Below are positions 1-64,000 of a DNA stretch of 64,000 nucleotides, one piece after another. Each line of letters starts with the position of its first letter. Positions within the stretch are counted from its first letter, which is position 1. The position numbers and the translations under genes were made by a program. The DNA comes from Candidatus Omnitrophota bacterium (GTDB taxonomy: Bacteria; Omnitrophota; Gorgyraeia; JABMRN01; RBG-13-46-9), in NCBI GenBank assembly GCA_013203315.1, contig JABMQJ010000007.1, positions 11,499 through 75,498 on the forward strand. Reading direction: 5' to 3'. A model generated the notes under the pieces. That model was given only the letters and a program-made list of their open reading frames with translations. It made no database searches and was not told where the DNA came from.

Positions 1-801
1 CTTATTCACTAAACCCTTTCCTATAATCTTTCCGCCGCCGCATATTCCCATTATCTTGACGTTCGACACCTTAAAACCGGCCTCGTTTAATGCTCTCGAA
101 AGAGACTTTTTATTAAATCCGTAAATCTGAAAAGTCGGAAAAAGCGGCGAAAGATGGGTAGTAATCTGTTCCCCGGAAACCAGGGTTTTAAAAAAATCTC
201 CCATTTTAAAAACCAGGGCATCCTCATTGGTAATCTCAATAAAAAGAATGCCGGTTTTTTTAAGCAATGACTTTGCCTTTTTCAACATCCCTAAAGGGTC
301 CTGCACATATTGTAAAACGGAATTAAGGCATATGACGTCGAAACTTTTTTCCTGGAGTGCCAAATTATTCACATCCCCCAGAAGCAAATCTATGTTAAAT
401 GCTTCTTTTGCATATTGCGTAAGTTTCTTCGACACCTCGATGCCTGTTGCCTGCCAGCCTTGCTTACCTGCAACATAAACAAGCTCCCCTACTCCGCACC
501 CGATATCCAGCAAATTACCTTTTTGGGGCTTACTTTTTTCTATCATACGTATTCTCTTTTTATTTTTTCTTATTTGCCCCTGGAGCGCTTCGCGGGAAAG
601 ACTAATTATTTCAGGATTAAAATTAAGTCTATCGCTACTTTGTGTTGAGCGCGGCATTGGGTTAGGATAAAGAAGACCGCAAGAAGAACACCGGGCTATA
701 GTTGTATCAAGCTCCGGATTTCCCTCGGGGCTTTTCCTTTTGCCCAACGATTCTGTCGCCTCAGAGCCACATATATTGCATTTCACATATTCAAAATTCA
801 T
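1..801 (-). CDS. Class I SAM-dependent methyltransferase with N-terminal Zn-ribbon (3' end runs off the window)
   Basis: Not in ORF track. Hand translation from ATG at 801 is open to base 1: MNFEYVKCNICG...RCSSCGLLYPNP (two CxxC), motif I LLDIGCGVG, ATGIEVS, SFDVICLNSVLQYVQDP...LLKKTGILF. Confidence 0.88.
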   Translation of the reverse strand, partial: MNFEYVKCNICGSEATESLGKRKSPEGNPELDTTIARCSSCGLLYPNPMPRSTQSSDRLNFNPEIISLSREALQGQIRKNKKRIRMIEKSKPQKGNLLDIGCGVGELVYVAGKQGWQATGIEVSKKLTQYAKEAFNIDLLLGDVNNLALQEKSFDVICLNSVLQYVQDPLGMLKKAKSLLKKTGILFIEITNEDALVFKMGDFFKTLVSGEQITTHLSPLFPTFQIYGFNKKSLSRALNEAGFKVSNVKIMGICGGGKIIGKGLVNK

Positions 802-812
802 ATCTTGGCCTC

Positions 813-2024
813 TCAAGAGGAAAGACTCTTGTATATACCCTCGTATTTGTCAACGGCTGCGTTAAGTGATAAATATTTTTCTGCTGCCTGTCTACAACGC
901 GCAGGAAGCCCTGTGTCTTTAAGCAAGTTTTTCAATTCTAAGATCGCATTTTTATAAGATTCCTTGTCGAAACTGTTTATTACAACGCCTACTTTATCAT
1001 TGCGCACAATTTCTTCCGTATCTCCTATTCCGCTGTTTATTACAACGGGCAAGCCGCATGCCAAATATTCGCCGAATTTCACCGGTGAAGACGATAGCTT
1101 TGAAAAAACCGGTTTAATAAAGAACATTCCCAGGTTAGAGCTTGAAAGATAATCAGGTATAATATCGTAAGAAACAGAATCAATTGTAAACTGTTGTGCG
1201 CCAAGGCCTTTCTTGTCAGCCATATTCTTTGCATAGTCCCTATCTTTCCCGATTAGAAGTAAAAGATGCGCATTATCGATACATTGCCTGGCGGCTTTAA
1301 AAAAATCTATCATCTCTTCCAACATGTACCAAGTACCCACGGAACCAATATACGTAATAATAAATTTGTTTTTAAAAGCAGGTGCCTGGGATAAGCGAAT
1401 ACTTTCGTTCCTTTTTGGCTTAAACTTTTCTGTGTCAGCAGCGCAAGGAATAACGGAAAACTTTATGCCAGATTCATGGTATTTATTTTTTAGGATTTCA
1501 AAAAATTTCTCTGTTAGAACAATTACATGGTCCGAGGACCTGGTTAAAACCCCTTCTAAGAAGCTGACTATTTTGTGTTTGACTCCGTTTCTTTTCCACA
1601 AACCTGCATCTACATATTCTTCGGAATCTATTCCCCTTGTATCGAATATAAATTTCCGCGATAGCAGCCTTGCAACCGGATAGCCTATTAAAGCCGCAAC
1701 CACTGCCCTTGCGTGAACGATGTTAATTCCGTTCCGACTAATAATGTAGAGGCTGTAAAAAAACCCACAAATCACATCGAACGCAGTCGCGGGAATTGTA
1801 GGTTTTTTGTGGTATTTCAAACTGAACCATTCAATGCCGGGTATTTTGTAAATATTTTTTTCTTTTATAGCCTTTTTTTCGAATGTTAGAAGATAGAATT
1901 TAATGCCTCTTTTCGAAAGTTCCCTTAAGTATGGAATAACTTGCGATTGAACTATTGGCTCGGATATTCCGTTGTAGGATATATAAAGCGCTTTTACTAT
2001 TTTATCCGGCATCTTTTCCGCCAT
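813..2024 (-). CDS. Glycosyltransferase family 4 (GT-B)
   Basis: 403 aa; IVHAR, IFDTRG, YIGSVGTWY, C-terminal SSPVKFGEYLACGLPVV motif. Start could be the second Met at 2012. Confidence 0.88.
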   Translation of the reverse strand: MAEKMPDKIVKALYISYNGISEPIVQSQVIPYLRELSKRGIKFYLLTFEKKAIKEKNIYKIPGIEWFSLKYHKKPTIPATAFDVICGFFYSLYIISRNGINIVHARAVVAALIGYPVARLLSRKFIFDTRGIDSEEYVDAGLWKRNGVKHKIVSFLEGVLTRSSDHVIVLTEKFFEILKNKYHESGIKFSVIPCAADTEKFKPKRNESIRLSQAPAFKNKFIITYIGSVGTWYMLEEMIDFFKAARQCIDNAHLLLLIGKDRDYAKNMADKKGLGAQQFTIDSVSYDIIPDYLSSSNLGMFFIKPVFSKLSSSPVKFGEYLACGLPVVINSGIGDTEEIVRNDKVGVVINSFDKESYKNAILELKNLLKDTGLPARCRQAAEKYLSLNAAVDKYEGIYKSLSS

Positions 2025-3327
2025 CCACTTTACGCAACATCCTGTCGATTCCCAATCCGATGAAAATAAAACCTATGTAATAAATAATGCACTTCTGCCG
2101 AATCAAAGTCCCCATATTAGCCTGCGTCAATCCCAGAATGCTTAACCAGCATAGAAATGTAAATAGCGGTATAAATGTCTTTTTAAATTCTGCCTTTATC
2201 GAAATCCACATACCGCTTACAAGGAAAGGAAGAAGACACCACCATATGATTGATTCGATATTTGCCGCTATATGCAATGTGCTGGCCGGCAGCGCTAAAA
2301 AAGGTAAAAGTAAGGCGGCTAAAAAACCTAATGGGAAATAAAGTATTGTTGTAGCATGTGTCGATGTGGATAACGTCCAGAGATACCCTGTATTGGTAAA
2401 AGAGCTGGAATATCTAACCTGGGAAAGCATTGCGGGAATTTGCTCCAGCTGTACATACAGATTAGATAAAAATGGTCCTTTAAATACCTGTAGCAAAATA
2501 AGCGCTATCAGGGAAACTAATATAACAAAATTTTTATATCGCCATTTCCACAATGCGACAAAATAAAAAATTATCGCTGGAAAGATTATGGCAAGAAACC
2601 TTTTCGTGAAATATACGACAAGAAGCGAAAGCAGTAAAAAAAGCACGTTTCTTAGATTCGGGCTTTTGCGTATTTTCATGCATAAATAAAACGCGAGAAT
2701 AAGCGCTAATACAAGCATTGGTTCCTTAAAATTGAAAAGTGACCAAAAAAATGTAGACGGCCAGAGCAAAAACAGAGAAAGAACGAGAGTCGTAACTTCA
2801 TTTCTTATATTTAGATCCTTACAGAGGAAATACACTGGTATAATAATGACGGCATAAAAAAAGCAATTTAATATAAGAAGTATCTGCCCACCGCATGTGC
2901 CGAACAAATAAAAAATAAAAGCACTATATAACTGATAGCGTTGTACATCTTCACGGGCGCCGCCGATAAGGTTAAAATAAGAAAGCTTTTTAATTGGGAA
3001 AAATTTCCCTTCTCGCCATAAGTCTCCTACTATCGTACCAAAATCCCCGTATGTATAGTCGTCACCTTTGTAAGAAAATCCGTAAAATTTTGTATCCACT
3101 GTTTCGTTGTATAAAAAAAGACTTATCAAAACGTGTAAGAGAAAAGCCAACAAAAATAACGTTAAAATTTTTGTCCGCATGTTCTTTTCGACTTTGCGCG
3201 TAATAAAATAGATACCCGCCAAGGCAAGTCCGACAACGGCTATAAGCTGCGGCATTCTATCCATGCCTAGTAGCGCAATCACAAACGCAAACGCGGTAAT
3301 TAAAATATATTTTAGCGGTCTTCGCAT
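2002..3327 (-). CDS. Polytopic membrane protein, GT-C-like / Wzy-like polymerase candidate
   Basis: 441 aa, about 11-12 hydrophobic segments, acidic loop GDDYTY, LFNFKEP and terminal NMGTLIRQK motifs, in a glycan locus. Confidence 0.55.
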   Translation of the reverse strand: MRRPLKYILITAFAFVIALLGMDRMPQLIAVVGLALAGIYFITRKVEKNMRTKILTLFLLAFLLHVLISLFLYNETVDTKFYGFSYKGDDYTYGDFGTIVGDLWREGKFFPIKKLSYFNLIGGAREDVQRYQLYSAFIFYLFGTCGGQILLILNCFFYAVIIIPVYFLCKDLNIRNEVTTLVLSLFLLWPSTFFWSLFNFKEPMLVLALILAFYLCMKIRKSPNLRNVLFLLLSLLVVYFTKRFLAIIFPAIIFYFVALWKWRYKNFVILVSLIALILLQVFKGPFLSNLYVQLEQIPAMLSQVRYSSSFTNTGYLWTLSTSTHATTILYFPLGFLAALLLPFLALPASTLHIAANIESIIWWCLLPFLVSGMWISIKAEFKKTFIPLFTFLCWLSILGLTQANMGTLIRQKCIIYYIGFIFIGLGIDRMLRKVDGGKDAG

Positions 3328-3333
3328 AACTTG

Positions 3334-5322
3334 TTATGCCTTTTTTACACTTGCTCCCACGACAACAATTATAAGACTAAAAAGCGAAATCCCCACCCAT
3401 AAAGGGTTAAAATAGTCAAAGTACAGATCCAGCCTATACAAGCCTTTCTCCGGCAGCGAAAGCTTCATGAGATTATACTCGTCCCACATGATGCGCGCCG
3501 GCTCTCCGTTCAAGCGTGCACGCCAGAGCGGGTGGCGGGCGATTTTAACAAAAGCGACATTTCTTGGCGAATCATTTCGTATATCGGCCTTTACACGCTG
3601 GTTCTCCAAAGATAACTTTTCATAAGCAGCTTCTTTTTCAAAGCTTATCCATTTGCCCCGAAAATCTTTTAAACGGAATATGCTGAAAATACCAAAATCC
3701 GCCTGATCAGAAAAGAATCCGGATTTGGCCAGTTTATTCTTTAAGTCCGGCTCCACGGTTACGATGTGGCTTGCGTTAAACCGATCCATTGTACTTTTGA
3801 TCCGGGAATTTTCAATTTCTTTTACCGGCACACCGAATATCCTTCCCTGGTCATTACGCATGTACTTCTCCTGAGGAAAGGATGAAGCGGAGCGCGAAAC
3901 GCCTATTTGCGGAATCCGTGTAAAAACGCCCGACAGGGCAAATGCGTCGCTTCTTTTTAAAATGGGGTCATCCACATTGCCAATCGTGTTTTGATATACA
4001 ATTCTGGACCGGCCGAGGGGTATATTCTCGTTAACCCAATCCCAAACCTTGTAAATGTCCGACATCTGGGGTGATTCCTCCAATGTCCGGGAAGCATCAC
4101 GCGCAATATAATTGTAATGCGAGGCCGCGGAAAACATTAACAAAATTACGCATATAGCCGCCAGAATACCCCTTCTTCCGAAACGCTTGAACAATCTACC
4201 GGCGCCATAAGCCGCAAATACATACATACACAATTGTATGTACACGAAGAATCTGCTCATCTGTAGAGTTGGAACCAGAGGTATCTTGTGCCACCAATCA
4301 AAACCCGTAAAAAGATCTATAAAAAACGGGAAACATATTACCACGAACCAAAAGATACGCCATAAAGAACGCTTTGTATTTGGATTTTTTTCGCTTTTGA
4401 AAAATAGGAATGCACCCAAAAGGCTAAAGAAAATTCTTGCCATAACAGGCAAGTTTATTGCAAGCGTTGAGGCGCCGGTTACCGTTGTAAGCGGGCCAAA
4501 GAAGGATTTCGCGCCCCACCGGATGCCCTCTTCGAGGGGCGTTGCGCCACCCAATTTCTCAAAGTAATTCCCTCCGATAAAAAAACCTGCCAGATAGTAA
4601 AAAGAAATCATGACGGCTGACAAGGGTATTATATATGAACAGATTAAAGATTCCGTAAAACGAATTTTTCCTCTGTACGCATTTAGCACATAGGGAATCA
4701 AATATATAAAAAGAATGATTCCTGTGATTATCGCCGCGTAGATATGGACCAATATGATTGAAGCAAAAATAAGCCCCAAAAGAAAGGCCTTCTTTAACGT
4801 CATGGCCTTAATGTTTTTGTCCAGTAGGTGCAAAAATATGAAGAAAAGTCCGATTGCCAGAAAATTATTCCACATGCCGACAAGAATTTTGTCGTAATAA
4901 ATATCGCTTTGCAGCATAAGGCAGGCGGTAATAAGCATTGAGGGCATTTTGCCGAAACGAAACGAGGTAAATTTATAAAATCCGGCGCCCATAAATACAT
5001 AGCTAAACAGGACCATTAGTTTATAAGAAAAATTAAGCGGGAGGAAAAATACCTTGTTTAAAACGACCATTACTAGCGACGTTAACTGGTTATAATCAAT
5101 AAAAATAGGCATGCCGGCCATCCCCTGCATGCTCCAACCGCTTATCCAGTGGTATTTGGGAATGAGTGTATTAGCTAAATAGTAGAGATCGTAATAATGG
5201 AAAGAGTTGTCATATCCTGACATAAGGCCGGGAGCAAATATGCCCCTAAACATGAAAAGCCCGAGGGCTGCGATCAGTACATAATAGATATAATATTTTG
5301 TATATTTTACCAAGATAGCCAT
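3334..5322 (-). CDS. GT-C-fold membrane glycosyltransferase (PTPS-related/YfhO-like) with C-terminal soluble domain
   Basis: 662 aa; first loop GYDNSFHY and W...MAGMPIFIDY, many TM helices, YfhO-like HPLWRARLNG, final TM anchor. Confidence 0.65.
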   Translation of the reverse strand: MAILVKYTKYYIYYVLIAALGLFMFRGIFAPGLMSGYDNSFHYYDLYYLANTLIPKYHWISGWSMQGMAGMPIFIDYNQLTSLVMVVLNKVFFLPLNFSYKLMVLFSYVFMGAGFYKFTSFRFGKMPSMLITACLMLQSDIYYDKILVGMWNNFLAIGLFFIFLHLLDKNIKAMTLKKAFLLGLIFASIILVHIYAAIITGIILFIYLIPYVLNAYRGKIRFTESLICSYIIPLSAVMISFYYLAGFFIGGNYFEKLGGATPLEEGIRWGAKSFFGPLTTVTGASTLAINLPVMARIFFSLLGAFLFFKSEKNPNTKRSLWRIFWFVVICFPFFIDLFTGFDWWHKIPLVPTLQMSRFFVYIQLCMYVFAAYGAGRLFKRFGRRGILAAICVILLMFSAASHYNYIARDASRTLEESPQMSDIYKVWDWVNENIPLGRSRIVYQNTIGNVDDPILKRSDAFALSGVFTRIPQIGVSRSASSFPQEKYMRNDQGRIFGVPVKEIENSRIKSTMDRFNASHIVTVEPDLKNKLAKSGFFSDQADFGIFSIFRLKDFRGKWISFEKEAAYEKLSLENQRVKADIRNDSPRNVAFVKIARHPLWRARLNGEPARIMWDEYNLMKLSLPEKGLYRLDLYFDYFNPLWVGISLFSLIIVVVGASVKKA

Positions 5323-5438
5323 GCGTATTGTTCTCCTGAAACGGCTTGATTCGCACTCAACAGTTTCTCATATTCTTAGGCCAGCGTCAATTCATTTTTT
5401 GCAGATAGGGACGGTTCTGGCCTCGAACGTGAAATACG

Positions 5439-5467
5439 TTGAAATAAGCGCGAAGATGATATAAAAT
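5439..5467 (+). promoter_or_regulatory. Putative sigma70 promoter for the plus-strand island
   Basis: TTGAAA (5439-5444), 17 bp spacer, TAAAAT (5462-5467), 27 bp upstream of ATG 5495. Confidence 0.55.
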
Positions 5468-5494
5468 ACATAACCGTAATAAGGTGCTAAAAAA

Positions 5495-5877
5495 ATGGAT
5501 AACAAGATTAAACACGTTTTATTTACCGTATTTTTGGCTTTACGACTACTTGAGTTCTCTTTCCGCATAATATATTCAATCAGGTACCGCAATTTTGACT
5601 ATATAACTTATGGCTTTTTAAATATCGGGAGATTTAACCTCGACTACTTCAATGGTTATGCGAAATTAAGAACCCCATCAAGACCGGAAGACAAGCTTAA
5701 CCACGGACTAAAAGATTCCGAATATAAAGTCATCAATGCTGGGGTATCAAGTCAGACCCTCTATGGAGAGGTAAATTGGGCCTGATATTACGCGACAAGA
5801 TTGTTCACATGACAGATTACGGAAAGGCGTTACTTGCAGAAATTATCGCGGAACAAATTATCGAATTACGGAAATAG
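5495..5877 (+). pseudogene. Decayed, internally deleted SGNH/GDSL hydrolase (acetyltransferase/esterase-like) gene
   Basis: ORF 5495-5785 has an N-terminal anchor (LLEFSFRI) and block II YKVINAGVSS. A different frame continues RDKIVHMTDYGKALLAEIIAEQI to TAG 5875-5877 (block V-like D..H). The GDS and GxND blocks are absent. Confidence 0.6.
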
Positions 5878-5882
5878 TTAAA

Positions 5883-7436
5883 ATGGCCAACATTAGTTTT
5901 ATTACACTTTATGACAAGGGATGCATGGGCACAAGATATCTATCCTCCTTGCTAAAAGCGGAGGGGCACGCAACATCTATAGTATACTTAGGAAGGCATG
6001 AGGGAAAAATCAAAAAGGGTAACGATGCCTTAAATTCCGACGAGGATCTGTGGATAAGTGTTAATGAGTACGGGAAAGACTTGGTTCGTAGCTATTCTGA
6101 CCCAATCAGCGAAAACGATATAGATATTTTACTGGATCTCCTGGCTAAAATAAAACCTGATGCGCTGGGCTTTTCCCTGCGATCCATGTTTTTAAACACA
6201 GCCACACAACTAGTAAATCGGATTCGGGAAAAGTTTGATTTCCCTATTATTTTCGGCGGAATAGCCGCGACATGCGATCCCGAAAAATGTATTCGTGAGG
6301 CAGACATAGTCTGCTTAGGCGATGGCGAACAGGCCATGTTAGAGATAGCCCGACGGATAGACAAGAAAGCCCCCTTAAACGACGTAAATAATCTCTGGGT
6401 GCGTTCTAACGATAATATTTATAAAAATGGGTTATACCCGCTTGAACAAAATCTGGATAAATTCCCCTTTCCGGACTACGACTCTTTAAATAAATTCTCG
6501 ATTCACAATGGCGCGCTTATTGAAAACGATCCTGCCATCGGCAACATGAGTAAATATACCTACGAAATCGTAACATCACGCGGGTGCCCTTTTTCATGCA
6601 CCTACTGCTGTAATGACGTGCTTAAAAATACTTATGAGGGGCAGAAATACCTTCGTCGGAGATCCGTAGAAAATGTTATCGACGAATTGAAAATCGCAAA
6701 AGAAAAGCACGGCATAAAATCCGTCCTATTCAAGGATGAAGTCTTCACGTTTGATTTGAATTGGATTAAAAATTTTTCTGAAGCTTACAAAAAGGAAATT
6801 GCCCTCCCCTTCTGGTGTTATACGTATCCGGCGTTTGCTGATAGTCAAATTCTTAATTTGCTAAAAGATTCCGGCATGTTTAATGTAACGATGGGCATTC
6901 AGTCCGGCAGCGAAAGCATCCTTTACAATACTTTTAATCGAAGGACCTCGATAGAGAAAATTATTTCTGCCGCGGATACCCTGATACGTTTAAAATTGCC
7001 TATAAGGCCCCGTTATGATATCATAACCAATAATCCGTTTGAAACCGAGAACGATCGCCAGGCTACCCTTGAATTATTGATGCGCCTTGATAAGCCCGTA
7101 GATTTTGGATTAACCAAACTTTCCTTTATACCGGGATCCAAGATCGTCCGGATGCGGGAGGAAAAACACATAACCGGAGTAGTCGACGAAGATCTTTATA
7201 AGTTTTGGAATACTTTATATTTATTGAATCAATATAGTTTTTTCCCTAACCGTTTCATTAGGGCTTTGAGTAGAAGTAAGTTTTTCCGGGACAAACCGCA
7301 ATTTTTGCAGTTGTTGCTTGTGCCTAAATTCGCAGAAACCAAATTTCAGGGTTTTTTGGATTCATTGAAGGGATGTATACCCGGAAATGCTATCTTATTT
7401 TTGAAGAAAATCCGTTATATTGTAAAAAGATACTAA
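5883..7436 (+). CDS. Cobalamin-dependent (class B-type) radical SAM protein
   Basis: 517 aa; B12-binding-like N-domain (IIFGGIAAT, VCLGDGE), SRGCPFSCTYC, FKDEVF, GIQSGS. Confidence 0.9.
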   Translation: MANISFITLYDKGCMGTRYLSSLLKAEGHATSIVYLGRHEGKIKKGNDALNSDEDLWISVNEYGKDLVRSYSDPISENDIDILLDLLAKIKPDALGFSLRSMFLNTATQLVNRIREKFDFPIIFGGIAATCDPEKCIREADIVCLGDGEQAMLEIARRIDKKAPLNDVNNLWVRSNDNIYKNGLYPLEQNLDKFPFPDYDSLNKFSIHNGALIENDPAIGNMSKYTYEIVTSRGCPFSCTYCCNDVLKNTYEGQKYLRRRSVENVIDELKIAKEKHGIKSVLFKDEVFTFDLNWIKNFSEAYKKEIALPFWCYTYPAFADSQILNLLKDSGMFNVTMGIQSGSESILYNTFNRRTSIEKIISAADTLIRLKLPIRPRYDIITNNPFETENDRQATLELLMRLDKPVDFGLTKLSFIPGSKIVRMREEKHITGVVDEDLYKFWNTLYLLNQYSFFPNRFIRALSRSKFFRDKPQFLQLLLVPKFAETKFQGFLDSLKGCIPGNAILFLKKIRYIVKRY

Positions 7437-7463
7437 TCGCAGTACAGAGAGAAGGGTTAAATA

Positions 7464-8192
7464 ATGCTTTGGCTAATGTTTGCGGCCTATAACGAAAGAG
7501 AGAATCTTGCCAACCTGCTGCCCGGGCTATCAAACTTCCTGGAAGGCAAGATTAAAGACTATAAAATATTAATCGTCGATGACGGCAGTACCGACTCGAC
7601 AAAAAATATCGCCGATTCTTTGGATAAGCCCCTCCCCATCGAAATAATTTCGCATGAAAAAAATAAGGGAGTCGGTGAAGTATTTAAAACCGGCTTCTCT
7701 GCGATAAGCCGTCTCGCCGGGCAAGATGATCTCGTAGTCGTCCTGGAGGCAGATGGAACCAGTGACTACACGTTAATACCTGAATTGGTCAGGAAACTCG
7801 AAGGCGGCATGGATATAGTCATCGCTTCTCGCTATATAAAAGGTGGTGCCTATAGGAATTTTCCGCTAAAAAGGCATTTAATAAGCCATATCGGCAATGT
7901 TATTTTAAGCATGGCATTCAGGAATAAACGCATAAAAGACTACACTATATTTTTTAGAGGCTACCGGGTCGAGCTCCTGAAGAAGGCCCTGTCGCAGTAT
8001 AAGGACGGGTTTATTACATCAAATACGTTTCTTGCCAATACGGAAGCGCTTATAAACCTTACGAAACTTACCGATAAGATAGATGAGGTCCCGTTCGTAT
8101 ATTCCTATGAGGTAAAAATCGGTAAGAGTAAAATGCCTCTTCTAAAGACGCTTTTTGATTATATCAAATTCCTGCTTACTAAACGCGCTTGA
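7464..8192 (+). CDS. GT2, Dpm1/ArnC-like polyprenyl-phosphate glycosyltransferase
   Basis: 242 aa; AAYNEREN, IVDDGSTD, HEKNKGVG, LEADG, DIVIASRY, GKSKM. Confidence 0.85.
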   Translation: MLWLMFAAYNERENLANLLPGLSNFLEGKIKDYKILIVDDGSTDSTKNIADSLDKPLPIEIISHEKNKGVGEVFKTGFSAISRLAGQDDLVVVLEADGTSDYTLIPELVRKLEGGMDIVIASRYIKGGAYRNFPLKRHLISHIGNVILSMAFRNKRIKDYTIFFRGYRVELLKKALSQYKDGFITSNTFLANTEALINLTKLTDKIDEVPFVYSYEVKIGKSKMPLLKTLFDYIKFLLTKRA

Positions 8193-8913
8193 CCGCTCGA
8201 GCACTTCGCTCGCGAAAATAAATCGCATACCACACACGCCAAACGTCCGCCATGGCGCCAAAAAGTACGCCCATCCTAATTCCGTGCGAGCGGCCGCTTC
8301 TCCTGGGAGAAGTTTCAACCGGATAGTCAATTATGCGATACCCGGCGCGGGTTGCGCGTATTAAACGTTCCGCCTCCGAAAACGGAGTTTTAGAAACCAA
8401 TGTAAATTTCTCGATAATTTCACGCTTCATAAGCTTGACAGCCCCCGCGTCAAATGTATGAATCCCAAATAATGCACGAGGCACCATATTAAAAAACCAT
8501 GAAATAAATTCCCTCCATAGCCCGTAATTCTTTTTCTTCCGTCGCGCGATAACTATATCGCACTTCCTCACCAAAGGCAACATTTTCAAAATTATCGCGG
8601 TATCCCATTGTCTGTCGGAGGCATTCACGAAAATAAAGTCCTTTCTGGATTCTTTATATAAATGTTCAAAACTGGCGTGTATCCCGATATTGCGCGGATG
8701 GTTAATTACGCGAATGTCGGGAAAGCGTCCGACCATCTCCCTGATTTTCTCGGGTGAACGATCCGTTGAACCGTCGTTGCAAACTAAGATTTCATAATCC
8801 AGCCCGGAATTTGCGAGAAGCCGGTGAGAACTTTCCAGTACTTCGCTTATCGTAGCTTCCTCGTTATATACGGGAAATCCTACCGAGACACTGGGAAGAT
8901 TCATGTTTTTCAT
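8179..8913 (-). CDS. GT2, Dpm1-like glycosyltransferase
   Basis: 244 aa; FPVYNEE, CNDGSTD, HPRNIG, ASDRQ (variant DxD), PRRSGRS. Confidence 0.83.
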   Translation of the reverse strand: MKNMNLPSVSVGFPVYNEEATISEVLESSHRLLANSGLDYEILVCNDGSTDRSPEKIREMVGRFPDIRVINHPRNIGIHASFEHLYKESRKDFIFVNASDRQWDTAIILKMLPLVRKCDIVIARRKKKNYGLWREFISWFFNMVPRALFGIHTFDAGAVKLMKREIIEKFTLVSKTPFSEAERLIRATRAGYRIIDYPVETSPRRSGRSHGIRMGVLFGAMADVWRVWYAIYFRERSARAVKRV

Positions 8914-9938
8914 TTTGCTATTTTCATCGTGGTAAGTTTAATCGGACGGCCTTTGCAAGATATGGACTTAGTAGCCGCTTCCAGGATTTGCACTACCCTT
9001 AATCCTGATTCACCGTCAGTGATGGGGTGTTTCTTTTTTTCTATACAATTGACAAAATGCGCCGCCTCTGTACGTAAGGCTTCGGTTATATCAAGTTGTG
9101 GAACCCATATATCGCCTGTTCGGTAGCTTACTAACATCTTGTATATGCTTTTAGCATCGCTCTTAACATTGATCCCTTTGTCGTAAACCTTAACCTTCTC
9201 GCTCGGTTCCAGATCATCATAAACAATCATTTTCTGGCTTCCGCCTATTAACGTGCGGCGGACTTTCACCGGAGCCAGCCAATTGACATGTATATGGGCT
9301 ATCAAACGATTCTTAAAAAACAACGTAAGATAAGCAATGTTCTCCGGCTGATTGGCAACATGACTCATGCCGGTAGCAGATACGGCGTACGGCCGCATCG
9401 GTAGTAGATAATCTATGACCGAGACATCGTGTACGGCTAAGTCCCATATAACGTTGACGTCATGCTGGAACAGGCCAAGATTAACGCGCACCGCATCGTA
9501 ATAATAGATATCCCCGAGTTCCTTGCTTTTTATTAATTCTTTAATCCTGCGAACTGCCCCTGTGTATACAAATGTGTGATCCACCATTAGAACACGTTTT
9601 CTGCGATCGGCTTCTTTTATGAGCAATGACGCTTTTTCTTTTGTTGTCGCCAGAGGCTTTTCCAGCAAAACGTGCTTGCCGGCCTTTAACGCCTCCATCG
9701 CTATCTTAAAATGGGTTGAACATGGCGTAGCTATTGCAACGGCGTCGAGATCCTTGTTGGTGAGCAAATCTCGATAATCATTTGTTGTTTTTACATATGG
9801 ATATCTCTGCTTTACAGCACTTAGGCGTTCCGGTCGGAGATCCGTTACGGCAATAACTTTGCAGCCCGGCGTTTCAGCAAAATTCCGCACTAAATTCGGC
9901 CCCCAATAACCATAGCCAATCACACCAATGTGAACCAT
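8910..9938 (-). CDS. Gfo/Idh/MocA oxidoreductase (WbpB/WlbA/GnnA-like sugar 3-dehydrogenase)
   Basis: 342 aa; GYGYWG, HVLLEKP, WDLAVHD. Confidence 0.87.
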   Translation of the reverse strand: MVHIGVIGYGYWGPNLVRNFAETPGCKVIAVTDLRPERLSAVKQRYPYVKTTNDYRDLLTNKDLDAVAIATPCSTHFKIAMEALKAGKHVLLEKPLATTKEKASLLIKEADRRKRVLMVDHTFVYTGAVRRIKELIKSKELGDIYYYDAVRVNLGLFQHDVNVIWDLAVHDVSVIDYLLPMRPYAVSATGMSHVANQPENIAYLTLFFKNRLIAHIHVNWLAPVKVRRTLIGGSQKMIVYDDLEPSEKVKVYDKGINVKSDAKSIYKMLVSYRTGDIWVPQLDITEALRTEAAHFVNCIEKKKHPITDGESGLRVVQILEAATKSISCKGRPIKLTTMKIAK

Positions 9939-9940
9939 TA

Positions 9941-10420
9941 TTACACTCCTTTTTTGCGCACGTCACCTATGACTTTAGCCGGCACCCCGGCTACGATAGA
10001 GTAATCCGGCACATCCTGCGTCACCACGGCACCCGCGCCTATCATGGCGCTTTTACCTATGGTAACCCCGCACATGATCGTAGCAGAGCTGCCGATTGAA
10101 CAGCCGCTCTTGACACAAATTGCGCTAACCTTCCAATCGGTTTCGGTTTTCAAGCGCCCTCCTACGGCAGATCTCGGATAGCGGTCATTAATGAACATGG
10201 CGCCGTGGCCTACAAATACTTCGTCTTCAATTGTCACGCCTTCACAGATAAATGTATGCGAAGATATCTTACAACGCGCGCCTACTTTGGCATTTTTTTG
10301 AATTTCTACGAAAGAACCTATTTTAGTTTCATCGCCTATGCTGCAACCATAGAGATTTACAAGTTCGGGGTGCGGTATTTTTACGTCTTTCCCCAGTCGT
10401 ACATCTTTTTCTATCGGCAT
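9941..10420 (-). CDS. Hexapeptide-repeat sugar N-acyltransferase (WbpD/WlbB-like)
   Basis: Left-handed beta-helix repeats, FINDRYPR, VAGVPAK. Start moved to ATG 10420, which follows a GGAGGAG RBS. Confidence 0.87.
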   Translation of the reverse strand: MPIEKDVRLGKDVKIPHPELVNLYGCSIGDETKIGSFVEIQKNAKVGARCKISSHTFICEGVTIEDEVFVGHGAMFINDRYPRSAVGGRLKTETDWKVSAICVKSGCSIGSSATIMCGVTIGKSAMIGAGAVVTQDVPDYSIVAGVPAKVIGDVRKKGV

Positions 10421-10443
10421 ATTATGCTCCTCTCCTCCGGCGG

Positions 10444-11748
10444 TCACCACAGTCCTATGCGTTCGGCGAATCCTTTAACAAAACTTTTTGTTATGGCGGA
10501 ATATTTAAATAAAAAATATGTGAAAATAAAATATCCGCTCACATATAGCAGGGAATATATTTTTTGTCCTCCCTTATTTACAAACCCGTAGATACCGTAA
10601 GAACCCAGAAGGATAATATAGCCGTCTATCGGCATCCTGTAACGCGAGAACCCCGGGAATAATAAGGTAAACGACATAAAATATAAAATTACAATAAGTA
10701 TGTTCCAAATTTCTTTATTCTCTTTAAACGCGAAAAAAGTGCCTAAAAAAGCGAAGGGTAACATAAAAATATACTGAAAATTAATAACATTCCCTCCCAA
10801 GATTTCCCAATCAATGATATTCCAGAAAAATAAAAATCTTATGGCAAACATTTTAAGCGCAAATAAGGGTTGTGTTCTATAAATTTTTATCGCCTCGTGC
10901 ATGAAAAAATTATTACGTTCGGCCTCATTCGACATAGTATCATAGTTAATCGACATCGGGCTGCCCGGAGGGAAAGTAAATATCATGCCGTCCGCGGGCT
11001 TGCAGAGCCCTTGGTACATATTGATCCCGCCGTTTGTCGAGACTAATACAAATTTTCCATGGGCCCTGTAGTTTCGGACCGTCCAGGGCACTATTAGGAT
11101 TAAAAAACAGAGGGCGAGCGCTAAAGAAAAGGCCGCGATTTTCGTCCATGGTAACTTGTTTTTACGCATTTTTGGAAGTAAAATAAAAAGTACTATAAAA
11201 GGCAGGAAGACGGCTGCTGATCTTGTGAGAGTAGCAATGCCGCATAATATACCCAACAGACAAAACCATTTCACGCCCGGTTTCTTGGCGATAATAGCCA
11301 GATAGATTATGGAAACCAAAAGAAACGTAAAAAGTGTTTCGGTGTATAGCATTTTTGAGCAAATAATAAACGTCATGTAAAGGGATGAAAAAATACCCGT
11401 GATTATCGCCGTGGGCTTGTTAAAAATTTTCTCTGCCGTTAGATAAAGGATGCATACCGTGATAGAAGATATGATAACTTGGATAACCCGAACGGCAAAA
11501 TAACTGTGGCCGAATATGGCGTAAATAAACGCCAGGAAGCCTGCGTAAAACGGCGGTCTGTACGAAGTTGCGGCACCATCGGAATCCACATAGGCCCTTT
11601 CCTCCAAAAGCCTCATAGCTAGATTATCATGCTCGATTTCGTCCGTTTCTATTCCGGTGGGGCTACCCGCCAAATACAGGACCCGGATCGAAAATGCCGC
11701 AGCAAAGATAAGCAGAACTATTAGTAAACCTTTGTACTTGTTTCCCAT
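10444..11748 (-). CDS. GT-C glycosyltransferase (GT39/PMT_2, ArnT-like)
   Basis: TDEIEH acidic motif, YRPPFY, YTETLF, LTRS, PWTVRNY, STNGGIN, SRYRMP. Start probably Met at 11748. Confidence 0.85.
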   Translation of the reverse strand: MGNKYKGLLIVLLIFAAAFSIRVLYLAGSPTGIETDEIEHDNLAMRLLEERAYVDSDGAATSYRPPFYAGFLAFIYAIFGHSYFAVRVIQVIISSITVCILYLTAEKIFNKPTAIITGIFSSLYMTFIICSKMLYTETLFTFLLVSIIYLAIIAKKPGVKWFCLLGILCGIATLTRSAAVFLPFIVLFILLPKMRKNKLPWTKIAAFSLALALCFLILIVPWTVRNYRAHGKFVLVSTNGGINMYQGLCKPADGMIFTFPPGSPMSINYDTMSNEAERNNFFMHEAIKIYRTQPLFALKMFAIRFLFFWNIIDWEILGGNVINFQYIFMLPFAFLGTFFAFKENKEIWNILIVILYFMSFTLLFPGFSRYRMPIDGYIILLGSYGIYGFVNKGGQKIYSLLYVSGYFIFTYFLFKYSAITKSFVKGFAERIGLW

Positions 11749-11755
11749 AATAATA

Positions 11756-12784
11756 TTACGTTTTGTTGGCCGCAACCCCTGCCAGTATATCCGTCATCCT
11801 TGGCCCGCACACATTGTAAGAATAATATTCTTTCACCCGCTGCCTGCCCTGCTGCCCCATTCTCTCCCGCAACGAACGATCTTCAATCATTCGAGAAAGT
11901 TTATCAAACCACTCTTTGTCGGTTTCTGCTAAATATCCGTTTGTGCCGTCAGTAATTAAACTGGCGTTTATGCCTACGGGGCTTGCAACGCAAGGGATCC
12001 CTCTGGACATGTAAAGTAATAATTTATATCCGGCCTTTTTACAGGACCACTCGTTTTGCTCCAGAGGCATGATGCCTATATCGATCTCATCGAGAAATTT
12101 ATTTTGTTTTTCGATAGACCATTCTGGTATCGTTACACCCAAAGCCTCAAGGCCTTGATTCCTTTCGGCGCCCATGAATTCTATATTCAGATTTTTAAAT
12201 TTGTCTTTTAAATCTTTTAAAACAGGCAAAATAATGGAAAGATATTTGGAGGTTTCCGGGGAACCCACCCATCCTAAAGTAGCAAAGCTTTTCCTTTTCG
12301 GCAAAACTTGATTACTTACATCAACCGGGCTAATCAAGTAATGTACGTTTCGATTGTGCTTGCATGCGAATTGCCCAAATTCTTTATGTGAAACGATAAC
12401 AGAAGCTGCATCTTTTAACATATATCCGATATCCCTATCGAGGTAAATTGCGTCGTCAAAGTCGAACACAATGTTTTTGTTTAAGGCTTTGAGCATCTTC
12501 AGTATTATTTTAGGCAGTATTACTTTTTGCACAAAGATAATATCGTATCTTTTCGATAATATAAAAACAGCCATAAAGATGTATATTTTATAGAAAGTTT
12601 CTAAAATATATTGCCATGCGCTGTCCTTCTTTAAGTTCAGTATCCGCCTGCATTTAGCGTGCGTGGTAAAAGAAAGAACGTTATAAGCTATGCCCTTTTC
12701 TTTCAGAAAAGGCAGATATCCATATACCCTAGCCCTTGTGCTTGCAACAGTTTTATCGCCTATGGTCAAAAAAAGTACTTTCAT
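11756..12784 (-). CDS. Glycosyltransferase family 4
   Basis: 342 aa; STRAR, DFDDAIY, GWVGS, DIGIMPL, KLLLYMSRGIPCVASPVG. Confidence 0.88.
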   Translation of the reverse strand: MKVLFLTIGDKTVASTRARVYGYLPFLKEKGIAYNVLSFTTHAKCRRILNLKKDSAWQYILETFYKIYIFMAVFILSKRYDIIFVQKVILPKIILKMLKALNKNIVFDFDDAIYLDRDIGYMLKDAASVIVSHKEFGQFACKHNRNVHYLISPVDVSNQVLPKRKSFATLGWVGSPETSKYLSIILPVLKDLKDKFKNLNIEFMGAERNQGLEALGVTIPEWSIEKQNKFLDEIDIGIMPLEQNEWSCKKAGYKLLLYMSRGIPCVASPVGINASLITDGTNGYLAETDKEWFDKLSRMIEDRSLRERMGQQGRQRVKEYYSYNVCGPRMTDILAGVAANKT

Positions 12785-12797
12785 TATAAAATTGGGT

Positions 12798-13922
12798 TTA
12801 TTTGAATTCCTTGCATTTACCTTTTCGAATTACATCTACAATTCTTTTGGCAGCCATTCCGTCGCCGAAAGGATTTTTTGCAAATCTTCCACTGCTGCTT
12901 TTTGCTTTCAACGCCTTGTTAACATGCTTATTTATTTTACGCGGGTCCGTCCCTACAAGAATCGAGGTACCTGCCCTAACAGCTTCCGGGCGCTCGGTAC
13001 AGATCCTGGTCACAAATACTTTTTTCTTTAAGAACGGCGCTTCTTCCTGAACCCCTCCGGAATCGGAAATAATAAACTTGGAACGGTCCATTAAATGCAC
13101 AAATTCTTTATATGGCGGGGGCTCAATAAGCTTAACATTTTTTAATCCGCTTAAAGTCCTAAAAACGACTCCTCTTGCGTTCGGGTTAAGGTGAGCTGCC
13201 CAGAGCCAGCGAAAATCGGGATGTTTCTTTGCCAGGGACTTGATAGTAAGGCATATGTTTTTCATTCCGCCGTTAAAGTTTTCCCGTCTGTGGCCTGTAA
13301 TAAGCGCGTAAGGTATCTCTAAAAAGGTTTTGTTAACACCTGTCACGTCAGGCGCATTTCGCCTTACTTTCTTTAAGACCCCTTTTAAAGCATCTATCAC
13401 GGTATTGCCGGTTACAAATATTCTTTTCGGGTCCGTGCCCTCTTTCAGTAAGCTAAGTTTTGCGTACGGTGTAGGGCAAAAATTAAATCTCGCTACAAGT
13501 GAAACAAATTCGCGGTTTACCTCCTCGGGAAAAGGATTTCTGTTATCCCCGGAACGCAAACCCGCCTCAATATGGCCCACATCTATGTTTTCGTAATAAG
13601 CGGCCAGCGCTGCAGCAAAAACCGTAGAGGTGTCCCCTTGTAGAAGAACAAGATCCGGTTGTACTTTGCGGTATATTTTTCCTATTGCCTTCATAACACC
13701 TGAGGTAACATCGTAAAGTGTCTGTTTCGGCTTCATTAGGTTAAGATCTATATCGGGTTTAATGCCGAATTCGGCTAAGGCTTGGTCCAATAGATACCGA
13801 TGTTGGGCCGTAACGCAGACGATGGGCTTTAAGCCCTTAGTTTTTTTTGCAAGCTCGATTACCGGAGCCATTTTTATGGCTTCCGGCCGCGTTCCGAAAA
13901 CAAATAAGATCTTTTTCGGCAT
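12798..13922 (-). CDS. wecB: Non-hydrolysing UDP-N-acetylglucosamine 2-epimerase (WecB/WbpI family)
   Basis: FGTRPEAIKMAP, QGDT, HIEAGLRS, PFPEEVNR, HRREN, SDSGGVQEEAP, TERPE. Confidence 0.92.
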   Translation of the reverse strand: MPKKILFVFGTRPEAIKMAPVIELAKKTKGLKPIVCVTAQHRYLLDQALAEFGIKPDIDLNLMKPKQTLYDVTSGVMKAIGKIYRKVQPDLVLLQGDTSTVFAAALAAYYENIDVGHIEAGLRSGDNRNPFPEEVNREFVSLVARFNFCPTPYAKLSLLKEGTDPKRIFVTGNTVIDALKGVLKKVRRNAPDVTGVNKTFLEIPYALITGHRRENFNGGMKNICLTIKSLAKKHPDFRWLWAAHLNPNARGVVFRTLSGLKNVKLIEPPPYKEFVHLMDRSKFIISDSGGVQEEAPFLKKKVFVTRICTERPEAVRAGTSILVGTDPRKINKHVNKALKAKSSSGRFAKNPFGDGMAAKRIVDVIRKGKCKEFK

Positions 13923-13924
13923 AA

Positions 13925-14488
13925 TCAGATTTTCCTTTTACATGAAGTGCATCGGCTATTCTTACTTTTCAACGGTTGTCCGCAATAGCATGCATATCCT
14001 TTTACCACAGCCGGCACACCGTAAACAAGCGCATGAGGCGGCACATTTTTAGTTACTACCGAGCCCATTCCTATCATGCAATATTTTCCCAGGGTTATGC
14101 CGCACCCTATGACTGCGCCGGCGCCTATGGTTACGCCTTCCTCGACTAGGGTTTCTTCTGTTTCCTCGGTGGGTCCGGACGTGTAGAGCTTGTTCCCCGG
14201 GCCCTTAACTGATCTTGGAAATCTATCATTTGTAAAAATTGTACCTGCCGATATCATGACCTTGTCTTTTATTGTAACTCCGGCACATATGTAAGCGGAC
14301 GAGTTTATCTTAACTAGATTTCCGATCTTGACATCATAGGCGATGTAGGTTTTACCTCCTATTATGGAATTTTTACCTATCTCGGCGTTTTTTCTTATGT
14401 GAACGTTATCCCAAACACTTGTGCCCGCGCCGATCTTGACATCTTTTTCTATGATTGCTGTTTTGTGTATAAAAACGTCCTTACCCAT
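13925..14488 (-). CDS. Hexapeptide-repeat sugar N-acyltransferase (WbpD/WlbB-like) with C-terminal CxC..CxxC
   Basis: FIHKTAII, FTNDRFPR, VYGVPA, YACYCG...CTSC. Confidence 0.87.
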   Translation of the reverse strand: MGKDVFIHKTAIIEKDVKIGAGTSVWDNVHIRKNAEIGKNSIIGGKTYIAYDVKIGNLVKINSSAYICAGVTIKDKVMISAGTIFTNDRFPRSVKGPGNKLYTSGPTEETEETLVEEGVTIGAGAVIGCGITLGKYCMIGMGSVVTKNVPPHALVYGVPAVVKGYACYCGQPLKSKNSRCTSCKRKI

Positions 14489-14489
14489 A

Positions 14490-15476
14490 TCAACCTACCT
14501 TTATCCATTTATTCATTCTGCCAGATTCATAGGCCTTTTCAATAACCTTTACGGATTCAAACCCGTCCACATCTGTTATTATGGGTTTTATACCCGTTGT
14601 TATGCATTCTATGAAGTGCTTACCCTGGTTAGAGAAAGCCCTTTGTTTATCATAACCGCTTCCAAAAACCTGCCAGTTATCTTTTCCGTGCAGTTTATAC
14701 TGTGACGACTTCCACCCTATGAGAAGCGTTCCTTCGGTCCCATAAATGCTTATGTAGCTGGGCATGTCTTTATTTAAACTCCAGCTTAAGTCAATGGTTC
14801 CCATCACTTTGGATTTACTCTGGAAATATATACGCGCGGTATCTTCTACCGGTACCCTCTGTATCTGGCAACCGAATTGCGCCTGCGTAAGGGCTATGGG
14901 GCCCAAGAGGAATCTTGCGATATCAACCGAATGCGCGCCGTTATCGATCAATACGCCGCCACCTGAGATTTTTTTATTCGAGTTCCATCTTTTTGTCATA
15001 TCAACCCTGCTGCAAAAAACATTTTCAAAAAGCACAAGCTTACCGAGAGTCCCTGATTCTATTATGGCTTTCGCCTTAACTACGTCGTCGGTAAACCTGA
15101 ACTTTGATGCCATCATGAGCACTACACGATTTTTCTTAGCTGACTCACGCATCTTTTGCGCCGCGGATCTATTTAAGGCAAACGGTTTTTCACAGAGTAC
15201 GTGGATCCCGTTTGACATCGCAAAAATCGATATTTCCGCATGCACATTAGGCGGAGCGCAAATAACAATGGCGTCGAGCTCTTCTTTTTTTATCATTGTC
15301 TTGTAATTTGTGTAGGCGCTACATTTGTATTGCTCGGCAAAGCTTTTTGCTTTCGTCTCTTCCTTGTCGGCAACGGCTTTTATGTTTACGTTCTTTATTT
15401 TAGCAAAAGCCCTTAAATGGTCCTGGGCTATTCTGCCGCAGCCTACAATAGCTAAATTTATTGTCTTTTTCTTCAT
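14490..15476 (-). CDS. Gfo/Idh/MocA oxidoreductase (second sugar dehydrogenase)
   Basis: VGCGRIA, HVLCEKP, SGGGVLIDNGAHSVD. Confidence 0.87.
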   Translation of the reverse strand: MKKKTINLAIVGCGRIAQDHLRAFAKIKNVNIKAVADKEETKAKSFAEQYKCSAYTNYKTMIKKEELDAIVICAPPNVHAEISIFAMSNGIHVLCEKPFALNRSAAQKMRESAKKNRVVLMMASKFRFTDDVVKAKAIIESGTLGKLVLFENVFCSRVDMTKRWNSNKKISGGGVLIDNGAHSVDIARFLLGPIALTQAQFGCQIQRVPVEDTARIYFQSKSKVMGTIDLSWSLNKDMPSYISIYGTEGTLLIGWKSSQYKLHGKDNWQVFGSGYDKQRAFSNQGKHFIECITTGIKPIITDVDGFESVKVIEKAYESGRMNKWIKVG

Positions 15477-16702
15477 CGCACCCCCTGTTTTTTCTTATTC
15501 AGAAAAGATTCGGTGACTTCTTTTATGTTTTTCGCTATGTAATCTACGTGCTCTGTGGTATAGAACTCATTCCACGGTAAAACCAGGACCTGCTCAAGAG
15601 CCTTCATCGTGCCGGGATATTCGGCAGTATCGTAAACAACTTCTTTTTCACCTTTCCTGCTTGAGCAATCGTATGGACAATGGCTCTTGCCGTAGGTTAC
15701 CTTGTCTTTTAAAACTTTGCACATAAAGGCCGGTTTCTGTATATATCGCGGTACCGAAAAAATGTCTTTTTCCTTAAGTACCTTAGAGATTTCCGTTACA
15801 CCTACGCCGAATAAATCGGTATCAACGATAAGGGCGTATTTCCAGAAAACATGCTCGCTATCTTTCGTAGATTCCGGCAAGGTTATACCGGGCGTACCCC
15901 GAAGACGCTCTGTAAGCAATTTTGCTGTATCCTGTCGTCTTTTCACAACGCCTCTTACTTTCCTAAGCTGCGCCAAGGCTACTGCGCCCTGAAGATCGGT
16001 CATTCTATAGTTTAAAGCGAGGAAATAGTGATCCGGATTCGGGTCTCCGTATCCCCAGGCTTTATCGATGAATAGCCTTATCCTTCGCTCGAGTGCGGCG
16101 TCTTTTGTAATGATTATACCGCCCTCGCCTGTTGTCATGTGCTTACCCTGTTGCAGGCTAAAACAGCCTATGTCGCCTATAGTTCCAACGTTTTTGCCCT
16201 TGTAAGTGGCAAAATAGGCCTGACAGCAATCCTCTATTACAGGAATTTTATGTTCTCGCGCAAGATCCATTATAGGATCCATTTCAGCGGGTTTTCCGAA
16301 CAAATGCACAACTATTATGGCTTTGGTGCGTTTTGTAATCTTCGGTCTTATGGTATCAGCCGTAATGTTGAGTGTTACAGGATCCGTATCCGCAAAAATA
16401 GGTATCGCATTTTGATAAAGTATGGGTGTTATGCCTCCCATGTCCGTTATAGGGGTTGAGATGATTTCATCCCCCGGATCAGGGTTTACAGCAGCAATCG
16501 CTGTGTGGAGCGAAGATGTTCCGGAGGTCGTAGCATGAGCAAACCTTACACCGCATTCTTCGGCAAACTCCTTTACGAGTTTCTTAACCATAGTCCCCTT
16601 TGTCGCGTTTAGCGTACCGGATTCGATCACCTCTTTTAAAAGAGCTATTTCTTCTTTTCCTAAATCCCTTCCGGTTGAATTAGAATCGTTTGGCAGTTTC
16701 AT
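15473..16702 (-). CDS. DegT/DnrJ/EryC1/StrS PLP-dependent sugar aminotransferase
   Basis: TSGTSSLH, VVHLFG, IEDCCQA, CFSLQQGKHMTTGEGG (catalytic Lys), NYRMTDLQ. Start set at ATG 16702, overlapping the upstream stop. Confidence 0.9.
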   Translation of the reverse strand: MKLPNDSNSTGRDLGKEEIALLKEVIESGTLNATKGTMVKKLVKEFAEECGVRFAHATTSGTSSLHTAIAAVNPDPGDEIISTPITDMGGITPILYQNAIPIFADTDPVTLNITADTIRPKITKRTKAIIVVHLFGKPAEMDPIMDLAREHKIPVIEDCCQAYFATYKGKNVGTIGDIGCFSLQQGKHMTTGEGGIIITKDAALERRIRLFIDKAWGYGDPNPDHYFLALNYRMTDLQGAVALAQLRKVRGVVKRRQDTAKLLTERLRGTPGITLPESTKDSEHVFWKYALIVDTDLFGVGVTEISKVLKEKDIFSVPRYIQKPAFMCKVLKDKVTYGKSHCPYDCSSRKGEKEVVYDTAEYPGTMKALEQVLVLPWNEFYTTEHVDYIAKNIKEVTESFLNKKKQGVR

Positions 16703-17412
16703 GCGTTCTCCTTTCTTAACAATGTTCTCATAATAAAACACAAATGTTCCCTTATTAACTTTAAGCTTTTTGCGTGAGAAGATCCGAATTGTCTCACCTT
16801 TAAGGTAGCCGGGTATTCCACTATCTTCAGACCTTTCTTTCGCGCTTTTATCAATATCTCCGCCATTGCGAGAAACCCGTCAGACCTAAAATATGAATTT
16901 TTCAGGGCTTCTCTTTTATATATCCTAAACATGCTAGTATAGGTATAAAACTTGGATTTTACCACAATATTGTATAAATTTGAAAGATTTCTGCTCAAAA
17001 ACAGCCTATAAGCCGGCACGTTAAGCGTCGAGCCCTTTGGGTGATAAGGAGAAGCTGTGACAATATCAGCGTTTTCGTTTTTGATAATGTCTAGCATTTT
17101 AACTAAATAGCTTGGTTCGTAAGTACAATCTGAGTCTATTGTTGCTATATAATCCCCGCGCGAATTCGATGCGCCTGTCTTAATAGCAGCGCCTACGCCC
17201 GTATTTTTAGCGTGCTTTACGACCTTGACATCATTTCCGATTCGATCTCTATAGAGGCTGCGCAAGCGATCGTACGTAGAGTCTGAACTTCCGTCATCAA
17301 CAAAAACAAACTCATGATCCTCGCGCAGATCCTGCTCCAGGTCTTTAAGCTTGGAGGCAAGATGTTCCAGGCCTTCTTCTTCATTAAAACATGGGATAAC
17401 AATAGATATCAT
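16699..17412 (-). CDS. GT2, Dpm1/ArnC-like polyprenyl-phosphate glycosyltransferase
   Basis: 237 aa; IPCFNEE, VDDGSSD, HAKNTGVG, IDSDCTY, TASPY, RQFGSS. Confidence 0.87.
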   Translation of the reverse strand: MISIVIPCFNEEEGLEHLASKLKDLEQDLREDHEFVFVDDGSSDSTYDRLRSLYRDRIGNDVKVVKHAKNTGVGAAIKTGASNSRGDYIATIDSDCTYEPSYLVKMLDIIKNENADIVTASPYHPKGSTLNVPAYRLFLSRNLSNLYNIVVKSKFYTYTSMFRIYKREALKNSYFRSDGFLAMAEILIKARKKGLKIVEYPATLKVRQFGSSHAKSLKLIREHLCFIMRTLLRKENA

Positions 17413-17421
17413 TTTGAATTC

Positions 17422-18816
17422 CTATTTTATCATTGCCTTTAAAAGATTTTTTCCGGCGTCAAAATTAAGTTTTAATCGATGAATGGATTTTAATCTGCGT
17501 GCCTGTTTCAGAAAAATGCCGGGCCTCAAATAAAATTCTCTGTAGGCACGTTTTTGCAAATCCCTGATCTCCTCTGCGGTTAGATCTTTTAATCTGTGCA
17601 CCGGTGAAGTATGTATGCCGTAATTATCAAAATTATGTTCGAAAATGAGGTTGTTGCCAAGCAGTTCATCGTAAACCTCTGTACCGGGAAAAGGCTTCAA
17701 TATATGAAATTTTGCGATATCAGGATTGATTTTCTTCGCAAATTCAATGGTTTTCCTTATATCATCGGCTGTTTCGCCGGGTAAACCCATTATAAAAAAT
17801 GCCCATATTTCTATGCCATATTTGCGCGTTATCTTAAAAACCTCCTCAATCCGTTCAAGCTTAATGCCCTTTTTGATTCTGTCCAGTATTTTCTGGCTAC
17901 CCGATTCAATCCCGAAAGCGATGCTATAGATACCCATCTCCTTTAGAGCGCTAAGAAGCTCCTCGTCGACAGAATCGATCCTCATGCCGTCCGGTACTGC
18001 AAAGTTCAGGCGTAAATTTCTCTTTTTTATTTCATCCTTGATCCGGATGACCCTCGATTTTATAAGCGCGAAATTATCGTCCCAGATATGTATTTCTTTA
18101 GCTCCGAATTCTCTGACCAGGTATTCTATTTCATCAACTATATTCTTAGGCGATCTTGTCCTGAATTTTCGTTTAAAAATACAGCTTCCCGCGCAATAGG
18201 TGCAACGGGCAGGACAGCCTCTGCTTGTAATAATCGGAAATACAGGGGTAGCCAATGTATCGGGATATGTATAGTTGCGGTTGTTGCAAAGGTGCCTTGC
18301 CGGAAAGGGAACTTCGTCGAGATTGTCAATGAGTTCCCTATCTTTATTTTTATGTACCTTCCCGTTCTTTCTATAATAAATGCCGTCTATCGATTCCGGG
18401 CCACGACGGCCTTCCAGATAATCGGCGAGTTCAACTATTGTCCTTTCCCCTTCGCCCTTAACGATAAAGTCGACTGAATCAAACTTCATTGACTCTTCCG
18501 GTAGCGCCGTTACGTGAATGCCGCCTAGGACTGTAAGTGCTTTGGAATATTTTTTAACCAGCTTTGACAGGGAAATGGCTTCGTTAAAAGTAGGCGTAGT
18601 CGTGGTTATCCCTACCAGATCATAATTATGTTCTTCTAATTTTTTTATAAAATCCTTTTCAGAAATCTTATCGGCATCCATATCGATAATGTTAACTGTA
18701 CGGCCCGCCGCCTCCAGGACCGAGCCGATATATCCAAGCCCAAGGGGCGGAAAATCCGGAGCCGAAAGCTTTCCGTATATTTTTGACTGTGAGGGAGCGG
18801 CTAATAAAATTTTCAT
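17422..18816 (-). CDS. Cobalamin-dependent radical SAM protein
   Basis: 464 aa; FPPLGLGYI, VLGGIHVT, KGEGE, SRGCPARCTYC, IWDDNF, FGIESGS, PFPGT. Confidence 0.92.
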   Translation of the reverse strand: MKILLAAPSQSKIYGKLSAPDFPPLGLGYIGSVLEAAGRTVNIIDMDADKISEKDFIKKLEEHNYDLVGITTTTPTFNEAISLSKLVKKYSKALTVLGGIHVTALPEESMKFDSVDFIVKGEGERTIVELADYLEGRRGPESIDGIYYRKNGKVHKNKDRELIDNLDEVPFPARHLCNNRNYTYPDTLATPVFPIITSRGCPARCTYCAGSCIFKRKFRTRSPKNIVDEIEYLVREFGAKEIHIWDDNFALIKSRVIRIKDEIKKRNLRLNFAVPDGMRIDSVDEELLSALKEMGIYSIAFGIESGSQKILDRIKKGIKLERIEEVFKITRKYGIEIWAFFIMGLPGETADDIRKTIEFAKKINPDIAKFHILKPFPGTEVYDELLGNNLIFEHNFDNYGIHTSPVHRLKDLTAEEIRDLQKRAYREFYLRPGIFLKQARRLKSIHRLKLNFDAGKNLLKAMIK

Positions 18817-19847
18817 CGTAACAATGTCCTTGCCATTACGCCGGGGTTAAAAAGAGAATTTATCAGGTAAACGCAGGAGTGGGTACAAAAGCAACTCTTG
18901 ATCTTTTGCCTGATCTGGTCAGCTTTTTTTGATGTCCACAATTTATTAAAATCGTATCCAAAATCCCTGAGATTGCCTATTTTTTCATTTATCAATTCAC
19001 ATGCATAGACATCGCCGTACGGGTTTATCACAGCACTTAAACGGCCTGCAAAACAATCTATCTTCTTTTTGTTTCTTTCCAAAGTTTCCAAAATCAAATC
19101 ATGTTCATAAAGCTTGGTTTTTTGCAGTATTTTTCCTTTCCATCCGCCGCCATAGCCGTAGGAGCTTATGCACCCCTTTATTACCGGAAACAGTTCCCTG
19201 CACCGGGCTATATCGGGTAAAGAAACAGATAGAGAGCGTGGCTGTCCCCTTAAAAACTCGAAGCTGTGCATATCCGCACGAAATGAACGCTTAACATAAT
19301 CTATAATCTTTGTGATTTCGGATTCATTTTCTTTCATTATTACTGTATTAAAACTGATCTTAAAATTTGGGTGCTTCTCCCTTAGCCTGCTAACTCTTTG
19401 GTATGTTTCGGTTACTTTGTCAAAATTGCCGCCAACGCCCCGTATCGCATCATGCGTATCCCGGAGACCATCCAGAGAGAGTGATAGTAATAGGCTTGAC
19501 CTATTATTTTTCAATATTTCTTTAAGGGCCTTCTCAATCCCCTCGGGATCAAGGCAGTTAGTAGGAATTGCTGTGGTATTTACTTTTCCGAACGCATCAC
19601 AGATCCCGGGTAAATCTTTCCTTAAAAAAGGTTCTCCCCCGCCGATTTGTAGCCAGATAATATCATCGAGGTGCTTTCGAATTTTCCTTATTTCATCGAC
19701 TGTCAATTCATTTTCTACGGCGCTTTCGTCAATTTCCTTCCATAAAAAACAGCTCCTACATTTAGAATTACACCTATAAGTACAATGAAACATGATATGA
19801 ATCGGAAGCCCATTTTTATTCCACATTTTCGCTAAATAATTTATCAT
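18813..19847 (-). CDS. Radical SAM protein with SPASM/twitch C-terminal domain
   Basis: 344 aa; CNSKCRSC, GGGEPFL, SLDG, C-terminal CFAG...PYGDVYAC and CFCTHSC. Confidence 0.88.
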   Translation of the reverse strand: MINYLAKMWNKNGLPIHIMFHCTYRCNSKCRSCFLWKEIDESAVENELTVDEIRKIRKHLDDIIWLQIGGGEPFLRKDLPGICDAFGKVNTTAIPTNCLDPEGIEKALKEILKNNRSSLLLSLSLDGLRDTHDAIRGVGGNFDKVTETYQRVSRLREKHPNFKISFNTVIMKENESEITKIIDYVKRSFRADMHSFEFLRGQPRSLSVSLPDIARCRELFPVIKGCISSYGYGGGWKGKILQKTKLYEHDLILETLERNKKKIDCFAGRLSAVINPYGDVYACELINEKIGNLRDFGYDFNKLWTSKKADQIRQKIKSCFCTHSCVYLINSLFNPGVMARTLLR

Positions 19848-20671
19848 CGCTTCCTCTTTATTAAAAAAGCTACAAACCTCGATACTACCCCGAGTGAGTA
19901 ACTTAAAAAATGTAGCGTGATAGGTAATAAGGCTAGACCTATTATTACGGCGAGCTTAAAGTGAAAAATAAGCATCGCGAAACTCACAGAAATCAGGATA
20001 AAAGATCCCCATATATCCGGTCTTTTAAAAACAAACGGGTAATCCAGAACCATCTGCATGTTTCCGTATCCCCACAAAAATACCTGCTTCATATGCGCGA
20101 AAGGAAAAGTGCGGCGCTTATGGTAAAGAAAGAAGTCCGGTGAATTGTAAAGGGAAAGCCCTTTAATCTTGCATTTCAAAAAGAATTCCATGTCCTCGGT
20201 GTATTTATAATCTTCATTAAAATATCCTACTTTTTCAAAAACACCTTTACGCATCATTATGTTGCATGTAGCAAAATGTTTATAATCGCAAAAAGCGGCG
20301 CGCTTGGCCTTTTTGAACTTTTTTCTGAAACCGCTGAATATGCTGGTCGAGATCAAAAAATCACTTATTCTTTCACTGATTGAGGCCTGTGGAAAAATAA
20401 GATTCGGCCCGCCCACAATATGCGCGCCGCTTCTCTCCAGGAGCTCTACGCCCATAGATACCCATTCTTTAGGCAGCACGACATCGTCATCGATGAAAGC
20501 AATTATGTTTCCCTTCGCCCTTCTGACTCCTATATTCCTCGCTTCGGCTGCCTTATAGCCCTTTACAAGGATCACTTCATAATTGGGATACTCCTGTTTC
20601 TTTAATGACTCCTCGTAAAGAGGGTTATCCCTACCGACAGCTATTATTACGGAAACCTTCGGGTGATCCAT
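19844..20671 (-). CDS. GT2 glycosyltransferase with C-terminal TM helices
   Basis: 275 aa; ARNIG, AFIDDD, VGGPN, TCN, TEDME, YHKRR, hydrophobic C-terminus. Confidence 0.83.
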   Translation of the reverse strand: MDHPKVSVIIAVGRDNPLYEESLKKQEYPNYEVILVKGYKAAEARNIGVRRAKGNIIAFIDDDVVLPKEWVSMGVELLERSGAHIVGGPNLIFPQASISERISDFLISTSIFSGFRKKFKKAKRAAFCDYKHFATCNIMMRKGVFEKVGYFNEDYKYTEDMEFFLKCKIKGLSLYNSPDFFLYHKRRTFPFAHMKQVFLWGYGNMQMVLDYPFVFKRPDIWGSFILISVSFAMLIFHFKLAVIIGLALLPITLHFLSYSLGVVSRFVAFLIKRKR

Positions 20672-21403
20672 TTATCTATCCCTTATTTCATCCTTCAAAA
20701 GAAGCTTTTCCAGCCATGCGTATAAAACCGTAAAAAGATATTTTCTACCCATTTCCTTGACGCTTAGTTTTGAGACACCGCTTTTTCTGCCGTACCAGTT
20801 TATGGGTATTTGAACAAACTTAAATTTTCGCGCAATCGCCTTTAAAGGGAGCTCTACAGTAATATTGAAATATAGCGCCTGAATAGGCTGGATTTTTCTT
20901 ATAACCTTTGTCCTGTAAAATTTAAAGGCATTTGTGATGTCGTTGGCTCTGGTAAGAAATAAAACCTGTATAAAGGTATTGGCTAATCTATTTATGAACA
21001 ATTTGAGCGGTGGGTAGTCTTTTACAACGCTGCCTTTCATGAATCTTGAACCAAATACACAGTCGTATCCTTCTTCTATTTTTCGGAAACACTTCACAAT
21101 GTCCCTGGGGTCATCGGAGAGGTCACCCATAACAATTCCCACAACATCACCTGTTACCTGGTTTAAACCGTCTTTTATTGCCCGTCCGAATCCGGAAGGT
21201 TTCTGACGATTAATCAGTTTAATTACCGAGTGCGTTTTCATGAGATCCGCGACGATCCCAATAGTATTGTCAGTGCTATTATCATTTACAACGATAATCT
21301 CGTATTCAATACCTTCTTTATTAAGGACAGTTATAATATCACAAATTGTCTGACCTATACAGTCTTCTTCGTTGTGTGCCGGGGTAACTATCGATAACTT
21401 CAT
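20672..21403 (-). CDS. GT2, Dpm1-like polyprenyl-phosphate glycosyltransferase
   Basis: 243 aa; PAHNEE, VNDNSTD, GFGRA, MGDLSD, FGSRF, RKSGVSK. Confidence 0.87.
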   Translation of the reverse strand: MKLSIVTPAHNEEDCIGQTICDIITVLNKEGIEYEIIVVNDNSTDNTIGIVADLMKTHSVIKLINRQKPSGFGRAIKDGLNQVTGDVVGIVMGDLSDDPRDIVKCFRKIEEGYDCVFGSRFMKGSVVKDYPPLKLFINRLANTFIQVLFLTRANDITNAFKFYRTKVIRKIQPIQALYFNITVELPLKAIARKFKFVQIPINWYGRKSGVSKLSVKEMGRKYLFTVLYAWLEKLLLKDEIRDR

Positions 21404-21405
21404 AC

Positions 21406-22386
21406 TTACTCCTTTGCGGATGAAATAGCTTCTTCTTCACCAAACAAACTAAATAGCCCTAGCGGAATTATAAACACATAAAAAGGTATGAGAATCCTTA
21501 CCTCGCTTATGGCGCCTCCTCTTGAAAAACCGTAAAGCAAAAAAAGCGTCATGGGTATTAATGCCCTTTTCAGTATGCTGGGTTTCTTGCGAAAATTCAT
21601 AAACGCCAAAAACCAATAAAAACCACATAAATATAATATAAAATAAAAATGATTATATGGGTTCGGCGATTCAAATATTTTTAATAACCCTGCCACATTA
21701 ACCCGGAAATGGTGAAAATAGCCCGGTAAATCCCTGATACCGAAAATTGAAATGAGTATTGCCGAAGGAATAAGCCATAGCAAAAAGTAAATTGCCGTCC
21801 TTCTTATTAGGACAAACCAATTTTCTTTTCCGATCTCGTTGAAGAAATAAATAAGAACAAGTGCTATCGAGGTTTCCCTGTTAAGTGAGGCCAACGGTAT
21901 CAGAATAAACAAGTTCTTATGTTTCCCATCCCGAATCCACATTACTCCTAGGATAAACATTATGAGCTCCGGCATATCCGTAGGTACCGAATACCAGTTA
22001 GTAAGGGTTAAAGGCAAAGAGGCTATTAGTGACAGCGTCCCTATCATTGCCGTTTTCTGGCCAAACCATTTTCGTAGATACATATGAAAAAGCGCAAAAG
22101 CCAGAAAGTAAAAAAGGAATCTGAACAATGCATATGAGTATTCTAATGAGATATGCGAAACCTTATGAAAGAAATAGACCGTATAAGGAACTAATATGCG
22201 ATGATTCATGGGAGGATTAAAGTCACCCTTCACAACACTCTCTAAGGCTTGGGTAGATCTCTCAAAAGTAAGCACCCTCCGATCAAAATCGATATATCCC
22301 ATTACAAAGGTGAGAAAGAAATATATCAATAAAATCTTTACTAAATCCCTGTTATTTTCTAGGTATCTACGCATTTTGTTTAACAC
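21406..22386 (-). CDS. Compact GT-C-like membrane protein (tandem paralog 2)
   Basis: 326 aa, about 9 TM; PP..HRILVP, TD.PE, LNRET, SEVRI; paralog of the adjacent gene. Confidence 0.55.
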   Translation of the reverse strand: MLNKMRRYLENNRDLVKILLIYFFLTFVMGYIDFDRRVLTFERSTQALESVVKGDFNPPMNHRILVPYTVYFFHKVSHISLEYSYALFRFLFYFLAFALFHMYLRKWFGQKTAMIGTLSLIASLPLTLTNWYSVPTDMPELIMFILGVMWIRDGKHKNLFILIPLASLNRETSIALVLIYFFNEIGKENWFVLIRRTAIYFLLWLIPSAILISIFGIRDLPGYFHHFRVNVAGLLKIFESPNPYNHFYFILYLCGFYWFLAFMNFRKKPSILKRALIPMTLFLLYGFSRGGAISEVRILIPFYVFIIPLGLFSLFGEEEAISSAKE

Positions 22387-23344
22387 GCTTTTTTCCTTCA
22401 GTGAAGAGACTCGATAATCCCAATGGTATCACAAAAACATAAAACGGCATAAATATTCTCGTCTCATTTATAGCGCTGACTCTTATAAAAACATAAAGGA
22501 AGTAAAGTATCATAACAATAACGGACCTCTTTAGTAGCGGGTCTTTCTTATGAAAATCCATGAACGCCAGTATCCAGTAGAAACCACATAAATAAAGCAG
22601 AAAATAATAGTGGTTGTACGGATTGGGATTCTTAAATACGTGCAGAAGCCCTGCTACGTTATGTTCCAAGGTGACAAAATTCGAAAACTTCTCAAAACCA
22701 ACCATGGCAATCATGATGCCAAATGGTATTGCCCACAAAAGACCATATATAATAGTCCTCCTGATTAAAATAAGTGGTTTTTCCCTGCCTATACCGTATA
22801 GAAAATAAAGCAGAACAAGCGCAAGCGTTGCTTCCTTGTTAAATGTCGCAATCGGTATTAATATATAAAGAAGTTTATATTGATTTTTTTTGATCCACAT
22901 CATCCCAAGGATGAAGGCTATAAAGTTTGGCATATCGCTCGAGATACAATACCAGTTAGTGAGAAATAACGGCAAAGAGGCAATCACCGATAACGTACCG
23001 ATCATGGCACGCTTATCGTCAAACCACATTTTGAGATATATGTGAAAAAGGATAAAGGCCAGCAAAAAGAAAATGAACCTAAAAAACGCATAACTGTATG
23101 TGAGCGGTATGTGCGTTACCTTGTGAAAAAGATCTACCGTATAGGGAATCAAAATACGCCGCCCAAGAGGAGCACCAACTTCTCCGGTAATTATGTTCTT
23201 TAACTTCTCGGTAGATTGTTCAAACGTAAACACCCGCCGGTCAAAATCTATGTACCCTATTACAAAAGTAAGGAAAAAATATACCATGAAAATCTTGAGC
23301 GTGGTTTTATTATTGTGGGAATATTCGCGTATACGGTTTAACAT
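22367..23344 (-). CDS. Compact GT-C-like membrane protein (tandem paralog 1)
   Basis: 325 aa; AP..RRILIP, SDMP, FNKEA, NETRI; collinear with 21406-22386. Confidence 0.55.
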   Translation of the reverse strand: MLNRIREYSHNNKTTLKIFMVYFFLTFVIGYIDFDRRVFTFEQSTEKLKNIITGEVGAPLGRRILIPYTVDLFHKVTHIPLTYSYAFFRFIFFLLAFILFHIYLKMWFDDKRAMIGTLSVIASLPLFLTNWYCISSDMPNFIAFILGMMWIKKNQYKLLYILIPIATFNKEATLALVLLYFLYGIGREKPLILIRRTIIYGLLWAIPFGIMIAMVGFEKFSNFVTLEHNVAGLLHVFKNPNPYNHYYFLLYLCGFYWILAFMDFHKKDPLLKRSVIVMILYFLYVFIRVSAINETRIFMPFYVFVIPLGLSSLFTEGKKRVKQNA

Positions 23345-24627
23345 GACATCACTTCTTTTGCTTCGTTACCAAGCTTAATACGCCAAACCCATGCCGCTGC
23401 GGCCAAAAATGATAAGAATAGCGCCCGCGCCAGAACTTTATACACTATCTCGATATTTACGAAACGGCCCACGATCTCCTGGATAGTGGGTAAGCTTGAA
23501 AAATATACCGGATTAAGCGGGGCGAACAAGCCCAATTGCAGGTCTCTCTGATACAACCACTGGAATCCTAGCATTGCTATTATCGCAAACACCAATATAC
23601 CAAACTTCTTATAGTACGGGATGATCAAGGCTAAAAGTGGTGTTATAAAAATGAAATATCTGAATCGTATCGGTAATGCCGCATAACTTATAAACATCAC
23701 GGTTATGAAATAGTATAAAAGTTTTCCGGCCGGGTTTGTTTGGCGGGAGTCTTTTACGGCGTTTATGCAAAGCAAAGAAAACAAAACCATAAATATACCT
23801 CTTAGTACCCATTTTGTGATGCCGGAGTATTGTACGTGTGACAACATAAAAATACCAAAAACCGCATCTCCGGAAGATAGATAAAACGGCACATATGGTA
23901 AGATTGCAGCTACAGTCGCTACCAACAGAAGTAAAAATCTTTTTCGCCAATTATCGCCTAAAAGTAGACACGCGGGCAATATCAAAATATACGGGAATAA
24001 TACCGTACCCCCGCCCAAGCCTAAAAGAATAACGCAAAAAAACGGCTTTTTCTTCCAGGCCGCATATAAGGCAGCTGCTATAAAAAACGTAGGGATTAAA
24101 TACGCGCCGCCTACCATATATACGCTATGTAAAACTACGATGTTAAGCATCCAGAGTTTATAGGTATCTATTGCAAATTTTTGTGACGTTGCTAATTTGA
24201 GCAAAATTCCGCCTATCAAAAAATCGAAAATAAGATATGGGATCTTCATTATAAATAAATTCTTAACTAGTCCGAGATTTGCAAAGGCGTGTACATAATC
24301 AACTGTAGTAAAATGCTTCCCCATCATTGTACCCGAAAGCTCTAACATCGCGATAAGCGAAGCGGGATTAGACAATTTTATAATTATAAAGTCTGTGATA
24401 GACATGATGAAAAATAAAACGGGACCGTAGTATGTAAAATTAAAATGTGAAAAATTGGTAGCGATCAAAGCATATGGATCCCAAATACCCTCTGTTATGA
24501 ACTTCATCGGGAAATAATTTAAAAAGAGTAGATCCTGGCCATGCATGGTAAACGGTACTAAGGTTAGCCTGAGCGACAAACCGATGCATGTCCATAAAGC
24601 GATCTGTATGTAGTATTTTTTTACCAT
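23338..24627 (-). CDS. GT-C-like membrane protein (GT87/PIG-M-like appearance)
   Basis: 429 aa, many TM; HGQDL first loop, YYGP, KIPYLIFD, FRY. Confidence 0.55.
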   Translation of the reverse strand: MVKKYYIQIALWTCIGLSLRLTLVPFTMHGQDLLFLNYFPMKFITEGIWDPYALIATNFSHFNFTYYGPVLFFIMSITDFIIIKLSNPASLIAMLELSGTMMGKHFTTVDYVHAFANLGLVKNLFIMKIPYLIFDFLIGGILLKLATSQKFAIDTYKLWMLNIVVLHSVYMVGGAYLIPTFFIAAALYAAWKKKPFFCVILLGLGGGTVLFPYILILPACLLLGDNWRKRFLLLLVATVAAILPYVPFYLSSGDAVFGIFMLSHVQYSGITKWVLRGIFMVLFSLLCINAVKDSRQTNPAGKLLYYFITVMFISYAALPIRFRYFIFITPLLALIIPYYKKFGILVFAIIAMLGFQWLYQRDLQLGLFAPLNPVYFSSLPTIQEIVGRFVNIEIVYKVLARALFLSFLAAAAWVWRIKLGNEAKEVMSC

Positions 24628-24637
24628 TTTGTTTCAG

Positions 24638-26482
24638 TTAAAAGTCTTTAATCAATTTTCTTACGCGCTCCCGGCATTTGCCGTCAAGCTTGTAGACAAA
24701 ATCGTTAACAAAATCCTTCCTTGCTAATTCCATGCTTTTCTTTACTTCCTTGTCATGCAGGGCCTTTTCAATGGCATTTTTTATGTCGTCGCCCTTGTAA
24801 ACGCCAAGGGCTACCCCGTTTTCCGTAAAAGGCAGCAAGCTCGGTCTTTTGCCTAAATTAATCGCAACAACCGGTTTTTGCATAATCACTGCCTCGAGCC
24901 CCACTGTCGAATCAGGCGTCATTACTACGTCTGATGCCGCTATTAGCTTATGTAAATTTGTTTTGTGGACAAAGATTACGTAGTTCTTATCTTCTTTCTT
25001 AAATAACTCCATAAAAGCGCGGATATTCTGGTTTGGATGAAGCTTAACAACCAAATTCATCTCACCGATTGATTTGACTGCTTTAATAGCGTGTTTTATC
25101 AGATTATAAGATACATCATCGGTTTCAAAAGAGGAAAACCTATGCACTTCCGTACAAGGTGTTATAAGCGTCGAAAGATATTTCTTTCTGCTAAGTTTAA
25201 GCGCGTTCTGAATGTACTTATTTTTGTCGAGACGCATGGGTTTGGTTAGTGCGTCAAAGCTCGGGTTTCCTATTGCTTCGGTTTTAGAGGGGCCGTTGTC
25301 AAATTTTTCGTACCAAGATACGGCACGATTTCCCCATACCGCAATCTTATCTGCGAGAATAACATTGTGTCCATTGGGTTCGGCAAGTATGCCGTGTTGA
25401 ATAACCAGCGTCGGAATGTCGTTTTTCTTTGATACCGATACAAGGGTTTTTTCAAGTTCTCTTATGTCATTCCTAAGTATAGTAGCCTTTATATTATAGG
25501 CGTTCTCGACCATAAGAAAAGTGTCGATATTTCTTCTGAATCTTACAAAGTCATGGAATATTAAAGTTATTATTTTATCCTCTACCAACGCCCAGTAATT
25601 TACGCCGTCCAAAAAAAACAGTTTTGCCAGAGACTGAGTGTCAAAATCTTTAAACTCCACCGGTGGAACCGCTAATCTTTTTCGTTCTGATTCACCCATG
25701 CGAAATGAAATATAGCCACGGTTTTTAAAAAGACACTTCAGCCTTAACCTCATCCCTTCTTCTATCGGGGCTAAAATGAACCCTTTCTTTTCCTTTATGC
25801 CAAGTTCGCCATACAACCTCGCATCAATAAGTTTTATCGGGCCTTTTTTTCTGATAAAATATCCCGCAAGTTTATCAAGGACATTTGAAATGGATTCGGA
25901 TATTTGCATTTTTACAAAGTTTCTGACTGAACTTTGTTTTTGAATTTTGACAAGATCGGCCCGGATGTGATAATGTGCGCTTAGGAAGCTATCAAAACCG
26001 TTAAGCTCGCCGGTTGAGTCCATGATAAAAAATGCCTTATAATTTTCTTTCTTCATCGCCCTTTCGAACACCAGAGAGGCCTTTACCTTTAAAAGCAAAA
26101 ACAGTTGAAGATCATAATCTGCAAATCTCGCCAATTCGACACCGCGATACGTGAATAATTCTCGGTATTCGCCAGAGACGGCCTTATCCCAGTTTTGCGA
26201 AACTTCATTGAAAACGTGATGGTCTATTCCGGTGTAATCTTCATCGGCTAGATAGTCTTCTGAAACCTTAACATAATCCGAAAAACCGGCAAATTCTTCG
26301 GGGATACGTGCTTTGAAACATAAAATTTCCGTATTATTTCCGAAGTGATCCAAATTATCTTCTATTGCCGCGGCAAATTCGCCTATCTTGTCGAAGCCAT
26401 TTATGACCAGGACCTTTTTTTGCGAAGAATTTTGCGCCAAAAATTTCTTTAGCTTACTTTTTAAAAATATTAAATCCTGCAT
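24638..26482 (-). CDS. GT-B protein, candidate nonulosonic (pseudaminic) acid transferase
   Basis: 614 aa; PTLVIQHG, IAVWG, IGNP, VVKLHP, STVGLEA..KPV; lies downstream of the pse genes and flippase. Confidence 0.6.
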   Translation of the reverse strand: MQDLIFLKSKLKKFLAQNSSQKKVLVINGFDKIGEFAAAIEDNLDHFGNNTEILCFKARIPEEFAGFSDYVKVSEDYLADEDYTGIDHHVFNEVSQNWDKAVSGEYRELFTYRGVELARFADYDLQLFLLLKVKASLVFERAMKKENYKAFFIMDSTGELNGFDSFLSAHYHIRADLVKIQKQSSVRNFVKMQISESISNVLDKLAGYFIRKKGPIKLIDARLYGELGIKEKKGFILAPIEEGMRLRLKCLFKNRGYISFRMGESERKRLAVPPVEFKDFDTQSLAKLFFLDGVNYWALVEDKIITLIFHDFVRFRRNIDTFLMVENAYNIKATILRNDIRELEKTLVSVSKKNDIPTLVIQHGILAEPNGHNVILADKIAVWGNRAVSWYEKFDNGPSKTEAIGNPSFDALTKPMRLDKNKYIQNALKLSRKKYLSTLITPCTEVHRFSSFETDDVSYNLIKHAIKAVKSIGEMNLVVKLHPNQNIRAFMELFKKEDKNYVIFVHKTNLHKLIAASDVVMTPDSTVGLEAVIMQKPVVAINLGKRPSLLPFTENGVALGVYKGDDIKNAIEKALHDKEVKKSMELARKDFVNDFVYKLDGKCRERVRKLIKDF

Positions 26483-27956
26483 TTTTTACCCGATTGTATA
26501 AATCCATTTTTTTATTTACATGCATCAAAAGCGGAAATGTCAGCGCTAAAAAAATGAGCATTTGCCATATCGCCCTTCCGATATCCGACGGCAAATCTTT
26601 GAAGCCACCGTAAAACATGCGGCCTACGACATAGAAAGCAAAAATGCTCCATATGATCGGCGCATTGAGGTTTATGAAAAAAGTTATTCTCTTATAGAGA
26701 TTAGGTATGTGATATTTTACGGCGTATCCTATTGTAAAACTGCTGTATAAGAAATAGGTGACTGCTGTGCCAAGGGCTATTCCCCTGATCCCTAGATTAA
26801 ATACCTTCACAAACAAGAGATTTAGCCCTGCGCTGATAGCAATACATAATACGCCAATTATCAGGATCAGGTGTTGTTTCTTCAGGGCAATTAAGAGATA
26901 CCTTGACATGTACCCTATCGATATAAAAAAGGTGCCAAAGAGCAGTATCGACGCAGCCGTGATCCCATTTGTATATTTCGGCAGCACATAATTTACGAAA
27001 ACAGGCATTGTTATTGCCGCTAATCCTATTATAACGGGGAATAAATACGCGAACGCGAGCGTTGGTTTTTCGACATAGTTCTTTATTTTGCTGACATCGT
27101 CTTTTGAGTCGCCAAAGGCTTCGTAAAAACGCGGAAACAAAACAACGTAAATCAAATTAGGTAGCTGAAAAAGGAAAGAGTGCACCATAATGGCAATGCT
27201 GTAATACCCCAGGTCGTTCTTCGTGAGAAGAGATAATATCATGATCCGATCTATGTTCCTTAGGGCCATAAAAGTAAAGCCTCCCAAGAATATAGGAAAG
27301 CCTATGGCTAAAAGCATTTTAAGGGTCTTGGCGGATATTTTAAACGTTATCCTGAACCGCACCTTAGTCTTTTTGAATAGATACAGAAGCCCCACCGTAA
27401 GGCTTAAGATCGTCGCCCAGAGGACTCCTATTACTCCGAATTTTATACCCAATAAGGCCTTAAAAAGAACATCACATAGGGCCAGGATAATAATGTATTT
27501 GCTCAGAACCCCGAACAAGTGGTGGGTCCGAGCCAGGGTAACGTAAAAAGTATTCATGGACTGTATAACCACCAGTGCGGCAATTACCTTTATCCCGATA
27601 GACATCACCGGCGTTAGCGTGTTCCTGAAAACGTAGGATATAACCAGTATAATTAAAGCTGAAGCGAGCGCGGTAAAAAGACCAAAGCTTATGCCCACAT
27701 TTTTTGCTTCTTCCACCTTTTTGGTTTCTTTTTTTCCGTTATAATACGGTATTTGCCTATCCAGGGAATCGTATATACCCACGTGGCTATATTTGGCGTA
27801 CTCAAAGATCAGCAATAATTCCAGATACACGCCCATAAAAAAAGAATCCAGCACCTTGCGGACAATGGTTGCGCTTATAAATGAGCAAAAACTCGATATA
27901 TAACCGCTTATGCTAAATCTGGTTGCGTCTTTTAATATCTCTTTGGATTTACTCAA
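26454..27956 (-). CDS. Wzx/MOP-family oligosaccharide flippase
   Basis: 500 aa, about 12-14 TM; IGFP, IDRIMI, LGYYSIA, VLFPRF, GIRGIALGT. Confidence 0.85.
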   Translation of the reverse strand: MSKSKEILKDATRFSISGYISSFCSFISATIVRKVLDSFFMGVYLELLLIFEYAKYSHVGIYDSLDRQIPYYNGKKETKKVEEAKNVGISFGLFTALASALIILVISYVFRNTLTPVMSIGIKVIAALVVIQSMNTFYVTLARTHHLFGVLSKYIIILALCDVLFKALLGIKFGVIGVLWATILSLTVGLLYLFKKTKVRFRITFKISAKTLKMLLAIGFPIFLGGFTFMALRNIDRIMILSLLTKNDLGYYSIAIMVHSFLFQLPNLIYVVLFPRFYEAFGDSKDDVSKIKNYVEKPTLAFAYLFPVIIGLAAITMPVFVNYVLPKYTNGITAASILLFGTFFISIGYMSRYLLIALKKQHLILIIGVLCIAISAGLNLLFVKVFNLGIRGIALGTAVTYFLYSSFTIGYAVKYHIPNLYKRITFFINLNAPIIWSIFAFYVVGRMFYGGFKDLPSDIGRAIWQMLIFLALTFPLLMHVNKKMDLYNRVKNAGFNIFKK

Positions 27957-29379
27957 CGCCTATTTTCTCCTTCACCTTGCCTAATGACCAGCCAAAGGTC
28001 TTCATTGCGCCCTCGGCTTTTATTCGTTTTTTAAGGTCTTCGAATATCCTTTTTGATTCTTCGGTCGCAATTTCAATCCTGGAACGCAGGCTAAAGTTTT
28101 CTCTTATTTTCGCTTCCGCTCTTTCTTTCAAACTCTTAAGCTCCTTATCGGACATCGTGGTTAAATTCACCAGAAGCGTGTTATACATCTCGCCTAGCGA
28201 GCTTACATATTTATTTTCGTCATCCGGTATTTTCCGCATTTCTTTCGCCATCTCATAAAGCGGGGTATTGGGATAAGGCGTTGTGTAGAAAAACCGGTGA
28301 AGCGTTAGGCCCGTTCTTTTTATAAACTCTACGGTTTCATTAACACTTTCCTCGGTTTCGCCGATCATTCCTATCATGAAAGAGCCCTCTATGCCGATAC
28401 CCGCTTTTCTTGTAAATTCCACCGCTTTTTCCGCCTGTTCTACTCTTACCCCTTTCTTTATGCTATCCAGCATTCTTTGGCTCCCCGACTCAAATCCATA
28501 GCTTAAAGCCTCGCAGCCCGCTTTTTTCATCTTTTTAAGTAAGTTCAGATCCACCAGATTTACTCTTGCTGAAGCGCCCCAGCCGATTTTAAGTTTTTCT
28601 TTTATCAGGGCATCGCAAAACTCCTCTACCCAGGACCTGTCGATCGTAAAGAGGTCGTCGGTAAAGCCTATGAACTCTATATTATAACACCGTTTAAGCT
28701 CTTTTATTTCGGCGACAATGCTTGCCGGTGAGCGTTTATATACACGGGGACCAAAGGGCCTGGAGCAATAGATGCATTGAAACGGGCACCCCCGCACCGT
28801 GGAGATATTCATGCTTCTTCTACCGTATTCAGTGTGGATCGGATTATTAATATAAGTTTCCATTTGAAAAAGATCCCAAGCCGGAAAGGGAATTCTGTCC
28901 AGGTCTTTTATTCTCTCTCTGGGAGCCGTAGAGACAATCCGATTTCCTTTCTTAAAAACTATTCCTTTGACGCTATCTATTTCAGGAAAATCTTTTATTC
29001 TTTGCATTAGCTCTCTTATTGTTTCTTCGCCCTCGTCAATCACGCATATATCAATCTGTGAATGACGCAGCAATAACTCCGGAGATGAGGTTGAAACCAT
29101 GTTGCCCGCGATCATCATGACATTCGGTTTTACTTTTTTTGCAATGTTGGAAAACTTTTTTACAAAGTCATAAGTTGTAGTTAACCCACCGATACCTATG
29201 GCATCACAATCTACTGTTTCAAGCTCCCTCTCAATGGCTTCGTATGGCTTCTTGCTCACGTTGAAATCCATTAAAGACACGTTGTGACCTTCCTGCCTCA
29301 GCACGCTTGCGACATATCCCAGTCCCAGAGGAATAAGGGAAGGCGTTCTGCACGGCGGATTAACCAAGAGAATATGCAC
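27949..29379 (-). CDS. Cobalamin-dependent radical SAM protein
   Basis: 476 aa; LVNPP, PLGLGYVAS, DEGEE, RGCPFQCIYC, FTDDLF, YGFESGS, PYPNT. Confidence 0.92.
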   Translation of the reverse strand: MHILLVNPPCRTPSLIPLGLGYVASVLRQEGHNVSLMDFNVSKKPYEAIERELETVDCDAIGIGGLTTTYDFVKKFSNIAKKVKPNVMMIAGNMVSTSSPELLLRHSQIDICVIDEGEETIRELMQRIKDFPEIDSVKGIVFKKGNRIVSTAPRERIKDLDRIPFPAWDLFQMETYINNPIHTEYGRRSMNISTVRGCPFQCIYCSRPFGPRVYKRSPASIVAEIKELKRCYNIEFIGFTDDLFTIDRSWVEEFCDALIKEKLKIGWGASARVNLVDLNLLKKMKKAGCEALSYGFESGSQRMLDSIKKGVRVEQAEKAVEFTRKAGIGIEGSFMIGMIGETEESVNETVEFIKRTGLTLHRFFYTTPYPNTPLYEMAKEMRKIPDDENKYVSSLGEMYNTLLVNLTTMSDKELKSLKERAEAKIRENFSLRSRIEIATEESKRIFEDLKKRIKAEGAMKTFGWSLGKVKEKIGVE

Positions 29380-29392
29380 ATTTACCTCTTTT

Positions 29393-30409
29393 TCATTTAA
29401 TCAAACTTAATTTAAGGGGACTGCCTTTTGCAATGGACTTCGTTGCTCTTTTGTTTAATATGGATTTTAAATGCTTGGGCGGCAGCCCGAATCCGGGCCT
29501 GACAGACCTCACATTTTCGTGTGTAAAAATCTCTCCTTTTTTTATGCTTTTAGCTGCGAAGAGAGAGCGCCTGAAAATAAGATTCTTCTTTTCCTCTTCT
29601 GATAGACCGCTATGCGTATCCCCTATCGCCTCTTCAACGATCCTTATGTCATCTACGAGTTCTTTGAGTTCCTGCGGTTCGATAGAGAAAAAACTGTCCG
29701 GAGTTTTAATTTTTCGCGATAATGTAAAATGTTTCTCGATAACTTCCGCCCCGAGGGCAACGGCTGCTATTGACACGCCTATCCCCATCGTATGATCCGA
29801 AAGCCCCACAGGGCACTTAAATGTCTTTTTCATGCGCGAAATACCTTTTAAGTTCATTTGAGTCGGTTTGGCCGGATAGCTACTTACGCATTTCAGTAAA
29901 GTTATGTTCTTTGCGCCCGCGGATTTGGCTGTTCGGACAGCGTCATTTATCTCTGAATCGGTTGCCAATCCGGTCGATAGGATGAGGGGTTTTTTTGTTC
30001 TGGCCGCATGTTCAACAAGAGGCAAATCCACTAATTCAAAGGAAGCGACCTTGTGAATGGGCACATTGAGTTCCTCTAAAAAATCAACACTTGTTTTATC
30101 AAACGCTGTCGAAAAAAATAGTATATCTTCTTCCTCGGCAACTTTTTTTAGTTTTTTAAACCAGCTCCATGGCGTATATGCCTTCTTATATAATTGATAC
30201 AGCGTTCGCTTGCCCCATTTGGGGTGTTTTACCTGGAAGTACTTGTTGTCTACATTTAGGGTTAGCGTATTGGCTGTGTAGGTTTGAAATTTTATCGCGT
30301 CGGCACCGCATGCTTTTGCTTTTCTTATCATGGAAACAGCTTTTTTAAAATCCTGGCCGTGGTTGGCCGAAACCTCCGCAATAATAAAAACTCTTTTGGA
30401 TTTAGGCAT
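29393..30409 (-). CDS. pseI: Pseudaminic acid synthase (NeuB family with SAF domain)
   Basis: IIAEVSANH, IKFQTYT, YTPW, KVASFE, LKCVSSYP, GLSDHT, IEKHFTL, DSFFS, FRRSLF, VRPGFGL. Confidence 0.9.
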   Translation of the reverse strand: MPKSKRVFIIAEVSANHGQDFKKAVSMIRKAKACGADAIKFQTYTANTLTLNVDNKYFQVKHPKWGKRTLYQLYKKAYTPWSWFKKLKKVAEEEDILFFSTAFDKTSVDFLEELNVPIHKVASFELVDLPLVEHAARTKKPLILSTGLATDSEINDAVRTAKSAGAKNITLLKCVSSYPAKPTQMNLKGISRMKKTFKCPVGLSDHTMGIGVSIAAVALGAEVIEKHFTLSRKIKTPDSFFSIEPQELKELVDDIRIVEEAIGDTHSGLSEEEKKNLIFRRSLFAAKSIKKGEIFTHENVRSVRPGFGLPPKHLKSILNKRATKSIAKGSPLKLSLIK

Positions 30410-30410
30410 T

Positions 30411-31877
30411 TTATTTTCCTCTTGCGTAAAACTTTGTTTTATATCGATTAATTTTAATGTTCTTCTGAAAATTAAACCCGGCCTTTTTGAAAGCTCTTAT
30501 GGAAGGTATATTTTTTTCTCTTATATATGCGTTTATGCTGTTTATGTCCGGCCTCTCGGCAAAAAAAGTATTTACGGCTATATTCAAAATATATGAAGAA
30601 AGATTCAAGCCGCGTGCGCTCTTTACCAGGCTAAAACTGATTGCGGCTTCATTTTTTGGTTTGTCAATATCAAATCTTATTTGACCATAAAATTGGTTTG
30701 AAACGGAAATTATAAAAAGTACGCAATCTTTATCTTTCATTCTTTTCTTCATCCATCCAAGATGATGGTCCCAGCTTATTATTTTAGGATCAAAGGAACC
30801 TTCCCTGACCCTTCTTTCGTTAAATAAGTTAAGTATATCTCGCGCATCTTGAATGCGGGCTTTCCGTAACGAAAGATTGTTTTCAAACCACTGCGATAAA
30901 ATTGCCTTTACAGCCGTTTGGCTGCCGCTGCCGCCTATAAGAAGTTTGGCTATTTTCGATCTTTGTTTTCTTACTTTTACGCTTTTAAATCTTTCTATCG
31001 ATCTTTTAACTCTTTTTTTAAGATTTCCATCATTGAACCGGCCTGCGTATTCCAGAAAACCGGCCTTTTCCCAACCCTTGGCGTTCTTAAGTTGATTTTT
31101 CGCGACACATACGCCTATTGTCGGAATACCAACACGCGCGAGCTCATAAAGAGTTTGCCCCGCAGCGGAAATCGCTATGTCTGATCTTATCATTATTCTT
31201 TTCATCTTTTCTGAACTCGGATTATGGATAAATTTTGTTTTCGAATCTTTCAAACTATCTATTTTTTCTATGCTCCGAAACCCTCCGCCTATGACCACAA
31301 GTTTCCTGAATTGTGGGTACTCATTTTTTAACAAATTAAGTATAAGCGGGGTCATTTGTCTTTTATCGTCTCCTCCAAAAGTAACCAATACGCGGTTTAC
31401 AGCTTTCTTTATTTTTATATTCGGCATATTCCAAAATTCTCTTCGTATGAGGGTGTAGTTTGTTCCGAGAAGATATGAAATCTCTCTATCTTTGGCATAA
31501 TTAAGCGTCGTAGCGTACACAGATCCATTAAGAACAACCCCCTTGTCATACTTTAGTCTATTATTGTCATCGACATAAACAGCAAGGTCAACATTGTTAG
31601 AAATTTCCTTATAGAATCTCTCATCACACATGTAGGAATCTACAATACAAATTGCAGATCCCCGAACGGTCTCAAGAAGCCTCTTTTTCTCTTTTAACCA
31701 ATCAAAAATAAAGTATTTTCTTTTCCCGAGAATATTGCATACGCTTTTATCGCCGTTTATTATAAATACAGGGCTGATGCTGCGTTCCTCAAAGGCCTGA
31801 GAAAGAGAAACACACCTTGCTAAATGACCGAAGCCCACATTCTTACCACCCTCTGTTATTATGAAAACTTTTCTCAT
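30411..31877 (-). CDS. pseG: PseG UDP-sugar hydrolase fused to a PseH-like GNAT N-acetyltransferase
   Basis: N-terminal GFGHLARC, VDSY, TFGGDD, SAAGQTLYE, NQ; C-terminal GNAT LRKA..D...HLGW...GQIRFD...NIPSIRAFKKAGF. Confidence 0.85.
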   Translation of the reverse strand: MRKVFIITEGGKNVGFGHLARCVSLSQAFEERSISPVFIINGDKSVCNILGKRKYFIFDWLKEKKRLLETVRGSAICIVDSYMCDERFYKEISNNVDLAVYVDDNNRLKYDKGVVLNGSVYATTLNYAKDREISYLLGTNYTLIRREFWNMPNIKIKKAVNRVLVTFGGDDKRQMTPLILNLLKNEYPQFRKLVVIGGGFRSIEKIDSLKDSKTKFIHNPSSEKMKRIMIRSDIAISAAGQTLYELARVGIPTIGVCVAKNQLKNAKGWEKAGFLEYAGRFNDGNLKKRVKRSIERFKSVKVRKQRSKIAKLLIGGSGSQTAVKAILSQWFENNLSLRKARIQDARDILNLFNERRVREGSFDPKIISWDHHLGWMKKRMKDKDCVLFIISVSNQFYGQIRFDIDKPKNEAAISFSLVKSARGLNLSSYILNIAVNTFFAERPDINSINAYIREKNIPSIRAFKKAGFNFQKNIKINRYKTKFYARGK

Positions 31878-32614
31878 ATTTTCTTTTGAATCACTTTATT
31901 GTTTAGCGATTTAAGCCACGGATTTTCGCGTAATGTCTTGACCACATCAAAAGCTGTAAATTTAGCCTTCTTTTTAAAAAGAAGGCTAAATATCGCATTG
32001 ATGAATGAGTAATCCTCTTTGGTATCAAGCACAAGCCTTATATCCGGGCCGTAAAGCTCCCGCGGTGCTTTAACTTGAGTAATCTTAAAAGCCTTTGGCC
32101 TTTTGTAAATATAAGGAGTTACATGCTCTTTTTCACTTGGTTTCTTGGCATTTTTATACGCCTTTTCAAGGACGCTAAAGTTAAAAACTTCGGTATCAAA
32201 TCCGCGGGGATAGCTTCTCGTGAGTGTGTTTGAAGTATAATCGGACTTTGACTTTATGTGCCTGGTGATTATTGAATCTACTATCTCCGGATCTATGCAT
32301 GGGCAATCGCTACAAATTCTCACTATCACATCCAGTTCGTTTTCCTTTGCGCAAAAATAATACCGGGACAAAACATTCTCTTCGCTCCCCCTAAAAAGGG
32401 TAACCTTTTCTTTTTTTGCGACATTAGCGATTTCATCACTATCCTTTTTATTGACTGTCGCGACTATAATTTCGTCTAATCGCTTTGATTTTTTCAGTCT
32501 TCTTGTGACATGTTCGAGCACTGTAATGCCGCTTCCGGCAGGGACCTCTTTCAAGACCTTACCCGGAAGTCTGGTCGAAGAAAATCTCGCCTGTACTATA
32601 GCGCCTACCTTCAC
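31874..32614 (-). CDS. SpsF/PseF-type acylneuraminate cytidylyltransferase family protein
   Basis: VQARFSSTRLPGKVL, GSEENVLSRY, RICSDCP, EHVTPY, LDTKED. Confidence 0.87.
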   Translation of the reverse strand: MKVGAIVQARFSSTRLPGKVLKEVPAGSGITVLEHVTRRLKKSKRLDEIIVATVNKKDSDEIANVAKKEKVTLFRGSEENVLSRYYFCAKENELDVIVRICSDCPCIDPEIVDSIITRHIKSKSDYTSNTLTRSYPRGFDTEVFNFSVLEKAYKNAKKPSEKEHVTPYIYKRPKAFKITQVKAPRELYGPDIRLVLDTKEDYSFINAIFSLLFKKKAKFTAFDVVKTLRENPWLKSLNNKVIQKKI

Positions 32615-32696
32615 CTTGGCGTTCTCCTTTAAAGCCTAACGTTTATAAGGCATTTCTTTGTCAATTACATGAATTAACGACGGCTACTCTTTTCAT
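32615..32696 (-). pseudogene. Probable relic of a HisH/WbuY-like glutaminase N-terminus
   Basis: ATG at 32696 reads MKRVAVVNSCN*QRNAL*TLGF, resembling the HisH start (..VAIVDYG.GNL.SV.NAL..LG). It sits where wbuY/hisH normally follows a WbuX amidotransferase. Very short match. Confidence 0.35.
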
Positions 32697-33870
32697 ACGC
32701 TGCCTTAACAACGTTGTCATCGTTTATTCTTGTGAGGTTACCGGACTTATCCTTTAGGAGGCTTCCTCTTGAATCGCAAACAAAAAGTTTTTTGTTCGTA
32801 AAACGGTCGCAAATCTTTGTAAATTCCTCTATAGTCATGTCCATCTCTCCCAGTATCTCCTCAAGGGAATACCCCAGATAGGTCCAGGGGAATTTACCGT
32901 CAAGCCTTTTTACCGCATCAAGCCCTTCTTCCCTCGTAAGACGCCCCCGACGTATGTTCAAAGATGCGTAGTCCGTTACTCGTCCAAAACCAAATTTCAA
33001 AAATTTGAAATAGTCGTGTATGCGCATCTGGCAATTATCGAGATTCTCGTAGTTTACGAGGTTGCCTTCTACATTTTTGGGATATGTCTCAAGGCCGTGC
33101 GCCTGTGCTACCAGCGCGTTGCTATAGCTGTCCCATGGCGTATAATGACCCAAGAAAAGCCCTGTAACGCCCACGCGCTTTAGTTCTTCATCTTTGGGAT
33201 AGGTAAACTGGATGAGATGCTTTGCTTCAATTCCATCTTTCCCTATTAAATCGGACACTTTCAAGCCCAATAAGCCGCCGAATTTCTCAAGCCACGGCCG
33301 GTCCAAAACGTTATTTTCGGCTGCCGCTGCCGGGCCGCCATACTCGTTTTGGGAGTTCTCTCCCCATATGATCAATGGGACATTGAACTGCACTGCTATC
33401 CTAACGGGAATCGTAAATATGGTCAAATGTTCCGGCCACGAAATATCGCCTACTTCGGACATGGCGAAGCGGTTGATCTTTCTCCTGACCACACGATTTG
33501 TGGTAACTTCGATATAGTCGACGCCTAGTTTTTTTAAATTCTCGATATTGCGCCGCCCTATGTCAGATAGCTTACAGGTTGTAGCCGTAACACATAAAGG
33601 ATTCATTCCTAATTCCAACATTTTTAGGGTCTGAAAGTGGCTATCCTTACCTCCGCTAACCGGAATAATGCAATCATAGTTACTGTTATTTTTTGAGCGG
33701 TAGCGATCGAGTATTTTTACCAACTCCTCTTTCCGCTTGTTCCAGTCTATGCTTTTTCTCTCTGTGAATGAGCGGCATGCGTTACAAACCCCTTCTTCAT
33801 CAATATAAAGATCCGGTCTCGTTTCAGGCATAACACAGCGTTTGCAATATTTTATGCTTTTCTCCGTCAT
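32674..33870 (-). CDS. N-acetyl sugar amidotransferase (WbuX/PseA/WbpG family)
   Basis: YCKRCVMPETRP, CNAC, PP-loop VSGGKDS, WGEN..EYGG, HDYFKFLKFGFGR. Start probably Met at 33870. Confidence 0.9.
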   Translation of the reverse strand: MTEKSIKYCKRCVMPETRPDLYIDEEGVCNACRSFTERKSIDWNKRKEELVKILDRYRSKNNSNYDCIIPVSGGKDSHFQTLKMLELGMNPLCVTATTCKLSDIGRRNIENLKKLGVDYIEVTTNRVVRRKINRFAMSEVGDISWPEHLTIFTIPVRIAVQFNVPLIIWGENSQNEYGGPAAAAENNVLDRPWLEKFGGLLGLKVSDLIGKDGIEAKHLIQFTYPKDEELKRVGVTGLFLGHYTPWDSYSNALVAQAHGLETYPKNVEGNLVNYENLDNCQMRIHDYFKFLKFGFGRVTDYASLNIRRGRLTREEGLDAVKRLDGKFPWTYLGYSLEEILGEMDMTIEEFTKICDRFTNKKLFVCDSRGSLLKDKSGNLTRINDDNVVKAAYEKSSRR

Positions 33871-34889
33871 ACAGTACAACTCTCCTTTTCCGTTCGTGTT
33901 TCTTTTTTGTTAATTTGTAAACTTTTTTTAATTAATGCTTCCATCTCTTTTCCTGTTAACCATTCGGGATTATTGTTGCTCGCGTATCGAAAACCGTCCT
34001 TTAGCTTCTTGCCGCCCTTAAAGTTATCATCTGACCACCAGTGAAATTCCGGTTCAATTACAAAGAAATCGCTAAATTCTTTCGCGTGTCTTGCCTCATC
34101 TTCGGTAACCAGAACCTCGTCTATTTTTTCGCCGGGCCTTATGCCTATCTCTTTAATCCTGCAACCCTTAACCATTAATTTCGCCAAATCTACGACCTTC
34201 ATGCTAGGAATTTTAGGCACAAATATCTCTCCTCCCTGCATGAGATCTACGGACTTTACTACAAATTCAACGCCTTTTTCCAGAGTGATCCAGAATCTTG
34301 TCATGCGCTTGTCAGTAACCGTAACGGTGCCTTTTTTTTCCTGCTCTTTAAACTTATGCACGACGCTCCCACGGCTTCCTATTACGTTCCCATATCGGGC
34401 GCAACTAAATCTTGTACCGCTTTTGCCGGAATAGGAATTGCCCTGGATGAATATTTTCTCCGCGCACAATTTCGTCGCCCCGTACAGATTAATTGGGTTT
34501 ACGGCTTTGTCGGTACTGATCGCCATTACCTTTTTGACGCCGGCATTTATTGCAGTATCTATTATGTTTTGCGCGCCTAAAATATTTGTCTTTACGGCTT
34601 CGAAGGGATTGTACTCACAGGCTGGAACCTGCTTTAGCGCGGCGGCATGAACTACCAGGTCCACACCCTGCATGGCCCTTTCGAGCCTCTCTTTATCGCG
34701 AACATCGCCTATAAAAAATCTTACGGGCCCTTTATTCCCGTAACGGTGTTCCATTTCGGACTGCTTGAGCTCATCCCGGCTATACACCCTTATAACCTTA
34801 GGCTTATACTTTTTTAACATGATCTCGATAAATTTCTTTCCGAATGAACCGGTTCCGCCCGTAACAAGAATTGTCTCGTTATTTAACAT
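33867..34889 (-). CDS. pseB: UDP-N-acetylglucosamine 4,6-dehydratase (inverting)
   Basis: TGGTGSFG, SRDELKQ, HAAALKQVPACEYNP, STDKA.NP.NLYGATK, RYGNVIGSRGSV, MTRFWIT. Confidence 0.93.
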   Translation of the reverse strand: MLNNETILVTGGTGSFGKKFIEIMLKKYKPKVIRVYSRDELKQSEMEHRYGNKGPVRFFIGDVRDKERLERAMQGVDLVVHAAALKQVPACEYNPFEAVKTNILGAQNIIDTAINAGVKKVMAISTDKAVNPINLYGATKLCAEKIFIQGNSYSGKSGTRFSCARYGNVIGSRGSVVHKFKEQEKKGTVTVTDKRMTRFWITLEKGVEFVVKSVDLMQGGEIFVPKIPSMKVVDLAKLMVKGCRIKEIGIRPGEKIDEVLVTEDEARHAKEFSDFFVIEPEFHWWSDDNFKGGKKLKDGFRYASNNNPEWLTGKEMEALIKKSLQINKKETRTEKESCTV

Positions 34890-34898
34890 TGTATCCTC

Positions 34899-35258
34899 CT
34901 AGACTATGTTCTCTGTCTTTTTGTTTTCTTGTGTTTTCGCCGTGTACTTCTCATACTCTTCTTTTAATCTTCTATACTCTTTTTCCTTTGCTTTCAAAAA
35001 ATAGAATGTGAGCGTCATCTTCTCCTCAATACCTTTTTGAGTAAGAATATACTTTAGTTTTTTGCTTTTTTCGGGATTCTTGGAAAACGCACCCATCATG
35101 ATCATGCCCTTTTTGACAAGCTCTTTTAAAAGATAATTGGTTTTTCCCAGGGAAATGTTGAGCTTCTGGGAAAGGAGGCGCTGGTTTAAGGATGGATCAT
35201 CCTCCAGTTCCCTTATAAGGCGGAGTGTCTCTTCTTTAGAAAAGCTATGTTCATTCAT
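34899..35258 (-). CDS. EPS-associated MarR-family winged-helix transcriptional regulator
   Basis: 119 aa; NQRLLSQKLNISLGKTNYLLKELVKKG, YILTQKGIEEK, FLKAKEKEY. Confidence 0.88.
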   Translation of the reverse strand: MNEHSFSKEETLRLIRELEDDPSLNQRLLSQKLNISLGKTNYLLKELVKKGMIMMGAFSKNPEKSKKLKYILTQKGIEEKMTLTFYFLKAKEKEYRRLKEEYEKYTAKTQENKKTENIV

Positions 35259-35265
35259 TGAACAT
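35247..35265. promoter_or_regulatory. Palindromic operator candidate over the regulator start codon
   Basis: Perfect 7-5-7 inverted repeat ATGTTCA-TTCAT-TGAACAT spanning the start codon (35256-35258) and predicted transcription start. Confidence 0.6.
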
Positions 35266-35266
35266 C

Positions 35267-35295
35267 ATTGTATACTCTGACGTGTTCTAAGTCAA
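35267..35295 (-). promoter_or_regulatory. Internal sigma70 promoter (near-leaderless) for the regulator and pse block
   Basis: Minus strand TTGACT (35295-35290), 17 bp, TACAAT (35272-35267); ATG lies 8 nt after the -10 box. Confidence 0.7.
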
Positions 35296-35390
35296 CAGAA
35301 AAGTAGTATCAGCGGGGTGAGGGGCAGTAATCAGATAGCGTCTCTTTTCCGTAATCGCTTAACTTGCCGTTCATACATTTTTATCTTCGG

Positions 35391-36485
35391 CTAAACTTTT
35401 TTAATCGTGGCTACGATATAATCTTTTTCTTCTTTTGTCAATTCGGGGTAAACGGGAATTGCGAAACTTTCTTTGGATAGTTTCTCCGATTCCGGAAAAT
35501 CACCCGGTTTGTGTCCCAAGGATTTGAAGCATTCCTGCAAGTGTAACGGCAGAGGATAATACGTTCGCGATTCTATTCCGCTATCAAGGAGATGCTTAAC
35601 GATTTTTCCCGCATCTTTGCTTCTTAGAACGTACTGATGATAGGAATGTCGATAGCCCTCGGGAACGTGGGGCGTTGTAATAGAACATCCTGCAAGATTC
35701 TTGTTAAAGAATGCGGCATTCTCGATCCTTTGATCTATCCATTTATCCAAATAAGTAAGTTTTATGTTCAGAACGGCTGCCTGAAGATTGTCGAGACGGC
35801 TATTGTATCCTACAATTTTGTGATAATAACTTTTTTCCGAGCCGTGGTTTCTAAGTAGCTTGACTTTCTTGTACAGAGCCTCCTCGTTGGTTACCACCAT
35901 ACCGCCGTCACCGAAGCAACCCAGGTTTTTGCCCGGATAGAAGCTTATAGCTCCTGCTACTCCTAAACTACCGGCCTTTTTCCCTTTATACGTAGAGCCT
36001 ATTGCCTGCGCGCAGTCTTCGAGCACCGGGAGCTTGTGTTTCTTCGCAATGCTTGAAATAGGGTCCATGTCCGCGCATAAACCATACAAGTGGACCGGCA
36101 CTATGGCCTTGGTCTTCTCGGTTATCTTTGCTTCTACGAGGCCCGGATCTATATTGTAAGTTTTAGGGTCTATATCGACAAAAACCGGTTTCCCTCCCAC
36201 CAGGGAAATAGCTTCCACTGTAGCTACAAACGTAAAAGGCGTAGTAATTACTTCGTCACCCTTGCAAATGCCCATAGCATTTAAAGCCAATATCAGTGCG
36301 TCTGTGCCGGAATTTACACCTATCGCATATTGTGTGTTACAATATTCGGAAATATTTTTTTCGATCAGGGAAACCTCTTCCCCTAACACAAATGACTGAT
36401 TGTCGCATATCTTTGATATACGTGCTTCTATTTCTTTTTTTAGCCCCTTGTACTGTTTCTTTAAGTCAAGTATAGGTATTTTCAT
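35391..36485 (-). CDS. DegT-family aminotransferase (WbpE/WlbC/GnnB-like)
   Basis: [56 protein letters not shown]. Confidence 0.92.
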
Positions 36486-37414
36486 AGTTCTCCAATATGT
36501 TCAATGGTTTTTGTTAATCCTTTTTTCAAGTCTATCTTTGGCTTCCATTTAAGTTTAGATTTAGCGAGCGTTATATTCGGCCTTCTTACTTTAGGGTCGT
36601 CTATAGGCAGTGGTTTATGAATAATTTTGCTTTTACTTTTTGTGAGTTTGATTATAAGGCGTGCCAACTGCATGATAGAGAATTCGCGGGGATTTCCTAT
36701 GTTAACTGGATAATTTATATTTGATTTCAGCAATTTGTAAATTCCTTCTATCAAATCGCTTACATAACAAAAGCTCCTGGTTTGAGTGCCGTTTCCGTAT
36801 ACGGTTATGGGACTACCCTTAAGGGCTTGATCCAGGAAATTCGGTATTGCCCTGCCGTCACGCTTTCGCATCCTTTCACCGTAAGTGTTAAAAATACGGA
36901 TTATTCTCGTATCTACATTGTGAGCGTTATGATATGCCATTGTTATCGCTTCGGCGAATCTTTTCGCTTCGTCATAGACACCGCGCGGGCCAACAGGATT
37001 AACGTTGCCCCAATACGACTCTTTCTGCGGGTGAACAAGAGGGTCTCCATAGATTTCACTCGTAGAGGCAAGCATGAATTTGGCCTTTTTTGCTTTGGCT
37101 ACTCCCAGGGCATTATGTGTACCGAGAGAACCCACTTTTAAAGTTTTTATGGGATACTTCAGATAGTCAATGGGGCTCGCCGGAGAAGCGAAATGTAAAA
37201 CATAATTTATGCCGCCTTTTATCTCGATGCGCTTCGATACATCGTGCTTTACGAATCTAAAATTCTTGTGTTTCAGGAGGTGTTCAATGTTGCCCTTGGA
37301 ACCGGTTATCAAATTATCCATGCAGATAACAGAGTAGCCTTCTTTTATAAAAAAATCACATAAATGCGAACCGATGAAACCCGCTCCGCCGGTTATTAAT
37401 ATTCTTTTTTTCAT
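36482..37414 (-). CDS. UDP-glucuronic acid decarboxylase (UDP-xylose synthase) family
   Basis: [57 protein letters not shown]. Confidence 0.9.
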
Positions 37415-37416
37415 TT

Positions 37417-38328
37417 TTATTGATCCCCCTTTAACATTGTTCTTAATCCATGTTCAAAACCAATGGGCTTGAAACTCAATTCACCCTGGGCAGAGCCGAT
37501 GTCCGCCAGTTTATCCTGGTCTATGCTTAAAATTTGCTGACTATGAGTTCGCAGAAAACGGTTAATTTTCCCTAAAACCAGGCACAGCCTTTTAACCGGG
37601 GCTATGGGTAAATGAACTATCATCCTTTTTTTACCCAATACCCTTAGGATAGTCTGTACAATCTCGTTCATGGTCAATGCAGAAGGTCCGGCTATGTCAT
37701 AAATCTTTCCGGTAGTTCCTTCAAGCTCTATACATTTTTTTATGGCATAGATTAAATCGCCTACATATACGGGTTGCCGCTTGTAATACCCGTCTCCGAA
37801 TATGGGCACTAAAGGTGAATGTCCTATAAACTTTATGAGAGAAGATATGTGTTTGTCGTCGGACTGGCCGTATACAACGGTTGACCTTAAGATCGTATAA
37901 TTTAAAGAGCTTTCCTTTAGTTTTTTTTCGGCGGCCAATTTGGTACCGCCATACAAAGAATGCGGTACCAGTTCTGCATCAATTGAGCTTACATAAACAA
38001 ACTTTTCTATATTCGCGCCCAACGATACATCTATCATGTTTGACATGCCGCGAACATTTACGTCTTCGAATTCAGCCTTATTCTTAGAATTTATTACAGA
38101 GGCCAGGTGTATGCAAAAATTTGCATTGCCGATTGCATTTTCCAGTGAGTCTCTATCCTGCAGATCGCCCAGAACTGTGGTTATGTTCTTTGACTTCCAC
38201 AAATCCTTATGTCTGTCACGGCGAACAAGGCATCGAACGTGAGAGCCCTCTTTTGCGAGCTTGTCTACCAAATGCCTCCCGATAAAACCGCCGGCTCCGG
38301 TTACAAAGTAGATATTATTTTTTTTCAT
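37417..38328 (-). CDS. NAD-dependent epimerase/dehydratase (atypical extended SDR)
   Basis: [39 protein letters not shown]. Confidence 0.82.
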
Positions 38329-39835
38329 GCCGCCTATGCTTATAAAGCATCTCCTGCAATACCCGGTCTACTTTCGTTTCCTGTTTTCCGGTAAATAGGT
38401 TAACCAAAAGTCTTACGAACCTCCAGGGTCTAATAGCAAAGGAAATAGCATAAAACATAATCAATCCGCGTATCTTAAAGCCTAAAAGCTCACTTTTGCT
38501 CAAGCTGGAATTCCAGGAATCTGTTTTATTCAATGACAACGAAGAAAATAGCGCAAAATAAAATTCATTGGTTAATTCAAAACGTTTTGGATCTTTTTCC
38601 TTGAGCTCATCAAATACGGAAGTACCCGGAATCGGGATAAAAGTCGAGATGGCAATCTCGTGTACCCCTATAAGGGCCATCTTTCTTATTAGTTTAAATG
38701 TCTTTTTAATATCCTCGACGGTTTCGCCCGGGAAACCGATTAGAAAGAAAAGGCAGACGGTCATTTTGGAACTTATGGCGGCCTTTATCGAATTTTCTAA
38801 TTGACGAAGGTCAATCGTTTTACCCATTTTATCTAATACATCTTTACTGCCGCTCTCCGGCGCAAATGTGATATCCCTGCAGCCGGATTTCACAAGCAGC
38901 TCGGTAACCTCCTTGTCGATAACAACGGTCCTAGTACCCACCGGCAGCTGCCAGCGTATTCCAAGATTACGGCGTAATATTTCGTTCGCAAAACGCACTA
39001 TCCAGTCCTTGCGTATAATGGCTGTCAGATCCATAAGGTGAAAATCATTGGTTTTATATTTATTCATATAAAATTCGATTTCGTCGACAACTTTTTCAAC
39101 GCTCCTCGGCACCCAGACGGAACCCCACATGTTCCGGGCCGTGCAAAAACGGCATCTATAGGGGCATCCGCGGGTTGCGATTATGGGCATCGTGCGCCCT
39201 TTGCTCGCACCCATAAAAAGTCCTCTTTCGATATACTTTTCCACATCTATCAAATCCCACGCAGGGGGCGGGATAGAATCTAAATTTCTTATGCGCGGAC
39301 GCGGCTTATTTGCAATAGGTTTTTGCCCGTCCATATAAGCAATGCCGCTTATGTCATTTAAACGATCGCCTTTCTTTATTGAATCGGTTAATTCCTCAAA
39401 TGTAATTTCGCCCTCGCCCAAAACACAGAAATCCACGGGGGAACTCGACAAAACTGCTTCCCACATACCGGTAGCATGTTCGCCTCCCATGACAAGGGGT
39501 ATGTCCGGAAAACGCTTCTTTATTGCTTTTACCAATTCGCGCACATACGGCCAAACGGGTGTAAACATGCAGGTAATACCGATTACGTCCGATTCCGCCG
39601 GAATATTATTGACTATTTCATCTGTAGCTAATCCCTGCACGACGATATCTCTGTTAAGCGAGTGACCTGACCGTTTGTCCATGGCCTGCCCCACAGCATC
39701 TATAACGTGCACATTATGGCCCTTCTCGCGCATATATGAAGCTATGTAACATAGTCCCAGCGGTGGATGGAAAATAGATGAGTAATTTAATTTTAACTCG
39801 AAATGCGGGGGATTAATCAACGTTATGTTATTCAT
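38315..39835 (-). CDS. Cobalamin-dependent radical SAM protein
   Basis: 506 aa; LINPP, HPPLGLCYIAS, GGEHAT, GEGE, TRGCPYRCRFC, APESGS, PIPGT. Confidence 0.92.
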   Translation of the reverse strand: MNNITLINPPHFELKLNYSSIFHPPLGLCYIASYMREKGHNVHVIDAVGQAMDKRSGHSLNRDIVVQGLATDEIVNNIPAESDVIGITCMFTPVWPYVRELVKAIKKRFPDIPLVMGGEHATGMWEAVLSSSPVDFCVLGEGEITFEELTDSIKKGDRLNDISGIAYMDGQKPIANKPRPRIRNLDSIPPPAWDLIDVEKYIERGLFMGASKGRTMPIIATRGCPYRCRFCTARNMWGSVWVPRSVEKVVDEIEFYMNKYKTNDFHLMDLTAIIRKDWIVRFANEILRRNLGIRWQLPVGTRTVVIDKEVTELLVKSGCRDITFAPESGSKDVLDKMGKTIDLRQLENSIKAAISSKMTVCLFFLIGFPGETVEDIKKTFKLIRKMALIGVHEIAISTFIPIPGTSVFDELKEKDPKRFELTNEFYFALFSSLSLNKTDSWNSSLSKSELLGFKIRGLIMFYAISFAIRPWRFVRLLVNLFTGKQETKVDRVLQEMLYKHRRHEKK

Positions 39836-39875
39836 CGTCTCTTTCTTTGATAAAAAAATACAAGCCGCGCTTCTT

Positions 39876-41201
39876 TTAAAAAGGTAAAAATTTCCTCCAT
39901 AGCTGTACCAGATGTTTAAATTGTTTTCTTATGTATGAAAATCTGAAATAATAGTTAAGAAAAGCCCATTCCTTAAGGTTCTTCAGGGTCTCTTTCGACA
40001 TATTTTTGTTGCGTACGACCGGGGTAAAAGAATTAAACTTCTCCCAATCGGGCTCTGTTATAAGTTTCTTGATCCGTCTATAAAATTCTGTTCCCGGAAA
40101 AGGCGTGAGAATGTGAAATTGCGCCAAAAAAGTATTTAATTTCTTTGCGTAACTAACGGTTTCTTTTATAGTCTGGACCGTATCGTCCGGAAGCCCCAGG
40201 AGATAAAACGCTATTATTTTAATGCCTTTTTTTTCGCAGTATCTGATGATCCTTTCCTGGCGTTTTATGTCCACGGCTTTTCTGCTGGCTTTGTCCAGGA
40301 GATCCTGCCTGGCCGACTCGATTCCGAGATTAATGGCTTTTAAGCCCGCCTTGTACATGCTATCAATCAAGCTTTCGTCAAGCAAATCGGTTCTCGTCTC
40401 GCAGGCCCATTCAAGATTAAATTTATTTTTGATCATGCCTTCAGCAATTTGCCTGGATCGCTCTTTATCCAACGTGAATAGCGGATCCCGGAATAAAAGG
40501 CCTTTTATTTTAAATCGATCTTTCAAATATTTTATTTCTTCAATTACGTTCTCCGGGCTTCTCGCCCTCCAGTTTTTCTGGTACGTGAGATATGGGCAAT
40601 AATTACAGGCAAATGCGCAACCCCTGCTTGATTGCATGGAAAGGAACGGCTTCTTTCTTATCGAAGGGGAATAATAGTAGTTACTAATATCAAAAAAATC
40701 CCATTTCGGAAAAGGTAACTTATCCAGCTCCTGCAAAGAAGGGCTATCTACCACACCTTTTGGAATAAAGCCTTTTGAAATTTCCATCGCCGCATGTTCG
40801 GGTTCGCCTTTTATGATAAAATCCCCGAATTTAAGGTATTCATCGGTTAAGTACCCCGCAAATGGCCCTATGAAACCTATTTTAGCCTCCGGGTATTTCT
40901 TTTTTATTTCCGAGGCCCTGCGCAATTCTGACTTATAATCTACTATTGAAGAAGCCAGAATAAATAAATCCCCCTGTGGTATTTTATCGCCGTGCATAAC
41001 TTCAATTTCATGCCCACCTTTCGAAAATATGCTTGCCATATACCCCAGGCTTAATATCGGAATGTTTCGTAAAACTTTTTTCTGCCGCATAATCCATCTG
41101 GCAAAAAAAGATTCTCCGACCTGGGTGTTAATTCCGTAACCCCCCATTTGGTCCTTATTTACAGCGCTATCCGAGGTTCGTTCAACTAATACTATTTTCA
41201 T
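39876..41201 (-). CDS. Cobalamin-dependent-type radical SAM protein
   Basis: 441 aa; N-terminal KDQMGGYG, IGPFA, KGEPE, SRGCAFACNYC, FRDPLF, GIES, PFPGT. Confidence 0.88.
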   Translation of the reverse strand: MKIVLVERTSDSAVNKDQMGGYGINTQVGESFFARWIMRQKKVLRNIPILSLGYMASIFSKGGHEIEVMHGDKIPQGDLFILASSIVDYKSELRRASEIKKKYPEAKIGFIGPFAGYLTDEYLKFGDFIIKGEPEHAAMEISKGFIPKGVVDSPSLQELDKLPFPKWDFFDISNYYYSPSIRKKPFLSMQSSRGCAFACNYCPYLTYQKNWRARSPENVIEEIKYLKDRFKIKGLLFRDPLFTLDKERSRQIAEGMIKNKFNLEWACETRTDLLDESLIDSMYKAGLKAINLGIESARQDLLDKASRKAVDIKRQERIIRYCEKKGIKIIAFYLLGLPDDTVQTIKETVSYAKKLNTFLAQFHILTPFPGTEFYRRIKKLITEPDWEKFNSFTPVVRNKNMSKETLKNLKEWAFLNYYFRFSYIRKQFKHLVQLWRKFLPF

Positions 41202-42606
41202 TGCATAAATAGGATTGAATCAATCCGTTAATTTCCGTTTTCCACATTGCATACAACGGAAACAGTAGTATAAGAAGCGGTATAAGCGGAGAAAAATGGG
41301 TTATAACATTAAGATTTCGTATATGGTGTGTGGTTATGTTATGCAGCCATTGGGCAAGATTCGAATTTAGGCCTTTAAATGCAAATAGCCCAATGTTTAT
41401 AAAGGAACTGTCCGCGTCACCGTATTGAACCCCGCACCAGTTAATAAGCATAGACAGTGCGGCTACCCAAAGTATTATTTTGTATTTAACTTTTCTATAG
41501 ACAAATACAAGCGGTATCATTAGAAAGGGTACAAAACACAAAAGATACCTTGGTCCGAAATCTCCTCCCCACGGCCATATCCAATTGGCGAACATGGCGA
41601 TGACGATAAAAACAGAAAGTGAGAATGCGGATATTAAAAGTATCTCGGCCATATATTTTTTTTCCGGTTTCTTAAAAAAAAGAGCTATTCCGTAGACTGA
41701 AAAAAGCAGCACCGGCATATACATAAACATACCGCGATAAGTGCCAAAAGTAAGCTCGAATATCATTCTCGGCCGCGGGAAAGATAGCGGTACGCGCCCT
41801 ACCATAGCGCTGTAAGTAGTAGCCATCGCGAACGGATTATCGAAACATCGGTAGTGATAATATGCATATATGGCGCCGATTGATAAAGCGCCCAGAATAA
41901 GAAAAACATAATTTAATATTTTATCCTTCCTGAAGCTCAAGATACCATATGCAAAGATAAGGAAAGATCCTATGGCCAGCATATAATCCGTAAGTACTGC
42001 TAGCCCAAGACATATCCCCGTTAAGAAAAATGAAAGGTTTCCTGATGGTGTACTCTTAGATCTAAATAGTAAATAAAAAGCGCTAAACAACGCAAAAGCC
42101 CCTAATGTTTGGGACAAAAATCTTGTTGAGCAATAAAATAAAATAGTTCCGAACGCGCATATGAAAACGGTAAGAATCCTTTCTTTCTCCTTCATATCAA
42201 ATTTTTGCAGCAAATCGTACAGCAAAACCGCGATTACCGCGCCCGGTAGAACTGAAAGAAAAAAAGCGAAAAAGAGGTTTAAAATACTAAATTCGAAATT
42301 CTGGTAGATTGCTTGCGGAATAGCGCTCAATAATGGTTTGAGAATAACATAAAGCGGTGCAGCCAGCAAACTTAAGCCGGGAGCAGCGCCTATGTAGTAG
42401 TGTCCTTTAAAGAATGCCTTATCGCGGGTATGATCAGAATACTTATCTATAACAAAAGTTCTGTCTTCAACAATAGATTTCGTCAATATTATATAACGAT
42501 TGGTACCGGCAGTTACGTAGCCGGGAGCAATATAGAACAGGTAGACAAGCAATACCGTTAAGAAGATCTTAACTTTGGTATTCCGTAGTATCTGCATATT
42601 TTTCAT
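41182..42606 (-). CDS. GT-C-like membrane glycosyltransferase
   Basis: 474 aa, about 12 TM; RDKA..GHYY..APGLS, RGMFMYMP, WPWGGDFGPRYL. Confidence 0.7.
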   Translation of the reverse strand: MKNMQILRNTKVKIFLTVLLVYLFYIAPGYVTAGTNRYIILTKSIVEDRTFVIDKYSDHTRDKAFFKGHYYIGAAPGLSLLAAPLYVILKPLLSAIPQAIYQNFEFSILNLFFAFFLSVLPGAVIAVLLYDLLQKFDMKEKERILTVFICAFGTILFYCSTRFLSQTLGAFALFSAFYLLFRSKSTPSGNLSFFLTGICLGLAVLTDYMLAIGSFLIFAYGILSFRKDKILNYVFLILGALSIGAIYAYYHYRCFDNPFAMATTYSAMVGRVPLSFPRPRMIFELTFGTYRGMFMYMPVLLFSVYGIALFFKKPEKKYMAEILLISAFSLSVFIVIAMFANWIWPWGGDFGPRYLLCFVPFLMIPLVFVYRKVKYKIILWVAALSMLINWCGVQYGDADSSFINIGLFAFKGLNSNLAQWLHNITTHHIRNLNVITHFSPLIPLLILLFPLYAMWKTEINGLIQSYLCNENSIS

Positions 42607-42613
42607 TTATTGC

Positions 42614-43555
42614 TTACGGCTTATTCTTAAACCATTCGACGGCGCGCTTAAGGCCTTCGTCGAATTGGATGAAACTTGTTATTCCCAGCTTATCCTTAAG
42701 CTTGGTGACGTCGGCAAGAGTTTTTCTGACATCCCCAGCCCTACTGGGCCCGAGCTTAGGTTTAATGTCTTTACCGAGAATCTTGTTAACCTTTTCTACT
42801 ATGCTTAAAACAGTGTTCGCAGAGCCGCAAGCAATATTGAAAACTTGGCCCGATACACCACTTACGGTTGCGGCCTTTATGTTGGCCTCTACGACGTTAT
42901 CAACATACGTAAAATCCCTCTCCTGTAAACCGTCTCCGTGTATGGGTGGGGATTCGTTTTTTAGAATGCAGGTAATGAATTTGGGTATAACAACGGCGTA
43001 TTGATTATCCAGGGATTGCCTCGGGCCAAATACGTTGAAATATCTTAAAGACACTGTTTCAAGGCCGAAACTATTTGAAAAGAGTTTGCAGTAATATTCG
43101 TCTATCAATTTTGTGGTCGCGTAAGGAGATATGGGATTTGTTGAATCTTCTTCCCTTTCCGGGAACGTATTCCTTTCTCCGTAAACCGAGCTTGAAGAAG
43201 CGAAAACGACTCTTTTTATCTTATGTTCTTTTGCTTTCATTAGAAGCTTCAGAGTCCCGTTTACGTTCACGTCATTGTATTCAAGCGGATATTCCATGGA
43301 TTTCGGAACCGACCTTAAAGCCGCCTGGTGTAATACGAAATCGGTGCCTTTTAGAGCGCCGTCGAGATCTTTTTCGTTTCTTATATCACCTTTTATAAAC
43401 GTGATTTTGTCTTTTACCAGCGACAAATTCTCCATTTTCCCCGCATAGAGGTTATCCAGGACGCGAACCCGGCAACCATTCCCAACAAGTTTTTCGACAA
43501 TGTTAGAACCGATAAATCCGGCTCCGCCCGTAACTAAAAAAGTGGTTTTATTCAT
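42614..43555 (-). CDS. UDP-GlcNAc(A) 4-epimerase-like SDR (WbpP/TviC-like)
   Basis: [55 protein letters not shown]. Confidence 0.88.
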   Translation of the reverse strand: MNKTTFLVTGGAGFIGSNIVEKLVGNGCRVRVLDNLYAGKMENLSLVKDKITFIKGDIRNEKDLDGALKGTDFVLHQAALRSVPKSMEYPLEYNDVNVNGTLKLLMKAKEHKIKRVVFASSSSVYGERNTFPEREEDSTNPISPYATTKLIDEYYCKLFSNSFGLETVSLRYFNVFGPRQSLDNQYAVVIPKFITCILKNESPPIHGDGLQERDFTYVDNVVEANIKAATVSGVSGQVFNIACGSANTVLSIVEKVNKILGKDIKPKLGPSRAGDVRKTLADVTKLKDKLGITSFIQFDEGLKRAVEWFKNKP

Positions 43556-44877
43556 AACGTAATTATCTTTCCTTTAAGTTTCCTGCTCTTCGTGTTTACG
43601 ATTTTTCGCAAGATGCCTCTCGTATCCAGTATTACCTTTGCGTTATCAATCAGGAACCTGTAGTCCAGAGAAGAGTGGGCAGCGGTTATCACAACGCAAT
43701 CCTGGCTTCTTAAAAATGCCTTTGTGAACGGCGAGCGTTTAAGATTTATCCCGCTAATTTTCAAAAACGGAAAGAAAGAATCGTGGTATGATATTTTGGC
43801 ATTTTGCGCCTGGAGTATTTTAATTACATCTATGGCCGGAGATTCTCTCAAATCTTTCACATCCTTCTTATAGGCAACGCCCAAAACGAGAATTTTTGCT
43901 TTATTAAGCGTCTTTTTTTGTTTCGCTAATATCCTTTCCAATTTATCTATCGTATATTGCGGCATTAGTTCGTTTACGGATGAGGCAAGATTGATGAACT
44001 TGGTTTCAAATCCGTGTTCCTTTGCCTTCCATGAGAGATATAACGGATCCACCGGTATGCAGTGTCCTCCGCAACCTGGGCCCGGGTAAAACGGCATGTA
44101 ACCGTATGGTTTACTTTTGGCGGAATCAATGATTTCCCATATGTCGAGGCCCAACTTGTCGCACAGTACCGTTATCTCGTTAACAAGGGCTATGTTTACT
44201 ATGCGAAAGGTGTTCTCTAAAAGCTTCACCATTTCCGCAGCACTCGCGGAAGTTACGGGGATAACCTCGTCTATTACCTGGTCATAAAGAACCTTGGCAA
44301 CGGCTGTTGATTTTGCGGAAATACCGCCTATTATTTTCGGTGTATTTTCCGTTTTATAAACCTCGTTGCCCGGGTCTATCCTCTCCGGAGAAAACGCGAG
44401 GTAGAAATCCCTTCCCTCTTTGAGTCCCGTGGATTGCAGGACGGGTAAAAGTATTTCCCTTGTAGTGCCCGGATATGTGGTAGACTCCAGAACGACTATT
44501 TGCCCTTTACGTATGTTATCCCTCACCTTGGTAACAGCCTCTCTTATGTAGGAAATATCCGGTTCCCTGTTTTTGCCAAGCGGCGTCGGGACACAGATAA
44601 TTACGGCGTCCAGTTTCTTTATAAACGATGCATCCGTTGTTGCCTTAAAATTTCTACCGTTTAAAGTGCTCTTAAGCTCTGCGTTAGAGACGTCTGTAAT
44701 GTAAGAGACGCGCTTTTTAAGCTGCTCTATCCTGTCTTTATCTATGTCTATCCCTATGACATTGAAACCTTTTTTGGCAAATGACAATGCAAGCGGAAGC
44801 CCGACATAGCCAAGGCCGATTACGCCTACTTTGGCTTTTTTACTCTTTATTCTTTTTTTTAAGTTTTTAATCGACAT
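43552..44877 (-). CDS. Nucleotide-sugar 6-dehydrogenase (WbpA/WecC/TviB type)
   Basis: GLGYVGLPLA, ICVPTP, LESTTYPGTT, FSPERIDPG, KLLENTFR, GPGCGGHCIPVDP, D.RESP. Confidence 0.92.
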   Translation of the reverse strand: MSIKNLKKRIKSKKAKVGVIGLGYVGLPLALSFAKKGFNVIGIDIDKDRIEQLKKRVSYITDVSNAELKSTLNGRNFKATTDASFIKKLDAVIICVPTPLGKNREPDISYIREAVTKVRDNIRKGQIVVLESTTYPGTTREILLPVLQSTGLKEGRDFYLAFSPERIDPGNEVYKTENTPKIIGGISAKSTAVAKVLYDQVIDEVIPVTSASAAEMVKLLENTFRIVNIALVNEITVLCDKLGLDIWEIIDSAKSKPYGYMPFYPGPGCGGHCIPVDPLYLSWKAKEHGFETKFINLASSVNELMPQYTIDKLERILAKQKKTLNKAKILVLGVAYKKDVKDLRESPAIDVIKILQAQNAKISYHDSFFPFLKISGINLKRSPFTKAFLRSQDCVVITAAHSSLDYRFLIDNAKVILDTRGILRKIVNTKSRKLKGKIITL

Positions 44878-45770
44878 TTTTCCCTCCCGACATACTCCTT
44901 TAACGTTTCTTTCCAGGAGCGCATTTTAAAATTTGTTACCTTTTCGAATTTACTATTGTCCAGTACCGAAAACGCGGGCCTTTTAGCGGGCCTGGCCAGA
45001 TCCTTGCTTTTTATAGGCAACACCTTCACGTTCTCAAGTTTTGCTAATTTTACTATTTCCCTCGCGTAATCAAACCACGAAACCGCACCTTTATTGGAGA
45101 CGTGGTATACTTCTTGGATCGTTTTAGATTCCCAGTTCAGCCTGTCCAGAAGCCTACCAATCGCTTCGGCAAAATCTTTCGTATATGTGGGGCACCCCGC
45201 CTGATCGTCTACAACCTTTAATTCGTTTCTTGTCTTTGCGTTATCTATTATCGTATCAACAAAGTTTTTCCCGTTTGCGCCGTAAAGCCAGCCTGTTCTA
45301 AGTATCACATATTTACGTAATGCCACGACTTTTTGCTCTGCAACAAGCTTGGTTTTGCCATAAACGCTTAAAGGATTAGGCGTATCCTCTTCTGTATAAG
45401 GGTTTTTCTTTTCTCCGTCGAACACGAAGTCTGTACTTATGTAAATAAGCGGAATATCTAATTTCGACGCGGCAAGCGCAATATTTTCGGTTCCGCCCTC
45501 GTTTATTTTTTTTGCTTTATCCGGATCTTTTTCACACCCGTCCACATCTGTCCAGGCAGCTGTATGGATTACAAGGTCCGGTTTTTCATCTACGATAGAC
45601 TTTATGGTTTTATCTATATCGGTGATATCGCATTGAATGTCGGATTTTGAAATATCTAAACCCAAGACATCATAATTGCGCGATAGCACCTTCGAGAGGT
45701 CTACACCGAGCATGCCGTGCGAGCCGGTTACCAGAATTTTTCTTGTCTTTTTTTTAGCCTTTTCCACCAT
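44859..45770 (-). CDS. rfbD: dTDP-4-dehydrorhamnose reductase
   Basis: TGSHGMLG, AAWTDVD, ISTDFVFDG, YGKTK, VVDDQ.G.PT, AKRPAFS. Confidence 0.92.
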   Translation of the reverse strand: MVEKAKKKTRKILVTGSHGMLGVDLSKVLSRNYDVLGLDISKSDIQCDITDIDKTIKSIVDEKPDLVIHTAAWTDVDGCEKDPDKAKKINEGGTENIALAASKLDIPLIYISTDFVFDGEKKNPYTEEDTPNPLSVYGKTKLVAEQKVVALRKYVILRTGWLYGANGKNFVDTIIDNAKTRNELKVVDDQAGCPTYTKDFAEAIGRLLDRLNWESKTIQEVYHVSNKGAVSWFDYAREIVKLAKLENVKVLPIKSKDLARPAKRPAFSVLDNSKFEKVTNFKMRSWKETLKEYVGREKCRLKT

Positions 45771-46726
45771 TTCACATTTTCTTTATACCAAAGAACGGTA
45801 GCTTCTAACGCGTCTTTGAATTTATGCTGAGGTTCCCAACCGAGTTCCTTTAGCTTCCTAAAAGTTAAAGCGTATCGTTTATCATGTCCGGGCCTGTCTT
45901 TAACAAATTTTATGAGCTTTTCGTCTTTTCCCAATATTTTTAGCACCATCTTTGTAAGATCTATGTTTCTCATCTCGTTTTTGCTGCTGATATTGTATAT
46001 TTCGCCGACTTTTCCGAAATTAAGTATAAAATCTATCGCGGAACAGTTGTCTTCCACATAGAGCCACTCTCTTACGTTGCTTCCGTCCGCATAAAGCGGA
46101 ACTTTTTTATTTTCAAGCGCGTTTGTAACGAAAAGCGGGATAACTTTTTCCGGATATTGGTATGGCCCAAAATTATTTGAGCTTCTTGTAATAATCGCGG
46201 GGAGATTATGCGTTACAAAATAAGAGCGTACAAGAAGGTCCGCGGCTGCCTTGCTTGCCGCGTAAGGGGAATTCGGGGCCAGCATCGAATCTTCGTTAAA
46301 ATGCCCTTTCACAATACTGCCGTATACTTCATCAGTGCTTATGTGAATAAAGCGGCGTATACCGTTTTCTTTTGCCGCATCAAGCAAAACCTGCGTCCCG
46401 CTGACATTGGTCCTTATAAATTCCCTTGAATCCCTAATAGAACGGTCAACGTGCGATTCGGCGGCAAAGTTTATAATTGCGTCGATACCTTTAGCTAACT
46501 CGGAAACGCACCTCCTGTCGCATATATCCCCTTTCACGAATTTATAACGCTCATCTTTTTCGATATCCTTAAGGTTCGCGAGATTACCCGAATATGTAAG
46601 CTTATCCAGGTTCACTATCTTTATTTTTTGTTTCTCGCCTTTTGTCTTCCGCAGCAAGTACCTGACAAAGTTCGAGCCTATGAACCCTGCTCCGCCTGTT
46701 ATTAGTATTTTTTTGAATTTTGGCAT
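45728..46726 (-). CDS. rfbB: dTDP-glucose 4,6-dehydratase
   Basis: [57 protein letters not shown]. Confidence 0.94.
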   Translation of the reverse strand: MPKFKKILITGGAGFIGSNFVRYLLRKTKGEKQKIKIVNLDKLTYSGNLANLKDIEKDERYKFVKGDICDRRCVSELAKGIDAIINFAAESHVDRSIRDSREFIRTNVSGTQVLLDAAKENGIRRFIHISTDEVYGSIVKGHFNEDSMLAPNSPYAASKAAADLLVRSYFVTHNLPAIITRSSNNFGPYQYPEKVIPLFVTNALENKKVPLYADGSNVREWLYVEDNCSAIDFILNFGKVGEIYNISSKNEMRNIDLTKMVLKILGKDEKLIKFVKDRPGHDKRYALTFRKLKELGWEPQHKFKDALEATVLWYKENVKWWKRLKKRQEKFW

Positions 46727-46740
46727 TCTACACCTTTAAT

Positions 46741-47796
46741 TTAAAAATACGCGTCGGGAGATCCGGCGACTTTACTGAAATCTTCAAGCGCCCTTTCTCT
46801 GTCACCTAAGTTTGCATAAATGCTGGAGCGCAATCCATACGCATAAGGTAGCCAGGAGCTCTTATCGCGACTCCCTATAATTTCTGTTAAAACCTCTACA
46901 CTTTCATCAGGCCTTTTTTCATCCCGCAGCAAAAGAGCCAGAAAAAAACGCGTCTTATCCCTTAGAGCCGAAGAGGCGCTTTTATCCAATATTTCCAGAT
47001 ATAGTTCTTCCGCCGCTTCTTTTCTTCCTGCTAAATGGTAATTCCTGGCCTTGAAATACAAAAATTCGTTAGGCTCGGAGAATTTTCTTTTATTACTCAG
47101 AATATATGCTTCCTGTACGGCATAAACAAATAATTTTCGTAAAAACTCTGGAAAAAATCCGAGTGGTCTGATACGCGACCCCTCCTTTGTAACTATGTAG
47201 CCCGGCGTCCTATAATACATAGTAAGATTTTCTTCGTTTTCCCACCATGGGTTATAACGGGCGAATTCCCGAACCCTTTCATTTTTGAGCACTATATCAA
47301 AGTCTTCGGTGATATCGGACATCGAAGCCATTTTTCCGTTTTTGTTAAGAAATTCGATATCATAAGCCGCATCCACTAAAACCCACCTCTTGCCGTCCCA
47401 GGCTTCCGCAATGCTATGCGGCGAAGACCCTTTCGCATTGGATAAAAAAAGTAGCCTTGTGGTTATACCTTGTTTTTTCGCAAGCTGTATAAAGACCCTG
47501 CTTACCTGGTCGCACCACCCTATACCCGAAACAAGCTTGTCAATTCCAACGGTATCCAGTCTATTCTTTTCGCCGTACACCGGATGCACGTTTTCATGCG
47601 TAAAGTTTCTTAAGAGGCGCACCTTTTCCTCGAATACATCGCTTCGGCCTGCAACCTCACCTGATATGTATTCCATAAGAATTGAATTATAATTTTTTTC
47701 CTTTACCAGTTGGCTAAATAGCACAAAAGAAAAAATTAAAATTATCGCTAAACTTACGAAGAAAATCGGCCTTTTAATATTGCTAATCGGAAACAT
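46741..47796 (-). CDS. Membrane-anchored transglutaminase-like protein with C-terminal TPRs
   Basis: N-terminal TM; putative Cys-His-Asp triad GIGWCDQ...PHSIAE...WVLVDA; TPR-like helical C-terminus. Confidence 0.7.
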   Translation of the reverse strand: MFPISNIKRPIFFVSLAIILIFSFVLFSQLVKEKNYNSILMEYISGEVAGRSDVFEEKVRLLRNFTHENVHPVYGEKNRLDTVGIDKLVSGIGWCDQVSRVFIQLAKKQGITTRLLFLSNAKGSSPHSIAEAWDGKRWVLVDAAYDIEFLNKNGKMASMSDITEDFDIVLKNERVREFARYNPWWENEENLTMYYRTPGYIVTKEGSRIRPLGFFPEFLRKLFVYAVQEAYILSNKRKFSEPNEFLYFKARNYHLAGRKEAAEELYLEILDKSASSALRDKTRFFLALLLRDEKRPDESVEVLTEIIGSRDKSSWLPYAYGLRSSIYANLGDRERALEDFSKVAGSPDAYF

Positions 47797-47805
47797 ATCT
47801 TGTAG

Positions 47806-48534
47806 CTACTTTTTTTTGATTTTTTTCGTCACCAGGATATTGGCGCGATGAAGCGAATCAAAGGTTCCGCTATCGGTCCACCACCCTTTTAGAATACTGT
47901 ACGTAAGTTCGCCTTTTTTTAAATACGCGTTATTTACATCGGTAATTTCGAGCTCCCCTCTCCCGGAGGGCTTTAGCGTCTTTACAATGTCGAAAACCTG
48001 ATTGTCGTACATATAAATACCTGTAACAATATAATTTGATTTCGTTTTTTTTGGTTTCTCTACGATCCCAGATATGCGCATTTTATCATCGAATTCAACG
48101 ACACCGAAACGCTCAGGATCTGGAACCTTCTGCACCATGACCTTCGCCCCTCTAGGTTGTTCCCTGAAATCTTCCACTGCCTTTTTTATGCTTTTTTCTA
48201 TAATGTTGTCTCCGAGAATAACAACTATTTTGTCGTTGTCTGCAAAATGTTCCGCCAGCCCTAATGCCTCGGCGATACCGCCTTCTCCCTCCTGATAAGT
48301 ATAATTTATGTGTTTTAGCCCGAACTGATGCCCGTCACCCAAAAGGCGCAGGAATTCGCCCGCGTGATTGCCGCCTGTAACGATCAAAATATCTTTTATG
48401 CCTGCCTCGACAAGGGTTTCTATGGGATAATAGATCATGGGCTTATTGTAAATCGGCAATAAATGCTTATTTGTAATTTTTGTCAAGGGATACAGTCTTT
48501 TACCTAAACCACCTGCTAAGATTACGCCTTTCAT
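47806..48534 (-). CDS. rfbA: Glucose-1-phosphate thymidylyltransferase, short form (RmlA/SpsI-like)
   Basis: GVILAGGLGKRLYPLT..TNKHLLP, LGDN, RFGV, EKP, PSGRGELEITDVN. Start at MKGV, 48534. Confidence 0.85.
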   Translation of the reverse strand: MKGVILAGGLGKRLYPLTKITNKHLLPIYNKPMIYYPIETLVEAGIKDILIVTGGNHAGEFLRLLGDGHQFGLKHINYTYQEGEGGIAEALGLAEHFADNDKIVVILGDNIIEKSIKKAVEDFREQPRGAKVMVQKVPDPERFGVVEFDDKMRISGIVEKPKKTKSNYIVTGIYMYDNQVFDIVKTLKPSGRGELEITDVNNAYLKKGELTYSILKGWWTDSGTFDSLHRANILVTKKIKKK

Positions 48535-48536
48535 GT

Positions 48537-48983
48537 TTATTTCCTCCAATCGAACGGTATATCGTTTTTATAAGGATCTAACCTGTGTTCATCCGGACTC
48601 TTGTGATTATATATCTCTGTCGGTGTGTTTATTACAACTGACTCCTCATCCGCTACCCCTTTGAACCCGTGATACACGTTATTCGGAATAGAGACGAGCT
48701 TCGGATCCTCGAGGCTAAGTGCGATATCCATTGTTTTCTTAAAAGTAGGAGAGCCTTCTCTTGCGTCATACAGCCCTAAACGGATTTTTCCTTTAACACA
48801 ACAGAAATTATCCCTCTGGAGTTTGTGATAGTGCCAGGCTTTTACAACGCCCGGTTTCACTGTTGTCATATAAACCTGTCCGAATTTTTCAAAAAGTTCA
48901 TCGTCGGAGCGCAATATTTCCATGAGTCTTCCGCGCTCATCAGGAATAATCTTTAATTTTTTTATCTTTACACCCTCTATCAC
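48537..48983 (-). CDS. rfbC: dTDP-4-dehydrorhamnose 3,5-epimerase family cupin
   Basis: DERG, VKAWHYH, YDAR..SPT, YHGF. Confidence 0.85.
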   Translation of the reverse strand: MIEGVKIKKLKIIPDERGRLMEILRSDDELFEKFGQVYMTTVKPGVVKAWHYHKLQRDNFCCVKGKIRLGLYDAREGSPTFKKTMDIALSLEDPKLVSIPNNVYHGFKGVADEESVVINTPTEIYNHKSPDEHRLDPYKNDIPFDWRK

Positions 48984-50285
48984 TTAAATCCTCCTCCCCA
49001 TTCCAATATAAACAAATCCCATCTTTTTCATCCTTCTCGGGTCATACATATTCCGGCCATCAACTATAATCGATCGTTTTAATAGTCTTTTTAACTTCTT
49101 AAAATTGAGCTTTTTAAACTCATCCCATTCTGTAACAACGGCTAAACAATCACTTCCCTTTGCAACAGCGTATGGATCGCTGCAAAATCTCAGTTTCTTA
49201 TTTTTAATTTCTTTTTTCGTGTTTTCCATTGCCTGCGGATCATATACCTTTACAAAAGCTTTTTCGTCCAGTAATCTTTTTATTATACCAAGCGAAGGAG
49301 CGCTCCTTATATCATCCGTATCAGGTTTAAATGAAAGGCCAAGCACACCGATTGTCTTACCCTTGACTCCACCAAGTGATGCATGGATTTTGTTGAAAAA
49401 TACTACCTTCTGCTGTTCGTTGATATCCCCCACATTCTTCAACAATTTAAAGTCATAGCCCAATTTCTTACAGATATGTATAAAAGCGGCGACATCTTTC
49501 GGAAAACATGATCCGCCAAAGCCAATACCGGCATTAAAAAAACTCTCATTTATTCTCTTATCCATCCCAATGCCTTTGGCTACCTCAACCACATCTGCCC
49601 CTGTGCGTTCGCAGATATTACTGATTTCGTTGATAAATGAGATTTTTGTGGCAAGAAATGCGTTTGAGGCATGTTTTACTATTTCCGCACCCTTAATATC
49701 GGTTATGATGATGGGGGCATTAAGTGGTTTATAAAGTTTTGTCATCAATCTTTTCGCTTTTTCCGTTTCAACGCCGACCACAATCCTGTCAGGATGCATG
49801 AAATCCTTTATTGCGGAGCCTTCCCGTAAAAATTCCGGATTACAGGCAATATCAAAGTCCACGCGTTTTTTCTTTAAAAATCTGATTGTATCCTTTACCC
49901 ATTCACCGGTTTTTACCGGAACAGTGCTTTTTTCGACTATAAGCTTATATGACTGCATATGGCGTGCTATTTCGTGGCAGACTTTCTCGATATTCGAAAG
50001 GTCGGCTTCGCCGTTTTTTCGGGCCGGTGTTCCCACGCAAATAAAGATTATCTCGGATTTTTTAATGCTGTCTTTAATATTTGTTGAAAAAGAAATCCTG
50101 CCTTCTTTTATGTTGCGCTTGACCATTTCCGCGAGGCCGGGCTCGTATATGGTAATCTTTCCTTTTTTAAGGGAAATGACCTTTTTAGGGTCGCTGTCTA
50201 CGCAGTAAACACGATTACCCAAGTTCGCAAAACAAGCCCCTGTTACAAGGCCAACATATCCTGTACCGATTATAGTAATCTTCAT
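48984..50285 (-). CDS. ugd: UDP-glucose 6-dehydrogenase
   Basis: IGTGYVGL, IYEPGL, KSTVP, NPEFLREG, K.ASNAFLATKISF.NE, GFGGSCFPKD, DGRN. Start at ATG 50285 after a GGGAG RBS. Confidence 0.93.
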   Translation of the reverse strand: MKITIIGTGYVGLVTGACFANLGNRVYCVDSDPKKVISLKKGKITIYEPGLAEMVKRNIKEGRISFSTNIKDSIKKSEIIFICVGTPARKNGEADLSNIEKVCHEIARHMQSYKLIVEKSTVPVKTGEWVKDTIRFLKKKRVDFDIACNPEFLREGSAIKDFMHPDRIVVGVETEKAKRLMTKLYKPLNAPIIITDIKGAEIVKHASNAFLATKISFINEISNICERTGADVVEVAKGIGMDKRINESFFNAGIGFGGSCFPKDVAAFIHICKKLGYDFKLLKNVGDINEQQKVVFFNKIHASLGGVKGKTIGVLGLSFKPDTDDIRSAPSLGIIKRLLDEKAFVKVYDPQAMENTKKEIKNKKLRFCSDPYAVAKGSDCLAVVTEWDEFKKLNFKKLKRLLKRSIIVDGRNMYDPRRMKKMGFVYIGMGRRI

Positions 50286-50319
50286 TTTCTCTCCCTTTAT
50301 ATGGCTTGATAAGATTATT

Positions 50320-50348
50320 ATTATACCAATAAAGGGGGTCTTTGACAA
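50320..50348 (-). promoter_or_regulatory. Sigma70 promoter at the head of the glycan locus
   Basis: Minus strand TTGTCA (50348-50343), 17 bp, TATAAT (50325-50320), preceded by extended -10 TGG. Confidence 0.72.
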
Positions 50349-50368
50349 CGAAAAATAGAGGAAAAACC

Positions 50369-52537
50369 TTAGCGTTGAATGCCAGGTCGGGCCCTTTGGT
50401 AGGTTGTTCTGAAAAGCCCTATAGGTATCTTTGGGAATGCCTTCAACCTAAATACGAGCCATGTGGTATATTCGTCGCCTCGCTTATTAAAGGTGACTTC
50501 GGCTTCCCAGCAGTGAAGATCTTTAAATACGGTGTATTCCTGCTCTTCCCATTTCTCATTTGAAAAATCAAAACGCTGGTAAACTTTGACTTTCCACTCA
50601 TCGTTAATCCTGTAGAACAATTCTCCGGTAAGCTGGTTTGTCTTGCCTGCATCAGTAGCTTCATACCGTTGTCCCAAACCGAGCGAAAAATCCTTGCTCA
50701 TGTCGATATACACGTCTATGTTAGCGGAATTGAGGTCATTGTCCTTGCTGTCCAGGGTCATGTTGGAATCTATTGAAAGCCCAGGATACGGGTTAACTTC
50801 CAGGTCGAATCTTATGTCGCCGAATTTACCTACCCCCTTAGGCCTGAAGCCCCCCTTTTTCAGCCTGAAGTCATAATTCGTGCTCACGATAAAAGTTGCA
50901 AGATCCACTGTTTTCATGTCACCATTCTCGGATCTTTTGGTCTGGAGTTTGTTTTCCAGTGAAAAATCGAAACCGTTGTGGTATTCAATGTCGTCTATCT
51001 CGTCAAACTGATATAGGTTATCCGGCGATATGGTCGGCTGATGCCTGAAAAGGTACCCGACTGTCGGGGTTACGACGTGGCGCAAGCGGTTTAAGTCCAG
51101 CCCTAAGATATTCGAGTTCACGTCAAAAATGTTGTAGAATTTCGTGCTTAAATCAATGCCTTCTTCGTAAAGGCTCCGAAGTTGCGATTTCACTTTCCAT
51201 CTATTTTGGGAATAAAATGTCTGTCGCGTCGCCATAAAGGGTGTCGCATATAAAAAGTTAAAAAGCTTCGCTGCATAAGAAAGCTTGTAGTAATTATCCA
51301 TTCTCACGCTTTCTTCGCGCGATTGATTGGTGTCATTGTCGTATCGTTTAACAAAGTTTGTCATGGAATTTTTACTAAAATAATAAAAATTGGTATCCCA
51401 AAGCCTTTGATTGTTTATCTCCAGGTTCAGCTCCGGAAGCCTTTCTACGACGGTAAAAAAGTTGTTCATCCTCTTACGCGTGAGAACGTTTATTATATAA
51501 TTCGGTTTTCTTGTTTCCACAAGAATATAGTTGTCGGGATTGGGGTCTTCTTCATACTCGCGGTAAAAATAATCCTTGATAATGTTTCTATCGCTTAGCT
51601 GGTTATACTCCATGGTTAGGTAGGTATCTTCCGGGAGCTCGAGGTTATGCATGAACTGTATTCTCCAACGATCGTCTTTTGATCCGCTGGGATCAATAGC
51701 AAAGTCATCGTTTTCGTGGGCATAATAAAATCTTGCTACACCCGTTCCCAGCTCCTTGGTGTTATACTTGTAGTCGAAGCCTTCGCCAAATCCTTTCTTT
51801 TCCCTGTAATCAATATGTATATTTCCTTTTGCATTTTCGTTAAGATAATATCTCCACGCCGTAAGAGCGTAATATCCCCAGTCGCTGGTCCGTCCGGGCA
51901 CTATGGTAACTTCCGGCCTCTCTTCCCAAAGCGGCTGAACATAATACGGCATAAAAAGAACGGGCAAATTTCCTACGTAAAGGCGAATGTTCCTGGCAAC
52001 TACTTTATCATCAAGAAAAATCCGAACTTCTTTTGCCTGGACCCTGTAATGGGGTTTTTCTAAATCGCAAGTCGTTACGTAGCCTTTTTCTAGCTCGAAT
52101 TCCTTGTCACCTTTTTGCTCCACCCGTTCGGCCTGGCCGTATAAAGGTTTCGCTTTTATCTTGCTATCTATGGCATATCCTCTCTTTGTCGCAAAATTAT
52201 AATGAATCTTCTCGCCCTCCATCGACATGCCTTCCTGGCTGATTTTGACATTCCCTTCGCATATGGCTTCTTTGGTATCCATGTAAACAACGATTTTGTC
52301 GCAGCGAAGTTCTGTTTCGCCGTAATCAACGGAAACGCCTCCGTGGCCCGTAACTTTTTTCTCCTCATGGAAATATTCGACCTTATTCCCTTTAACAATA
52401 ATGGGCTCTTTGGATTTTTTAACGCTATCGAGAATATCTTTCTGGATAGCGTATGTCTGCGACGCAGGAACCTGCGTCAATATAAGGGATAATACAATGG
52501 AGAGGATTATATATTTTCTAATTTTGAACATATTCAC
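50369..52537 (-). CDS. lptD: LPS-assembly protein LptD
   Basis: 722 aa; signal peptide, OstA-like N-domain, TTCDLEKPHY, beta-barrel-like alternating pattern, DLHCW near the C-terminus. Confidence 0.82.
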   Translation of the reverse strand: MNMFKIRKYIILSIVLSLILTQVPASQTYAIQKDILDSVKKSKEPIIVKGNKVEYFHEEKKVTGHGGVSVDYGETELRCDKIVVYMDTKEAICEGNVKISQEGMSMEGEKIHYNFATKRGYAIDSKIKAKPLYGQAERVEQKGDKEFELEKGYVTTCDLEKPHYRVQAKEVRIFLDDKVVARNIRLYVGNLPVLFMPYYVQPLWEERPEVTIVPGRTSDWGYYALTAWRYYLNENAKGNIHIDYREKKGFGEGFDYKYNTKELGTGVARFYYAHENDDFAIDPSGSKDDRWRIQFMHNLELPEDTYLTMEYNQLSDRNIIKDYFYREYEEDPNPDNYILVETRKPNYIINVLTRKRMNNFFTVVERLPELNLEINNQRLWDTNFYYFSKNSMTNFVKRYDNDTNQSREESVRMDNYYKLSYAAKLFNFLYATPFMATRQTFYSQNRWKVKSQLRSLYEEGIDLSTKFYNIFDVNSNILGLDLNRLRHVVTPTVGYLFRHQPTISPDNLYQFDEIDDIEYHNGFDFSLENKLQTKRSENGDMKTVDLATFIVSTNYDFRLKKGGFRPKGVGKFGDIRFDLEVNPYPGLSIDSNMTLDSKDNDLNSANIDVYIDMSKDFSLGLGQRYEATDAGKTNQLTGELFYRINDEWKVKVYQRFDFSNEKWEEQEYTVFKDLHCWEAEVTFNKRGDEYTTWLVFRLKAFPKIPIGLFRTTYQRARPGIQR

Positions 52538-52553
52538 CGGTTAATTATGCGAC

Positions 52554-52582
52554 AGTATAACATACGTTACCCGGCAAGACAA
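52554..52582 (-). promoter_or_regulatory. Putative sigma70 promoter for lptD
   Basis: Minus strand TTGTCT (52582-52577), 17 bp, TATACT (52559-52554), with extended TG. Confidence 0.5.
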
Positions 52583-53805
52583 GTCTTATCTCTTCCGGTT
52601 TTCTTTGCCTCGTAAAGCGCAAGGTCGGCTTTTTCGATGAGCCCTGCTAATTCCTTAGAATCCTCCGGGAAAGAACTTATACCTAAACTTATGGTTATTG
52701 TTACGGATTCGTCATAAGCCTTTATGGCGTGATCCTCAACCGCTTTTCTGATTCTTTCTCCTACGGCATACGCGCCCTGTTTACTAGTTTCCGGAAGAAG
52801 TATGCAAAATTCTTCTCCGCCATATCTGGCCACAAGATCTATTTCTCTCACACCTTTTTTTAAAATAGCTGCCACATTTTTTAGAACGACGTCTCCGGTG
52901 AGATGCCCGAAATTATCATTGCACTTCTTGAAATAATCCAGGTCCGCCATGATAAAAGAGAGATTTGTCTTCGAATGGCTTGCCCTTTCCATTTCTTCTT
53001 TGAGCCTTTTTAGAAAGGATCTGCGCAAGAAGCAACCGGTAAGCCCGTCGGTTACGGAGAGTCTTTCCACTTCGTCGAAAAGGCGCACCCTCTCCATCTC
53101 TAAAGCAATCTGCGGGGCAAGTATTAAAAATTTGTCATATTCTTCTTTTTGAATATCCTCGGCTAAAATTACAGAAATTACATTTTTCTGCACGACTAGC
53201 GGCAGGGCTAATATATTATTTATCTTTAAGTCGAATCCGTATTTTAAAAGACTGTCTTTTTCTTCAAGGAACAAAGGTTTTCTTGATTTTGCAACAACCC
53301 CGGTTAAAGCGCTAATTGTTTTATCCGGCGCTACAAAACCGGATGACTTCGCCCCTATTTCATAAGCCTTATCAATCGATGCTTGATTATCTTTGCGTGT
53401 CAATAAAACGGTAGTAAATTTTTTAAATCGGAAGTTATCTTCTAGAAAGTTTTTTAACGAGCCAAATAGCTCACTCAATCTTATATCAGAAGACATCTCC
53501 TTTGTCACGGTGTAGAGCCTTGAAAGGTTCGTAAGTTTTTTTTCTAAATATGCCCTCTCGCGTTTTACGTTTTCCAGGTTACCTGTTAAAAGACTACGCT
53601 CCCCATTTCTTTTATCTAATTTATCTTCGAGTGCCGTTATTTCTTCTCTTCCCACATCACTTCCAAGCCGGATAAAAATCGGTAAAAGCCATATGAGGCC
53701 TATGAAAAAAATTATATTGTTTGTGCTTACTTTGTAAAAATGCGAGGTCGCAATCGTTGCTGCCGTTGCTAACACAAGTATTAAAAGATATCTTATTTCG
53801 CGCAT
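52567..53805 (-). CDS. Membrane-anchored GAF-like/GGDEF diguanylate cyclase
   Basis: 2 TM, coiled coil, TDGLTG, DLDYFK.CND.FGH.TGD, I-site REID, RYGGEEF. Confidence 0.9.
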   Translation of the reverse strand: MREIRYLLILVLATAATIATSHFYKVSTNNIIFFIGLIWLLPIFIRLGSDVGREEITALEDKLDKRNGERSLLTGNLENVKRERAYLEKKLTNLSRLYTVTKEMSSDIRLSELFGSLKNFLEDNFRFKKFTTVLLTRKDNQASIDKAYEIGAKSSGFVAPDKTISALTGVVAKSRKPLFLEEKDSLLKYGFDLKINNILALPLVVQKNVISVILAEDIQKEEYDKFLILAPQIALEMERVRLFDEVERLSVTDGLTGCFLRRSFLKRLKEEMERASHSKTNLSFIMADLDYFKKCNDNFGHLTGDVVLKNVAAILKKGVREIDLVARYGGEEFCILLPETSKQGAYAVGERIRKAVEDHAIKAYDESVTITISLGISSFPEDSKELAGLIEKADLALYEAKKTGRDKTCLAG

Positions 53806-55211
53806 ACCCTGTTTCTTCCTTTTTGCTTTGCCCTATAAAGTCGCGAATCGGCCAAGGTCAAAAGTTCTTCATGTGTTTTCTTTTCCGACGGGCAAGCTGC
53901 GATTCCGATGGAAACGGTTATTTTTGTTTTTTCTTGTCTCAAAACAAGCGGTGTCTGGTTCACTTTCTTTCTTATGTTTTCTGCGATTTCGTAGGCGGCA
54001 TCTTTTTTGCTATCTAACAAAAGAAGCGCGAATTCTTCCCCGCCATACCGGCAAAGGATGTCGTCAGGACGGGCAAAGGATTCAAGTATCGAGGAAACGC
54101 GTTTCAGCGCAAGGTCCCCCGCATTGTGGCCATAGGCATCGTTATAAGCCTTGAAGTGGTCCAAGTCCAGCGTTAACACAGAAAAATCTTTACCGGATTG
54201 CTCGGACCTTTTTGACTCCTGGGTAAGCCTTTCAACAAAATAATTATGCACATAAAGCCCTGTCAGGCCGTCATGGAGAGCAAGGTTTTGCACTTTCTTA
54301 TAAAGGGCGGCGTTTTGGAGAGAGATACTTGAAAGATCCGCTACAATATTCAGAAGCCGGAGATCTGATTGTGTAAATTTTCTGCGCACAGCACTTCCGA
54401 TACGCAATACACCGATAATTTTTTGTTCACTTGTAAGTGGCATGCTGATTATCGAGGCGGAACCTTCGTCAAGTTTTTCTTTTACGGAAAATCTGAAGTC
54501 ATTCTGGGTATCTCCTACCAAAAGCGGCATTCTGTGTTTCAGAATCCAGCGATCGAATATGTCACCTTTTTTTGCTTTTACAGCGCCGCCCGTTTTCTTT
54601 TTTGACCGCGCAAGCGCTAGCTCCTGCTTCTCAGTATCAACCAGGTAAAGCAACACCCGATCCGCCTCACTAAACAGCTCGAAAGTATCTTTTGTTATAG
54701 AATCTAAAATTTCTTCTTCGGAAAGAGTCTGACCGTAGTCTTCGATTACGTTCTTTAAGTATGTGATTTTCTTTAAGCTGTCCCTCATCCTCAAATTATC
54801 TTTTTCTGCGGATACAATCGCATCTTTCAGCACGTTGAATTCCATGTAGGACTTTTCCATATCAACCTCCAGGCGCTTTTTTTCGACCGCAAGTGAGGCG
54901 TTTAGCCGGTAACCTACAAAGCTTGTTACGGTAAAAGAAATAACCGGAAAAATAAAAATGCCGTTTTTAAAGGAGATTGCTATAAAAAGGCTGGTCAAAA
55001 GTGTGGCCGGAAACGCGAAAGCAGCGCTCGATAAAAGCCAGATAAAAAGAATAGGAATATTAAAATAGAGAAGTAAAATTCTAATGGTCTCCTGGAAGCG
55101 AAGCTCGTCTAAGTTAAACGTTGTTTTTAGGTATTTGACAAGAAAGAGAAGAAAGATCCATGTGAAGAGCGAAGCAACACTTATCGAAGTTTTAAGTTTC
55201 GCGTGGCCCAT
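53793..55211 (-). CDS. Membrane-anchored GAF-GGDEF diguanylate cyclase
   Basis: N-terminal TMs, GAF domain (SIISMPL...IGVLRI...FTQSDLRLL), HDGLTG, DLDHFK.YND.YGH.AGD, I-site RPDD, RYGGEEF. Confidence 0.9.
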   Translation of the reverse strand: MGHAKLKTSISVASLFTWIFLLFLVKYLKTTFNLDELRFQETIRILLLYFNIPILFIWLLSSAAFAFPATLLTSLFIAISFKNGIFIFPVISFTVTSFVGYRLNASLAVEKKRLEVDMEKSYMEFNVLKDAIVSAEKDNLRMRDSLKKITYLKNVIEDYGQTLSEEEILDSITKDTFELFSEADRVLLYLVDTEKQELALARSKKKTGGAVKAKKGDIFDRWILKHRMPLLVGDTQNDFRFSVKEKLDEGSASIISMPLTSEQKIIGVLRIGSAVRRKFTQSDLRLLNIVADLSSISLQNAALYKKVQNLALHDGLTGLYVHNYFVERLTQESKRSEQSGKDFSVLTLDLDHFKAYNDAYGHNAGDLALKRVSSILESFARPDDILCRYGGEEFALLLLDSKKDAAYEIAENIRKKVNQTPLVLRQEKTKITVSIGIAACPSEKKTHEELLTLADSRLYRAKQKGRNRVCAK

Positions 55212-55226
55212 AAAAATTGTGGCTTG

Positions 55227-56336
55227 TTAAATAATAGCCTGGCCTGTATCTTTATCGAAGAAGTGGACTTTACTCATATCAAAAACAAGGCTCATATCCT
55301 GGTTCAAGGGGGGGTTATCGTGTCCGCCTACTTTCGCTATAATCGTCCGTTTTCCCGTGGAAAGGTACAAGAATACCTCGCTACCCGTGGGTTCCACTAC
55401 TTCGCACGCCAGTGTTACAGTGTTTTCAGGAGCGGCCTCTGAGGCAAAAAGCTTATCATATATGTCTTCGCTCCGGATACCGAATGTGATCTCTTTATTT
55501 ACGTAAGATTCAAGCTTTGGCATCATTTCATCGACAACCTTTACCTTTACCCTGCCACCGGGTTCGATAAAGAAAAACTTTGAATCTTTCTTTACTATTC
55601 TGCCTTCGACAAAATTCATTGGTGGGCTTCCTATAAAACCGGCGACAAACTTGTTAACCGGTTTATCATAAATGACTGTAGGGGTATCGATTTGCTGAAT
55701 TGCGCCGTCGTTCATGACAACGATCCTGTCCCCCAGGGTCATTGCCTCGGTCTGGTCATGTGTGACATAAATCATCGTAGATTGCAACCTGATGTGGAGC
55801 CTGTTTATCTCGGTCCTCATCTGCACTCTCATCTTGGCATCCAGATTACTCAAGGGCTCGTCAAATAAAAAGGCAAGTGGTTTTCGCACGATAGCCCTGC
55901 CCACTGCCACCCTCTGCCTCTGTCCTCCGGATAGTGCCTGTGGTTTTCTATTTAAAAGCTTGCCAAGGCCGAGGATACCGGCCGCTTCATTGACTCTTTT
56001 ATCGATTTCCGATTTCGGGTATTTTCGCAGTTTAAGGCCGAAGGCCATGTTGTTATAAACATTCATGTGCGGATAAAGCGCGTAGCTCTGGAACACCATC
56101 GCGATGTCCCTGTCTTTAGGAGGGAGCTCGTTAACCATTTTGTTACCGATAAAAACATCCCCGCTTGTAGCGTCCTCAAGGCCTGCTATGATTCTAAGCG
56201 TTGTTGACTTCCCGCAGCCTGATGGCCCCAGGAGCACCATAAATTCCTTGTTTTCAACGCCAAGCGAGACGTTATTAACAGCTACTACGTTGCCGGAAAA
56301 AACCTTAGATACATTTCTTAAGCTAACTTCTGCCAT
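55227..56336 (-). CDS. Carbohydrate ABC transporter ATP-binding subunit (MalK/UgpC/MsmX family)
   Basis: GPSGCGKST, MVFQSYALYPH, LSGGQRQR, FDEPLSNLD, YVTHDQ, FIGSPPMN, TOBE tail. Confidence 0.93.
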   Translation of the reverse strand: MAEVSLRNVSKVFSGNVVAVNNVSLGVENKEFMVLLGPSGCGKSTTLRIIAGLEDATSGDVFIGNKMVNELPPKDRDIAMVFQSYALYPHMNVYNNMAFGLKLRKYPKSEIDKRVNEAAGILGLGKLLNRKPQALSGGQRQRVAVGRAIVRKPLAFLFDEPLSNLDAKMRVQMRTEINRLHIRLQSTMIYVTHDQTEAMTLGDRIVVMNDGAIQQIDTPTVIYDKPVNKFVAGFIGSPPMNFVEGRIVKKDSKFFFIEPGGRVKVKVVDEMMPKLESYVNKEITFGIRSEDIYDKLFASEAAPENTVTLACEVVEPTGSEVFLYLSTGKRTIIAKVGGHDNPPLNQDMSLVFDMSKVHFFDKDTGQAII

Positions 56337-56380
56337 AATAGTGGTTTATTAGATACTATATTTCGTAGATATCGATTATA

Positions 56381-57232
56381 TTACGCCTTATTCGCAAGAT
56401 AGTCCAGTAAGTTGTATAGTGACTCTCGCAAATTTTTGCGGTGCACTATCATATCCACAAGGCCATGCTCCTGTAAAAATTCCGATCTTTGAAAACCCTC
56501 AGGTAATTTTTGTCTTATGGTTTGCTCTATTACGCGCGGCCCGGTAAAGCCTATAAGCGCCTTCGGCTCTGCAACGATTACATCACCAAGGGATGAAAAG
56601 CTTGCCAGCACGCCACCCATCGTAGGATTCGTAACTACGGATATATAAAGTAAATTTTTCTCGGAATGGCGCGCCAGGGCTGCGCTTGTTTTAGCCATCT
56701 GCATCAGCGAAAACACGCCTTCGTACATTCTGGCGCCTCCACCTGACCCGGAAACAATGATAAGCGGTAATTTCTTCTCTGTTGCGAGCTCGGTAATTCT
56801 CGTAATTTTTTCACCTACTACCGATCCCATTGAGCCCATTATAAATCTTGAGTCCGTAAACCCGAATGCGACTTTTTTCTTGTTGATGCGGCCGATACCT
56901 ACAACCGCTGCCTCATTTAAGCCTGTAAGTTTTTGCGCGTCCTTAATTTTTGATGCATAAGACTTGGGCCCTTTGAATTTCAAAATATCTACTGTCTCTA
57001 AGTTATCGTAGTATTCCTCGAATGTCCCTTTATCTAACAGATATTCTATTCTCTTTTCTATTCCTATTATAAAATGAAAATCGCACTTTGGGCATATGCG
57101 CAGGTTCTCTTCCAGCTTTTTGTTGTATATTATTTCACCGCAGCCTGAGCACTTTGTCCAAAGGCCACCGGGTATATCTTTCTTTTTTGAAAGAGTAACT
57201 TTTATGTATTTAGGCTTTCTGAATAACACCAT
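56381..57232 (-). CDS. accD: Acetyl-CoA carboxylase carboxyltransferase beta subunit
   Basis: LWTKCSGC...CPKC Zn finger, FIMGSMGSVVGEK, GGARMYEG..SLMQMAKT, PTMGGV, FQRSEFL..HG. Confidence 0.95.
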   Translation of the reverse strand: MVLFRKPKYIKVTLSKKKDIPGGLWTKCSGCGEIIYNKKLEENLRICPKCDFHFIIGIEKRIEYLLDKGTFEEYYDNLETVDILKFKGPKSYASKIKDAQKLTGLNEAAVVGIGRINKKKVAFGFTDSRFIMGSMGSVVGEKITRITELATEKKLPLIIVSGSGGGARMYEGVFSLMQMAKTSAALARHSEKNLLYISVVTNPTMGGVLASFSSLGDVIVAEPKALIGFTGPRVIEQTIRQKLPEGFQRSEFLQEHGLVDMIVHRKNLRESLYNLLDYLANKA

Positions 57233-57244
57233 GTCAGCACTTCT

Positions 57245-58525
57245 CTAAAACTTGTTAATAACAAGCCCCGTCAGAAGCTTGGGATAAAAATAAGTCGACT
57301 TCTGGGGCATCATTTCACCTTTTTCCGCAATAGCCCTCATATCCGCTACCCTTGTGGGCCGCAGAAAAAAGGCCACCTGATAATCGCCCTTCTCCACAAT
57401 CGAGACTGCGTCCTTCTCGTTCATTATATATTTTACACTGTTTTCGTACTTTTTTATACCTAATACTTTATCCACTATCAAATCGTGCAAAATAGTAACA
57501 TCGAGCTTTTTCAAGGAATAGGTTTTCGGAGAATCTACGAGCTTACGAACGGAGTACATGCCTTTTAGGGTTAAGATGCGGAATTTGTTTTTGCCTGCAT
57601 ACATGCCAAAGGCGTGTTTGTTCTTCGGCGTCTTTTCCAAATACTCTATGCAGCGTTCTACGCTCTTTACGCTTGTTATATAAAAGTATTTTTTCAGTTT
57701 ATTGAGTATTTTCGTTTCATCAAATTGCTCTATATTGTTTATGGCCCTGTGCGTAGAAAGTATGGTGAGATTTTCGCTTTCTCCAAGGCTTGAGAAATAC
57801 ATCATGATGTCCCCGTAGGATTTTTTAAATTGTTTCCGGTTTAACATCATTTTTTTATAAGCGACCGCAACCTCGTACCTGTGATGGCCGTCAGCGATAA
57901 ATATTTTCTTATCACGCATGTGGGATTGAATCTTTTTTATGGCATTCTTCTCGTCCATTTGCCAGAGTTTATGTATAACACCTTCGGCTTCCAGCGTAAA
58001 TAAAGGGTCCCTGGATTTCATAAAATGCTTTAGAATTTTATTGACTTTATTTTGTCTGTCTTTAAACAGTGTAAAAATAGGGCTCAAGTTTGCTTCTGTT
58101 TTTGATATGAGGTTTAGCCTGTCTTCTTTCGGCTTGGCGAGTGTGTATTCATGCGGTAAAACGCCGCTTTTTTTAGGACCTTCGATCTTCATAAGGGCAA
58201 TAAATCCGATGCGTGTCCTTTTTTTGCCTTTGTGCAAATATTCCTGTGTGTAAATATAAATTGACGGATTTTCGTCCTTAACAAAAATATTATTTCGCAT
58301 CCAATTATCGAGTGTTTTTCCCGCGCGCGTGTATCTATTGCTCTTCGGGGTATCCTTTTTGTCTTCTTTTCCTAACGCGAGCCTTATAATATTGAACTGA
58401 TCCCTCCGGTAAAAACTGTCCTGCATGGTCGCGGAAATAACGTCGTATGGCGGGGTAACAACCTTCGCAATGTTAACCTTTTTTCTGTTATACAAAATAC
58501 CCCTGAAGGGTTTTATTTTACCCAT
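57245..58525 (-). CDS. DUF1015 family protein
   Basis: KPFRG, TPPYDVI, PHE.T, IADGHHRY, MPQKSTYFYPK. Confidence 0.88.
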   Translation of the reverse strand: MGKIKPFRGILYNRKKVNIAKVVTPPYDVISATMQDSFYRRDQFNIIRLALGKEDKKDTPKSNRYTRAGKTLDNWMRNNIFVKDENPSIYIYTQEYLHKGKKRTRIGFIALMKIEGPKKSGVLPHEYTLAKPKEDRLNLISKTEANLSPIFTLFKDRQNKVNKILKHFMKSRDPLFTLEAEGVIHKLWQMDEKNAIKKIQSHMRDKKIFIADGHHRYEVAVAYKKMMLNRKQFKKSYGDIMMYFSSLGESENLTILSTHRAINNIEQFDETKILNKLKKYFYITSVKSVERCIEYLEKTPKNKHAFGMYAGKNKFRILTLKGMYSVRKLVDSPKTYSLKKLDVTILHDLIVDKVLGIKKYENSVKYIMNEKDAVSIVEKGDYQVAFFLRPTRVADMRAIAEKGEMMPQKSTYFYPKLLTGLVINKF

Positions 58526-58899
58526 GAGAATTTTTTCATCCTTTTATAGAGTAAAATTCCGAAAACGAATCCTACCCCGTCACTTATCAAATCCTTTACC
58601 TCCAGGAATCTGCCGAAGACAAAATGTTGATGTATTTCGTCGGAGAAAGCAAAGGTAGAAGAAAATAAAACCGCTAAAATAAAAAGGCTGCTTGGTTTGA
58701 AGGCCGGATAGGAAGCTTTCAAGGCCCTCATGCATAATATGCCAAACACGAGGTATTCAAAAAAATGTAGTACGATGTCTGACATGCCCCTCTTGAGAGG
58801 GATCAAGTTCTCTCCGGGAATAGAGGAACCGATAAAAATGCAAAGCATGTAAAAGTAGAAAACTAACCAATAACGTAATATGCGCTCTTTTTTAGTCAT
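58513..58899 (-). CDS. VanZ-family membrane protein
   Basis: D..LHFFEY, DEIHQHFV.GR....DL..D. Confidence 0.82.
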   Translation of the reverse strand: MTKKERILRYWLVFYFYMLCIFIGSSIPGENLIPLKRGMSDIVLHFFEYLVFGILCMRALKASYPAFKPSSLFILAVLFSSTFAFSDEIHQHFVFGRFLEVKDLISDGVGFVFGILLYKRMKKFSWVK

Positions 58900-58913
58900 T
58901 TAGATCCTCGAAT

Positions 58914-59171
58914 CTATTTGTTTGCCGGACAGGATTTGCAGGACTCACTTTTTCCATTAGCCGGACAGGAGCCTTCTGCCGGTTTTTTTTCTTTCTTGTA
59001 ATCAGTGGCGTAAAAACCTTTGCCCTTAAAAATAATTCCCGCGCCGGCGCCTATGAGGCGTTTTACCGCACCTTTGCACTTTGGGCAAACTTTAACCGGT
59101 TCTGCGGTCATGCTTTGAAATAGTTCAAAGCGCTCTTTGCATTTTTTGCAAACGTATTCGTAGGTTGGCAT
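58914..59171 (-). CDS. FmdB-family zinc-ribbon protein
   Basis: MPTYEYVCKKC...CPKC...FKGKGFYATDY. Confidence 0.9.
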   Translation of the reverse strand: MPTYEYVCKKCKERFELFQSMTAEPVKVCPKCKGAVKRLIGAGAGIIFKGKGFYATDYKKEKKPAEGSCPANGKSESCKSCPANK

Positions 59172-59183
59172 ATGTTTCCTCGT

Positions 59184-60338
59184 TTATTTAAAAACCTTCT
59201 TAACTTTGTCAATGAAACCCTTGGAAGATGAGCTTTCCCCTAGTGTTCTGGAAAACTCTTTCAATATTCTTTTTTGCTCATCGGTAAGGCGTTCGGGAAC
59301 GTCTACGCTTACCTTGACCAACTGATCCCCTTTTCCGGAACCTGAAAATAGATTGGGGACGCCCTTTCCGCGTAACCTGAAAACCTTTCCGCTTTGAGTG
59401 CCATAGGGTATTTTCATTTTAACTTTTCCATCTACTGTGGGCACCTCTACCTCAGCCCCAAATACCGCTTGCGGAAAACTCACTTTGATTTCACAATATA
59501 TATCATTTTCGTGACGTTTGAAAAATTTGTGTTTCTTTACATATATTACGACATAGAGGTCACCGCGCGGTCCTCCTTTTTCTCCGACATCTCCTTCGCG
59601 CGTAACCCTTAGCCTCACACCACTATCAACGCCGGCGGGAACCTTAACCTTGATATTTTTGGATACCATTGTTTTCCCCCGGCCGTTACATTCCTTGCAT
59701 GGGTTCGTAATAACCCTGCCTGCGCCGCCGCACCCGTTACAAGTCCGGGATATGCTGAAAAATCCGCTGGCCATGTTTACCTGGCCTCTTCCGTTACAGG
59801 TCGGGCATACTGCCTCCTTTGTGCCGGGTCTTGCACCGCTACCCTTACACAGATTGCACGTATCATTGCGGGAAACTTCTATGGTTTTTTCCGTACCGAG
59901 CGCTGCTTCGGTAAACTCTATGTCTAATTCCTGCTGGATATCTCTTCCACGACGCGGCCCCCTGCTTCTCCTGCGACCGCCCGAACCTCCGCCAAAACTA
60001 CTCGAATCTACGCCAAAGGAGCTGAAAATGTCCCCCAAGCCACCGAATATATCTTCAAGGTCTCCGAAATGCGTAAAGTCCTGCCAGTTAAAGCCACCAC
60101 CGGTAAATGCGCCCTTCAGCCCTTCGTGACCGAACTGATCGTATGTTGAGCGCTTGTTGGGGTCGCTTAAGATTTCGTAGGCCTCGGAAATCTCCTTAAA
60201 CTTTTCCTCCGCAGCTTTATCGCCTTTATGCTTATCCGGATGGTGTTGTATAGCCAGCTTTCTATACGCACGCTTTATTTCTTCGGCGCTCGCATTTTTC
60301 TCAATACCTAATGTTTCGTAATAGTCTTTTTTGCTCAT
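59184..60338 (-). CDS. dnaJ: Molecular chaperone DnaJ
   Basis: J-domain with HPD, G/F-rich region, four CxxCxGxG repeats. Confidence 0.96.
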
Positions 60339-62218
60339 TTCTTCTTCTTATCGTCGTCCTCTACTTTGAAGTCCGCGTCAACAACGTCGTCTTTTTTCTT
60401 TTCCTCCGGTTTTGCTTCACCGGTTTCAGGTTTCCCCTGCTTTGTCTCGCCAGCTTGTTTCTTTTGCGCGTCCTTGTATATTTCTTCGCCGAGTTTCTGG
60501 GAAGCTTTCGCGAGCTCTTCGGTTGCTTTTTTTATTTTTTCTACGTCTTTTGAGGTAATGGCCTCTTTTGCCTCTTTTACTTTTTTCTCAATATTTTCCT
60601 TATCAGTTGCCGGAATCTTTGCACCGTAATCCTTAAGTGATTTTTCAATCGAATAAACAAGCGTGTCCGCTTGGTTTACCGTATCCACTTCTTCCTTCTT
60701 TTTCTTATCGGTTTCCGCAAATTTTTCTGCGTCTTTAACCATTTTGTTTATTTCCTCTTCGGAAAGTTTTTTGGGCGCCGTAATTTTTATCGATTGCTCT
60801 TTTTTCGTGCCCAAATCTTTGGCGTGCACATGAACTATACCATTTGCGTCAATATCAAATGTTACTTCGATCTGAGGTACGCCACGGGGTGCAGGCGGAA
60901 TTCCTACCAGATCAAATTTTCCAAGTTCTACATTGTCATTGGCCATCTGACGCTCTCCCTGCAGAACCCTTATCGTAACAGCGGGTTGACTATCAGCGGC
61001 TGTTGAAAAAGTCTGACTTTTTTTCGTAGGAATGGTGGTATTTCGTTCGATCAGCTTCGTACACACGCTACCCAGCGTTTCTATGCCGAGAGACAGCGGT
61101 GTTACGTCCAAAAGCAAAACGTCTTTAGTGTCGCCTTTTATGATAGAACCCTGCACAGCCGCGCCCATCGCTACGCATTCCATCGGATCTATGCCGCGCT
61201 CTATCTTTTTTCCTACGTAATCCTCTACGAACTTTTGCATAACAGGCATTCTCGTAGGGCCGCCTACCATGATAACCTTATCTATATCTTTCTTTTCGAG
61301 TTTCGCATCCTGCAAGGCCTGCTCCATGGGATGTTTACATCTGTCTATAATAGAAACGACGAGGTCTTCCAGTTTTGCGCGGTTTATCGACATTGCAAGG
61401 TGCTTTGGGCCTGTCTGGTCAGCTGTTATATAAGGAAGGTTAATCTCGGTTGTGATAGAGCTGGAGAGTTCGACCTTGGCCTTTTCAGCGGCTTCGCGCA
61501 ATCTTTGCATTGCCATCTTGTCATTTTTCAAATCAACGCCATTTTCCTTTTTGAATTCCGTGGCAATATAATCGATAAGAACAGCGTCCATGTCCGTGCC
61601 GCCTAATTGCGTATCCCCGCTTGTGGCAAGAACTTTAAATCCACCCTCGGCCCACATTTCCATTATGGTAACGTCAAGTGTTCCACCTCCGAAATCAAAA
61701 ACCATGATCTTTAATTCCTTACCGACTTTGTTTAGTCCGTAAGCCAAACATGCGGCAGTCGGTTCGTTTATAATTCGGAGAACTTTAAGGCCGGCTATTT
61801 CGCCCGCGTCCTTGGTGGCCGTTCTCTGGTTGTCGTCAAAATAAGCGGGGCACGTTATGACAGCCTCCGTAACGCTACTGCCAAGATAAGCGCTCGCATC
61901 CTGTTTTATTTTCTGCAATATAAAGGCTGATATCTGCTGCGGTGTATATTCCTTGCCGTACGCCTTAAATTTATAATCCTGTCCCATTTTCCTTTTGGCA
62001 GCCATTATGGTGCCTTCCGGATTTATGGACGCCTGGCGCTTTGCAGGCTCGCCTACGAGCTTCTGGCCGTCCTTTGTAAATGCCACATATGAAGGAAAGG
62101 CCTTACCACTTGCTATTCCGGCGCCTTCTGCGCTAGGAATAATAGCCGGTCTTTCTTTCTCCATGAAAGCGGCTGCCGAATTTGAAGTTCCTAAATCAAT
62201 TCCTATTACTTTACCCAT
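60335..62218 (-). CDS. dnaK: Molecular chaperone DnaK (insert-less, Thermoplasma-like type)
   Basis: [47 protein letters not shown]. Confidence 0.97.
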
Positions 62219-62230
62219 CTTTTTGTCCTC

Positions 62231-62286
62231 CGAATTTTTTGCTTTAAGAAAAATTCGTCCCGAGAATGCGACCTATGGAAGCATTC
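62231..62286. other. Two intergenic hairpins between grpE and dnaK
   Basis: CGAATTTTT-N9-AAAAATTCG (62231-62257) abutting the dnaK GGAGG, and GAATGC-N11-GCATTC (62264-62286). Confidence 0.45.
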
Positions 62287-62293
62287 AAGGGGC

Positions 62294-62806
62294 TTATTTC
62301 TCCTTTTTTTTGTCTTCTTTCTCTTCTTTTCCCTTAGAAACCTTAACCACTGCCGGCCGCAAGAGACTATCGTTAAGCGTGTAACCGCCTCTTATCTCTT
62401 CTGCGATAACGCCGGCCGGAAACTTATCACTACAAACTTCTTCCTCTGCCTGATGGAGGCTCGGGTTAAACTTTTCCCCTACACTTTTAATCTTTTTTAA
62501 GCCGTTAACCTCTAGTACTCTGTGGAATTCTTTCTGAAGCATATGCAAACCCTTCAAAAACGACTCTTTATCATTGGATTTTTCAATGGAATTTATGGCG
62601 CTGTCAAAGCTATCCATTATGGGAAATAGCTCAGCTATCAAGAATTGATTCGAGAACTTTACAAACTCGGATTTTTCGCGTTCAGCGCGTTTTTTTAGGT
62701 TGTCGTATTCGGCCAAAGCCCTCAACCACTTATCTTTGTAGTCTACGACCTCGATTTTATCTACCGGGGTTTCCGACGGCTCTTTCGGCTTTTCATCTTT
62801 GATCAT
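62294..62806 (-). CDS. grpE: Nucleotide exchange factor GrpE
   Basis: LRALAEYDNLKKR, LFPIMD, FNPSLHQA, GY.L...LLRPA.V.V. Confidence 0.93.
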   Translation of the reverse strand: MIKDEKPKEPSETPVDKIEVVDYKDKWLRALAEYDNLKKRAEREKSEFVKFSNQFLIAELFPIMDSFDSAINSIEKSNDKESFLKGLHMLQKEFHRVLEVNGLKKIKSVGEKFNPSLHQAEEEVCSDKFPAGVIAEEIRGGYTLNDSLLRPAVVKVSKGKEEKEDKKKEK

Positions 62807-63537
62807 TCGGACATCTCCTCCAATACTTCTGTCGTCATGCGGGCGAGCTCTCCTACGACCGGCACAATCTCCTCGTATCTCATTCGCATAGGGCCGATAA
62901 TACCCACATTTCCGGAAACATGATTTTTAAATTTGTACGTAGCGGTTATGATGGTACATTCCCGCAATCCATTGAACATATTTTCGCGGCCTATGTGGAT
63001 AACGGTTCCCTCTTCTCCCAAGTCCTGATTCATGATTTGCGCAAGTTCATTCTTCTCTTCGACAATTTTTAAAAAATCCAGCACCATTGATGAGGCCTTA
63101 AACTCAGGCTGTTCAAGCATATGATATGTGCCCTCAAAATAGACTCTATTGTTGGGCGACAAGGCAATCCCTGTATAGTTCGTTATTTTTGAAACAACGT
63201 GAGATGCTGCCTCAATCACATCTTCAAGCAATCTTTTTTCATTTACATATCGACGCATTTCAGAAAAAATGTCATCCTGCGGCAATAGTGTAATCTCCAT
63301 AAGACTATCCACATATCGTCTGTACCCTAAATCAGTAGGAATTCTACCCGCCGAAGTATAAGGCTGTCTAATGTAACCGTCTTTTTCCAACTCAAACATT
63401 ACATTCCTGATGGTCGCGCTTGAGAGGCCTAGGATTTTCGATATGTGTTTCGACCCTACCGGCATAGCGCTTGCTATGTGGGTTCTCACAATCGCCTCTA
63501 ATACCCTATTTTGCCTTGCTTCTTTATCTATTGTCAT
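62803..63537 (-). CDS. hrcA: Heat-inducible transcription repressor HrcA (short form)
   Basis: PVGSK, SSATIRN.M..LE..GY..QPYTSAGRIPTD.GYR.YVD, QPEF, IGREN, GIIGPMRM.Y; 244 aa. Confidence 0.92.
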   Translation of the reverse strand: MTIDKEARQNRVLEAIVRTHIASAMPVGSKHISKILGLSSATIRNVMFELEKDGYIRQPYTSAGRIPTDLGYRRYVDSLMEITLLPQDDIFSEMRRYVNEKRLLEDVIEAASHVVSKITNYTGIALSPNNRVYFEGTYHMLEQPEFKASSMVLDFLKIVEEKNELAQIMNQDLGEEGTVIHIGRENMFNGLRECTIITATYKFKNHVSGNVGIIGPMRMRYEEIVPVVGELARMTTEVLEEMSE

Positions 63538-63593
63538 ATATTGTCTACCTATCTAAACACAAATTCGCGTTAATTCATACGCTATAGAACAAT

Positions 63594-63620
63594 TTAGCAC
63601 TCTCACTACGGGAGTGCTAA
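63594..63620. promoter_or_regulatory. CIRCE element (HrcA operator)
   Basis: Exact TTAGCACTC-N9-GAGTGCTAA upstream of hrcA. Confidence 0.97.
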
Positions 63621-63626
63621 TGTGTT

Positions 63627-63654
63627 ATTTTAACACAAATCCTCACTCTGTCAA
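63627..63654 (-). promoter_or_regulatory. Sigma70 promoter of the hrcA-grpE-dnaK-dnaJ operon
   Basis: Minus strand TTGACA (63654-63649), 16 bp, TGn-TAAAAT (63632-63627), immediately upstream of CIRCE. Confidence 0.78.
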
Positions 63655-63683
63655 GTGGAATTCCTTTCATAAACCTCTTATTG

Positions 63684-63845
63684 ACGGAATGAGAGGGTAA
63701 TGGCGTGAGGCTTGGCATTTAACGACGGAGCCCTTTTTTCTTCAAAAAATTGTAGTAAGCTATATATTTATATTTATAATTTTGGAAAGAAAGGATCTCC
63801 TATAATCGGCCCAAATAGCCGCACACCAACACCCTCTCATTCCGT
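63684..63845. repeat. ~160-bp imperfect palindrome (MITE-like element or structured RNA)
   Basis: Perfect 15-bp inverted repeat ACGGAATGAGAGGGT (63684-63698) / ACCCTCTCATTCCGT (63831-63845), with imperfect pairing continuing inward. Confidence 0.7.
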
Positions 63846-63867
63846 TAGTTTTAATTTTTTTTGAGGG

Positions 63868-64000
63868 TTATTTATTTCGGTCTTCGATTTTGGGAGGGCT
63901 GGGGAGGTCGAGCTTGAGGGTGGATTCGACGCTTTTTTTAAAACGCTCTATGTGGGTGCTTCCTGTGTCGTAGGACTTTTTGGCTTTTTCGAGTGAGGAG
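63868..64000 (-). CDS. 3' end of a CDS entering from the right (weakly RmuC-like C-terminus)
   Basis: Open frame ...SSLEKAKKSYDTGSTHIERFKKSVESTLKLDLPSPPKIEDRNK* ending at TAA 63868-63870. Identity uncertain. Confidence 0.4.
   Translation of the reverse strand, partial: SSLEKAKKSYDTGSTHIERFKKSVESTLKLDLPSPPKIEDRNK

Follow-up and report, generated by a model that had tools for sequence, protein, structure and literature searches.

What would six radical SAM enzymes do among the glycosyltransferases of a single bacterial locus? The question is raised by one Candidatus Omnitrophota MAG, in which a 64-kb stretch of DNA (the whole stretch analysed, hereafter the window) holds a tightly packed glycan locus. 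The locus lies mostly on the minus strand, and all coordinates given below refer to that strand unless the plus strand is named. All 17 genes listed in a preliminary description were recovered as ORFs at the positions it gave, overlapping or abutting as it had stated, and profile annotation with Pfam and NCBIfam covered 57 proteins. Taken as a whole, the window is best explained as the larger part of a surface-glycan locus that spans at least 60 kb in an LPS-making Omnitrophota bacterium. LPS synthesis and corrinoid handling by the organism are indicated by LpxC, CobS and BtuF-like genes in the host genome (1.5 Mb, 97%-complete).

The window opens within a class I SAM methyltransferase gene that runs off its edge (1-816), followed by a GT4 glycosyltransferase (813-2024), both identified by Pfam. 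The locus extends leftward on the contig (C5:1-11498, locus L192) with more GT4, GT2 (4 TM), epimerase and methyltransferase genes. Towards the other side, the stretch 42614-50348 contains precursor genes recognized by Pfam, namely RmlA, RmlB, RmlC, RmlD, UDP-glucose dehydrogenase, a UDP-sugar 6-dehydrogenase, an epimerase/dehydratase and a transglutaminase/TPR protein. Homology shows that the locus produces dTDP-rhamnose and UDP-uronic acids, together with a sugar of the diacetamido-uronic-acid type and a nonulosonic acid of the CMP-pseudaminic-acid type. It likewise shows a MOP/Wzx flippase, transferases of the GT4 and GT-B classes, four Dpm1/ArnC/GtrB-like GT2s that are soluble, and some seven GT-C enzymes. 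A winged-helix (MarR-like) regulator (34899-35258; HTH_24) sits within the locus. Searches found neither a GtrA nor an SMR flippase in the window or in the whole genome, and neither a priming phosphoglycosyltransferase nor a Wzy_C-type polymerase or ligase in the window. One LPG_synthase_TM is encoded elsewhere in the genome.

The radical SAM enzymes

All six radical SAM proteins match PF04055 and carry a Cx3Cx2C motif. One had been described as a SPASM enzyme (18813), in agreement with its PF13186 match, and the other five as B12-domain enzymes. PF02310 was found in four of these five (rSAM1 at 5883, 35.6 bits; rSAM2 at 17422, 86.4; rSAM3 at 27949, 74.1; rSAM4 at 38315, 75.9); in rSAM5 (39876), a B12-binding domain was detected neither by Pfam nor among the 12 PF02310 matches of the genome, all 12 of which lie in rSAM-sized ORFs. 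No curated cut-off of any NCBIfam family, HpnJ, HpnR, BchE and MiaB-type families included, is reached by any of the six proteins; a squalene-hopene cyclase was not found in the genome. With family scores so far below the curated cut-offs, reaction type is not transferable from these families. Most characterized class-B radical SAM enzymes are methyltransferases, and it is only for this reason that the four enzymes with a B12 domain are read as most likely C-methyltransferases.

The genome encodes 13 class-B-type rSAM ORFs, and five of them cluster in a single 35-kb segment, in which chance would place about 0.28 further copies (Poisson P ~2e-4). Twelve of the 13 occur in glycan or GT-C contexts (five in the window, five on contig C16, and one each on C18 and C28), and the remaining one, on contig C7, lies beside thymidylate-synthase-like and RibD_C genes. 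In phylogenetic analysis, the five paralogues of the window fall into five separate, well-supported clades, each with its own context in other genomes.

Gene groups around the radical SAM enzymes

The class-B enzyme rSAM1 (5883-7436, plus strand; PF04055, PF02310) carries the motif CPFSCTYC at residue 235, and its top NCBIfam score is 110 bits against a cut-off of 360. Its clade comprises 6 rows with 99% support, and a 75% orthologue adjoins the rSAM5 module in locus L216. Co-directional with it is a Dpm1/ArnC-like GT2 with 0 TM (7464-8192, plus strand; PF00535), whose highest-ranking NCBIfam families, ArnC and AglJ, both fall short of cut-off. rSAM1 may work with this GT2 and with a divergently transcribed GT-C pair, memA and memB. 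The latter (3334-5322) is a GT-C glycosyltransferase that carries a beta-rich periplasmic domain at its C terminus; its PTPS_related match of 23 bits is below cut-off and its homologues carry PF10131, and its AF2 model (pLDDT 87.7) has STT3, AftD, AglB, ArnT and AftA as best Foldseek matches, with E down to 1.6e-8. The 13-TM protein memA (2002-3327), a probable GT-C glycosyltransferase, matches PMT (Pfam, E 8e-4, below cut-off) and the LA_3751/3752 family (NCBIfam, E 1.4e-3); hhalign related it to the 41182 family (83% probability, E 8.8e-6) and gave no match to the memB family. Among its 32 homologues, those with a named source are from Omnitrophota and none has a Pfam match; a 48% orthologue is syntenic in locus L195. 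Further along the locus are a Dpm1-like GT2 (8179-8913), a GFO/MocA oxidoreductase (8910-9938), a hexapeptide acyltransferase (9941-10450) and a GT-C glycosyltransferase of the PMT_2/ArnT type (10444-11775), all recognized by Pfam and NCBIfam; the last is above the Pfam cut-offs for PMT_2 (69.4 bits) and PMT (38.2 bits) and matches ArnT in NCBIfam (E 2.5e-8).

The stretch 11756-16741 encodes, by Pfam, a GT4 (from 11756), a 2-epimerase (12798), a hexapeptide acetyltransferase (13925), a GFO/MocA oxidoreductase (14490) and a DegT aminotransferase (15473), a set that we take to resemble the WbpI/D/B/E pathway for 2,3-diacetamido uronic acid. It is followed by rSAM2 (17422-18816; PF04055, PF02310), a class-B enzyme with NCBIfam scores of 251 bits for HpnJ (cut-off 577.6) and 220 for BchE (cut-off 481), top PDB matches to 9ccb (QCMT, 2e-27) and AprD4 (5e-23), and a clade of 16 rows that mixes DPANN archaea, CPR and Omnitrophota. 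Directly downstream of rSAM2 is a Dpm1-like GT2 (16699-17412; PF00535, 112 bits), whose residues 2-230 match PfDPMS (5mlz) best in the PDB (E 2.4e-24). On the other side lies the radical SAM/SPASM protein (18813-19847; PF04055, PF13186), with weak PDB matches only (about 1e-4), homologues of which recur adjoining those of rSAM2, L009, L011 and L012 being examples. Next come a GT2 (19844-20671; PF13632) that belongs to another subfamily, has TM helices at its C terminus and was overlooked in the preliminary description, and a further Dpm1-like GT2 (20672-21403; PF00535) that matches PfDPMS (E 7.5e-22), GtrB and ArnC in the PDB. GT2 orthologues of the stretch 19844-21403 (43-63% identity) adjoin rSAM2 orthologues in five loci (L003, L010, L020, L033 and L042), and rSAM2 and the SPASM enzyme may act together with the two flanking Dpm1-like GT2s. 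Beyond these are two compact, GT-C-like membrane proteins of ~325 aa (21406-23344), tandem paralogues that match no Pfam family; an Atlas structure search with the one at 22367 gave TM 0.66-0.74 to Mannosyl_trans2, PMT_2 and YfhO clusters. A GT87-like GT-C glycosyltransferase (23338-24627) has an ESM Atlas feature score of 0.99, TM 0.85 to GT87 clusters and a syntenic 53% orthologue in L195.

A different setting surrounds the class-B enzyme rSAM3 (27949-29379; PF04055, PF02310; BchE 225 bits, cut-off 481). It adjoins a pseudaminic-acid-type module (29393-34889) in which Pfam identifies NeuB/PseI (29393), a PseG-GNAT fusion (30411; PseG TIGR03590 164.6 bits, above the 153.55 cut-off), a CMP-sugar cytidylyltransferase (31874), a WbuX amidotransferase (32674; TIGR03573 349.8 bits, above 203.2) and a PseB-like dehydratase (33867). 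Also present are a Wzx/MOP-family flippase (26454-27956; Pfam Polysacc_synt_3) and a BFO_1060-family/KpsS-like GT-B protein (24638-26482; NF046086 78 bits in NCBIfam, below cut-off; no sequence match in the PDB), a candidate nonulosonic-acid transferase. Of nine rSAM3 orthologue loci, five have a NeuB homologue no more than 20 kb away and one more has an adjacent BFO-like GT; L195, which holds an rSAM3 orthologue, repeats the backbone of the window in compact, syntenic form. The polyprenyl-phosphate/GT-C route first proposed for rSAM3 is corrected: the enzyme belongs to a CMP-nonulosonic-acid module, from which product transfer would be by a GT-B enzyme. Its target would be the nonulosonic acid itself or a precursor of it.

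Finally, Pfam identifies a DegT/PseC-type aminotransferase (35391-36485), an extended-SDR dehydratase/epimerase (36482-37414) and an NmrA/NDUFA9-like extended SDR (37417-38328) ahead of the class-B enzyme rSAM4 (38315-39835; PF04055, PF02310; BchE 180 bits, cut-off 481). Among 151 Omnitrophota genomes, 14 encode an rSAM4 orthologue, the host genome counted; the orthologues abut RmlA/RmlB/DegT-like genes in 4/12 loci and either a Dpm1-like GT2 or a polytopic membrane protein (at least 6 TM helices) in 7/12, and the substrate of rSAM4 may be an NDP-6-deoxy or amino sugar. The neighbouring rSAM5 (39876-41201; PF04055 only) is AprD4-like with a class-B-like N-terminal domain, residues 46-441 aligning to residues 21-452 of rSAM2. 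AprD4 (6fd2, E 6.8e-31) is its top PDB match, NCBIfam gives 179 bits for HpnJ (cut-off 577.6) and 132 for AprD4 (cut-off 500), and its clade of 9 rows has 100% support. AprD4 is described in a review as not binding cobalamin (PMC12931638), and rSAM5 is probably cobalamin-independent. Its partner would be the SDR at 37417, with NDUFA9 (5e-21) as best PDB relative, ahead of MoeE5 (6e-14) and GalE (3.5e-13). In four of six Omnitrophota loci (L181-L184) and in archaeal L028, the SDR gene comes immediately downstream of the rSAM5 orthologue; in L216, both orthologues keep the order of the window. The two proteins may together carry out a dehydration-reduction (deoxygenation) of the AprD4/AprD3 kind, or else an epimerization by oxidation and reduction. 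Their product may pass to the adjacent GT-C glycosyltransferase directly upstream of rSAM5 (41182-42606), which matches the LA_3751/3752 family (NCBIfam, E 2e-21, below cut-off), has some homologues with PF13231, and gave an AF2 model (pLDDT 94.7) whose best 37 Foldseek PDB matches are all GT-C enzymes. Among membrane proteins neighbouring rSAM5 orthologues, 6/9 match PMT_2, PMT, YfhO or DUF2079 above cut-off.

Proposed lipid-linked donors and the radical SAM association

Seven membrane proteins had been proposed as GT-C enzymes. The assignment is strong for 10444, 41182, 3334 and 23338, moderate for 22367 (GT-C-like by structure only) and for 21406, counted as GT-C-like because it is 59% identical to 22367, and weakest for 2002; GT-C folds were recovered by Atlas searches (23338, 22367) and by AF2 with Foldseek (41182, 3334). 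The four Dpm1/ArnC-like GT2s are likewise confirmed by Pfam. These could instead be ordinary Leloir GT2s working on the growing unit: a crude hydropathy count finds no TM helix in any of them, unlike GtrB and ArnC, and none reaches an NCBIfam cut-off, the top names being ArnC, AglJ, PgfS and PpgS. For the two compared with the PDB (20672 and 16699), the closest solved relatives are PfDPMS (5mlz), GtrB (5ekp) and ArnC, which match over the whole catalytic domain.

The adjacency of rSAM and GT genes may reflect shared locus membership only, and the distal genes around rSAM2 homologues are indeed also glycan genes. GT2 genes are enriched beside rSAM2 homologues: a Dpm1-like GT2 lies at most one gene away from rSAM2 homologues in 14/75 loci and at most three in 29/75, and GT2 genes occupy 19/142 direct flanks of the 75 homologues vs 7/149 at 7-8 positions (Fisher P 0.013). 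For PMT_2, the difference (9/142 vs 5/149 distal) is not significant (P 0.28), and both Fisher tests are overstated, the loci being related. Neighbourhood analysis places the rSAM homologues in glycan loci, and the pattern, far from unique to this locus, is common both among Omnitrophota and among MAGs of DPANN, CPR and Elusimicrobia. The literature searched contained no description of radical SAMs associated with polyprenyl-phosphate GT2/GT-C genes.

Proposed mechanism and significance

Most likely, and with somewhat better than even confidence, the locus uses radical chemistry to tailor sugars for an LPS-type glycan, some of which reach it through a polyprenyl-phosphate/GT-C route; the chemistry of the radical SAM enzymes, the stage at which they act (NDP-sugar or lipid-linked sugar) and their target we infer. 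Weighing against this reading are the lack of GtrA and SMR flippases, of a priming phosphoglycosyltransferase and of a Wzy_C-type protein noted above, and the non-glycan setting of the C7 enzyme. At the cytoplasmic face, GT2s would charge polyprenyl phosphate with sugars; the polyprenyl-linked donors would be flipped across the membrane, and GT-C enzymes would attach the sugars to the glycan outside the cytoplasm, so that several "three-component"-style branch decorations might run in parallel. The six radical SAM enzymes would edit unactivated sugar carbons, each in its own sub-pathway. Tailoring enzymes inside a three-component system have precedents in the SDR epimerase ORF13 and DprE1/E2 (PMC11127046). 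Three analyses that could have refuted the preliminary interpretation did not, and it is partly supported, with corrections to 39876, the rSAM3 route, the flippases, priming enzyme and Wzy_C protein missing from the window, and the spread of the pattern beyond this locus; C-methylated or rearranged sugars may each be loaded on a lipid carrier for an LPS, S-layer or glycolipid target, as it proposed. The occurrence of the pattern across many uncultured anaerobes points to unexplored sugar chemistry.

The glycan locus and its genomic setting

The window occupies positions 11499–75498 of contig C5. The genome that carries it (1.5 Mb in 32 contigs, 97% complete) encodes a DnaK that is 95% identical to the DnaK of a Candidatus Omnitrophota MAG, and the best 80 matches of this protein are mostly from Omnitrophota. 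The GC content stays near 41% along the whole window, and nearly all of the genes are encoded on the minus strand, overlapping or abutting one another. Pfam annotation of 57 proteins identified positions 1–50348 as one surface-glycan locus, which extends leftwards to the end of the contig with further GT4, GT2, epimerase, and methyltransferase genes (L192, where L numbers designate compared loci from other genomes or from this one). Beyond the locus come genes for an LptD_N-like protein and two GGDEF proteins, then housekeeping genes and the hrcA-grpE-dnaK-dnaJ operon. Assembled contigs from two DNA runs of one study match positions 12000–31900 without differences; because that same study may be the source of this DNA, the match is not independent support, nor does it bear on expression.

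Sugar-nucleotide genes of the locus, as recognized by Pfam, include the RmlABCD set for dTDP-rhamnose, two UDP-sugar dehydrogenases, and several extended short-chain dehydrogenase/reductases (SDRs). Genes for a 2-epimerase, a hexapeptide acetyltransferase, a GFO/MocA oxidoreductase, and a DegT protein also form a block, which resembles the Wbp pathway to a 2,3-diacetamido uronic acid. Counterparts of PseB, PseC, PseH, PseG, PseI, and PseF of pseudaminic acid synthesis were all found: Pfam assigned Polysacc_synt_2, DegT, NeuB, and CTP_transf_3 to PseB, PseC, PseI, and PseF, respectively, PseG scored 164.6 bits (above its NCBIfam cut-off of 153.55), and the PseH profile gave only 34.7 bits against a cut-off of 93.1, although a GNAT domain is nonetheless present. 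A WbuX amidotransferase likewise exceeded its cut-off, and the locus also encodes a BFO_1060/KpsS-like GT-B, a Wzx/MOP flippase, three GT4s, and a MarR-like regulator. A sequence search of the PDB with the putative nonulosonate transferase at 24638 gave no match.

A priming phosphoglycosyltransferase and a Wzy_C-type polymerase/ligase were not found in the window and are instead located on contigs C13, C16, and C18 of the same genome. GtrA (PF04138) and SMR (PF00893) flippases were not found in the whole genome, and its one LPG_synthase_TM protein is encoded on contig C24. By analogy with the MATE flippase described in PMC11127046, the MOP/Wzx protein of the locus could serve as a polyprenyl-phosphate-sugar flippase. 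LPS is the most likely acceptor, since the genome encodes LpxC, and corrinoid handling is plausible given the presence of CobS and a BtuF-like gene.

Several other features of the region and its relatives were observed. Inserted between rmlA and rmlB (positions 46741–47796) is a transglutaminase-core protein with TPR repeats and an N-terminal hydrophobic segment, and in L216 a 53% identical ortholog adjoins RmlB. Positions 50369–55211, immediately upstream of the glycan locus, encode a 722-aa protein whose only matches are weak ones to LptD_N and LptC, and then two GGDEF diguanylate cyclases, of which one carries a GAF domain. In relatives, a conserved hrcA-dnaK-accD-lptD block adjoins a different set of glycan genes (L006:2910–14291). 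Judging from gene order, the glycan locus behaves like a mosaic, hypervariable island, different sub-modules of which are kept in L195 and L216.

Radical SAM enzymes of the window

All 17 genes named in the preliminary description proved to be ORFs at their assigned positions. Six had been proposed as radical SAM genes, namely five with a B12-binding domain (rSAM1 at 5883, rSAM2 at 17422, rSAM3 at 27949, rSAM4 at 38315, and rSAM5 at 39876) and one of the SPASM type (18813). The radical SAM assignment was borne out by PF04055 and a Cx3Cx2C motif in all six (at residues 235, 201, 198, 224, and 195 in the five class-B-type enzymes), whereas the B12-binding domain PF02310 was found above cut-off in only four of the five. 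The exception is rSAM5, which lacked PF02310 in both a Pfam search and a genome-wide scan and whose N-terminal region is homologous to that of rSAM2. The five enzymes are 23–33% identical to each other and are, on sequence grounds, old paralogs.

None of the five reached the curated cut-off of any NCBIfam family, including HpnJ (TIGR03471), BchE (TIGR02026), and HpnR. The best scores were 251 bits for HpnJ with rSAM2 (cut-off 577.6) and 225.5 for BchE with rSAM3 (cut-off 481.35); HpnJ was also the top model for rSAM5, at 179 bits. Scores for the AprD4 family (NF033070) ranged from 53 to 132 bits against a cut-off of 500. The nearest solved relatives are QCMT/MgmA (9ccb, as identified in PMC12931638), AprD4, TokK, TsrM, CysS, and OxsB, with AprD4 being the best or second-best for all five. 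C-methylation is no more than a default guess for the four enzymes that carry a B12 domain. A link to hopanoids was also considered and rejected, as squalene-hopene cyclase was not found in this 97%-complete genome and HpnJ and HpnH scores fell below cut-off.

These genes are clustered: five of the genome's 13 class-B-type ORFs lie within 35 kb, a span expected to hold about 0.28 further copies. Twelve of the 13 copies occur in glycan or GT-C contexts. Contig C16 carries a second glycan locus with five more class-B enzymes together with WbuX-like, WecB-like, GT2, and PMT_2 genes, on C18 an rSAM2-like gene is accompanied by two SPASM genes and a GT2 (a GT2-PMT_2 pair lies elsewhere on that contig), and on C28 an rSAM1-like gene is two genes away from a PMT_2-TPR protein. 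Only the copy on contig C7 lies elsewhere, in a non-glycan cluster (L194:7058–11015) comprising a thymidylate-synthase-like gene, a SPASM radical SAM gene, the class-B gene, and then a RibD_C reductase; this cluster may belong to a nucleotide- or pterin-type modification pathway. The genome-wide scan recovered 12 PF02310 domains, all in ORFs of 455–570 aa, the size of class-B enzymes, and none of these 12 ORFs is of the length that MetH, a mutase, or a corrinoid methyltransferase would have. From this domain content, the organism seems to reserve cobalamin for class-B radical SAM enzymes.

The fifth enzyme, rSAM5, affords the most specific case. Its best solved relative is AprD4 (E = 6.8e-31), an enzyme that works with the partner AprD3, and its AprD4-family score of 132.4 does not reach the cut-off of 500. 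According to a review, AprD4 does not bind cobalamin (PMC12931638). From gene adjacency, rSAM5 has a candidate for a dedicated NAD(P)H reductase partner of the kind found with AprD4: orthologs of the SDR encoded at 37417 lie directly downstream of rSAM5 orthologs in four of six Omnitrophota loci (L181–L184) and in the archaeal locus L028, the one locus outside Omnitrophota in which the pair was found. The order in the window is GT-C, rSAM5, rSAM4, SDR, and L216 retains it. Among solved structures, this SDR comes closest to NDUFA9 subunits (E = 5e-21), with nucleotide-sugar epimerases ranking behind, a likeness that gives a faint hint of a membrane-bound substrate, NDUFA9 being a membrane-peripheral subunit. 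Together, rSAM5 and the SDR would likely carry out a dehydration-reduction or an oxidation-reduction epimerization.

A single-sequence search for loci related to rSAM5 yielded only two close orthologs among eight loci. Of nine membrane proteins examined that flank rSAM5 orthologs, six match PMT_2, PMT, YfhO, or DUF2079 above cut-off, the last two of which belong to the GT-C clan; the other three comprise one PMT_2 match below cut-off, one protein without a match, and one LPG_synthase_TM. A glutamine-dependent, asparagine-synthase-like amidotransferase gene follows the rSAM5-SDR pair in L183 (11360–13246) and L184 and follows the SDR in L186; it is absent from the window.

Glycosyltransferases

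Four GT2s (7464, 8179, 16699, and 20672) had been described as Dpm1/ArnC-like, and their best NCBIfam names (ArnC, AglJ, PgfS, and PpgS) agree with this for all four, albeit below cut-off throughout: best scores for ArnC (NF007986), AglJ (TIGR04182), and PpgS (NF058614) were 44–72 bits against cut-offs of 325–529. For the two that were searched against the PDB, 20672 and 16699, the top matches were PfDPMS, GtrB, and ArnC. A crude hydropathy count gave no transmembrane (TM) segments in any of the four, in contrast to GtrB, ArnC, and PfDPMS with their anchoring helices; polyprenyl-phosphate sugar synthases without TM segments do exist, as exemplified by PpgS and human DPM1. A fifth GT2 of another subfamily (19844–20671) had been overlooked. 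The gene directly adjoins the stop codon of the GT2 upstream of it, and its match to the Glycos_transf_2 profile starts only at position 66; the protein may have a divergent or truncated nucleotide-binding part at its N-terminus.

Seven membrane proteins had been called GT-C-like, and the call is firm for four of them. The protein at 10444 is a PMT_2 by Pfam and that at 23338 is GT87-like, while AlphaFold2 models of 41182 (pLDDT 94.7) and 3334 (memB; pLDDT 87.7) had GT-C enzymes as their top Foldseek matches in the PDB, including all of the top 37 for 41182. The protein at 22367 resembles compact GT-C clusters by structure only, 21406 is its 59% identical paralog, and 2002 (memA) is the weakest call. 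Near the N-termini of the respective families, D54 and D62 are nearly invariant (41182), and D38 (3334) and D89 and D90 (2002) are invariant; these Asp residues are candidates for the acidic residues that GT-C enzymes carry in their first extracytoplasmic loop. An LPG_synthase_TM gene lies between a Dpm1-like GT2 and a GT-C gene in L184 (952–1893). The LPG_synthase_TM proteins encoded near GT2/GT-C genes and rSAM2 homologs are candidate flippases for lipid-phosphate sugars.

Relatives in other genomes

Among GTDB species genomes, rSAM2 has 149 confirmed relatives, the best 80 of which come from DPANN archaea, Omnitrophota (some labeled Planctomycetia), Elusimicrobia, CPR bacteria, and methanogens. 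Neighbors were counted in 75 usable loci of these 80; left out were L003, L010, L036, and L040, whose focal gene was lost by the gene caller, and L005, which has no neighbors. A Dpm1-like GT2 lies within one gene of the rSAM2 homolog in 14 of the 75 loci and within three genes in 29, and another class-B radical SAM gene lies within one gene in 17. L003 and L010, although outside these counts, have an adjacent GT2 in the raw ORF table. By Pfam, the 142 directly flanking genes comprise Radical_SAM (20), GT2 (19), B12-binding (14), PMT_2 (9), GT1 (7), and LPG_synthase_TM (3), whereas the 149 genes seven to eight positions away comprise Radical_SAM (15), Epimerase (10), GT2 (7), B12-binding (7), GT1 (6), PMT_2 (5), GT9 (5), and Wzx (3). 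GT2 is thus enriched about three-fold beside rSAM2 homologs (P = 0.013 by Pfam, 5e-4 by BLAST class), these P values being optimistic because the loci are related; PMT_2 enrichment was not significant (9/142 versus 5/149, P = 0.28). In the closest rSAM2 orthologs (at least 50% identity), a Dpm1-like GT2 is directly adjacent in six of 13 loci (L003, L007, L010, L020, L033, and L042). The rSAM2 clade, of 16 rows and with 100% support, unites Woesearchaeota, Pacearchaeota, a CPR bacterium, Lentisphaerae, and Omnitrophota at 46–56% identity (loci L002–L042), and this mixture in an unrooted tree suggests gene exchange between domains among co-occurring anaerobes.

Within Omnitrophota, 95 of 151 sampled genomes have at least one class-B radical SAM match (E ≤ 1e-30), and as many as 11 were scored in a single genome. 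In a FastTree phylogeny of 77 sequences, which took 18 of the 80 rSAM2 loci and all later loci and in which several long branches were flagged, the five enzymes of the window fall into five separate, well-supported clades, and these clades have different conserved neighbors. Orthologs of rSAM3 occur in 10 of the 151 genomes (own genome included), and their loci include a NeuB homolog in five of nine cases, with a BFO-like glycosyltransferase adjoining rSAM3 in one more. L195 reads as a condensed, syntenic counterpart of the window, with WbuX, a methyltransferase, NeuB, PseG, the BFO-like glycosyltransferase, rSAM3, Wzx, the GT87-like protein, GT2, GT4, PMT_2, memB, and memA. Orthologs of rSAM4 were found in 14 of the 151 genomes; the gene abuts RmlA/RmlB/DegT-like genes in four of 12 loci, and in seven of 12 its immediate neighbor is a Dpm1-like GT2 or a membrane protein with at least six TM segments. 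Close orthologs of rSAM1 (E ≤ 1e-80) occur in two of the 151 genomes, own genome included, one of them being 75% identical and located beside the rSAM5 module in L216.

Proposed mechanism and alternatives

The preliminary description had proposed that B12 radical SAM enzymes tailor sugars for polyprenyl-phosphate/GT-C glycosylation, and this stands in part. By homology, the locus is equipped for sugar-nucleotide synthesis and encodes Dpm1/GtrB/ArnC-like GT2s, GT-C enzymes, and a MOP flippase, whereas sugar editing by the radical SAM enzymes is something that we infer. In the reading favored here, the GT2s would make polyprenyl-phosphate sugars, the GT-C enzymes would add them to an LPS-type glycan outside the cytoplasm, as in three-component systems, and the radical SAM enzymes would edit sugar carbons. 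One three-component system uses a MATE protein as its flippase and has an SDR epimerase that determines which sugar is used (PMC11127046).

It is possible, but on balance unlikely, that the radical SAM enzymes tailor nucleotide sugars for an ordinary Wzx-dependent repeat unit, that the GT2s are conventional Leloir transferases, and that their proximity and that of the GT-C genes reflects mere co-residence in a mosaic glycan island. Genes seven to eight positions from rSAM2 homologs are also glycan genes (Epimerase, GT1, GT9, and Wzx), the enrichment of PMT_2 is not significant, the GT2s are without TM helices and score below every family cut-off, and locus content varies among relatives, with L006, L195, and L216 having different subsets. 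Against co-residence stand the enrichment of GT2 beside rSAM2 homologs, the closeness of the two searched GT2s to solved polyprenyl-phosphate sugar synthases rather than to Leloir GT2s, GT-C genes that flank rSAM5 orthologs in several families of the phylum, and the seven GT-C genes of a single locus, which point to heavy use of lipid-phosphate-sugar donors. A sharper version of the favored reading, rather than its opposite, holds that the enzymes act on lipid-linked donors: a GT2 would make the polyprenyl-phosphate sugar, and the adjacent radical SAM enzyme (with the SDR in the case of rSAM5) would edit it at the membrane face prior to flipping and GT-C transfer, following the logic of HpnI/HpnJ, ArnD, or DprE1/E2. 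The adjacency of GT2 to the closest rSAM2 orthologs, the alternation of radical SAM and GT2 genes in L181 and L182, and the NDUFA9-like SDR all speak for it, as does HpnJ, which acts on lipid-bound glucosamine, as the best model for rSAM2 and rSAM5. Precedent for lipid-linked tailoring in three-component systems is likewise provided by PMC11127046. This version nonetheless seems rather unlikely. Against it, both HpnJ scores are far under the cut-off, and rSAM4 orthologs abut RmlA/RmlB/DegT-like nucleotide-sugar enzymes and rSAM3 lies in a CMP-sugar module, contexts that suggest soluble substrates.

Modification of lipids (the polyprenol carrier, lipid A acyl chains, or membrane-spanning lipids) or of peptides instead of sugars is very improbable. 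Characterized class-B and SPASM enzymes do include lipid modifiers, weak NCBIfam names for the window's enzymes include a ladderane-lipid radical SAM enzyme, HpnR, HpnP, and Tes, and Omnitrophota appear to feature in papers on tetraether-lipid producers. However, Tes scored only 42 bits against 450 and the ladderane enzyme 110–144 against 360, the conserved neighbors are sugar-nucleotide enzymes and glycosyltransferases, the genome search did not find squalene-hopene cyclase, and neither a precursor-peptide-like ORF nor a lipid-synthesis gene was seen among the 57 annotated genes.

A broader conjecture, which we consider improbable, is that Omnitrophota and, by shared clades, DPANN archaea, CPR bacteria, and Elusimicrobia possess a radical SAM toolkit that edits glycan building blocks without oxygen and on the lipid carrier itself. 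Such a toolkit would consist of a cobalamin-independent, AprD4-like enzyme that with an NDUFA9-like SDR deoxygenates or epimerizes polyprenyl-phosphate sugars for a dedicated GT-C, class-B C-methylation of polyprenyl-phosphate sugars, and a class-B enzyme whose product is a carbon-modified, pseudaminic-type nonulosonic acid. If true, it would be a new layer of surface-glycan diversification and would explain most of the need for cobalamin in these small genomes.

Comparison with known systems

The three-component systems GtrA/B/C, ArnC/ArnT, PpgS/Rv3779, and the PPPRS, MATE flippase, and GT136 of C. youngae (PMC11127046) share a cytoplasmic polyprenyl-phosphate sugar synthase and a GT-C that decorates a finished glycan. 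The window locus likewise encodes a putative counterpart of their flippases, a MOP-family protein, and an auxiliary SDR epimerase can set sugar identity in the system of PMC11127046. It differs in having four to five synthase-like GT2s, all four of the Dpm1/ArnC-like ones TM-less, and about seven GT-C genes in one locus, in that GtrA and SMR were not found, and in its radical SAM enzymes as recurrent auxiliary partners, which are not among the components named in the accessible text of PMC11127046.

Class-B architecture is common to four of the five window enzymes and the C-methyltransferases GenK, GenD1, Fms7, and MoeK5, which tailor antibiotic sugars, and the dehydratase-reductase pair AprD4/AprD3 is mirrored by rSAM5 and its SDR. 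The antibiotic enzymes belong to secondary-metabolite clusters, whereas those of the window belong to a primary cell-surface glycan locus of an uncultured anaerobe. The HpnI/HpnJ/HpnK pathway for hopanoid head groups is similar in that a GT2 adjoins a class-B enzyme, HpnJ, which rearranges a lipid-bound amino sugar; it is set apart by the low HpnJ scores and by the cyclase, which was not found in the genome. Wzx-dependent O-antigen loci of the Pse/Leg and Wbp types share the Rml genes, UDP-sugar dehydrogenases, PseB/C/G/H/I/F set, WbuX amidotransferase, Wzx, and GT4s, in contrast to which the window has no priming transferase or Wzy_C, six radical SAM genes, and an unusually high GT-C content.

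A review of B12 radical SAM enzymes lists GenK, Fms7, GenD1, and MoeK5 among methyltransferases of uncharacterized structure, and the words polysaccharide, glycan, and sugar do not occur in it (PMC12931638). A literature search of sources other than subscription journals and supplementary files found no work linking batteries of radical SAM enzymes to polyprenyl-phosphate/GT-C glycosylation or to nonulosonic acids. The parts are of known kinds, and their recurrent combination and clade-specific partnerships appear to be undescribed.

Biological significance

To our knowledge, radical SAM sugar chemistry has been described almost only in antibiotic biosynthesis. Each of the five clades has a conserved partner gene, and together they offer enzyme-substrate hypotheses that are concrete and can be tested one by one. 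Every detectable B12-binding domain of this 1.5-Mb genome resides in such an enzyme, which, from gene context, would tie the corrinoid dependence of the organism to envelope synthesis. If the radical SAM enzymes do tailor primary cell-surface glycans, the envelopes of uncultured anaerobes may commonly bear sugars that are C-methylated, deoxygenated, or rearranged, and among these anaerobes are episymbiotic or predatory nanobacteria, whose surfaces mediate contact with their hosts.
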